Origin: Wickerhamiella versatilis
Lineage: Eukaryota
Reading direction: 5' to 3'
Length of the DNA stretch: 33,932 nucleotides
Assembly (NCBI GenBank): GCA_030867685.1
Contig: JAQOWU010000002.1
Location: 1-33,932, forward strand
Shown: positions 1 through 33,932 of the stretch, piece by piece
Layout: each line of letters begins with the position of its first letter
Position numbering within the stretch: the stretch's first letter is position 1
Notes under the pieces: generated by a model
What the model was told of the DNA's origin: nothing
Seen by the model: the letters and a program-made list of their open reading frames with translations, nothing else
Database searches by the model: none
Translations under genes and position numbers: made by a program

Positions 1-1673
1 TAATAAATATAAAATCTGAATGTTTATTTTATTTAATCTAAGAATGTTTATTAATTCAATATTTCTGTTCAGACCATTGGCGATAAGGTTTATGGTCGAG
101 AGGGAAACAACCCAGAACAAAATTAAAGTTCCTAATATAATAATAATAAGAAATAAGATAATTTTTTTAATAATTCAATCAGTTTGTAGGTTTGACAGTA
201 ACTATCTTATTAATAAAAGTGTAACAACTTACTGATTCATATCAAAGATATGAATCAATATATATTTTAATAAATATATATGATTCATAATTTTTAATTA
301 AAAGAATATCGATAATTTATCGGACTTAAATTATTAAACTGATATTTTGTAATAGAATTATAATAATATAATATCTATTGGTAATTGCATAATCAATGAA
401 ATAAATATTAAAATAACTAAAAATTTTAATATAATAATTATATTATATAATTATATTAAATTGATAAAAGAATGTTTACATGAGTAACGAAAATAAAGTT
501 AAAATCTTTATCATTATCACATAAGGTATAATAAAATACAATATTTAAGTAATAGATGAAAATTATTATTATAATAATAAAAATATATTAACTAAAAATG
601 AATTATTAGATAATAAATAAAGAAATTATATATTATAATATATAATTTTGTAAACCTAATAATTACCAGAAAAAGGGTTAATAAAGAATTGTAATATATA
701 CCGACACAGGTGTGATGAACTATAAAAAAGTAAAGATGAATGAGCGAATTATATATAATGAACTCGGCAAAAATACTCAAAATGTTGATTAAGAGTAAAA
801 AATAAAATAGCACGACTGTCTACTAAAAACAAAGCACTATGCAAAAATGTAAATTATAGTATATAGTGTGAAAACTGCCCCATGTTAAATGCTAAATTTA
901 AATATGAAAGTATTTAATATAATATTTAATAAATGGCCGTCTTATTCTGAGGACGATAAAGTAGCGAAATTCCTTGTCAAGTAATTATTGACCTGCATGA
1001 ATGGTTAAACGATGTTATAACTGTATCATATATAAGCTCAGTGAAATTGGAGTAGTAGTGAAGATACTATTTATTAGTGGTTAGACATGAAGACCCTAGC
1101 ATCTTAACTATATGTTGAAAATTGTAAAATTATATTTATTTTATATTACATTTTTAATGATATTTAATATTTATAATATTACTAACCATTAATTATATTT
1201 AATATTAAATTAATTAATAATAATTAATTTATTTTTTTTATTATTAATTTTAATAATTATATTAAATAATTGGGACAGTTACAACATGATAGTTTGACTG
1301 GGACGGTAGGATTAGAAAAAGTATCTAATCTGTCTATTAGATAAATTAATAAATTATTAAAAATATATATTATATTAATATATAAATAATATAAATATAC
1401 CATATATTTATTATATGGTTAAATAATAAACAAGAATAAGATATCATTAACTTAGGGGAACAACTAAGATCTATAAAAAATGTAGATTAATAAAGTATAA
1501 TAATATAATGATATTAAAATAATGAGACTTACAAGTCAAAATAGTATTTACGTATAGTATAATGAACAACTATTGATGAAGTTAATCATAGTGATAACGA
1601 GTAAGATACGCTAGGGATAACAGCCTAATATTGTGTGAGAGTTCATATCGTAAACAATGATTGGGACCTCGAT

Positions 1674-2039
1674 AAATTAATTAGCCATGATGTCGAGGAT
1701 AAATTGGGTGAATTGCAAGAAAATCTAAGGTTTAATTAAACTATGATAACTTGCAGCGAAGTTTTATCTATACAATAATTAATAATTATTAATTATAAGG
1801 ATAATAAACGTTCAACGACTAATGATTGAGTAGTATAACAATAATATCAACAAGAGCGCCCAACAATTAATAATATTATTATTAATTGATGACATAGTCT
1901 GAACAATTTAATAAAATAATATTAATTATTTTATTAATATATAGTAATTATATATATATATTATAATATAAATTTACTATATAATGGAAACATATTGAGA
2001 TTAAGTATTAAATGTACTTAATATAAACATATAAAATTG
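1674..2039 (+). mobile_element. Group I intron (IA-like), no ORF, at E. coli-equivalent L2504
   Basis: Interrupts CCTCGAT^GTCGGC and ends in G. IGS GTCGAGG pairs with exon CCTCGAT. Core motifs TCAACGACTA and GACATAGTC. Confidence 0.9.
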
Positions 2040-2120
2040 GTCGGCTCAACCTATCCTCCAGGATGCAAAATATTGGAAGGGTATGACTGTTCGTCATATA
2101 AAAGGTTACGTGAGCTGGGT

Positions 2121-3723
2121 TAAATTAAAAAATATTATAAATTTACAAATCTGTCTTGTCAATATAATATTGCTCACGTTAATAAAATTAATCTTAGCCC
2201 ATTAAAATTGTGAAATTTTAATTAAATTTGGCTGAAAACGGTGAAGACTAAGTACTAAATGTAATATTAATATTACATTTTATTATATGTTAATACCGTG
2301 GTACTTCAAATAATAATTTAATAAATTATTATTGTGAACACTGTAACGACTTAAAATATTTTATAATATTTTAGACTTAATAGACATAAATAAAATAATT
2401 ATTCTATTTATGATATCTAGTTATGTAATAAGGCCAATATCTTATAAATTAATTAATTAATAAAAAAAATAAATATATATATTAAAAAGGTAAATCATAA
2501 AGAAATGATTAAAAATAATAAAAATAAAATGAAAAACAATAATAATAAAATAAATTTAAATCCTTATTATATATCAGGATTAGTACAAAGTGATGGTAAT
2601 TTTAGTGTTAGAACTAATAAAAAAGATAATAATATTTGATTATTACCAGCATTTAATATAACATTACATAAAAAGAATGAAGAATTAATAATAAATATTA
2701 AAAATTATTTTAATGTTGGACATTATCGTATAGATAATAAAGGTTATTGTAGATATAATGTAACAGATTTAAAAGATTTAAATAATATTATTATACCATT
2801 CTTTTTAAAATATCAATTAAAAAGTGAAAAATTTAATAGTTTTATTATGTTTAAAATTATATGTAATAAATTAAATAATAAAGAACATTTAAATTTAATT
2901 AAAAATAAGAATATTAAATATAATAAATTAATTAAGGATAATAATCCTAATTTAATATTTACTAGTAAATTTAAAGGATCATTAAGTAATATAAGGTTTA
3001 ATATTATTAAATTATATTTAATAAATTTAGCTTATAATATTAATCCATTATCAAATAATCGTAAATTAAAATCAAGAGAAAATTTATTAAAATTTTTAAA
3101 TAAAGATGAACGTTTAATAGTATTATCTAAAGATTTAAATTATGAATTATTAATTAAACAAGAAATTATTAAATATAAAAATAATGATAAGATTAATATT
3201 GATTTTATTAAAGGATTAATAGATGGTGATGGTAGTATAACTACATATATTACTAATGAATTATCATTAAGAGTAGATTTTTCAATAACTCAAGATATAC
3301 ATAATATTTCATTATTATATGAAATTAAAGAATTTTTTAATAATGTAGGTAATATATCAGATTTAAAATGTAATGCATTTAGATATGATATAAGAAGTAG
3401 ATATGATATTCTTAATGAATTTATACCTAAATTTAATAATAATTATTCAAATGGTATAAATAATAATGTAAGATTATTTAAAATAAAATATATGATTAAA
3501 TTATTAGAATTTATTAATAATAATAATTCTTCAATAATTAAAAATAAAGAACAATTAATTAAAGTATCTAAATTAATGTATTGAATATTTAATAATGTTA
3601 ATAATTTAACATTAAATCAATATATTAATTTTATGTTAAATAAATTTAAAAATAAAATTAATTAATTTAATTTATAAGATAAAGCTATAGTCTAAGTAAT
3701 ATCGAAAGATATTTTGAAACTTA
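2121..3723 (+). mobile_element. Group I intron at E. coli-equivalent L2584 with a LAGLIDADG ORF
   Basis: Interrupts GCTGGGT^TAAGAACGTC. IGS TCTTAGCCCA at 2192-2201. Core motifs TAACGACT and CTATAGTC. Boundaries were set by the IGS pairing. Confidence 0.85.
2505..3665 (+). CDS. Double-motif LAGLIDADG homing endonuclease, free-standing in the rnl intron (about 386 aa)
   Basis: With TGA=Trp the frame runs ATG2505 to TAA3665. Motifs YISGLVQSDG and FIKGLIDGDG. Confidence 0.9.
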
Positions 3724-4083
3724 TAAGAACGTCGACAAGACAGTTCGGATAATATCTGCCACTAATTACTGAAAAAGGTAACCTCTCATTTAGTACGAAA
3801 GGATTAATGAGACATTATCACTGATGAATTTTTGATATCATAAAAATATTATATTTTTATGTTGTGAAAATTAGTTAAATAATGAAATTTTTAAGAAATA
3901 CTTATAGCATATCAAGTATGAAATAGTTTATCTTATTCAGTTTAAAAACTTATTAGATTAATAAGTATAAATAAATATATTAAATATATTTATTATTATA
4001 TTCGGTTAATTATTTAAATTAATAAATTAATTTCGAATTATTTTCTTATTTTATTATCTCTTATTTTATTATTAATATTATAA

Positions 4084-4155
4084 GCTGATTTAGCTTAATT
4101 GGTAAAGCAATCGTTTTGTAATCGATAGTTAGTGATTCGAGTTCACTACTCAGCA
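4084..4155 (+). tRNA. trnT: tRNA-Thr(UGU)
   Basis: Cloverleaf, anticodon loop TT-TGT-AA. Confidence 0.9.
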
Positions 4156-4225
4156 TTGCATTATAAATAATACTAAGTAATATAAATATACTCAGCATCA
4201 TTAATTAATTTATATTAAAAAATAA

Positions 4226-4313
4226 GAACATATGACTGAGTGGTTTAAGGTGGAACACTTGAGTTGTTTTATTCCATATTTTGGAATCACAAGTTCGAAT
4301 CTTGTTATGTTCG
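4226..4313 (+). tRNA. trnS: tRNA-Ser(UGA)
   Basis: Cloverleaf with long variable arm, loop CT-TGA-GT. Confidence 0.92.
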
Positions 4314-4335
4314 ATTTATAAATAATATATATATA

Positions 4336-4561
4336 TTATATTTATATAATAAAGTCATTAATTATAATATTCATATATTATTACAGAAAATATAATACAT
4401 TAAATATATATATTTAATGTATATTGAAATAAAAAAATATATATTATTAATTATAATAATTAATAATATAATAAAATATTATATATATAAGAATTATATA
4501 TTATATATTATATAGTTTTTAGAGGTAAAATTTATATAAAATAATGCTTATTTAAATATAA
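4336..4561 (+). ncRNA. rnpB: Probable RNase P RNA
   Basis: P4 halves AAAGTCA (4351) and ATAAAATAATGCTTAT (about 4536-4551). Internal ACAGAAA (4383) and TGAAA (about 4425) motifs. Terminal P1 TTATATTTA/TAAATATAA. Lies between tRNA genes. Confidence 0.7.
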
Positions 4562-4589
4562 TTAAATATATATTATTTATAATTATATA

Positions 4590-4663
4590 CTGATTGTAGT
4601 AGAATTGGTATATACATTAAATTTAGGATTTAAATTTTATGGGTTCAAATCCCATCAATCAGA
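4590..4663 (+). tRNA. trnL: tRNA with UAG anticodon, probably Leu, short variable loop
   Basis: Acceptor CTGATTG/CAATCAG, discriminator A, 7-nt loop TT-TAG-GA. Confidence 0.8.
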
Positions 4664-4725
4664 TAAGATAATCAAATTAATCAAATGATATGATTTTTTT
4701 TTATATAAAATAATTAATAAACTAA

Positions 4726-4796
4726 GCACTCATAGTTTAATGGTAAAACATTAATCCACGAAATTAATGATATAAGTTCAACTCTTATTGGGTGTG
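4726..4796 (+). tRNA. trnR: tRNA-Arg(ACG)
   Basis: Cloverleaf, loop CC-ACG-AA. Confidence 0.88.
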
Positions 4797-4817
4797 ATTA
4801 TTTTATTTAATTAAGAT

Positions 4818-4889
4818 AAGAGTATAGTATAACGGTTATTATTTGCGACTTCAAATCGTGAGATAGGGGTTCAATTCCTCTTGCTCTTG
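4818..4889 (+). tRNA. trnW: tRNA-Trp(UCA)
   Basis: Loop CT-TCA-AA, consistent with TGA=Trp. Confidence 0.92.
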
Positions 4890-4970
4890 TTAATAATATT
4901 TATATAAATAAATATTATTATATAAAGTAAAGTTTAAAAGTAAATAATAATAATAATTAAATAAATTTAT

Positions 4971-5041
4971 GATCTTATAGTTAAATGGTATAACGTTAGA
5001 TCTTCATTCTAAAAGTGTAGGTTCAATTCCTACTAAGATTA
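4971..5041 (+). tRNA. trnE: tRNA-Glu(UUC)
   Basis: Cloverleaf, loop TC-TTC-AT. Confidence 0.9.
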
Positions 5042-5051
5042 TAAATTATAT

Positions 5052-5124
5052 CGCAATATAGTGTAATTGGTAAACATATAAGATTCATGATCTTATGCTA
5101 CAAGTTCAAATCTTGTTATTGCAA
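5052..5124 (+). tRNA. trnM: tRNA-fMet(CAU), initiator
   Basis: CAT anticodon, C1-A72 mismatch, resembles the yeast mitochondrial initiator (GCAATA...TATTGC). Confidence 0.88.
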
Positions 5125-5148
5125 TTAAAATTTAAATTAAAATTAAAT

Positions 5149-5220
5149 AGAATGATAGCTTAACGGTTAAAGCCAACCACTCATAATGGTTTGATCAGAG
5201 TTCGATTCTCTGTCGTTCTA
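5149..5220 (+). tRNA. tRNA(CAU), probably Ile (AUA-reading), otherwise Met
   Basis: Loop CT-CAT-AA. It is the third CAU tRNA besides the initiator-like and elongator-like ones, and ATA is used at Ile positions. Confidence 0.8.
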
Positions 5221-5283
5221 TAAAACCTCATATTAACATTTAATATTAAATAAATTAATATAAATATTTAATAAATATTAACT

Positions 5284-5341
5284 ACGACGAGGGAATCAAG
5301 AACTCAATACTAAAGTATTAGTTCGATTCTCTGTCGTTCTA
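5284..5341 (+). repeat. Fold-back unit derived from the tRNA(CAU) 3' end
   Basis: AGTTCGATTCTCTGTCGTTCTA is duplicated and preceded by ACGACGAGGGAATCAAGAACT. Confidence 0.9.
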
Positions 5342-5353
5342 TCTATTAATTAA

Positions 5354-5362
5354 ATATAAGTA
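5354..5362 (+). promoter_or_regulatory. Promoter ATATAAGTA upstream of trnL-Q-K-P-V
   Basis: Exact consensus match. Confidence 0.55.
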
Positions 5363-5399
5363 GTAATTATTATAATATATATATGCATAATTATTATAA

Positions 5400-5481
5400 A
5401 TCAATCTGGTGAAATTGGTAGACACGTTATAGTTAAGTTATAATGCTTTTATGCATGAAGGTTCAAATCCTTCGATTGATA
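5400..5481 (+). tRNA. trnL: tRNA-Leu(UAA)
   Basis: Loop GT-TAA-GT, long variable arm. Confidence 0.92.
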
Positions 5482-5587
5482 TTTTTTTAATTATAAAATA
5501 AATAGATATATAATTTATCTATATATATTTTTTATCTTATATTATTCTTTTTTAATAAATATTGGACTATAATCCAATATTACATAT

Positions 5588-5662
5588 TAGATTGTAGACT
5601 AATTTGGCAAGTCAGTTTAAATTTGAGTTAAGATGATGTAAGTTCGAACCTTACCAATCTAA
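5588..5662 (+). tRNA. trnQ: tRNA-Gln(UUG)
   Basis: Acceptor TAGATTG/CAATCTA, loop AT-TTG-AG. Confidence 0.85.
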
Positions 5663-5724
5663 AATATATAATCTAATATAAATAAATAAATATTTATATA
5701 ATATATAAAAGGATTTATATATAG

Positions 5725-5796
5725 GAGTATATAGTTTAACGGTTAGAACATCTACCTTTTAAGTAGATTATATGAGTTCAATTCTCATTATACTCA
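5725..5796 (+). tRNA. trnK: tRNA-Lys(UUU)
   Basis: Loop CT-TTT-AA. Confidence 0.92.
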
Positions 5797-5859
5797 ATAT
5801 TCCTTTCTTAGGGAAATATTCTTTAATATAGTAATATTAACTAATAATAGATATTAATT

Positions 5860-6013
5860 AGTATAATGGAGAATGAACTTACCCTTGGGTCGTTCAATTC
5901 TCATTATACTCAATAAAAGAAACAATAAATAATAATTATTATAATAGTAATATTATTTATTTCAAATAACTAGTATAATGGAGAATTAACTTAATTCAAT
6001 TTTCATTATATTA
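5860..6013 (+). repeat. Two tRNA-Lys-derived fold-back units (5860-5912, 5972-6013)
   Basis: GTTCAATTCTCATTATACTCA is identical to the trnK 3' end and is preceded by its near reverse complement. Confidence 0.9.
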
Positions 6014-6041
6014 TAATTATTAATAATTTATAAATATAAAT

Positions 6042-6113
6042 CAGACATAGGTTAAATGGTGAGACGCTGATATTGGGCATCAGAGATAGTTAGTTCGATT
6101 CTAGCATGTCTGA
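6042..6113 (+). tRNA. trnP: tRNA-Pro(UGG)
   Basis: Loop AT-TGG-GC. Confidence 0.9.
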
Positions 6114-6134
6114 ATATTATTTTATAATATAAAA

Positions 6135-6207
6135 AAGGTATTAGTTTAATGGTTAAAACGTCTATTTTACACATAGAAGAGTAATAGTTCAATTCTATTA
6201 TACCTTA
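6135..6207 (+). tRNA. trnV: tRNA-Val(UAC)
   Basis: Loop TT-TAC-AC. Confidence 0.92.
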
Positions 6208-6271
6208 GTCAAAAACACTATATATAATTATTATTAATATAATATTAAATATTATATTATGATTAATCACT

Positions 6272-6774
6272 AGGTATAATGGAATTATGAACCCCTTTTA
6301 GGAGTTCAATTCTACAATTAATAATTTTATTATTAATTGTAATATCATTTAATAAAATTAAATGATATAGTATACCTTATAAATTATTATAGATTATTCA
6401 ATTATATTAACGGTATAATGATGAATTGAACTAATCCTTGGATAGTTCAATTCTACATTTAATAATTTTATTATTAAATGTAATATCATTCAATATTATT
6501 GAATGATATAGTATACCTTATCCAACAAACATTATATTAATAATATTATTAATATAGTAATATATTGATTATAAGTTATATATTCTAGGTATAATGGAAT
6601 TAAACCTCTATGAAGTTCAATTCTACAATTAATAATTTTATTATTAATTGTAATATCATTTAATAAAATTAAATGATATAGTATACCTTATAATTATTTA
6701 TACATTATTTAACCATATTAATGGTATAATAATGAATTGAACTCACCTTTGGTCGTTCAATTCAGTATATCTTA
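6272..6774 (+). repeat. Array of four tRNA-Val-derived fold-back units (6272-6379, 6412-6520, 6587-6690, 6723-6774)
   Basis: Each unit starts GGTATAAT, contains GTTCAATTC and ends TATACCTTA (TATATCTTA in unit 4), like the trnV 3' end. Confidence 0.9.
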
Positions 6775-6844
6775 GTAAAAATACTATATATAATAATTGT
6801 ATAACACAAATGTTAACGTTACTTATATAATACAATTAAGTAAT

Positions 6845-6932
6845 TGAATATGACAGGAATTGAACCTATATAGCAAATATATGCTACTAAGACTACAGCT
6901 TAGCTAGTAATACCAATATACTAAACATATCC
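6845..6932 (-). tRNA. trnY: tRNA-Tyr(GUA)
   Basis: Loop CT-GTA-GT, long variable arm. Confidence 0.9.
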
Positions 6933-7134
6933 ATAAATTATAATAATTTAATATATACCTCTTAGTTCACTATATTTAAACTTTGGATAGTGAAATATAT
7001 TACTTTTATAAATTATATATATAATATATATTATATATATTGTAAAATAAACTACTAATAAGAATTAATTTAATTAAAATTAAGTTAATGATTATTATTA
7101 ATTATATAATAATCAACTAATTAAATTGATTAAA

Positions 7135-7884
7135 TTATTGTTCATTTAATCAATCTAAGAATGCTGGTAATGAAACAGCATCAATAGCTATAGGCATTTC
7201 ACTATGAGCTACTCCACATAATTCACTACATTGACCATAGAATCTACCTTCACGTTGGATAATAGTACTAGCTTGTAATAATCTACCTGGTGTAGCATCT
7301 AATTTTATACCTAATGCAGGTACTGCAAAACTATGTACAACATCACCACCTGTAACAATAAATCTAATATGAGTATCAACAGGTAATACTACTCTAGTAT
7401 CAACATCTAATAAACGTAATTGTCCAAATTCTAACATATCATCAGGTATTACATATGAATCAAAACTAATAGTTTCACCACTATCATTTATAAAATCTGA
7501 ATATTCATATGATCAATATCATTGATATCCTATACATTTAACTGTCATAGCTGGATCTATAACATCATCACTTAAATATAATAATATAAATGATGGGAAT
7601 GCTATTAATGTTAATATAACAATAGGGAATAATGTTCATACAAATTCTAATAATGATCCATGTACTAAATATTTATAACTCATTTTATTATTATTAAATG
7701 TTCTTAATAATGTTATTAATAAATAAAATACTAAACATAATATTAATATTATATAAAACATAATTGTATCATGTATTTCTGTTATACCTTCAGCTATTGG
7801 TGATGCTGAATCTTGTAAATATAAACCTCAAGCTTTAGGTACATCATTATTTACTATAAAATTTAAATTTAATAAATTTAACAT
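7135..7884 (-). CDS. cox2: Cytochrome c oxidase subunit 2 (249 aa)
   Basis: MLNLL...NDVPKAWGLYLQD, GYQWYWSYEY, CuA motif [12 protein letters not shown]. Confidence 0.97.
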
Positions 7885-8118
7885 ATTTATTCTTTTTTTT
7901 TATTTCTTGAAATATTTTAATATATTTCCCTTATATAATTTTTAATTAATTTACGAACTCAATAATTTATTATTATTATTGTTTATCGTTATATATATAT
8001 ATTATTATAAATTAAATTATTTACATTAATTATTATAATTTATTAATTATTAAAAAGTATATTGTAAAATTAAATATTATTTTTATATTATTATTTTTAT
8101 ATAATTATTAAAAAATAA

Positions 8119-8382
<264 letters not shown>

Positions 8383-8398
8383 TTATTATTTTTAATAT

Positions 8399-8407
8399 TA
8401 CTTATAT
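8399..8407 (-). promoter_or_regulatory. Promoter ATATAAGTA upstream of atp9-cox2
   Basis: Exact consensus match 50 nt before the atp9 ATG. Confidence 0.7.
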
Positions 8408-8424
8408 ATTTTATATTATATTAA

Positions 8425-9420
8425 TTAAAAATGACATAAAGAAACATTAATATTATATTTACCATTTTTATTAATAATATATGATTGTGATTTAGTTAAA
8501 TTAGCTGAATAATTATTTAATTTAAAATTTCTAATAGGATTATAATTTTTTAAAATTAAAGGATTAATATTTAATTTACCATTATTATTATAATATCTTA
8601 ATGCTCTAGCATTACTTTCTGAATTATAATTTTTACCTCTAAATTTTCAATCATATCCAATAATATATTTATATAATAAATTATTATTAATAATTAAATC
8701 TTTATTATAAAAATATAATGGTTTTTCATTAATATAATATTTATTATGATTATTATTTGATAATAAATAATCTATTTTATTCATTATTGATATTGTATTT
8801 AATTTATCTGATATAAAATAATTTAATCATGGTGTACTATTATTATTAACTTTAATATTATTTATTTTATCAAATTTAGGATATTTAGATATAAATTTAC
8901 TTAATGATTTACTATAAATATTACTATCTAAATAATCATATTTTAATATTATTGGTTTAATTTCTAAATTTATATCATTTATTTTATTTATTTTTAATAT
9001 ATTATCTATAATTTTAGATATAAATATATTATTATATTTATTTAATGGATTATATATAAATAATATTATTTTTATAGTATTATTATTAAATAATAATATA
9101 GGTTCTCTATATAATATATTTATATATTTATTATTATTAGTATTAGGTAATTTAATAATTTGATTTAATATATAACTTATATATCTATTTATTAAATGTT
9201 TATTATTTAATTTATTTAATAAATTATTATTATTAAAATTATATATTATTTGTGAATAATCTCATTTATTATTATAATTATTTAATGATAATTTATTAAA
9301 ATTATTATTATTATTATTTAATAATCTCATTTCATTTATTTTATTATTATTTAAATGTTTAATTAATTTATATATTATATTATTAATATATATCTTTCTA
9401 ATATTATTATTAATTTTCAT
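8425..9420 (-). CDS. rps3: Ribosomal protein S3/Var1 (331 aa)
   Basis: Asn/Ile/Lys-rich frame ATG9420 to TAA8425 with NKWDYSQIIYNFN, LYKYIIGYDWKFRGK and a C-terminal INKNGKYNINVSLCHF typical of Var1. Confidence 0.9.
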
Positions 9421-9543
9421 CTAATTAATTTTATTTAATTATTCTTATTGTCTATATATTATATAAATATTATATTTATATAATCTTTTTTTTTACTCTA
9501 TAAATTATTATTTAATATAAATTTATTATATTAAATATTTGGT

Positions 9544-9616
9544 TATTTAGAGCAGGGATTGAACCTACATTGATTACATATGAGGTAACTGTTTTAACCA
9601 ATTAAACTATCTAAAC
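9544..9616 (-). tRNA. trnM: tRNA-Met(CAU), elongator-like
   Basis: Loop CT-CAT-AT, resembles yeast mitochondrial elongator Met. Confidence 0.88.
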
Positions 9617-9663
9617 GATTATTTATTTATATAATATATATATATATATTATATATTTATAAT

Positions 9664-9736
9664 TGTCCCTAACATGAATTGAACATATACACCTAAATCT
9701 TCAATTTAGTGCTCTAACCATTTAAGCTATAGGGAC
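9664..9736 (-). tRNA. trnF: tRNA-Phe(GAA)
   Basis: Loop TT-GAA-GA. Confidence 0.92.
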
Positions 9737-9759
9737 TTAAAGGGGTTAATATGGGGTAA

Positions 9760-11325
9760 GGAAAGTAAAAAGATTTATAACCCGCAGCAGATTCATCTAC
9801 CACAACTATATTTCAACTTCTCAGGAGTATAAAATAATAAAAACTTTATAATTAAATAATAATAAAAATTATAATTAATAAGAAAATTATAATAATTAAA
9901 TATCATTTATGCTTAAAAGATTAATTAATTATTTCATTCTCCCAAATGATGAGTAATTAGTACCAGTAGCATTAAACTTCACGATATTTTTCTTAAATAC
10001 CATTACTGACAATTCCTACAAAATAATTCCGAATTTCAGGAATTAAATTATAAACTTATATTTAGTAATCTAAATAATAATTAAAATTATTTTTATTATT
10101 AATTATTAATATTTAAATTTTATTATTTTTTTGTATCACGTGTGCCGCCCATAATATAAAAGCCATGATGACTTGACTTGTTCTATATTAAAAAATCTCT
10201 TAAATTTTAAATTAATATTAATCAATAAATAATTATTGATCATTATTAAATATAGATTGCGTTCATTTATGGAATTAACCAAATATCTCACAACATGAAC
10301 TTAAGACAGCTATGTAGCATTTGTAATAAAATTAATAATTTTATTATGCAAATTATGGTAAGATTCTCGGGGATTATCGAATTAAGCCACATGATCCACT
10401 GTTAATAAACTAAACGGCCTATTGTTTTAAATTTCAACTCTGGATTATACTTTTCAGGTGGTATATTTTAAATTATTGTTCAAAGAAATTATAATTTCTT
10501 CGTAATATACATCGTTTACTCCTAAAACTAATTGGTTAACAAGTCCAACTTGATAATTTAGGCTTCATTATCTCAACGTCAATAAGATTCTTATTTAATA
10601 TCTTCATTTATTGGTTGTCTAATAAATATTCTTAAATTTAACTTTTACTTTTATTTTTCATTAAATATATTATCTTATTCTAGATCTTTTAAATTTAAAT
10701 TAATAATAATATTATTATTAATTTAATGATCCGTCTACTAATCCTTTAAACCTTTAATGTAAACTACTCGCCCTAGCTGCATAACCGAAACTTCTGGCAC
10801 AGCAATTGGTTAGGACTATTATATTACTTTATTCATTATATAAAATTTGTAATATTTAAACTTTAATTTATATTTTATTTAATATTATCATATTAAATTA
10901 ATAATATGATCGGATTTTATCATTAAATATTCATTTTTATAGATTACTCGTTCAAACTTTCGTTCATTGACAAATATTATTTACTGCTGTATCTATTAGA
11001 TATTAACCATATTTCAAGGTTAACGTGACTGTTCCAACGTTAATTGACAGTTAAACATATTAATGGCTTGATAATATTTTAAATCATCAACTACCTAATG
11101 TTATATATAACTTGACTAAAATCAATTAAAATTCTTATTTTAATCTTTATTTATTATTCACTATTTAAATGAAATTTTAGTTTAAATTATTATTAAATAC
11201 TCACGTCTTCGCAACATCATAATTATCCTTATTCATTAAAATAATTATAATTACTATGTCTTACTTGCATGTATATTCATCTATATAGTAGTTTTACTGA
11301 GCCAACATCAAACTCTTTAAATTTA
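9760..11325 (-). rRNA. rns: Small subunit rRNA
   Basis: AGAGTTTGATGTTGGCTCAG, GTGCCAGAAG, AAGTCAAGTCATCATGGC, GGCGGCACACGTG and the terminal helix GTAGATGAATCTGCGGG. Ends are approximate. Confidence 0.95.
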
Positions 11326-11438
11326 ATTATATATATATATAATTAAGATTTCTATATATAAAATTTATTATTTTATATATATCTATATATTATATATATA
11401 TATTTACTTAATATTCACTTTAATTTTTTTTTATTATT

Positions 11439-11447
11439 TACTTATAT
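11439..11447 (-). promoter_or_regulatory. Promoter ATATAAGTA upstream of rns
   Basis: Exact consensus match. Confidence 0.7.
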
Positions 11448-11460
11448 ATTATTAATTTAA

Positions 11461-11532
11461 TGGAGTTATCGAGATTCGAACTCGAGTTGTTAACGTGCAA
11501 AGTTACTATTCTACCAACTAAATTATAACCCC
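11461..11532 (-). tRNA. trnA: tRNA-Ala(UGC)
   Basis: GGGGTTA acceptor, loop TT-TGC-AC. Confidence 0.93.
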
Positions 11533-11558
11533 TTATATATATATTATAATATATAATA

Positions 11559-11629
11559 TAAGCTTTACTAGAATCGAACTAATATATCAAAATTATCAAT
11601 TTTGCACTTTACCATTAAGTTAAAAGCTC
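11559..11629 (-). tRNA. trnI: tRNA-Ile(GAU)
   Basis: Loop TT-GAT-AA. Confidence 0.9.
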
Positions 11630-11737
11630 ATAATACTTTGTTATTATGGGCTTTAAACAACATATAAATATTGTTAAAAGCCCATTAATTTATTATTAAT
11701 TACTTTAATATTAAATTAATAATATATATATATTATT

Positions 11738-11810
11738 CGAACTAAGTTTGATTCGAACAAACATCCTTTTACTCGACAAGTAAACACTTTACCTATTAAG
11801 CTAATAGTCC
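11738..11810 (-). tRNA. trnD: tRNA-Asp(GUC)
   Basis: Loop TT-GTC-GA. Confidence 0.92.
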
Positions 11811-11867
11811 TACAATTAAAAAAATATATATATTTGATTTGTATAATAAATATATTTTATATATATG

Positions 11868-11939
11868 GGTCACTATAGAGATTTGAACTCTAATCTAATG
11901 TACCACAAACATTTGCTTTACCATTAAGCTATAATAACC
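11868..11939 (-). tRNA. trnH: tRNA-His(GUG)
   Basis: Loop TT-GTG-GT. Confidence 0.92.
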
Positions 11940-11981
11940 ATTTTTTTCTTTTTTATTTATATATAATAATTATATATTATT

Positions 11982-11990
11982 TACTTATAA
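11982..11990 (-). promoter_or_regulatory. Promoter TTATAAGTA upstream of trnH-D-I-A
   Basis: Consensus variant. Confidence 0.55.
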
Positions 11991-12148
11991 TATATATATA
12001 ATATATATATTCTTATCTATAATATAAAGAAGAATATATAAAATTATAATTATTGTTATAATTAATATAGTAAAATAGAATAATAATAATTCAACTATTA
12101 ATAAGAATTTAATAATTAAATTTAAAGATAGATAATATTATTTATTAT

Positions 12149-12598
12149 TTATTTATATAATGAATCATTATTTTTTTTATCATTAGATAAATTTTCAATA
12201 GAAGTAGCTAAATTTTGTTTATTTAATAATTTAATATGATTTTTTTTAATAGATAAAGCATTAGTATTAAATTCATAAGCAAAACCAAAAATTAAAATCA
12301 TAGTAAATAAGATAATAATAGTTAAACCATAAGAATTAGTGATATATAAAACTAAACCATAAGGTAATAAATTACTGATTTCTAAATCAAAAGGTAAGAA
12401 TAAAACAGCAATTAAAATGAAAGCTACATGATAAGAAGATCTAGTTTGAACAAAACTAGTTAAACCACATTCAAAAGGAGATATTTTTTGATTATAAGTA
12501 TTTTTAAGACTTAAATATTTATTAACTCCAAATAATATTAAACCTAAAACTGGTACTAAACCACCAAAGATTAAATAACTATAGTTTATATATGCCAT
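12149..12598 (-). CDS. nad3: NADH dehydrogenase subunit 3
   Basis: KISPFECG and LFLPFDLEI motifs. Confidence 0.96.
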   Translation of the reverse strand: MAYINYSYLIFGGLVPVLGLILFGVNKYLSLKNTYNQKISPFECGLTSFVQTRSSYHVAFILIAVLFLPFDLEISNLLPYGLVLYITNSYGLTIIILFTMILIFGFAYEFNTNALSIKKNHIKLLNKQNLATSIENLSNDKKNNDSLYK

Positions 12599-12600
12599 TA

Positions 12601-14160
12601 TTAAATATTATTAAAATAGTTAACTATAACTATACCATTTTGATAAATATCTAAATATAATAATGGGAAAATTATTAATAAAGCTAAGATACTAATAATA
12701 TAACAATAAATATAATTATTATTATTTATACTATTATTATTAATAATATTCATTTTATATAATTCATTATTATTTAATTTAGATGAAGTAGAATATATCA
12801 TTTTAATTATATAACCATAATAATAAGCAGTAATAATACTTACTAATATTAATAAAATACTAGTAAATCAATAACCACTTAATAAACTACTAATTAATAT
12901 ATAATATTTACCATAAAATCCTAATAAAGGAGGTATACCCATAAATGAAGATAAACAAATAATAATAACAATTGATAATGATTTATTATAACTTATTATA
13001 TCTATAATATCACTTAAATATAAATTATGAGTATAATTTTTATTAGATTTTAAATTATTATCATCAGATGATATTCTTTTATAATATAATCAATTATTAT
13101 AATACATTATTATAAATATTAAACTCATAAATATAGTAAAATGAGTTAAACTATATTGAGTTATATAGAATATATAACTAAATATAGAATATTGATTATT
13201 ACTTCATATTGATAATAATATATAACTACTATTAGCTAAACCACTATAAGCTAATATACGTTTAATACTAAATTGAGGTAAACCACCTAAACTACCAATA
13301 ATCATAGAAGAAATTATAAATAATTGGAATAATAAATTAAATTGTCAATTATCAAAAATATTATTAAATATAATATTTAATGTTAATATAAATGTTAATA
13401 TACTAATTTTAGGTAATATACTAATTCATAATGTAACTATAGTAGGTACATTAGTATATATATTAATTAATCAATTATGTATAGGAGCTAATCCTATTTT
13501 AAAGAATAATCCTATAAATACAAATATAAATCCTATAATATAATTTAATGATTCTATATTATTAGGTTTATATGAATTTAAATAATAATTTAATTCAATT
13601 AAATTAATTAATCCTGATTGATTATATATTATAGTTAATCCAAATAATATTATAATTGAAGCTAAACTACCTAATAAAAAATATATTAATCCATTTTTTG
13701 AACTATATATTCCTACTGATGTTTCATTTTTATAATATGTAGCTGTTATTAAATATAATGAATAACTTTGTAATTCTATAGCTACAAATATTATTAAACT
13801 ATTTATTGAATCTATAAATAAACATATTGATAATATATTAAATAATATTAATAATATATATTCTTTTATATATTTTGTATTATTATAATATTCACTATAA
13901 TTATATAATATTATAAAATATATTATACTTAATATTATTATTAAATCTTTTATTATAATATTATATGATGTTAATAAAAATGTATTATTAAATAATAATA
14001 TTCCATTATTTATTAATGTTAATGATACACTATCATTTAATATTATTATCATATATAACATAATTAATATGCTAATATGAATTAAATTTTTATATTCTTT
14101 TATTGTAAATATACTATTTGAACTTATTAATATTAATGATAATAATCCTATTAATAACAT
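12601..14160 (-). CDS. nad2: NADH dehydrogenase subunit 2 (519 aa)
   Basis: AIELQSYSLY, FFKIGLAPIHNW, IKRILAYS, MGIPPLLGFYGK in one frame with TGA=Trp. Confidence 0.95.
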
Positions 14161-14347
14161 ATTTATTTTATTTAAATTTTTTATTTATTTATACGAATTT
14201 TAATTTATATTTTTAAAATATCGTATTTATTATATATATATATTATGTAAAATAAAATATTTATATATATACTATACCATTAATAAAAAATAATACTTTA
14301 ATAATAAATAATTAATTTAATAATTAATTATAAATTATTTTAATTAA

Positions 14348-18506
<4,159 letters not shown>

Positions 18507-18627
18507 ATTTTATTAAAATACTTAATTAATTTTTATTTATTCTTTAATAATAATATAATAATATATTATATTATTATCCATTATTTCTTTCCATATTAAA
18601 CACTTTATTTATTTTTTTTTAATTATT

Positions 18628-18707
18628 CGGGAAAGGTAAGATTCGAACTTACACAGGATAACCAAATTTAATAGCAATAAACATATCTAGCCAATGATTT
18701 CTTTCCC
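18628..18707 (-). tRNA. trnS: tRNA-Ser(GCU)
   Basis: Acceptor GGGAAAG/CTTTCCC, loop TT-GCT-AT. Confidence 0.85.
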
Positions 18708-18736
18708 CTTTAAAGATAATATATATATAATTATAC

Positions 18737-18745
18737 TACTTATAT
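18737..18745 (-). promoter_or_regulatory. Promoter ATATAAGTA upstream of trnS-cox1
   Basis: Exact consensus match. Confidence 0.65.
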
Positions 18746-18867
18746 TATAAAAAAATATATATATTTGATTTGTAAAATAAACTAAAAATATTCCAAATAG
18801 ATAGTAAATTTATATAAATATTAATTTATGATTATTAATATTATTTATATTATAGATATATAATAAA

Positions 18868-19881
18868 TTAAGTTAAAGAATTAAATAAGTATAATATAGA
18901 AGGAATAAATATTAATAAACCGAATAAGATAGGTAAGAAAATAGTTCAACATAATTTAATTAATAAATCGAATGTGAATCTAGGGAAAGAAGCTCTTATT
19001 CAAATAAATAAATACATAAAGATACATAATTTAAATCCGAATGATAAACCATAACTTAATCCTTCTAATAAAGAATTAAATAAAGAAGGTTCATAATTTA
19101 ACATTAAAATATTAGGATATAAATAACCACCAAAGAAGAAGATAACAGAAGCAGCTGACATAAATATAAGGTTACCATATTCAGCTAAGAAGAAGAAAAC
19201 GAAAGGACCAGCTGAATATTCAGTAAAGAAACCAGCAACTAATTCATTTTCAGCTTCAATTAAATCAAATGGAGGTCTACCAGTTTCAGCTACAGTACTA
19301 ATAAAGTATAAGATAGTTAAAGGTAATAAAGGTACACAATATCAAATAACTCTTTGACTTTCAATTAATTCAGTATAATTTAAAGTAGAAGCAAACATAA
19401 TAACAATAATACCTACAGTACCTAAAACTAATTCATAACTAACTAATGCTGCAGTAGATCTAATACTACCTAAGAATGAGAATTTATTATTAGAACTTCA
19501 ACCAGCTAATAATGATCCAAATACACCTAAACTACCTATAGCTGATGCAAATAATAAACCATTATCTAAATCACCTAAAGTTAATGAAGGACCAAATGGT
19601 ATAATTATTCAACCTAATAATGCAGTTATTAATGTTATCATAGGACTAACTATTAATATAAATGAATTAGCTTCTTTAGGTATTATAATTTCTTTAACTA
19701 ATAATTTAACTGCATCAGCAAATGCTTGTAATAATCCATATCATCCTACTATATTAGGACCTATTCTACGTTGCATATATGCCATAGTTTTACGTTCAGC
19801 TACAGTTAAATAAGCTATTGTAAATAATACACATACTAAAAATAATAATACTTCAGCTATATTTAAAATTATTAATCACAT
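18868..19881 (-). CDS. nad1: NADH dehydrogenase subunit 1 (337 aa)
   Basis: [36 protein letters not shown]. Confidence 0.97.
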
Positions 19882-19993
19882 TTTTATAAATTTATATTTT
19901 TAATAAATACCTCATATAATTTTTTATAATAATAATATGAAGAAAAGTAAATAATTTATTAATTATAATAAATTAAATTTTATTATATAATTA

Positions 19994-20542
19994 TTAAGAT
20001 TTATTTGTTCTAAATATTAATAATATAGCAGATACTATACTTAATAATAATATTATACCTAATATTATAAATACTATTGAATATTCTGTATATAATAATT
20101 CACCTCATATTCTAAATTCTAATGTATTATTTATTATATTAAATGCATCATCTATATTTATTACTAAATAATTAAAATCTATATCTGATATATTTAAATA
20201 TAATAATATAAATAATATAAAACTATATATTATTAATAATACATCTGGTGAATAACTTTTATAATATATTTCAGAATATTTAATATTTATTAATGATAAT
20301 ATAAATATAAATAATACTGATATAGCACCTACATATACTAATATATATAATAAAGCTAATAAATTTAAATTTAATTTATATAATAATAATCCTAATAATA
20401 TATAAAAAAGTATTAAATTAAATAAACTTATCATTGGATTTATTCTTGTTAATACAATTATACTAACTACTATTAATAATATACTTATTAATACAATTGT
20501 ATTATTATTAAATCAATTTATAACATTACTTAATAATATCAT
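19994..20542 (-). CDS. nad6: NADH dehydrogenase subunit 6 (182 aa)
   Basis: NPMIS, LYILVYVGAISVLF, GELLYTEY. Confidence 0.93.
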
Positions 20543-20797
20543 CTCTAATTATTTAATTTTATAAAACCAATTTTAATTATTTAAAAATTAAATTGGATCT
20601 TAATTATCTATTCATCTTTAATTAAAAGATTTATTAGATATATTAATTATTATAATTCATTAATTTTAATTTTAAATTAATAATTATTATTATATAATTA
20701 TTTTATATAATTATATTTCCTATATATAATAATATATATTATATATGGTTAATAAATAAATAAATATTATATTAATTCATTTATATTTGTTATATTT

Positions 20798-20870
20798 AGT
20801 CCATGAAAGGATTTGAACCTTTTTACTTATGTTAACAGCATAATGTTTTAACCAATTAAACTACACAGAC
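20798..20870 (-). tRNA. trnN: tRNA-Asn(GUU)
   Basis: Loop CT-GTT-AA. Confidence 0.92.
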
Positions 20871-20917
20871 TTAATTATTTATCTTTTTTATAAAGTATTA
20901 TATATATATAATAATAT

Positions 20918-20926
20918 TACTTATAT
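20918..20926 (-). promoter_or_regulatory. Promoter ATATAAGTA upstream of trnN-nad6-nad1
   Basis: Exact consensus match. Confidence 0.65.
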
Positions 20927-21026
20927 TAAAAAAAAATAAATAGATTATAATATATTTATTGTAAAATAAACTAAAATATTTATAATGTATTATATTATAT
21001 ATATATAATTAAAGTAATTAAAATAA

Positions 21027-21848
21027 TTAAACACCTCAATAATAACATACAATATAAACGAATAATCACATAACATCTAAGAAATGTCATAATAAGATAG
21101 TAGTAGAATAACCAGTATGATGAGTAGTTGTCATTTGTAATGTATATAGACGATAGAAACTTAATATTAAGAAGAATACACCTAAGAATAAATGGAATCC
21201 ATGTAAACCAGTTAATGCAAAGAATACTGTACCATAAACACTATCAGCTATAGTATATGTACATAAAGTATATTCAATATATTGACATATAATGAATAAT
21301 ATACCTAATATTATAGTAAATAATAAACCATAAACACTAGCTGATCAACTTTTACCTATTAAACCATGATGACTATAAGTTATAGTAGCACCACTAGCTA
21401 ATAATATTAAAGTATTTAATAATGGTAAATCTGTAGCTTGTATTGCTGTTATACCTAATGGTGGTCATAATTCACCTAATTCTACAGTAGGACTTAATGC
21501 TGAATGGAAATAAGCTCAAAATACAGCAAAGAAAGTTAAGAATTCTGTAGCTAAGAAAATTAAATAACCTATTGATATACCTCTACTTACTTTAGCTGTA
21601 TGATGTCCTAAATATGTAGCTTCTGCTATTATATCTTTACCTCATAATAATCCACAATATAATAAAGTTATTATATTTAATATAAATATATAACTATCAT
21701 TTATATAATTATTAAATAACATAACTAAATTAAATAATGCACCTGATACTGAAAATGTAAAGAATATTGGTCATGGTGATGGACTAACTAAATGAAAAGG
21801 ATGTGCTTGTAATTGTCCTAAATTTTTATTTATATTATTTGATAACAT
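21027..21848 (-). CDS. cox3: Cytochrome c oxidase subunit 3 (273 aa); missing from the ORF track because of TGA codons
   Basis: [39 protein letters not shown]. Confidence 0.97.
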
Positions 21849-22119
21849 AATTTTTATTTTTATTATTTATTAAATTTAATTAATAAATATCTATTTATTT
21901 TTTTTTATTTAAATTTAATAATATTATAATTAAATAAATTAATAATTTATTATAATATTATAATTTAATTTTTTATTTATATTTAAACTCCCATAAATAA
22001 TTAATATTAAATATTTATGAGGTATATTTATTATATATAATAAGTAAAATAAGATATATATATTTTATTATAATTTATTAAAGAGATAATAATATTAATT
22101 AATTTAATAAATATTATTA

Positions 22120-22884
22120 TTAGTGTAAGTATACACCATCTTTAATATAACTACAAGTTAAGATACAGAAAACATAAGCTTGTATTGCTGATATAGCAAA
22201 TTCTAATATTTCAATACCTAAAATTATAGTTAATGGTATAATACCAGCAAAGAATAAGATAAATGAAGATGACATAACATCAAATAATAAACCACATAAT
22301 ATAGTTAATAATAAGTGACCTGATAAAATATTAGCACCTAATCTTAAACCTAAACTAACACTACGAGCTATATTAGATATACCTTCAATTAAAACTAATA
22401 AAGGTACTAAAGGTAATGCTGTACCTGAAGGTATAAATAAACCAAAATATTCTAAATTATGTTTAGCAAAACCTAATATAGTTACACCTAATCATATAGT
22501 TACACTTAATGATATAACAAAGATTAATTGTGAGTTTATAGCAAAATTATAAGGTACCATAGATACTAAATTACCAAATAATATAAATATAAATAATGAA
22601 TATATAAATGGGAAAAATACTGTACCTTTAGGTCCTATTTGACTTAAAACCATATTATGTATTGTTGAATATAATGCTTCTACTGATAAATTTCAATTTG
22701 TTGAAACTAATTTACCATCTTTTAACATATATATATTTAATATATAAAATAATCCTAATACTATTAATACATATAATGTAAATGATGTTATATTTAAAAA
22801 TGATACATTAATTATTGATGATGATATTCCTAAAAATGTATTTATTTCAAATTGTTCTAATGGTGATTTTATTAAAAATAACAT
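22120..22884 (-). CDS. atp6: ATP synthase subunit 6 (254 aa)
   Basis: SPLEQF, ARSVSLGLRLGANILSGH, IQAYVF, YIKDGVYLH. Confidence 0.97.
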
Positions 22885-23068
22885 TTCTAATTTAATTTTT
22901 ATTTATATTTTTTATTTTCTTCAAATTTAATATAATAAATATAATTATTATATTTTGAAATCAATTTAATTAATATTAATATATATTAAATAACTATTTA
23001 TTTAATATATATCTATAATATTATATATGATATGTTATCATAATTATTATGAAGTTATATTATATTTA

Positions 23069-23215
23069 TTATAATTTTATAATAAATATACGACTTAAAT
23101 ATATTGATAATATTCTAGGTAATACAAATTTAGAACTTAAATAGATCATAATTAATATTATTGTATAACCTCAGAATATTTGATTTAAGAAAAAGAATGG
23201 TACTAATTGTGGCAT
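23069..23215 (-). CDS. atp8: ATP synthase subunit 8 (48 aa)
   Basis: MPQLVPFFFLNQ...LPRILSIYLSR. Confidence 0.96.
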
Positions 23216-23503
23216 AAATAAGATTTATTATACATAAATTGATACTTCGATATTAAAAATTTATATAAATTAAATATATTAAATATATAATAATATATAA
23301 ATTTAATAAGTTCAATATTTTATTATAAATATAAATTTAATTTTATATTTATATTATTATATATTAATATATAATTATTGTAAAATAAACTAATATAATT
23401 ATATTATTTTAAATAATTATATATATATAATATTATATATATATTATATTAAATAAAATAAATTTATTTATTTTAAGTAGTATTGTATTAATTTAATTAT
23501 TAA

Positions 23504-26500
23504 TTAACGTTTTATAGCTAAATAGAATAAAACATTTTCTAATATTGAAACTGCTGGTAATAATACAATAAAGTAACCAAAATAGAAGTAAGTACATAAG
23601 CTACCTACTGTAATAAATGGTGGTTCAATATGTACAGCACCTAAAACAGCTAATAATAAGAAATTAACTACAAAGAATCCAAATAATAATTTAGATAATA
23701 CTTTAAATGCATTACCTCTAATTATAGAGAAATCTACAAAAGGTAATAATAATAATACTAATATAGAAGCTAACATAGCTAATACACCTAATATTTTTGA
23801 TTCAATATATCTTAATATAGCATAGAATGGTAATAAATAGAACTCTGGTACTCAATTTATATTAATCAAAATGTTTCCATTTTGTTTAGACTATGTCATA
23901 TAAATAATAAATTTAATTATTATTTATAAGGGCACTTCACCTAATTAAATTATTAATTAGATTACGAGATATTATTATTGGTATTAATTCAATCTCTAGT
24001 CGTTGAACGTTTTTATATCATTATTATATATATATTAATTATATAATAAATTTAATCTATTATAATAAATTAAATATACCGATATAAACTTCGCTGCAAG
24101 TTATCATAGTTTAATTAATAATTAATTAAACCTTAGATTTTCTTGTCAATTCACCCTTTTTTCATATTATATATTATATAATATGCCACATTATTAATTA
24201 TATGGCAGCAGGAGTTACTAAAGGATTACCAGGTATATTATTTTCAGGATCACCTAAATATTCTGGATAATAACTAATTAAGAAGAAGTATATAAATAAG
24301 AATGCAAATATTGTTATTGTATCTTTAAATAAATAATAAGGATGCATTGGTATTCTATCAATATTAGCTGTTATACCTAATGGATTATTACTTCCATGTG
24401 TATGTAATGCTAATATATGCATACAACTTACAGCAGCAATTATAAATGGTAATAAATAATGTAAACTGAAGAAACGTTGTATTGTAGGATTAGATACTGA
24501 TGATCCTCCTCATATAACAATTATATTATCAAAGAATTCATTTAAAATTCTTTATCAAAATGTTTCCATTTTGTTTAGACTATGTCATCAACCAATAATA
24601 AAATAATTTATTTTATTATTAATTGTTGGGCACTCGTGTCAAGATTATTGTTGATACTACTCACTTGTTAGTCGTTGAACATTCTTATTACAAAAATTAA
24701 ATAATTATTTAATTTTATATCGTAATAAGCTTTGCTGCAAATTATCATAATTAAATAATTAATTATTTAATCTTAGATTTTCTTGCAATTCACCCAATTA
24801 TTTCAATAATTATCATATTTATTTAATATTAATAAATATTTTAATTAAAGGAGCTCTTTAATTTGAGGATTTAATTAAATTAAATTGAACTCTGCTAATG
24901 GTTTACCTAAATATGGTATTGTAGTTACTAAATTTGTAATAACTGTTGCCTATTAATAAAAGTCCTTAATATTTAATTATTAAAAATAGGAATATAATTA
25001 AAATTATATCATTAGGATTTTTAATTAAATATAAGTTTAGTTTTTAATTAAACTAAATAATTTATCCAAAAATAATAATTATTATTATTTTTAAATTATA
25101 TTAAATTTAATATTTAATATAATCTGGTAAAATAAATTATACCATGTACCAAATATATGTATTAATATATATTATAAAATTTGGCCTTGTGAATATATTA
25201 TATATAAATCCATAAATTTATATAATATATCTTTATTTCGAGTGCACATTAAACATCATTTCAGACATCCATTATTGATCCACTCTGTCGGGATAATATA
25301 ATTTACCCACGGCTCTCATTATTTACCAAATAATTTTGACCAGTTTTCAATAATGTTGCATTATAAATATCAAATATATATAGATATTATATTTGTTAAT
25401 TTATTTTTAATTATATATTGCATAAATTAATTATTTATAATACTATATAATATTATTAATATTAAAAATTAGGATTTAATTTAGTAATTAATTTATATTT
25501 CATTGAAGGATGAATATAAGGTTTTACTATATTTATTAAATTACTCATAGAATTAGTATTAAAATATAAATTATATTGGTTTTTATATCCAGATTTAATA
25601 ATTGAAACATCTAAATTATATTTATTTTTTAATATATTTATTAATATTAAATGTTCATTATAATTAAAATTATTAGATGCTATTTTTAATCCATTATTTA
25701 ATTTACCTCCATCATCCATAATTCATATAGCTAATGCTAATGGAGTTAAATATATATCAATATCATTAGGTAAAATCTTTTTTTTATTAATATATCATTT
25801 ATCATAAATTGGATTAAATATATCATAAGTTCAAGTTGAAAATCTTATTATTTTTCTTAATTTTCCTTTATTACCTAAACGTGTTTGTATTTTAGGTATA
25901 TTAGAATTACAATAACCTAAATTACTAATTAATTTATGTAAATATAATAGATAATCTTCATGACTACCTTCTTGATAAAATGAAAATCTTGTACCTGTTC
26001 CATTTTTACGTTTTTCACCATGACAATCACCTAATAATGATCCATAAATTATTGATAATAAATCAATATGTAATGGTCCAAAATTTAATAATTCATTTTT
26101 ATTAATACGTTTATTTTTTATTTTATTTTTATTTAATTCTAAATTTAATAATATTAATAATATTACATTTGAGGCGCACAATTCACCTCAGTGTGACATT
26201 TGCCCATAAACAAGACAATACTAATTTTTATATTAAATAAATATAATTATTTATTTAATTTTCGACTGTGCATTAAACATCATTTCAGATATCCATTAGT
26301 GTTCCAGTCTGTCGCGATTATTTATGTAACCGACGATCTTGTTAATAATTTAATAATTATTAATTTTAATCGTTTTCACTAATGTTGCCATCATATAAAT
26401 TTAATTTATATGATAATAATATATAAAATATTATTTATCAATCCATAATTATTTCTCATAAAAGTTATCTAATTATAGTATATTATATATAATAATATAA

Positions 26501-28003
26501 TGATAGACTATCAAATTATAAATATTTATTAAATTAAATAATAAATTATATTCTATAAATATTTTATTTATTATATGAAATAATAAATTTAGTTTTATCT
26601 TTAGTTAATAATAAACCAGATTTTAATGGTTTAATCATTTTAATCTTAATATTAGATATATCTTTAACAGAATTATATTCTAATATATTATTATTATTTA
26701 GATATTCTATAAATAATTTAGGTATATAAATATAACCTTTATTAATTGATCTTTTAATAGTTTTAGTACTACAACATAAATAATTAGCTGCTTTACTAAT
26801 ACTATAAAATTCACATATATATTTATTATTTTCATCAAATAAATATATAGGTTTACCAAATAATTTAGCTATTTTAATTCTACCAGCTCTTGAAATATAA
26901 TCTTTACTACGATTAAGAGCTATTTCTCTTAATTTATGTTTAGATTCTTCACTTCATTTACCCTTACGATTAATTTGTAATTGTCTTAATAATTCACGTC
27001 TTTCATCTGTAAAAGCTATTTTCATTTTATTTAAACTTTCTTCATTATGCTTATAACCTAATGTATTACCTGCTTCAGGTACTATATTATATTTAGGCAT
27101 TAATAAACTAATATAAGATGTTTCTAAATTTAATAATTCTTGATTAATTTTTTTATCATATTTATTATTATATTCATGATTATTTATATATTCTAATATA
27201 CCAAAAATAAAATTATTTAATCCATATTTTTTAATAGATCTAGCTACTAATTTATTACCATTTAAATGATATAAATGATTACTAAATCTTGTATATAATC
27301 TATTATATATTGCTGAACCTATATAATAATTTTTAGTTATTTTATTAATTATAATATATATTCCTGATTTATTTCTTAATTTTTCACGAATTTCTACTCT
27401 AACTGGTTCTTTATCAACATTATCTCATCAATTTTCTATATTAACTTTACCTAATATATCATTAATTATTTGTTGAGAATCAGTTAAATCTTGAGGTTTA
27501 TTATTATTATTTTTTAATAAAAATGAAGATGATGAAAATAATCTTTTATTTAATAATTTATTATTTAATTTAATATATTTATAATTTGATTTTGGGCTAT
27601 TGTTTTGTTTACCCATAAATGCAGTAATTATCATTAATAAGAATATTACTACTCCTATTGTTCATAATGCTACTCTTGGTTTTCTATATGATCCATAATA
27701 TATACCTCTAGCCATATGTAAATATACAAATATAAAGAAGAATCCAGCTCCATTAGAATGTGCATATCTTATTAATCATCCATAATGCACATCAATCATA
27801 ATGTGTTGAACAGATAAGAATGCTAAATCTAAGTTAGAACTATAATGCATTGCTAAAAATATACCTGTAGCTAATTGTATTACTAAACATGTACCTAATA
27901 AACTACCAAAATTTCAGAAATAACTAATATTTGCTGGTTCTGGTGCATCTATAACAAAACTATTAGGTATTGATAAAAATTCATTAGATTTTCTTAATGC
28001 CAT
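23504..28003 (-). CDS. cob: Apocytochrome b (384 aa); exons 28003-27611, 26220-26185, 24949-24889, 24517-24202, 23852-23504
   Basis: [18 protein letters not shown]^[12 protein letters not shown]^[28 protein letters not shown]. Exons sum to 1155 nt. Confidence 0.97.
23853..24201 (-). mobile_element. Group I intron cob-806 (IA-like), no ORF
   Basis: Interrupts GCC AT^A GTA CCA and ends in G. IGS GTGGCA pairs with exon TGCCAT. Confidence 0.9.
24518..24888 (-). mobile_element. Group I intron cob-490 (IA-like), no ORF
   Basis: Interrupts GAG T^TT ATA TGA and ends in G. Core TCAACGACTA and GACATAGTC. Confidence 0.9.
24950..26184 (-). mobile_element. Group I intron cob-429 (ID-like, bI2 position)
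   Basis: Interrupts TGA GGT^GCA ACA and ends in G. Core near 25240-25360. Confidence 0.92.
25462..26184 (-). CDS. LAGLIDADG (type 2, bI2-like) maturase/endonuclease, in frame with cob exon 2
   Basis: [10 protein letters not shown] and LAIWIMDDG motifs. Confidence 0.92.
26221..27610 (-). mobile_element. Group I intron cob-393 (ID-like)
   Basis: Follows GGT at CDS nt 393 and ends in G. Core near 26260-26390 (CGACAGACTGG). Confidence 0.92.
26564..27610 (-). CDS. GIY-YIG homing endonuclease, in frame with cob exon 1
   Basis: [20 protein letters not shown]...RF..H, followed by [21 protein letters not shown] and other NUMOD-like segments. Stop position read by eye. Confidence 0.9.
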
Positions 28004-28202
28004 TTTTATTATTTTTATTTATATATATATAATTATTAATAATAAATTAATAATCTATCTATTAATTAATATTATATATTTTTTTAATATAAATTTTTAT
28101 TATAATTTATTATAATTTATTATAAATTTTATATTATTAAAATTTATTGATTATTTAAATTTATTATACAAATAACTAATTAAATTTAATTAATTATTAA
28201 CT

Positions 28203-28211
28203 TACTTATAA
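28203..28211 (-). promoter_or_regulatory. Promoter TTATAAGTA upstream of cob
   Basis: Consensus variant, correct orientation. Confidence 0.6.
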
Positions 28212-28396
28212 TAAAATTAATTGTATATTATATAATTAATGTAAAATAAACTATATTTAATAATTATTTATTATTAATAATTTTTTTTTAATCTTAATTA
28301 TAATATTAACTTTAATATTTAATTAATTAAATATCTTAATATATATATTATTATATAGTAGATATTATTATATAATTATAATTTTAATTATTTTAT

Positions 28397-30415
28397 TTAT
28401 ATTATAGATAATAAAGAAGTAAATAATAAGAATAAGATAACTAAATGAGGTATATTAAAGAATATAGAAGTTAAGATAAATAATAAGATAGTTAATAATA
28501 AGAATAATAAATAGAAATTAAAGTGTCTTATACTATGATTATTGTTTAAATTATTAATAATGAAATGGTTAGAAGATATAGAAATAGTTTTATAACTTAA
28601 TAAATTTAAACTATTATATAAACCTTGAGGACCATAAATATATAATAAACCTTTATCTAAATAATTATTTAAATAATAACCAAAATATAAAGAAGATCTT
28701 AATATTTGATTATTAAATAAATTATCTAACATAAATTTAGTATTAGTATATGTATAATAATTAATAAATAGATAATCAGATAATGAATTTAATTTATGTA
28801 AATTAAAGTAAGGAGGTAATAATTTATAATTAAATTCATAAATAAATAAGATAAAGCAAACAAAGAAGATAGTTAAGAATAAAGGTAATAATTTAATATA
28901 TAAAGGTAAATTAAATTCAGTTTCAATAAGAGATAAATGATTAGGATGTGTAAATAAACTATTAAATGGAGTACCCATACCTAAATAAAAATCTCTAGTT
29001 CAATAACCTATAAATATAGATAAAATAGCTAATATAACCATAGGTAAAATTAAAGGTAAATTAAATTCATGAACGATATAATAAGAATATTTATTAGCAT
29101 TAGGTATAGAGAAGAAAACTAAATAAATTAATCTAAAGCTATAAATAGTAGTTAAAGTAGCTGAAATTAAAGCAAATCAATAAACGATATAACCTGAAAT
29201 ATTATAAATACCATAACTAGATTCAATAATAATATCTTTAGAATAGAAACCACTTAAACCAGGAATAGCCATTAAAGATAAAGAACCAATTAACATACAA
29301 ATATATGTTATAGGAGTAAATTTAGATAAACCACCAAATGTTCTAATATCTTGAGATTCAGTAACTATAGAATGTATAATAGAACCAGCTGACATAAATA
29401 ATAAAGCTTTAAACATAGCATGAGTAAATAAATGATAAATACTTGCATTATAATTAGATAAACCAATAGCTAATACCATTAAACCTAATTGTGACATAGT
29501 AGATAAAGCAATAATTTTTTTCATATCATTAGATACTATAGCTATAATACCAGCTATTAAAGTAGTTAAACCACCTATTCATAATATTAATAATAAAATA
29601 ATAGGAGTATATTCTAATAAATAACAACTTCTTAATAATAAATAAATACCAGCACAAACTAAACATGCAGCATGTAATAAAGCACTAACAGGTGTAGGAC
29701 CAGCCATACTATATAATAATCATATATGTAAACCTAATTGAGCACTTTTAGCTATAGTACCTATTAATAAACATAACATAATTAATGTTATTATATCACT
29801 ATTAATATATTGACTTAAACTAAATACTGTACTAAAATTTAATGAACCAAATGTTATCATCATTAATAATAATCCTATAGTTAAAAATGTATCACCAAAT
29901 TTATTAACTAATAATGAACTTAATCCACTTTTAATTGCATTAATTACTGTATATCAATGACTAATTAATAAATATGATGCTACACCTATTAATTCTCAAC
30001 CTACAAATAATATAGCATAATTAGATCCTGTAACTAATATTATCATAAATCCTGTAAATAATGATAATATACTAAAAAATCTTTGTTGATATGGATCATG
30101 TGACATATATCCTGTAGCATATAAATGTACTAATGTTGATACTAAACATATAGGTAATAATAATGATACACTTAATTCATCAATAATAAATGCTCATTCT
30201 ATATTTATATTATCTACATTAATTCATGTACCTAAATTTATACTATAAATAATATTATTAACCATTATATTATAATATAAATTTAATGTTATTAATAATG
30301 ATATAAATATACAAAATGTTGCTATATATTTACTACTATTATATCCTATTAATCTTCCCATTAATCCTGATATTAATGATCCTATTAAAGGTAATGTTAA
30401 TAATGTTAATACCAT
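28397..30415 (-). CDS. nad5: NADH dehydrogenase subunit 5 (672 aa)
   Basis: [54 protein letters not shown] in one frame. Confidence 0.97.
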
Positions 30416-30417
30416 AT

Positions 30418-30687
30418 TTATTCTTCATCTATATTTAAATTACCTTTTAATCTATAATATAATACTAATATACTTAATCCTATTGCTGATTCTGCTCCAG
30501 CTATTGTTAATATTACTGCTGTTCACATTAATCCTATTGCATCATCAAAATATGCACTACTTAATATTATATTTAATGTACATCCTACTAATAATACTTC
30601 TATTGCTATAAATAATATTATTATATTACGTCTATTAAATATAAATCCTAATAATGCTATTATAAATATTATATAACTTATAATCAT
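30418..30687 (-). CDS. nad4L: NADH dehydrogenase subunit 4L (89 aa)
   Basis: [24 protein letters not shown]. Abuts nad5. Confidence 0.96.
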
Positions 30688-30754
30688 TTATATTCTATTT
30701 TTATTATTGATTATTCTTTCTCTTCTTTAATAATCTTATTCTATCCTTAATATT

Positions 30755-30763
30755 TACTTATAT
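30755..30763 (-). promoter_or_regulatory. Promoter ATATAAGTA upstream of nad4L-nad5
   Basis: Exact consensus match, intergenic, correct orientation. Confidence 0.65.
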
Positions 30764-30777
30764 TTATTTTATTTATT

Positions 30778-30848
30778 CATCCTAATGAAGATTCGAACTT
30801 CAATTGAGGCTTTAGAAGAACCATGTTTTACCATTAAACTATTAGGAT
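30778..30848 (-). tRNA. trnR: tRNA-Arg(UCU)
   Basis: Acceptor ATCCTAA/TTAGGAT, loop CT-TCT-AA. Confidence 0.9.
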
Positions 30849-30864
30849 TAAAATTTCTGATTTT

Positions 30865-31051
30865 ATCCTTAATTATAACATATCAAAGATATGTTATATT
30901 AGGATTTTTTTATTAAAAATAATCCTCAATTATAAAAAACATGAAATGTTTTTTATATTAGGATATAAAATATATTTTATATCCTCAATAATAAGAGATT
31001 AAAAATCTCTTATATTAGGATATTTACGAAGTAAATAATCCTCAATTATAA
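30865..31051 (-). repeat. Three and a half hairpin units bounded by trnR acceptor-stem sequence
   Basis: ATCCT(C/T)AAT...TATATTAGGAT at 30865-30905, 30922-30964, 30981-31021, partial at 31038-31051. Confidence 0.9.
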
Positions 31052-31195
31052 ACTAAACTATATAATATATTTAATATAAATATATTATATATTAATAATC
31101 TATTTAATGTATTTATTTATTATTATATTATAGATAATATAATGATGATAATTTAACAATCTAAAGGTTAAGTTAAAATTCTCAATCCTTATCGA

Positions 31196-31263
31196 AGATA
31201 ATGATGAGAATTGAACTCATATCAATCGATTTGCAATCAATCTTATCAACCATGAGCATTATC
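31196..31263 (-). tRNA. trnC: tRNA-Cys(GCA), short with weak D arm
   Basis: Acceptor GATAATG/CATTATC, loop TT-GCA-AA. Confidence 0.85.
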
Positions 31264-31354
31264 AATAAAAAGAAATAAATGTAAAATTAAATAAAAAAAA
31301 ATAACAAATTATTATTATTATATTAATAATATTATATATAATAATATATATATA

Positions 31355-32836
31355 TTAATATACTGTTGAAGTAATAATGAATGATAAGTTATTTATAATA
31401 GGTTGTGGATATATACCTATAATTAAAGTAGGTATAATAATAATTAAGAACATAAATGATTCACGTTTAGTTACATCACCTATATTATGTATATAATAAT
31501 TAGTACCACCAGTTATACGATTAGTTAATTTAAATTGATATGTAGCTGATAATAATACAGCAAATGTACATATAGCTGCTATAATAGGTGATGTTTTAAA
31601 TGCACCTAATTGTGATAAGAATTCACCCATTCAATTAGCTGTTAAAGGTGTACCAATATTAGCAAATGATAATATTAATAAATAAAAACTAAATAATGGC
31701 ATTATAGATAATAATCCATTATAATATATTAATATACGTGTATGATATCTATCATATAATACACCACCTACAGCTATAAATAATCCAGGTGAAACTAAAC
31801 CATGAGCTATAGATAATAAATAAGAACCATCTATACCTATAACATTATTAGAGAAAGCACCTAGTATACAAACTCCCATGTGGCTAATAGAACTATAAGC
31901 TATTATTACTTTTAAATCAATTTGTACTATAGTAATTAAACTAATTAAAATTATAGTTAATAAACATATAACATATACTAATGGTGTAAATATTAAAGTA
32001 CCTTCAGATAATATAGGTAACATTCATCTTAAAATTAAATAGATAGTTAATTTTAATACTAAACTAGCTAACATAATACTACCAGCTAAAGGTGATTCAG
32101 AATGAACTACTGGTAATCAAGTATGTAATGGAAATAAAGGTGATTTAACCATAATAGAAATAAAGAAACCTAATCATAAGATAATTTGTAAATCTATTGA
32201 CATAATTAAACCATTATATACATAATAATTAGTAGATTTTAATAAATATGATGTTATACATATAGATAATAACATAAATAAACTACCAAATAATGTATAT
32301 AATAATACATAATATGCTGCTTTTTCTTTATTAACACTACCATACATACCTACTAATATAAATAAAGGTATTAATGTACTTTCAAATAATATATAATATG
32401 ATAATAATTCTAATGTTATAAAATTAATTCATAATAATATACCTATTAATAATACTAATATTATATATAAATTTGATTGATTTGATTTCATATATCATCC
32501 TGATAATATTGATATAGGTATAATTATACCTATTAATATACAATAATATAATGATATACTATCAAATCCTAATATTATATTAGATCCTAATATACCATTA
32601 TTTTCTGGATCTATTATTAAATTATTAATTAATGATTCACGATTATTAGGATCATAATTATATCATCATATTAATACTACATATAATATCATTACACTTA
32701 TTAATAATGCATATTGTCTTACTATTTTTGAACTAAATTGTTTAATATAATTAACATTATTACTTACTTTTGATATTATTAATAATATTAAATAATTTAT
32801 TACTATAAATATTACTCCATAATTTATAATATTCAT
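31355..32836 (-). CDS. nad4: NADH dehydrogenase subunit 4 (alternative in-frame ATG at 32863)
   Basis: FESTLIP, VKSPLFPLHTWLPVVHSESP, DLKVIIAYSSISHMG, AHGLVSPGLF. Start codon uncertain. Confidence 0.95.
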
Positions 32837-32905
32837 TTTTTTAATCTTTTTCTTTTTCTTCATCTTTCTATTAACCTTAATTATTTTAATTTAAATATAA
32901 ATAAA

Positions 32906-32976
32906 TGCGACTACAGAGATTTGAACTCTGACACTCAATTTGGAAGATTGATGGTCTACCATTAACCTATAATCGC
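32906..32976 (-). tRNA. trnG: tRNA-Gly(UCC)
   Basis: Loop CT-TCC-AA. Confidence 0.92.
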
Positions 32977-33014
32977 ATATAAGATATATATATAAATATA
33001 TATATATAAATACT

Positions 33015-33023
33015 TACTTATAT
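33015..33023 (-). promoter_or_regulatory. Nonanucleotide promoter ATATAAGTA upstream of trnG-nad4
   Basis: Exact match to the yeast mitochondrial promoter consensus, at the head of the minus-strand genes. Confidence 0.75.
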
Positions 33024-33217
33024 ATAATATTAATTATTAATTAATAATAAAATAATAAGATATTGTTAATAATATCTTATCTATAATATAAGATAAGATT
33101 AAATTATTAATAATATTATTATATTAATAATATTATAATATAAAATTATTATAATAATATATTAATTATATTTAAAATAAAAAAAAATAAATATTTAATA
33201 TTATTTAATAATGATAT

Positions 33218-33226
33218 TTATAAGTA
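33218..33226 (+). promoter_or_regulatory. Promoter TTATAAGTA for rnl
   Basis: WTATAAGTA immediately before rnl. Confidence 0.75.
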
Positions 33227-33932
33227 ATATTAATAATAAAATATGAAATGAATAATAAAATAAATTAAAGATATAATTGAGGATTATAAGATTAAATATT
33301 GATAATGAAGGTATAAAATATATTAAACCAATATAAATATTGGTGATAGATATATGAGACCTAAATAGGAAACTATATATTTAAGAACGTAGTGAACTGA
33401 AACATCATAGTAACTATAGGAAAGGAAAATAAAACAAGAATATTAAGAGTAGTGGTGAACGAAATTAATAGAGTCTAAGAGTAAAATGTGTAAAAATGTT
33501 TTAATATAGTAAAACTAATACTAAGACTAAATACAATATTTAAATCATAAGTACTGTGAAGGAACATATGAATCAGTTAATATCGATAGCATAGCTAATT
33601 ATATATATATATAATTATCTAGTACCTTTTGTATAATGGGTGAACAAGTTTAATATAATAGCAAGATTAATAATAAAATTTAATCATATAAGAAATTAAT
33701 AAAGAAATATTCAATAATTATTTATTGAATATTAGTTAGTTATTATATTAAGACCCGATAGCTTGTGATCTTACCATGATCAAGTATAAAATGACTGAAC
33801 GGGTTAATGTTGCAATATTATCCGATGAATTGTGGTATGCGGAGAAAGTTAAATCGAACAAGCAGGTAGCTGGTTTGCAATGAAACATATTTTCGTATGA
33901 TAGAAATAATTAATTATAAACGGTATAGCACT
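33226..33932 (+). rRNA. rnl: Large subunit rRNA, 5' part (continues across the circular junction into position 1)
   Basis: Conserved LSU motifs GAACGTAGTGAACTGAAACATC, AGTACTGTGAAGGAA, GTACCTTTTGTATAATGGG, AGACCCGA, GTAGCTGGTT. 5' end is approximate, placed at the TTATAAGTA promoter. Confidence 0.9.

Follow-up and report, generated by a model that had tools for sequence, protein, structure and literature searches.

A group IA intron at L2584 of a yeast mitochondrial rnl gene with a predicted terminal A and P1-loop blocks complementary to both exons

The terminal G of group I introns is among their very few near-invariant nucleotides, and it serves as substrate when the second step of splicing takes place. 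The sole exception that we found in the open-access literature, as far as the accessible parts of the sources go, is the hexacoral ND5-717 intron, whose last nucleotide is A and whose exons are still perfectly ligated in vivo (PMC8146996, PMC6545197). A first-pass annotation of the DNA studied here had already pointed to this hexacoral nad5 precedent, and the available text of both papers bears it out. ND5-717 resembles the intron described below in its terminal A and its large P8 insertion, but differs from it in its animal nad5 host gene, in being obligatory and vertically inherited, and in having no endonuclease gene; in their accessible parts, the papers describe no exon-complementary insertion in its P1 loop (PMC8146996, PMC6545197).

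Three other systems are informative for comparison. Mitochondrial LSU rRNA genes of Cryptococcus neoformans and C. gattii carry introns with the same site name, mL2584, which are classed as IA1 (PMC5808193); the intron studied here likewise has an IA layout. Compared by description, these introns are unlike ours in being 241-252 nt long and in having no endonuclease gene, and the portion of the paper text available to us does not mention their last nucleotide ("terminal G" occurs 0 times). Engineered trans-splicing ribozymes provide the second comparison. According to the accessible part of PMC6155759, the 3' splice site is set by P10 and P9.0, a P10 of ~6 bp makes the choice of this site more specific, and antisense "extended guide sequences" open structured targets and raise ribozyme efficiency. 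The exon-complementary blocks reported below are similar to such guides in the antisense duplex that they could form beside P1/P10, with an internal loop between. Engineered guides, however, are artificial, occupy the 5' end of the ribozyme, act in trans and serve one splice-site side only (PMC6155759, as far as accessible), whereas the blocks are natural, lie in the P1 loop of a cis-splicing intron and are complementary to both exons. The third comparison is with two L2584 introns in 23S genes of Patescibacteria (CPR) genome bins, L148 and L135. They share with our intron the insertion after GGGT, a covarying P3, a P9.0 (in L148) and a homologous core (AACGG[T/A]GAAG, CCGTGGGAAG, GTA[A/T][A/C]GACT and GGTATAGTC), but end in G and have a 9-nt P1 loop and a 3-bp P10; L148 has no ORF. 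We found no report in the open-access literature of a fungal group I intron ending in A or of exon-antisense blocks in a P1 loop.

The whole stretch of DNA that we analysed, hereafter the window, comprises 33,932 bases without N; all features below lie on its + strand. Judging from its sequence, the segment at 2121-3723 (1603 nt) is a complete group IA intron, inserted after E. coli U2584 in the mitochondrial rnl gene of a Saccharomycotina yeast. This placement, possibly close to Dipodascales, comes from cox2, for which the named proteins of highest identity were those of Blastobotrys adeninivorans (73%) and of Diddensiella and Magnusiomyces (67%); a search with cox1 brought up endonuclease fusions only. 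The assignment is based on covariation of the core helices with the same-site introns L004, L005 and L006, which together with L003 were found on metagenome contigs, and with L148 and L135, and on an alignment of the 3' ends. We take the site to be L2584, directly after the first U of GGGUUU in E. coli numbering, as cross-checked against A2602, U2609 and C2611; the first-pass annotation had named the same site. The upstream exon, between introns 1 and 2 of rnl (2039-2120), ends in ...ACGTGAGCTGGGT, with T2120 equivalent to E. coli U2584, and contains the 3' strand of H90. The Rfam model LSU_rRNA_eukarya matches positions 2040-2138 with 58 bits.

The internal guide sequence (IGS), TCTTAGCCCA (2192-2201), spans the splice junction with its pairings, as had been proposed. 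Its 3' half, GCCCA (2197-2201), pairs with the exon strand TGGGT (2116-2120) to form P1, including a U.G pair at the 5' splice site (T2120.G2197), and its 5' half (2192-2196) pairs with the 3' exon at 3724-3728 to form a P10 of 5 bp. P1 and P10 are contiguous, and both are formed by the IGS. The layout of P1, with U.G at the splice site, is the same in L005, L006, L148 and L135, and the IGS lies directly 5' of P2 in the window as it does in L005 and L006. P2 itself is a hairpin with a GTGA loop (2202-2221; the L005 equivalent is AACATGT-GTGA-ACATGTT).

The conserved group I core was located in full. P3 pairs TTGGC (2228-2232) with GCCAA (2433-2437) and occurs in four sequence types including that of the window (TTGAC/GTCAA in L006, CTGAC/GTCAG in L005, TCGAC/GTCGA in L148). 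P4, with ACGGT (2238-2242) opposite ACCGT (2295-2299), encloses P5 (2238-2299). P7 joins GACT (2348-2351) to AGTC (3689-3692) and is identical to that of L005; its guanosine-binding G-C pair is unchanged, and we rejected an altered guanosine pocket for this reason. P7.1 (2352-2360/2365-2373) and P7.2 (2385-2392/2405-2412) occupy 2352-2412, between P7 and the 3' strand of P3, an arrangement that Michel and Westhof reportedly gave in 1990 as the criterion for subgroup IA. P8 is a perfect 14-bp helix (2439-2452 with 3667-3680, its exact reverse complement) which closes a loop that bears an ORF. In J7/9, AAG (3694-3696) pairs with CTT (3720-3722) as P9.0, and P9 is the hairpin AATATC-GAAA-GATATT (3698-3713). 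The core thus has covarying P3, P4, P7, P7.1, P7.2 and P9.0, besides P8 and P9. The Rfam model RF00028 (Intron_gpI) gave only a partial match (3680-3712, overlapping P9) of 16.2 bits, and its gathering score of 50 was not reached, likely because of the 1.2-kb ORF in P8 and the IA-type core. Against the same model, intron 1 of rnl (1675-2038), which ends in G, scored 70.4 bits.

The ORF in the P8 loop (2505-3665; 386 aa with TGA read as Trp) is predicted to encode a double-motif LAGLIDADG homing endonuclease or maturase. Pfam PF00961 matches it in two stretches (E = 4.4e-29), and its translation contains the two acidic motifs GLVQSDG and GLIDGDG, as predicted from the sequence. Five homologues (P0002-P0006) are 42-51% identical to the window's endonuclease at 89-97% query coverage; identity to the endonucleases of L003-L006 is 30-35%. 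By its insertion point, core and endonuclease homology, the intron belongs to an L2584 IA lineage of fungal mitochondria and CPR bacteria.

GCTGGGT|TAAATT is the sequence around the 5' splice site, and GAAACTTA|TAAGAACG that around the 3' splice site. Four registers yield the identical ligated sequence, GGGTTAAGAACG; in these, the last intron base is A3723, T3724, A3725 or A3726. A terminal G occurs in none of them, and only the register 2120|2121 places the U.G pair T2120.G2197 at the 5' splice site. As its final nucleotide, the intron has A3723, and not the G that is a feature of group I introns. We treat a terminal G as near-universal in these introns and its absence as no bar to membership, since ND5-717 is counted among group I introns although it deviates in the same way (PMC8146996, in the text available).

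The alignment of other L2584 introns that the first-pass annotation had suggested shows a covarying core and a last base (omega) of A in two of five introns (the window and L003, in the same column) and of G in three (L005, L148 and L135). An invariant T comes next in all five. P9.0 adjoins the last base in four of the five, each time with a different sequence (GA/TC in L003, GG/CC in L005, GTA/TAC in L148), and L135 has no clear P9.0. P10 measures 5 bp in the window, compared with 3 bp in the G-ending relatives.

The start of the 3' exon (3724-3746) consists of the P10 strand TAAGA and of H93, which reads GAACGTC-GACAA-GAC-A-GTTC at 3727-3746 (hairpin -6.7 kcal/mol). H93 covaries between the window (GAAC/GTTC) and L003 (ATAC/GTAT), and G3727 therefore belongs to the exon. 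Two intron-less alleles, L190 and L192, read GAGCTGGGT|TAAATACGTCG; they fix the exon start for L003 and L005, and their length equals that of the window's predicted ligated sequence. We infer that the intron is spliced at 2120/3724, giving the predicted junction GCTGGGT|TAAGAACG (also written GCTGGGT|TAAGAACGTCG; GCTGGGTTAAGAACGTCG). Two other candidate 3' splice sites, G3727 and G3716, were rejected because their use would delete or insert bases of the peptidyl-transferase loop and break H93. The first-pass annotation had claimed both that no register combines a 5' exon U with a terminal G and that the intron seems to end in A, at 3723. The four registers agree with the former, and the homologous introns, the covariation of P9.0 and the intron-less alleles of a related lineage with the latter. 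The DNA of L003 and L005 is 78-84% identical, yet their last bases differ; this pair, together with the window's endonuclease being only 30-35% identical to theirs, implies at least two origins of the terminal A.

The 5' splice site is separated from the IGS by a P1-loop (L1) insertion of 71 nt (2121-2191). The equivalent stretch measures 6-9 nt in relatives (TAATAA in L005, TAAGTAT in L006, AAGTGAATA in L148 and AAGGATTCA in L135), and the insertion is absent from all four relatives whose 5' end is known; the 5' end of the A-ending L003 is missing. RNAfold and a check of the pairs predict a hairpin at 2131-2171, with a stem of nine A-U pairs (2131-2139/2163-2171) and a 23-nt loop. This loop bears the first of two exon-complementary blocks, guide 3 (CTGTCTTGTC, 2151-2160), which is complementary over 10 bp to the 3' exon at +11..+20 (3734-3743; 23.6 bits, duplex -14.4 kcal/mol). 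Its target is the loop and 3' strand of H93, and it matches the lineage-specific 5-nt H93 loop GACAA. The second block, guide 5 (GCTCACGT, 2172-2179), is complementary over 8 bp to the 5' exon at -13..-6 (21.0 bits, duplex -12.2 kcal/mol); its target, ACGTGAGC (2108-2115), overlaps the 3' strand of H90, whose pairing we took from the Rfam consensus structure. Both blocks and the IGS lie where the first-pass annotation had put them, with the complementarities that it had described, and each of the three sequences occurs once in the window.

We searched 80 nt of flanking exon against both strands of the whole window, scoring matches by base composition. Seven non-self exon complements reached 19 bits, and the two guides were the top two. 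They lie 11 nt apart within the 71-nt L1, where ~0.007 such matches would be expected from the window-wide rate and two were seen. Inverted repeats of at least 20 bits whose arms lie no more than 2.5 kb apart are frequent in the window, which has 110 of them, so it is location, not strength, that sets the guides apart. When the P1 loop was aligned locally to the ligated exons in reverse complement, the score of 38 was unremarkable (500 shuffles gave 26.9 +/- 4.1, with a maximum of 43). The two guide blocks are real and non-random. Among the introns compared, they were found in the window's intron only, and rnl intron 1 (1675-2038) has no exon-complementary blocks like them. We also considered L1 as a copy of a repeated mobile mini-element and rejected this, as copies in the window do not exceed 13 nt and the matches up to that length consist of A and T only.

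In the minimum-energy fold with the full H90 context, H90 and P1 form and guide 5 is unpaired. Forcing guide 3 to pair costs 4.4 kcal/mol in the nested model (-32.7 vs -37.1), and neither guide pairing is favoured by nested energy models. Each of the two guides, if paired together with P1, makes a pseudoknot that would have to fit the ribozyme core.

From the complementarities, and as the first-pass annotation had inferred, the two blocks may be auxiliary guides that position the 3' splice site and unfold rRNA helices. That this is a mobile group IA intron in which base pairing instead of a terminal G sets the 3' splice site, and in which the guides act in splicing, seems to us an evenly balanced proposition. 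The first step would look canonical, with the IGS strand GCCCA on the exon's UGGGU, U2584.G2197 at the 5' splice site and the P7 guanosine pocket unchanged. With A3723 as the last base, the usual binding of a terminal G in P7 cannot hold the 3' splice site. In the second step, the site would instead be set by pairing, namely by the 3-bp P9.0 just before A3723, the 5-bp P10 and the 10-bp duplex of guide 3 with the 3' exon, while guide 5 (8 bp at exon -13..-6) would hold the cleaved 5' exon through a slow second step. Both guides would in addition compete with H90 and H93, which may otherwise sequester the splice-site sequences, and the intron's own LAGLIDADG protein or a host factor would likely help. 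A bolder version, which we put forward tentatively and hold to be rather doubtful, is that terminal-G recognition has been replaced by a three-part, pairing-only 3' site, and that L1 is a built-in "extended guide" which clamps both exons (8 + 10 bp around the 10-nt IGS), holds the cleaved 5' exon, melts H90 and H93 and so enables ligation after a terminal A.

The terminal A could also be real and the blocks irrelevant to splicing. They could be a by-product, namely an inverted copy of ~33 nt of the intron-less target (-13..+20) in the P1 loop, possibly left by double-strand-break repair after cleavage by the homing endonuclease, with the central 15 nt later replaced; this would also rid the intron of an internal target for its own endonuclease. 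We consider this origin possible, though on the unlikely side. In reverse complement, the ligated exons show the same order as the blocks, anti(+20..+11) followed by anti(-6..-13), with a gap of 15 nt where the blocks have 11. This colinearity speaks for one copying event rather than for functional selection. The absence of the insertion from the four relatives with known 5' ends (6-9 nt there) and the nested energy models that do not favour the guide pairings fit such an event as well, and L003, whose own 5' end is missing, shows that a terminal A is possible in this intron family. Yet both blocks are perfect and have abrupt edges, while their surroundings and the spacer are unrelated to the exons; neutral decay predicts otherwise unless the event was very recent. 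The predicted fold also leaves both accessible, the one within a hairpin loop and the other single-stranded, and once transcribed they would probably have some effect through their duplexes with the adjacent exons (-14.4 and -12.2 kcal/mol).

Two further explanations concern the 3' end itself. Splicing at 2120/3724 may not be precise, whether because another 3' site such as G3727 is used or because the second step fails and the rRNA consists of two unligated pieces held in the ribosome. In the Tetrahymena intron, replacement of the terminal G is reported to block exon ligation in vitro, which speaks for such a failure. We nevertheless find it quite improbable, as the peptidyl-transferase loop would lose UAAG if G3727 were used, and H93 its G3727-C3746 pair, which covaries with L003; the intron-less alleles have the same length, and the genome's intact respiratory genes need a working mitoribosome. 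Moreover, the A-ending ND5-717 ligates its exons in vivo (PMC6545197, as far as accessible). It is also conceivable that A3723 stems from faulty base calling or assembly, or belongs to a rare allele, and that the functional intron ends in G. The base rests on one assembly, and the terminal G is called universally conserved in the accessible text of PMC8146996. However, an independent relative, L003, has A in the same column, and 14 DNA runs hold at least 95% of the words sampled from window positions 1-6000, a sample that may not include 3723. Were the last base G, it would be a strange accident that P10 measures 5 bp here but 3 bp in the relatives ending in G. An error or rare allele at 3723 strikes us as highly improbable.

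If the terminal A is as predicted, these fungal mitochondrial rRNA introns would form a second, independent A-ending family, and one with close G-ending relatives. L003 and L005 would constitute a matched natural pair for studying ligation without a terminal G, and, since A has at least two origins in this lineage, L2584 may be a natural laboratory for the escape of ribozymes from terminal-G dependence. Should the guides have a part in splicing, they would be nature's equivalent of the extended guide sequences with which trans-splicing ribozymes have been engineered, and would reveal how an intron deals with exons as strongly structured as those of rRNA. Should they be inactive in splicing, they would nonetheless bear witness to something unusual, the copying of the homing site into the intron in inverted orientation.

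Collection-wide pattern scans were also performed. There were 0 matches each to the ligated junction, to two patterns from the 3' exon of the window's lineage and to the L003 clade's S-P9 pattern; thus, no intron-less allele or close relative of the window's own lineage was found in these scans. The P4 motif matched 33 stretches, none with the exon motif beside an intron core, and a loose P1/IGS pattern matched 117 stretches of viral contigs, with no rnl intron among those inspected. As for sequencing runs, the share of sampled words of window positions 1-6000 was at least 0.95 in 14 DNA runs and 0.05-0.25 in six RNA runs.

The window appears to represent an entire mitochondrial genome, circular and cut open within rnl. 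It is very AT-rich (18.6% G+C), contains genes for complexes I, III, IV, and V that are read with TGA as Trp, and has the 5' portion of the LSU rRNA at its end and the remainder at its start (rnl, 33355–33932, then 1 to ~3900). Its cox2 protein is nearest, among named sequences, to those of Saccharomycotina yeasts (Blastobotrys adeninivorans, 73%; Diddensiella and Magnusiomyces, 67%). Two group I introns interrupt rnl, at 1675–2038 (intron 1) and 2121–3723 (intron 2).

Intron 2 is a complete group IA ribozyme. Its helices are P1 (2116–2120 with 2197–2201), P2 (2202–2221, GTGA loop), P3 (TTGGC 2228–2232 with GCCAA 2433–2437), P4 (2238–2242 with 2295–2299), P7 (GACT 2348–2351 with AGTC 3689–3692), P7.1 and P7.2 between P7 and P3' (2352–2373 and 2385–2412), P8 (14 bp, 2439–2452 with 3667–3680), P9 (3698–3713, GAAA loop), P9.0 (AAG 3694–3696 with CTT 3720–3722), and P10 (TCTTA 2192–2196 with TAAGA 3724–3728). 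The P8 loop holds a double-motif LAGLIDADG gene of 386 codons (2505–3665; Pfam E = 4.4e-29), unlike the Cryptococcus mL2584 introns, which passages of one study describe as IA1 introns without an endonuclease gene (PMC5808193). The first-pass annotation had named the site L2584 and placed three motifs near the 5' end: the internal guide sequence (IGS, 2192–2201), a segment complementary to 3' exon 3734–3743 (guide 3, 2151–2160), and one complementary to 5' exon 2108–2115 (guide 5, 2172–2179). All three are where it put them, each unique in the window, and the name is right: in E. coli numbering, checked against A2602, U2609, and C2611, U2584 precedes the intron.

Collection searches with the protein alignment recovered this intron, at an identical site, both in metagenome contigs (four: L003, L004, L005, and L006) and in the 23S genes of two Patescibacteria (CPR) bins (L148, complete and ORF-less, and L135). 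The cores align well with that of the window, and the covariation that the first-pass annotation suggested seeking is present in P3 (TTGGC/GCCAA in the window, TTGAC/GTCAA in L006, CTGAC/GTCAG in L005, TCGAC/GTCGA in L148). The nearest endonuclease homologues (P0002–P0006) are full-length and 42–51% identical. L003, L004, and L005 form one clade (78–84% DNA identity), and the window endonuclease is only 30–35% identical to those of this clade. The sequence collections scanned yielded neither a close relative of the window's own lineage nor an intron-less allele of it.

Four alternative registers would yield an identical ligated product, with the intron ending in A3723, T3724, A3725, or A3726. 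None has a terminal G, and only the register cutting between 2120 and 2121 sets a U.G pair at the 5' splice site. In this register, exon GCTGGGT meets intron TAAATT... at the 5' junction, and ...GAAACTTA meets TAAGAACG at the 3' junction. The exon start is independently fixed by four lines of evidence. In L190 and L192, two alleles of the L003/L005 lineage that have no intron, GAGCTGGGT runs directly into TAAATACGTCGTGAGACAGTATGG, and bacterial intron-less genes read GGGT followed by TCAGA(A/C)CGTCG, with the same length. Helix H93 covaries (GAAC/GTTC in the window versus ATAC/GTAT in L003), and G3727 is therefore an exon base. Finally, P9.0 lies directly before the last intron base in four of five introns, with a different sequence in each (AAG/CTT, GA/TC, GG/CC, and GTA/TAC); no clear P9.0 was seen in L135. 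In the five aligned 3' ends, the invariant exon T is preceded by A in the window and L003 and by G in L005, L148, and L135, which upholds the proposed terminal A. Since the last base varies within the L003–L005 clade, from which the window endonuclease is so distant, either A arose on two or more occasions or G was regained. The DNA very probably has A at 3723, and splicing probably joins 2120 to 3724, producing the predicted junction. The window and L005 share the same P7, with the G-C pair of the guanosine pocket, and the pocket shows no compensating change. P10 is 5 bp in the window versus 3 bp in L005, L148, and L135, as read from their sequences.

The distance between the 5' splice site and the IGS is 6 nt in L005, 7 in L006, and 9 in both L148 and L135, versus 71 in the window, where the IGS-P2 unit is nonetheless conserved. 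This P1 loop insertion (2121–2191) carries both guides. When both strands of the whole genome were scanned for complements to 80 nt of exon flank, only seven non-self matches reached 19 bits, and the top two were the guide blocks (23.6 and 21.0 bits), 11 nt apart; from the genome-wide rate, a 71-nt stretch should hold about 0.007 such matches. In intron 1, nothing of this kind was seen outside its own IGS region. Guide 3 targets H93, pairing with its 3' strand and with its loop, an unusual, lineage-specific 5-nt GACAA (3734–3738); in the other sequences compared this loop has 4 nt (GTGA in L003, L190, L192, and several bacteria; GTAA in L148). The exon bases facing guide 5 belong to the 3' strand of H90 in the Rfam consensus structure. 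The predicted fold extends P1 into the intron. It places guide 3 in a 23-nt loop closed by nine A-U pairs and leaves guide 5 single-stranded directly after this hairpin. The guide 3 duplex is predicted at −14.4 kcal/mol and that of guide 5 at −12.2, compared with −6.1 for P1, −1.6 for P10, and −6.7 for the H93 hairpin.

Very probably, then, the guide blocks are not a product of chance, but several observations count against a function. Inverted repeats of guide strength are common, with 110 in the window between any two places within 2.5 kb, and a plain alignment of the P1 loop to the reverse complement of the ligated exons scores 38, within the range of shuffles (26.9 ± 4.1, maximum 43). When all of H90 is included, the minimum-energy structure contains both H90 and P1 but has guide 5 unpaired, and forcing guide 3 to pair costs 4.4 kcal/mol in a nested model; either guide together with P1 makes a pseudoknot, as does P1 with P10. 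The order of the two blocks also matches this reverse complement, except that 11 nt stand in for the central 15, which suggests that they derive from one copying event. The link between terminal A and guides is a single case because the 5' end of L003, the other A-ending intron, is missing from its contig. We regard a role of the guides in splicing as possible, though somewhat less likely than not.

In the most likely mechanism, step 1 is canonical, with exogenous G attacking at U2584.G2197. In step 2, the terminal A cannot use the guanosine pocket normally, and the 3' splice site is presumably aligned by three pairings instead: P9.0, the lengthened P10, and the duplex with guide 3. The role of guide 5 would be to retain the released 5' exon, otherwise tethered after step 1 by only the 5 bp of P1, and the two guides together would prevent H90 and H93 from closing. 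A protein probably assists. [quoted passage not shown] In the open-access literature, where omega is not a searchable term, we found no report of a fungal group I intron ending in A, nor of an exon-antisense insertion in the P1 loop.

In L189 and L191, a different, unrelated intron that ends in G occupies the L2584 site (781–2000 in the analysed orientation, with an ORF; core motifs AATTGCAAGA, TTTGCAGCGAAG, GTTCAACGACTA, and ACATAGTCTGAA). These two contigs agree at 1400 of 1400 bases. At least two intron families have thus invaded the site. L189–L192 are fungal-type mitochondrial contigs filed in a viral collection, with L190 and L192 intron-less at L2584. The CPR 23S introns with a core homologous to the fungal mitochondrial L2584 intron lie within 5445–5718 of L148 and 2705–3540 of L135. 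Other CPR introns (L136 and L137, with L150 similar) follow GACCGT at the L2593 site, and L135 carries an intron at each of the two sites, which are separated by only 9 nt.

Elsewhere in the window, intron 1 is ORF-less (Rfam Intron_gpI, 70.4 bits), ends in G, and is inserted after ...GGGACCTCGAT, near E. coli 2500. GAGGATA (1695–1701), adjoining its IGS, is complementary to 3' exon 2052–2058 (15.5 bits), which could reflect chance or a distal exon pairing. Both cox1 and cob (14351–18506 and 23507–28003, minus strand) have several introns, whose ORFs contain LAGLIDADG_1, LAGLIDADG_2, and NUMOD1 domains and are in some cases fused in frame to the upstream exon; an Rfam group I match lies at 24556–24818 (minus strand). 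An asparagine-rich ORF of 331 codons (8428–9420, minus strand), with no Pfam match at E ≤ 1e-5, may encode a divergent, rps3/var1-like ribosomal protein.

Follow-up and report, generated by a model that had tools for sequence, protein, structure and literature searches.

Hairpins beside mitochondrial tRNA genes

The window, by which we mean the whole 33,932-nt stretch of Wickerhamiella versatilis DNA that was analyzed (contig JAQOWU010000002.1), is a near-complete yeast (Saccharomycotina) mitochondrial genome with a GC content of about 18% and 25 tRNA genes. Beside several of these genes lie short hairpin-forming elements in which one end of the neighboring tRNA gene recurs in inverted and direct copies. 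The main elements and their parent tRNA genes, called with ARAGORN and Rfam, are the following (window coordinates, strand, feature):

5148..5221, plus strand: trnM2(CAU), parent of the first element (ARAGORN, Rfam)
5282..5342, plus strand: Met2 element (fold -23.5 kcal/mol, z = -5.3)
5725..5796, plus strand: trnK(UUU), parent of Lys1 and Lys2 (ARAGORN, Rfam)
5860..5915, plus strand: Lys1 element (fold z = -3.5)
5972..6012, plus strand: Lys2, a degenerate second trnK unit without the GC apex (z = -3.8; nhmmer E = 0.038)
6135..6207, plus strand: trnV(UAC), parent of the Val units and last gene of the plus strand unit (ARAGORN, Rfam)
6272..6379, plus strand: Val1 unit (z = -5.9)
6412..6520, plus strand: Val2 unit, with the architecture of Val1 (z = -7.4)
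6587..6690, plus strand: Val3 unit, a near-copy of Val1 (z = -5.2)
6723..6798, plus strand: Val4 unit (z = -4.5; repeat at 91%)
31132..31193, minus strand: Cys element (copy scores of 24 and 28 in two scans; weak fold, z = -1.6)
31196..31263, minus strand: trnC(GCA), parent of the Cys element (Rfam only, 31.3 bits; not called by ARAGORN)

The simplest layout is that of Met2, in which an imperfect inverted arm (5282-5304) and an apex (5305-5319) are followed by a direct copy (5320-5342) identical at 23 of 23 positions to the segment of trnM2(CAU) from the T-loop to the 3' end. Lys1 is built in the same order (inverted arm 5860-5878, apex 5879-5891, direct copy 5892-5915), its direct copy matching positions 5776-5799 at 24 of 24 positions, and the spacing to the parental T-loop is 121 nt for Met2 and 116 nt for Lys1. 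The inverted arm of the Cys element (31172-31193) starts 2 nt past the trnC 3' end and is followed by an apex-like stretch and by a degenerate direct copy (31132-31157) that the preliminary description of this DNA had not listed.

The four units downstream of trnV are more elaborate. Val1 has a 7-bp acceptor-like outer stem around a T-loop fold-back (6272-6314) and two AT palindromes (6315-6339 and 6342-6368), and the two palindromes inserted in Val2 each show a single compensated pair change relative to their Val1 counterparts. Val1 and Val3 belong to a repeat (6294-6441 versus 6605-6752) that is 89% identical, and Val4 comprises an inverted arm (6723-6742), an apex (6743-6754) and a direct copy (6755-6798) that continues into a copy of the trnV trailer. 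The entire array, which lies where the plus and minus strand transcription units converge, has copies of a 44-nt sequence, the trnV 3' end plus trailer, at both of its edges, and Val1, Val2 and Val3 are each predicted to fold with the 7-bp stem around three arms.

In Lys1, Val1-4 and Met2, a stem of about 7 bp resembles an acceptor stem and has the discriminator base next to it, the first acceptor pair (1-72) being lost in Lys1 and Val1. The direct copy usually ends at, or at most 3 nt from, the mature tRNA 3' end. No protein-coding gene adjoins any element; the neighbors are tRNA genes or, for trnV, the end of a transcription unit.

Enrichment over shuffled and mismatched controls

Copies of tRNA ends were scored in 389 tRNA genes, the 25 of the window and 364 from 50 fungal mitochondrial loci. 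Separately, the 150-nt flanks of the proposed tRNA genes of the window were each compared with 200 dinucleotide shuffles, with separate p values for inverted and direct copies. The flanks of trnM2 (inverted 0.025, direct 0.005), trnK (0.005 and 0.005), trnV (0.010 and 0.020) and trnC (0.010 and 0.005) all gave p values of at most 0.025. An inverted copy scoring at least 24 was found for 3 of the 25 window tRNAs, as compared to 0 of the 364 other tRNAs and 1 of 1107 mismatched tRNA/flank pairs. The Met2, Lys, Val and Cys hairpins stand clearly above shuffled, mismatched-pair and cross-genome controls, and the folds of the elements rank with the genome's most stable local structures.

Three further tRNA genes were considered:

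11646..11685, minus strand: hairpin upstream of trnI(GAU) (gene at 11558-11630; z = -5.3)
30840..31052, minus strand: array of two-hairpin units upstream of trnR(UCU) (gene at 30778-30848; z = -5.1 and -6.2)
4190..4198, plus strand: 9-mer direct repeat of the trnT 3' end, the other copy being at 4148 (direct p = 0.01)

At trnI and trnR(UCU) the copied segment is the tRNA 5' end and measures just 9-11 nt. One arm of the trnI hairpin matches this end at 10 of 11 positions, through a 9-mer present just twice in the window (shuffle p = 0.025). The trnR(UCU) array begins within the tRNA gene and consists of units of about 58 nt (TRF period 116) whose register opens with the first 9 nt of the tRNA, copies at 30840, 30897, 30956 and 31013 being in register; the 9-mer itself occurs 13 times in the window (shuffle p = 0.10). 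The inner stems of three trnR units are mutually unrelated yet perfect. At trnT, neither an inverted match beyond background (p = 0.18) nor a structure (z = +1.3) was detected.

The preliminary description had proposed fold-back copies at all seven of these tRNA genes. Four of the proposals are strongly borne out: trnM2(CAU), with its perfect direct copy and imperfect inverted arm; trnK, with a direct copy, an inverted arm and a second degenerate unit; trnV, with four units within 6272-6798; and trnC, where the inverted arm beside the tRNA 3' end is joined by the degenerate direct copy. Two others need extra arguments, trnI combining a very stable hairpin and a rare 9-mer with a short tRNA match and a p value of just 0.025, and trnR(UCU) an in-register tandem array starting inside the gene with a common 9-mer. 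The trnT proposal was not confirmed, the 9-mer direct repeat being all that was found there.

A shared core and its distribution

The trnK and trnV units have a conserved core in common, in which the T-loop complement comes first, then a short C/G apex and finally the T-loop, and only their outer arms track the neighboring tRNA. A hairpin at 6966-6994, near trnY, also has the apex motif; with z = -0.6, it was not counted as an element.

The closest relative among the DNA examined is L001, an independent metagenome contig of 1616 nt whose cox2 is 78% identical to that of the window; in a protein-level comparison, relatives nearer than L001 exist, with cox2 proteins about 81% identical to the window's. 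Since blastn with lax scoring returned AT-rich noise, the core was compared under stricter scoring. Positions 328-361 of L001, linked to trnG, match window positions 6281-6313 at 30 of 34 positions (88% over 34 nt). The direct arm of this copy is identical to trnG at 21 of 21 positions and bears the trnG variant of its own species, and its inverted arm ends at tRNA position 68. The element is present in the trnG-cox2 interval of L001 and absent from that interval in L020, L002 and L004, and the window species and the related species represented by L001 carry elements at different tRNAs.

With nhmmer, all 7 training copies were recovered from about 743 kb with no other match at E < 0.05, and among 40 of the 89 blastn matches there was no specific non-genic match besides the trnG leader, the others being long and AT-rich. 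The core motif was not found in viral or prokaryote genome contigs; a cox2 scan of the viral contigs revealed no relative, and one of the prokaryote genome contigs revealed just five short contaminant pieces. Direct copies at the trnR genes of L050 and L065 were rejected as elements, since they resemble the T-arm of an unannotated tRNA.

The spacing between element and parent is nearly constant, at 116, 117, 119 and 121 nt for four tRNAs in two species, and measures 101 and 105 nt in L052. The spacers between tRNA and inverted arm are weakly alike (z = 2-4 against mononucleotide shuffles). In a Malassezia-like mitochondrial genome, the same architecture is seen at trnS, trnP and trnV with no common core.

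These comparisons bear on the earlier view that each element matches its neighbor instead of a consensus, so that a recurring architecture and not one repeat would be present. The outer arms do follow the neighboring tRNA, but the trnK and trnV units have a common core, which also occurs at the L001 trnG; the main elements form one family, contrary to the second part of that view. The distribution of the conserved core shows that a single hairpin product of this kind has moved among tRNA loci and outlasted a speciation event.

Pairing, strand symmetry and similarity to tRNAs

The element stems contain 351 Watson-Crick pairs and 12 G-U pairs. On the sense strand 6 elements fold better, and on the antisense strand 7, with no advantage for the transcribed strand. 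In Met2, Lys and the L001 Gly element the direct arms agree with the parent tRNA at every position, and the inverted arms are bulged. RNAalifold predicted 0 pairs on a MAFFT alignment of seven units, in which the bulges are misaligned.

In an Rfam search of positions 5200-7100 with E values up to 10, no element matched and RF00005 matched only the five real tRNAs; trnY in this interval matches the related tRNA-Sec model. Neither CCA nor its complement occurs in any element, and mature tRNA was therefore rejected as the source of the copies, given that copying from it would leave one or the other. The inserts (about 95 nt each; 568 nt for the trnV array) contain no ORF of at least 90 amino acids, so that no integrase or recombinase is encoded in them.

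Origin of the elements

On balance, and with modest confidence, we regard the elements not as RNA genes but as DNA-level palindromic repeats that arose at tRNA ends when copying switched template or folded back, followed by tandem amplification and spread through T-loop homology. The hairpins look like by-products of DNA copying errors that later spread; they do not have the look of a new RNA machine. In the first step, DNA synthesis during replication or repair would switch template or fold back on passing the end of a tRNA gene, placing beside the gene a reverse complement of its 3' portion, starting in the T-loop, or of its 5' end. Two structures that pair with the tRNA gene's own end, the trnC arm and the unit closest to trnR(UCU), resemble this putative stage. 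The hairpin and a direct copy of the tRNA end would then be duplicated some 100-120 nt away, with tandem amplification as a possible outcome, and the corresponding anatomy is visible at the trnV, trnR and trnK loci. One hairpin has in addition given rise to a small family, presumably by recombination: because the T-loop is the one sequence common to all tRNA genes, the core would be able to recombine with any of them. Gene conversion may thereafter keep the direct arm identical to the neighboring tRNA, the opposite arm being corrected by further template switching inside the hairpin. The elements are likely to be neutral or selfish; if they affect transcripts at all, for instance by stopping exonucleases or terminating the plus strand unit after trnV, that would be secondary.

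Between the two readings offered in the preliminary description, a mutational process and a set of functional RNA modules, the evidence leans to the former without disproving the latter. It does so because the stems are almost entirely Watson-Crick paired, neither strand folds better and the tandem copies differ by perfectly compensated changes or by wholly different but perfect inner stems; because an unrelated Malassezia-like mitochondrial genome has the architecture without common sequence; and because no element adjoins a protein-coding gene, where a processing signal would help. The compensated differences between Val1 and Val2, together with the unrelated but perfect trnR stems, constitute the pattern that template switching is described as producing (PMC8794818). 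The model of template switching does not predict the near-constant spacing or the trnR TRF period of 116, and the 88% identity of the core across species whose spacers are otherwise unalignable could equally reflect selection on function.

Functional RNA modules are, in our estimate, an unlikely explanation. The elements may act as acceptor/T-arm minihelix mimics for RNase P, RNase Z or the CCA-adding enzyme, as structures halting exonucleases or transcription at the convergence point after trnV, or as inverted arms selected to sequester the duplicated tRNA 3' half from mispairing with the real tRNA. The acceptor-like outer stem with the adjacent discriminator base, the three-armed folds of Val1-3, the maintenance of the core in two species and the location of the trnV array at the convergence of two units are all consistent with such roles, and GC-rich hairpins that sit where transcription units end in Candida albicans seem, in the account cited, to stop transcripts (PMC4618339). 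A processing-enzyme mimic would likewise have an acceptor-like outer stem and a copy ending near the mature 3' end. Against these roles stand the failure of every element to score with a tRNA model, the lack of strand asymmetry, the scarcity of G-U pairs, the loss of pair 1-72 in Lys1 and Val1, an inverted arm that stops at position 68 in L001, the different sets of tRNAs that carry elements in two related species, and the fact that tRNA punctuation needs no help where no protein-coding gene adjoins.

A discrete small mobile element that targets the tRNA T-loop and duplicates the target from T-loop to 3' end appears quite improbable. It would resemble integrating elements that reconstitute a tRNA gene's 3' end, and it would fit the constant spacing, the direct repeats terminating at the tRNA 3' end, the 44-nt repeat around the trnV array and the presence or absence of an element in the trnG-cox2 interval; but the spacers are only weakly alike, target duplication leaves the match of the inverted arm to the target unexplained, some 95 nt encode no enzyme, and the Malassezia-like analogues have no common core. 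A related proposal, which we consider doubtful, is that the core hairpin is a new mitochondrial mobile element that is anchored on the T-loop, rebuilds its stem from the acceptor and T-arm of its neighbor and is possibly cut by tRNA-processing enzymes. If so, each copy would be a custom minihelix mimic of its neighbor, and the family would show how hairpin elements such as double-hairpin elements (DHEs) arise. Decayed whole-tRNA tandem duplicates, or chimeras of adjacent tRNA genes formed by unequal crossing-over at the T-loop, would explain a spacing of 100-121 nt, approximately one tRNA and one spacer, and a tRNA's 5' acceptor strand is inherently an inverted copy of its 3' acceptor strand. 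This origin is nonetheless very unlikely, being largely refuted by the missing 5'-half similarity: the DNA upstream of the direct copies does not resemble the parental 5' part in any of 6 cases (z from -1.3 to +0.7) and, against the 5' parts of all 25 tRNAs, 8 of 8 elements stay at or below the 95th percentile of the null, even though the 3' copies are 100% identical to the parent. Moreover, the inverted arms run through T-stem and T-loop, unlike any tRNA 5' half, and there is no match to a tRNA model. It is extremely improbable that coincidental matching in AT-rich sequence, or an artefact of assembly, accounts for the elements: the trnT, trnI and trnR matches are each near background, and the copy number of a 311-315-nt Val super-repeat could reflect short-read mis-assembly, but the shuffle, mismatched-pair and cross-genome controls oppose chance, the same architecture is seen on the independent contig L001, and 14 of the 24 listed runs (9 studies) contain 85-91% of the words sampled from positions 4000-7100, these figures being word shares and not alignments.

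Relation to known elements

Hairpin repeats are common in fungal mitochondrial DNA and cluster at tRNA genes. Palindromic repeats tied to mitochondrial tRNA genes in one fungus reportedly have one conserved sequence unrelated to the tRNA, whereas the elements described here are templated by the neighboring tRNA. Plant mitochondrial t-elements are tRNA-like, and RNase P, RNase Z and the CCA-adding enzyme act on acceptor/T-arm minihelices; the acceptor-like stem and adjacent discriminator base of several of our elements, within a polycistronic transcript, may be comparable, but by Rfam our elements do not resemble tRNAs, and mRNAs are not their neighbors. Like integrating elements at tRNA 3' ends, they present a direct repeat of the tRNA 3' end that brackets an insert, which here encodes no integrase or recombinase.

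Template-switch errors in replication are described as creating and maintaining hairpins (Monttinen and Loytynoja 2022, PMC8794818), and short fold-back inverted duplications are described at DNA breaks in yeast (PMC11724301). As in template-switch hairpins, a reverse complement lies beside its source, stems are perfect and tandem copies show multi-base compensated differences. Unlike in those hairpins, a tRNA gene end serves as the source time and again, the inverted copy is accompanied by a direct one, and one product constitutes a family with a conserved core.

DHEs are described in the mitochondria of chytrids and fission yeast, and DHE-like GC hairpins in Candida albicans mitochondrial DNA (PMC10085805, PMC4618339). 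As these accounts portray DHEs, the elements resemble them in being short, intergenic, hairpin-forming, probably mobile and conserved across species while located at different sites; the trnR units and Val1-3 have two or more hairpins, and Met2, Lys1, Val4 and the trnI hairpin have one. DHEs are portrayed there as GC-rich and made of their own sequence throughout, whereas the elements are AT-rich except at the apex and take their outer arms from the neighboring tRNA end; in a genome of about 18% GC they do not approach the GC criterion given for DHEs (>75% in 35 nt; PMC10085805). In cryptophyte mitochondrial genomes, tRNA genes mark the end points of AT-rich palindromes, which have been proposed to play a part in rearrangement (PMC5910586). 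Their arms, according to that account, flank or include the tRNA, and a separate downstream hairpin built from copies of one tRNA end is not among the arrangements it describes.

The hairpin arms can be traced to a named source, the end of the adjacent tRNA, which provides a concrete and testable path from a copying error to a repeat family. If tRNA-processing enzymes cut the hairpins, they would constitute a natural set of neighbor-specific minihelix substrates. The elements are also easy strain-typing markers for this food-fermentation yeast.

Gene organization

The 33,932-base window has a GC content of approximately 18% and encodes rnl (divided between both ends), rns, one group I intron and, under translation table 4, cox1-3, cob, atp6, nad1-6 and intron endonuclease ORFs. 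ARAGORN predicted 24 tRNA genes, to which trnC was added by Rfam only. The best named cox2 relative, Blastobotrys, is 73% identical, and the window is thus a near-complete mitochondrial genome from a budding yeast that falls outside the well-studied clades. Coded run records of a cultured organism and of food-fermentation metagenomes contain near-identical DNA. The plus strand carries rnl and 13 tRNAs (4084-6207) and the remaining annotated genes all lie on the minus strand, with the two transcription units converging at 6208-6844, the site of the trnV array. The three tRNA(CAU) genes (5051-5125, 5148-5221 and 9544-9616) presumably encode the initiator, the elongator Met and an Ile-reading tRNA, and the tRNA(UCA) designated "SeC" by ARAGORN is the Trp tRNA reading UGA, in agreement with table 4.

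Hairpin elements at tRNA 3' ends

The preliminary description proposed that tRNA genes in this genome are flanked by fold-back copies of their own ends. This proposal is solid on the 3' side of trnM2(CAU), trnK, trnV and trnC, where we located reverse-complement (inverted arm) and same-strand (direct) copies of the segment running from the T-loop to the tRNA 3' end, usually separated by a short apex.

Elements 3' of tRNA genes in the window
5282-5304, Met2 inverted arm (imperfect), followed by a 15-nt apex and the direct copy at 5320-5342
5860-5878, Lys1 inverted arm, followed by the apex at 5879-5891 and the direct copy at 5892-5915
5972-6012, second trnK unit, degenerate
6272-6379, trnV unit, first of four as assembled
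6412-6520, trnV unit, second
6587-6690, trnV unit, third
6723-6798, trnV unit, fourth
31196-31263, minus strand, trnC (Rfam only, 31.3 bits against a threshold of 29; no ARAGORN call)
31172-31193, trnC inverted arm, starting 2 nt past the tRNA 3' end
31132-31157, trnC degenerate direct copy, beyond the inverted arm and not previously listed

The Met2 direct copy matches the last 23 nt of trnM2(CAU) at 23/23 positions, and that of Lys1 is identical to trnK 5776-5799. The first base of the T-loop region opens each direct arm, which usually reaches the mature 3' end or stops at most 3 nt from it; the exception is the fourth trnV unit (Val4), whose direct arm extends a further 23 nt and there copies the trnV trailer. 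Parent T-loop and copy lie 116 nt apart for Lys, 117 nt for Val and 121 nt for Met2. The spacers between tRNA and inverted arm resemble one another weakly, as judged against lenient shuffles. The first three trnV units (Val1-3) carry two inserted AT palindromes that separate the T-stem part of the direct arm from its acceptor part, and are therefore predicted to fold with a 7-bp acceptor-like stem around three arms. Val1 and Val2 differ by one perfectly compensated pair in each inserted palindrome, and the near-identity of Val1 and Val3 indicates that the array consists of a block of two units (311-315 nt) that was duplicated. At minimum energy, the trnC precursor is predicted to pair the tRNA 3' half with the trailer, not with the acceptor 5' strand.

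To compare these copies with chance, each 150-nt flank, with other tRNA genes removed, was dinucleotide-shuffled 200 times, yielding inverted/direct p values of 0.025/0.005 for Met2, 0.005/0.005 for Lys, 0.010/0.020 for Val and 0.010/0.005 for Cys. The trnY gene also scored (0.010/0.015), the palindromic Val4 unit being its flank. We then scanned 389 tRNAs, comprising the 25 in the window and 364 from 50 tRNA-bearing metagenome loci (of 80 loci in all). Inverted 3'-end copies scoring at least 24 adjoin 3/25 window tRNAs, 0/364 other tRNAs and 1/1107 mismatched tRNA/flank pairs; at a score of at least 22 these values are 3/25, 2/364 and 9/1107, and for direct copies scoring at least 30 they are 2/25, 3/364 and, among null pairs, 1/1107. 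When both strands were folded in sliding segments of 70 nt, the elements ranked with the most stable local structures found genome-wide, with folding z-scores of -3.5 to -7.4 except for trnC (-1.6).

A shared core with tRNA-specific outer arms

Lys1, Val1, Val2 and Val4 have a common core composed of the T-loop complement, a short apex of the type C-C-pyrimidine-T-T ... G-G and the T-loop GTTCAATTC. Units of this family vary only in their outer arms, which match the T-stem and acceptor 3' strand of the neighboring tRNA. The earlier view that each element matches its neighbor and follows no shared consensus thus applies to the outer arms, but not to the main family as a whole. The Lys/Val apex motif also recurs in a weak hairpin (6966-6994) that lies between trnY and cox2 and is opposite in strand to the transcription there; the structure of this hairpin is not significant.

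Elements on the 5' side and at trnT

11646-11685, trnI hairpin, one arm of which equals the tRNA 5' end at 10/11 positions
30840-31052, trnR(UCU) tandem array, TRF period 116, equal to two units of about 58 nt

Two elements had been proposed on the 5' side. Both hold, but are weaker cases than those on the 3' side. The trnI hairpin is present and its 9-mer is found just twice in the window (direct copy p = 0.025). At trnR(UCU), copies of the first 9 nt of the gene start at 30840, 30897, 30956 and 31013; the first lies within the gene, so that the tRNA 5' end constitutes the first unit of the register. The in-register array is thus upheld, although this 9-mer is a common one, found at 13 sites in the window (direct copy p = 0.10). 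Its three units share the same outer stem and have unrelated inner stems, each perfectly paired. A 22-nt segment within nad1 (19097-19118) matches the trnR(UCU) 5' end at 91% in direct orientation; several chance hits have comparable scores. The fold-back proposed for trnT was not recovered: only a 9-mer direct repeat is present (p = 0.010), the inverted match does not exceed background and the region does not fold (z = +1.3).

Related and analogous elements in other fungi

The closest relative among the DNA compared is a 1616-nt metagenome contig (L001) with 78% identity in cox2 and 82% identity to the window over 147 nt of the promoter-trnG stretch. It carries, 71 nt past trnG, an inverted arm, apex and direct copy (z = -5.1), in which the direct copy matches the trnG 3' end at 21/21 positions with a spacing of 119 nt and the core is 88% identical to Val1 over 34 nt. 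The direct arm has its own species' trnG variant at the sole position differing between the two species. An nhmmer profile recovered this element (E = 1e-7) and nothing new at E < 0.05 in approximately 743 kb (window and loci). The window trnG lacks such an element, as do three further contigs (L020, L002 and L004) that retain the trnG-cox2 arrangement, so that, after the two species diverged, the family must have moved from one tRNA locus to another. In L002, from a related yeast, ordinary GC clusters (9860-9915) lie between trnG and cox2, the interval of the L001 hairpin.

A contig with 91% cox2 identity to Malassezia nana (L052) contains elements in which a fold-back is combined with a direct copy, their sources being the trnP, trnS and trnV 3' ends (1762-1821, 7744-7806 and 9600-9671). 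The trnS element matches 22/22 of the probe (z = -6.0) with a spacing of 105 nt, the trnP spacing is 101 nt, and the inverted arms span the T-arm only. No core is common to these three elements, nor does any of them have that of the yeast family, and the architecture thus arises independently in distant fungi.

Origin of the elements

The tRNA model matched none of the elements at E values up to 10. Upstream of the direct copies, the DNA is unlike the parent tRNA 5' part in 6/6 cases (z from -1.3 to +0.7), and in 8/8 cases its similarity to the 5' parts of all 25 tRNAs is at or below the null 95th percentile, yet the 3' copies are 100% identical. Decay of whole-tRNA duplicates and chimaeras formed by crossover in the T-loop were therefore both rejected. 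Copying from mature tRNA is unlikely, because CCA or its complement is read in none of the copies.

The preliminary description left open whether a mutational process or a functional RNA module is involved. Across 16 elements, predicted stems contain 351 Watson-Crick pairs on the sense strand, G-U pairs numbering 12 on that strand and 9 on the antisense, and the strand predicted to fold better is the sense in 6, the antisense in 7 and neither in 3. The elements neighbor other tRNA genes or, for trnV, the end of a transcription unit, and none lies beside a protein-coding gene. The scarcity of G-U pairs, the absence of strand preference and the lack of protein-coding neighbors favor DNA palindromes over selected RNA structures, whereas the conservation of the core and the resemblance of the outer stem to an acceptor stem still allow for a functional RNA role.

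For the formation of DNA palindromes we infer a mechanism throughout, its end products alone being observed. Copying through a tRNA gene end would switch template or fold back, leaving a reverse-complement copy beside the gene, a stage that the trnC arm and the gene-proximal trnR unit resemble. The hairpin and an accompanying direct tRNA-end copy would then be duplicated about 100-120 nt away, sometimes with tandem amplification. One such product gave rise to a family, presumably because the T-loop in its arm would allow recombination with every tRNA gene. Gene conversion would hold the direct arm identical to the neighboring tRNA, and the opposite arm would be re-fitted by template switching inside the hairpin. 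Perfect stems and multi-base compensated changes are known products of template switching (PMC8794818). A spacing of about 116-121 nt between parent T-loop and copy recurs at four tRNAs and is matched by the trnR array period (116); the recurring 100-121 nt length is not accounted for by the template-switch/fold-back model.

Comparison with known mitochondrial hairpins and other stable folds

Hairpin repeats are well known in fungal mitochondrial DNA. Published reports describe double-hairpin elements (PMC10085805), similar GC hairpins in Candida albicans that may end transcripts (PMC4618339), palindromic repeats in Fusarium and, as cited there, GC palindromes flanking Neurospora tRNA genes (PMC7218506), and tRNAs at palindrome end points in cryptophytes (PMC5910586). 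In the passages compared, arms derived from the end of the adjacent tRNA are described for none of the double-hairpin, C. albicans, Fusarium and cryptophyte hairpins. A term search of a Malassezia furfur mitogenome paper returned 0 hits for such elements, and we found no description of them in the full texts searched, which are mostly from outside subscription journals; an earlier one may exist.

A promoter-like motif (ATATAAGTA or TTATAAGTA) occurs upstream of rnl, trnG, nad5, cob, trnN, trnS, trnH, rns and cox2.

Occurrences of the promoter-like motif
Plus strand: 5354, 33218
Minus strand: 6820, 8399, 11439, 11982, 18737, 20918, 28203, 30755, 33015

One copy lies 12 nt past the Met2 element. 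The copy at 6820, just beyond trnY, is directed into the trnV array and could give rise to antisense transcripts or form an origin-like promoter-plus-hairpin unit. AT-rich perfect palindromes in the divergent trnG-rnl region (33046-33140), unrelated to any tRNA, are also among the most stable local folds.

Follow-up and report, generated by a model that had tools for sequence, protein, structure and literature searches.

The window analysed here is a 33,932-nt stretch of a Wickerhamiella versatilis contig (JAQOWU010000002.1, assembly GCA_030867685.1) that represents a yeast-type mitochondrial genome, and ARAGORN identified 24 tRNA genes in it. The first-pass annotation had described a tandem array of folded units at a point where two transcription directions converge, and the gene order bears out that convergence, as trnV is the last + strand gene and trnY the last - strand gene. 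The features that frame the array are as follows.

6135..6207, + strand: trnV(tac), found by ARAGORN and by the Rfam tRNA model (69.4 bits); final gene of the + strand unit
6184..6441, + strand: super-unit copy 1, defined by alignment
6442..6751, + strand: super-unit copy 2, defined by alignment
6752..6800, + strand: partial copy 3, made up of the V4 T loop, a tail that has diverged, and the trnV 3' flank once more
6820..6827, - strand: promoter-like motif, 17 nt past the trnY 3' end and pointing into the array
6845..6932, - strand: trnY(gta), found by ARAGORN; final gene of the - strand unit

Alignment resolved the region from 6184 to about 6800 into 2.2 tandem copies of a 258-310-nt repeat, the first of which opens within the T loop of trnV, with the T loop and 3' end of that gene serving as the first copy. 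The array therefore lies where it had been annotated, but its start is the trnV T loop at 6184 rather than 6272, and its end is at about 6800. The trnV tail with its flank occurs three times across the repeat. Super-unit copy 1 consists, in order, of the trnV T loop, the tail, a 64-nt flank, a type A hairpin (V1), a 32-nt spacer, and the left arm and core of a type B hairpin (V2), which close the copy. Super-unit copy 2 runs from the V2 T loop through a double palindrome, the tail, a 66-nt copy of the flank, V3 and a 32-nt spacer to the V4 left arm and core, and in partial copy 3 a 22-nt stretch repeats the trnV 3' flank at 91% identity. A higher-order duplication had been suspected from the look of the units, and the V1 to V2 segment indeed matched V3 to V4 at a mean column identity of 93% over 178 columns. 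The proposed derivation from trnV also held, since the units have in common a T-loop region of 9-14 nt and the last 9 nt of trnV. The four units and their predicted folds are listed here.

6272..6379, + strand: V1 (unit 1), type A core, with closing stem, arm 1 and double palindrome; -32.4 kcal/mol, z -6.4
6411/6413..6520, + strand: V2 (unit 2), type B core; -34.7 kcal/mol, z -7.4
6587..6690, + strand: V3 (unit 3), type A, decayed; -27.4 kcal/mol, z -6.1
6723..6774, + strand: V4 (unit 4), type B, with stem and arm 1; -14.7 kcal/mol, z -4.3

None of 200 shuffles folded as well as any of units 1-4. RNA folding reproduced the closing stem and three arms described for units 1-3, and the stem and arm 1 alone for unit 4; for unit 3 the complete arrangement appeared in the centroid only, as the minimum-energy fold breaks arm 1, which in V3 has lost 4 nt, has acquired substitutions and pairs weakly on the + strand. 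The pairing assigned to the closing stem and arm 1 was thus upheld, but their division into an acceptor stem and a separate arm was not, since together they form one long imperfect palindrome. Its 3' strand copies the 3' end of trnV from T loop to discriminator, and its 5' strand is the reverse complement of that copy, so that the left arm complements the T loop, the T-stem 3' strand and the acceptor-stem 3' strand of trnV. A small mini-hairpin containing G+C sits between the two strands. The closing stem measures 6-7 bp; over their last 9 nt, V1-V3 reproduce the trnV 3' end without a difference.

The cloverleaf-like outline of the larger units arises because a 56-nt double palindrome has been inserted into this tRNA-tail hairpin.

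6313..6368, no strand assigned: double perfect palindrome in V1, made of hp2 (6313-6341) and hp3 (6342-6368); other copies at 6454-6509 (V2) and 6624-6679 (V3)

The two halves abut, are present or absent as a pair, and correspond to arms 2 and 3, which are perfect palindromes of 12-13 bp with 3-nt loops, built of A+T apart from one C-G pair each. In three of the four hairpins the insert falls exactly where the T-loop letters give way to those of the acceptor; V4 lacks precisely these 56 nt, and neither V4 nor trnV has them at the same junction. The double palindrome is the same in V1 and V3 at 56/56 positions, whereas about 13 of 122 columns in the remainder of the unit carry differences; such an identity fits homogenisation or selection. 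The paired changes reported for unit 2 are real: its double palindrome differs from that of unit 1 at 6 positions, four of them stem positions that make up two mirrored complementary pairs and two of them in a loop, with no one-sided stem change. We also counted perfect hairpins (stem of at least 10, loop of 3-6) and found 69 in the window; 20 block shuffles had 3-12 each, with a mean of 5.6, so that the genome-wide excess is about 12-fold. The symmetric changes are largely accounted for by palindrome correction at the DNA level, an outcome that the first-pass annotation had itself named as speaking against its reading on that side.

Exact presence and absence of an insert at one junction is also what active small mobile elements would leave behind, if the double palindrome, and perhaps the T-loop-flanked cores, could transpose or home to sites adjacent to T loops. 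The double palindrome does occupy two non-equivalent positions in the super-unit (in type A and in type B hairpins), a single perfect palindrome at 1864-1888, in the rnl region, resembles hp2 and shares its 10-nt stem, and the same cores recur, in this genome and across species, on different tRNA tails. Since all three full copies lie in one array, however, they are accounted for equally well by gene conversion between units; target-site duplications are absent, and a T-loop-palindrome pattern screen of 80 related mitochondrial loci, whose pattern was not aimed at the double palindrome, returned no copies. We regard mobility as improbable.

Hairpins of the same design were found behind two further tRNA genes of the window.

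5283..5343, + strand: E_M, same design with a different core; z -5.3
5859..5913, + strand: E_K1, same design with a type B core; z -5.1
5971..6014, + strand: E_K2, a decayed second copy without the core mini-hairpin; z -4.1

The 3' strand of E_M reproduces the final 23 nt of trnM (5148-5221) at 23/23 positions (100%), and the element starts 62 nt past that gene and ends 11 nt short of a + strand promoter-like motif at 5355-5362. E_K1, which with E_K2 is located between trnK and trnP, starts 63 nt past trnK and has a 3' strand equal to its last 21 nt (21/21, 100%). The same design recurs between trnG and cox2 on L001, a related metagenome contig from another species, where 20/20 nt of the tail equal trnG. 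The three window loci have 62, 63 and 64 nt between tRNA end and hairpin start, and L001 has 69 nt (it would be 64 were the L001 arm of full length), and the spacers of the M, K, V and G loci are not alignable beyond composition. The identity between tail and copy opens 0-3 nt ahead of GTTC and extends to 0-3 nt beyond the discriminator. The discriminator itself is where the copy stops in E_M, E_K1 and the L001 element. The T-loop sequence is the longest string common to the tRNA genes and the hairpins, and GTTCAATTC occurs 14 times against 0.12 expected, 7 times in tRNAs and 7 times in elements.

The specificity of the tail was evaluated by scoring 317 tRNAs from 81 sources. For a reverse-complemented tail within 260 nt downstream, the top three scores belonged to trnV (13.5) and trnK (13.0) of the window and to trnG of L001 (11.0), with the next best at 9.5 and a background of 6.3 +/- 1.2; a full direct tail copy (score 21) was found only for trnM, trnK and L001 trnG. 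Cores, by comparison, are joined to different tails: the type A core to the V tail and to the G tail of another species (29/34 matches), and the type B core to the V and K tails (27-28 of 34-35 matches). A unit is not a whole trnV copy with an internal deletion, since the left arms of E_M, E_K1 and the L001 element, read directly, match the reverse complement of the tail and not the 5' half of the parent tRNA. V3 being a decayed V1, the likeness between its core and the trnV anticodon stem is most readily put down to chance. Core conservation between species does not signal constraint, as the window and L001 agree at 84% of cox2 third positions, which puts 29/34 close to the neutral expectation. 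The hairpins are a small lineage-specific family, each matching the tRNA that lies 62-69 nt upstream; the literature that we searched contained no description of this design.

Relatives were sought by a Cox2-based scan of metagenome contigs, from which 80 loci were kept and of which L001 was the only close one; the corresponding scan of viral contigs returned no relatives. A Cox2 protein search gave five clusters at 79-81% identity, on contigs of up to 33 kb, and the nearest named sequence was that of Blastobotrys adeninivorans at 73%; an identical Cox2 came from a single assembly source. A 17-nt core pattern matched 1 viral and 28 prokaryote-titled contigs. The viral match was discarded as G+C-rich, non-mitochondrial DNA and the 28 others were treated as chance. 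Words sampled from the window were present in sequencing runs of which 20 were listed, from 12 studies, mostly food-fermentation metagenomes and none of them RNA; the fraction of words present was 0.77 in many runs and 0.91-0.92 in two, a difference that may reflect strain variation.

The first-pass annotation had taken the units for tRNA-Val mimics, and this part of its reading failed: neither ARAGORN nor the Rfam tRNA model found any of the four units, or any of E_M, E_K1 and E_K2. ARAGORN placed no tRNA in 6208-6844, 5222-5399 or 5797-6040, and the Rfam model had no match in these elements at E<=10 (5800-7200) or E<=1 (3600-9600). Genuine tRNA-like noncoding RNAs, processed, CCA-tailed and possibly charged as tRNA-Val mimics, would account for the presence of the T-loop sequence and for the trnV discriminator context behind the 6-7-bp closing stem. 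However, the predicted unit folds lack a D arm, an anticodon arm with a 7-nt loop and an open T loop; the T-loop string is present in every unit but is predicted to pair with its own complement in arm 1, and the arms measure 9-13 bp. The reverse complement of the tail explains the palindromic design, and some copies are decaying. We therefore give such RNAs almost no weight.

We then compared the two strands and the two kinds of nucleic acid. The + strand folded better in 4/8 elements and the - strand in the other 4/8, and G-U pairs and energies across the 8 elements revealed no bias toward either strand as the selected one (4 vs 4); aligning the eight elements with MAFFT gave a result of too low a quality for pairs to be counted. 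Folding with DNA parameters gave z from -4.9 to -9.9 across the elements, with V1 at -8.0. Folding on both strands, the DNA-parameter z scores, the palindrome excess, the decaying copies and the lack of any tRNA model match are together pointing to DNA rather than RNA as the level at which these structures are produced.

Signals cut by RNase Z, and perhaps RNase P, would be a different kind of RNA function, in which an acceptor-like stem stacked on a T-stem-like stem, with a true tRNA 3' strand at its end, punctuates polycistronic RNA; a cut of this kind in L001 would make the cox2 mRNA 5' end. In E_M, E_K1 and the L001 element the tail copy runs just up to the discriminator, where RNase Z cuts, and this agrees with such processing, as do the position of these three elements inside transcription units and their uninterrupted helix of about 12 bp or more including the acceptor and T-stem pairs. 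There is precedent in plant mitochondria, where t-elements and 'acceptor-stem-like stem-loops' are linked to RNase Z/P-made ends in passages of PMC1920247. The fit is poor at several points, though: the T loop, a conserved hallmark, is predicted to be paired; in V1-V3 the T-loop letters and the acceptor strand lie on either side of the 56-nt insert, which leaves no minihelix geometry; both strands fold alike, with no tRNA model match; and there is no functional reason for such a stem to copy the adjacent tRNA specifically. For mitochondrial RNase P RNA, one 9-nt motif matched once elsewhere with 1 mismatch, and the Rfam search gave no match. We consider a t-element-like role to have a low probability.

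Transcription signals around the array were surveyed with a promoter-like motif defined as an 8-mer followed by A or G. All 11 such motifs in the window are intergenic; 10 are co-oriented with a gene 30-515 nt away, and the 11th, at 6820-6827, aims into the array from 46 nt beyond V4, a distance within the 30-47 nt that separate such motifs from tRNA genes. Downstream of it (- strand, 6208-6819) we found no ORF of at least 46 aa and no RNA family match. Taken without the A or G behind it, the 8-mer shows no enrichment (13 occurrences, 15.3 expected), and scanning for sigma-70 promoters gave no information, with 30 sites where 30.4 were expected. Since this gene-less promoter-like motif at 6820-6827 faces the array, roles as a terminator, a processing signal or an origin keep some probability.

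The location of the array exactly between the last + and the last - gene is what a selected bidirectional terminator or insulator would predict, in which the hairpin cluster stops or destabilises read-through. On one side it would block the + unit from running into antisense trnY and cox2, on the other it would block transcripts of the - strand promoter-like motif from entering antisense trnV and trnP, and E_M, ending 11 nt before its motif, would act likewise ahead of the + strand promoter-like motif at 5355. Folding of the 638-nt spacer in full gave a z of -9.4, and Candida albicans mitochondria provide a precedent, since passages of PMC4618339 describe reads that stop at a hairpin between two units, with hairpin or DHE-like elements at unit ends for which the authors propose terminator or insulator roles. 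This pattern does not extend to the rest of the family, however: no exact promoter motif follows E_K1/E_K2 (trnK-trnP) or the L001 element (trnG-cox2), and none (0/9) of the gene-preceding - strand promoter-like motifs has a hairpin of this design before it. Nor does any U-run follow the hairpins, and a terminator-like scan of 5000-7200 gave a single site, which lies within a tRNA. A selected terminator or insulator is accordingly unlikely, although it deserves consideration.

The same facing motif could instead mark a replication origin, either by priming into the cruciform-prone array or through cruciform cutting that starts recombination-driven replication. In keeping with an origin, the motif leads to no ORF or RNA gene, the DNA-parameter folds are very stable, and the cumulative GC skew reverses its trend near 5-7 kb. 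The skew carries no separate information, though, because its turn coincides with the coding-strand switch; the bare 8-mer is not enriched, S. cerevisiae-type G+C clusters are absent, and the hairpins after trnM, trnK and L001 trnG have no such facing promoter. We assign an origin only slim odds.

We favour, with a probability of about 0.58, a reading of the array as the DNA-level product of T-loop-anchored unequal exchange and template-switch palindrome correction, acting at most as a set of hairpin barriers. The 9-14-nt T-loop sequence would anchor slippage or unequal exchange and so amplify the unit, and exchange anchored there would automatically give the right arm of a hairpin the tail of the upstream tRNA, sometimes with its flank. 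Intrastrand template switching (quasi-palindrome correction) would then make the left arm complementary, keep the palindromes perfect and yield mirrored 'compensatory' changes in a single event; that template switching can create and maintain hairpins and mimic compensatory substitution is described in parts of PMC8794818. Short-patch exchange anchored on the two inverted T-loop copies might move cores between hairpins. A transcript of either strand would fold into a very stable hairpin cluster, which could perhaps serve as a roadblock or 3' end protector at most; a roadblock would act at the end of the + unit and on transcripts from the neighbouring - strand promoter-like motif.

Several observations count against turnover as a full explanation. 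The spacing between tRNA and hairpin is oddly constant although the spacers cannot be aligned, which neutral turnover does not predict; the tail copy ends in three elements at the discriminator, an RNA-level boundary; the V1 and V3 double palindromes have remained identical; cores joined to different tRNA tails need extra steps; and a promoter-like motif with no gene faces the array. It is conceivable, but rather unlikely, that these features reflect a selected system in which a tail-copying hairpin is kept matched 62-64 nt behind its tRNA, either as a mark cut by RNase Z/P or, together with the - strand promoter-like motif, for priming mtDNA replication. If so, the spacer would owe its fixed length to a physical ruler, perhaps a bacterial-type single-strand-binding protein, one tetramer of which wraps about 65 nt. 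Were the hairpins cut by RNase Z/P, they would be the first t-element-like punctuation in fungal mitochondria.

The exchange and template-switch reading implies that a convincing 'cloverleaf with covariation' can arise without RNA function: inserting a double palindrome into a tRNA 3' end paired with its reverse complement yields a four-way junction, and template switching mimics compensatory evolution. The unusual aspects of the system are arms that match the tRNA upstream, cores common to different tRNAs and species, and a gene-less promoter-like motif facing the array. To our knowledge, neither transcript punctuation nor replication start is well mapped in complex-I-bearing yeasts, and if the spacing and tail matching are selected they would offer a testable handle on one or the other.

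Among known systems, the S. cerevisiae ori has a promoter and three G+C clusters, two of which form a palindrome. The array resembles it in having a promoter-like motif directed into the element with no gene downstream, but in place of G+C clusters its only G+C is the 3-bp mini-hairpin of arm 1. Double-hairpin elements are known from Allomyces. The DHE-like elements of C. albicans are likewise paired, adjacent intergenic hairpins at unit ends beside promoters, with proposed terminator, insulator and recombination roles; as described in passages of PMC4618339 they are G+C-rich and dispersed, whereas the stems here are A+T, lie in one array and are set within a tRNA-tail palindrome. Plant t-elements have in common with the present hairpins a tRNA derivation, the letters of a T-arm motif and an acceptor-like stem in polycistronic transcripts, and the hairpins would work as t-elements do if RNase Z or P cut them; the portions of PMC1920247 that describe t-elements report a foldable T arm and mapped RNA ends, while here the T loop is predicted to be paired with its complement. 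Quasi-palindrome correction, as treated in parts of PMC8794818, likewise involves perfect hairpins and mirrored double changes and fits both the unit 2 pairs and the palindrome excess; it is a mutational process rather than an element family, and it leaves the fixed spacing and the tRNA-tail specificity unexplained. The layout also resembles that of tRNA fragments made by tandem duplication, which feature a direct tRNA 3' copy, sometimes with flank, beside the parent gene, a tandem period and decaying copies. Two surveyed loci (L046 and L048) carry plain duplicates of the trnN 3' half and flank, with neither reverse complement, core nor fixed spacing. In contrast to such plain fragments, the copy here runs from the T loop usually to the discriminator, lies 62-64 nt from its parent tRNA, and faces its own reverse complement across a conserved mini-hairpin.

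The window is a fungal-type mitochondrial genome of 18.6% G+C, with TGA read as Trp, and it carries rnl, rns, cox1-3, cob, atp6, nad1-6, intron endonuclease ORFs and 25 tRNA genes; atp8, atp9 and nad4L were not located in it. Because rnl leaves the window end and resumes at the window start, the window is probably a complete circle. The closest named Cox2 is that of Blastobotrys adeninivorans (73%), and the exact Cox2 protein occurs in a single assembly source; the genome would belong to a yeast close to Dipodascales, and its mitogenome has probably not been described so far. The + strand holds rnl and 13 tRNA genes, trnV being the last, and the - strand holds all genes from trnG (32977) down to cox2 and trnY. 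The array lies in a 637-nt spacer at the point where these gene directions converge. The main features are:

6135-6207, + strand: trnV
6272-6379: V1, unit 1 of the array
6411-6520: V2, unit 2
6587-6690: V3, unit 3, a decayed V1
6723-6774: V4, unit 4
6932-6845, - strand: trnY
5283-5343, + strand tRNA cluster: E_M, hairpin whose 3' strand is the last 23 nt of trnM (5148-5221)
5859-5913, + strand tRNA cluster: E_K1, hairpin whose 3' strand is the last 21 nt of trnK
5971-6014, + strand tRNA cluster: E_K2, a decayed copy
8425-9420, - strand: Asn-rich ORF of 331 aa
26564-28003, 25462-26199, 14872-18506, 2505-3665: intron ORFs of cob, cox1 and rnl
31196-31263, - strand: tRNA, possibly trnC

The Asn-rich ORF has no Pfam match and occupies, between trnM and cox2, the expected place of an rps3/var1-type gene. 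LAGLIDADG ORFs were found in cob, in rnl and twice in cox1, where both are in frame with exons; a cob intron ORF with GIY-YIG and NUMOD1 forms an in-frame fusion with cob exon 1. The possible trnC was missed by ARAGORN and detected by Rfam only, at 31.3 bits, just over the gathering score; it and trnK have identical T arms.

The first-pass annotation had given units 1-3 three arms on a closing stem and unit 4 the stem and arm 1 only, and its structural statements were all correct. RNA folds of the four units gave z of -4.3 to -7.4, with 0 of 200 shuffles equally stable and arm 1 of unit 3 present in the centroid fold only. Folds with DNA parameters of V1, V2, V4, E_K1 and E_M gave z of -4.9 to -9.9, and the entire spacer (6208-6845) folded at z -9.4. 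The accompanying proposal that the units mimic tRNA-Val was not supported: ARAGORN called none of them, and the Rfam tRNA model gave no match to the units at E up to 10, nor in a search at E up to 1.

The closing stem and arm 1 are two stretches of a single long imperfect palindrome. Its 3' strand is the 3' end of trnV (the T-loop region, 9-14 nt identical, plus the last 9 nt), its 5' strand corresponds to the trnV tail in reverse complement and not to the trnV 5' half, and between the strands lies a mini-hairpin of 10-13 nt, the sole part containing G+C. In units 1-3, two abutting perfect A+T palindromes (hp2 and hp3, the arms 2 and 3) together place 56 nt exactly between the T-loop and acceptor letters, and precisely these 56 nt are missing from unit 4 and trnV. 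The cloverleaf outline therefore arises from a double palindrome set into a palindrome of the tRNA tail. Within the rnl region, a perfect palindrome at 1864-1888 has a 10-nt stem in common with hp2.

The same design recurs in L001, a related metagenome mitochondrial contig (cox2 87.7% identical in nucleotides), where trnG is followed by a hairpin whose 3' strand is the last 20 nt of that gene; no family hairpin was found on the - strand of the window. The design is rare. We surveyed 321 tRNAs from 81 sources for direct copies of the last 20 nt outside tRNA genes, allowing at most 2 mismatches, and found a second tail copy for five: window trnM and trnK, L001 trnG, and trnN of two more distant contigs (L046 and L048), these last being plain direct partial duplicates without a palindrome. 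In L046 (5108-5160) and L048 (about 5145-5164) the trnN 3' half and flank are duplicated some 680 nt upstream of trnN. Among 317 tRNAs ranked by how well the 260 nt downstream match their reverse-complemented tail, window trnV, window trnK and L001 trnG had the three highest scores. A pattern for T loops that pair with their own complement gave 14 matches across 689 kb once tRNA genes were set aside: the window had 8, from 6 elements of which two matched on both strands, L001 had 1, and the 5 found elsewhere were judged by eye to have no tail copy. In L001, trnG is directly upstream of cox2, and trnY (1519-1605) is inverted relative to cox2 when compared with the window; the rearrangements separating the two have tRNA genes as end points. 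The first bases after window trnK (5797-5822) and L001 trnG (254-266) have a C/T-rich patch in common (about 10/13), which forms a small hairpin in the window.

The hairpin cores fall into type A (V1, decayed V3 and the L001 trnG element; V1 and L001 match at 29/34) and type B (V2, V4 and E_K1; 27-28 matches out of 34-35 pairwise), with the E_M core differing from both. The two types are spread over trnV, trnK and L001 trnG elements, so one core has been joined to different tRNA tails, and each element's left arm complements the tail that it carries. Since cox2 third positions are 84% identical between the window and L001, the common core reflects shared descent and not constraint. Our favored explanation for the re-tailing is an exchange of short patches, with the two inverted T-loop copies flanking each core as anchors; alternatively, the right arm might be replaced through unequal exchange with the upstream tRNA, and the left arm then corrected by template switching.

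Alignment from the T loops showed a string of T loop, tail and flank of about 64 nt in three copies, after trnV, V2 and, partly, V4. V1 to V2 and V3 to V4 are 93% identical over 178 columns. The repeat unit runs T loop, tail, flank, type A hairpin, 32-nt spacer, type B left arm and core, in 2.2 copies:

6184-6441: first copy, starting inside trnV
6442-6751: second copy
6752 to about 6800: partial third copy

The copy junctions fall in the T-loop string, as expected if T-loop repeats had undergone unequal exchange or slippage to generate the array.

The paired changes that had been noted in the unit 2 arms are real, comprising two mirrored complementary stem pairs relative to unit 1. Arms 2 and 3 differ at 6 positions (4 stem, 2 loop) with no one-sided stem change; by our own arithmetic, such mirroring would be expected about once in 10^4 if four stem changes fell at random on 50 positions. 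Template switching is described in one report as creating and maintaining hairpins and yielding apparent compensatory changes (PMC8794818). Folding favored the + strand in 4 of 8 elements and the - strand in the other 4. The window has 69 perfect hairpins (stem at least 10 bp, loop 3-6), an approximately 12-fold enrichment over 20 block shuffles (mean 5.6, range 3-12), and V3 arm 1 and E_K2 are decaying copies. These several results together point to DNA-level processes as having shaped the array. Two of the perfect hairpins, 233-257 and 30874-30898, have the same loop, CAAAG.

Three regularities are left unexplained by DNA-level processes, and functional readings were retained on their account. 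Spacing is fixed: the spacers between tRNA and hairpin measure 62, 63 and 64 nt for the window elements and 69 for that of L001 (64 with a full-length arm), and are not alignable despite near-equal length, and the T-loop-to-T-loop distances are 121, 116, 117 and 119. Tail copies end 0-3 nt past the discriminator in three elements. V1 and V3 carry identical copies of the double palindrome in units that have otherwise diverged.

An 8-mer found upstream of rnl and trnG in their divergent region is not enriched (13 occurrences against 15.3 expected). Followed by T, it has 2 copies, both within genes; followed by A or G, it has 11, all intergenic, 10 of them with a co-oriented gene 30-515 nt downstream:

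33015-33022, - strand
33219-33226, + strand
5355, + strand
6820-6827, - strand
8399, 11439, 11982, 18737, 20918, 28203, 30755: further sites

We take the 8-mer to be akin to the consensus of yeast mitochondrial promoters. Judged by sequence, the A/G set looks like the promoters of this genome, many of them internal "booster" sites on the - strand. The yeast promoter is described as a nonanucleotide of this kind (PMC4618339). The motif at 6820-6827 lies 17 nt beyond trnY and 46 nt from V4, directed into the array, and behind it we found no ORF of at least 46 aa and no RNA family match. This promoter-like motif without a gene, facing the array, is compatible with a role for the hairpins as terminator or insulator but does not demonstrate it, and the same holds for E_M, which ends 11 nt before the + strand motif at 5355. 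A terminator or insulator function has been proposed for hairpins that occupy unit ends in Candida albicans mitochondria (PMC4618339). The array and its facing motif would fit an origin-like arrangement of promoter plus palindrome equally well. In L001 the motif (146-153) precedes trnG by 29 nt, and no copy was found between the hairpin and cox2.

We read the array as a variant of known mitochondrial repeat dynamics and not as a tRNA. What distinguishes it is that its spacing is fixed, that its arms match tRNA tails and that a promoter-like motif without a gene faces it. Double-hairpin-like elements are similar in position and in having paired hairpins but differ in composition and dispersal; plant t-elements are similar in origin and context but have an open T arm, whereas the T loop here is predicted to be paired (PMC1920247). 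It works most like tRNA fragments derived from tandem duplication and shaped by quasi-palindrome correction.
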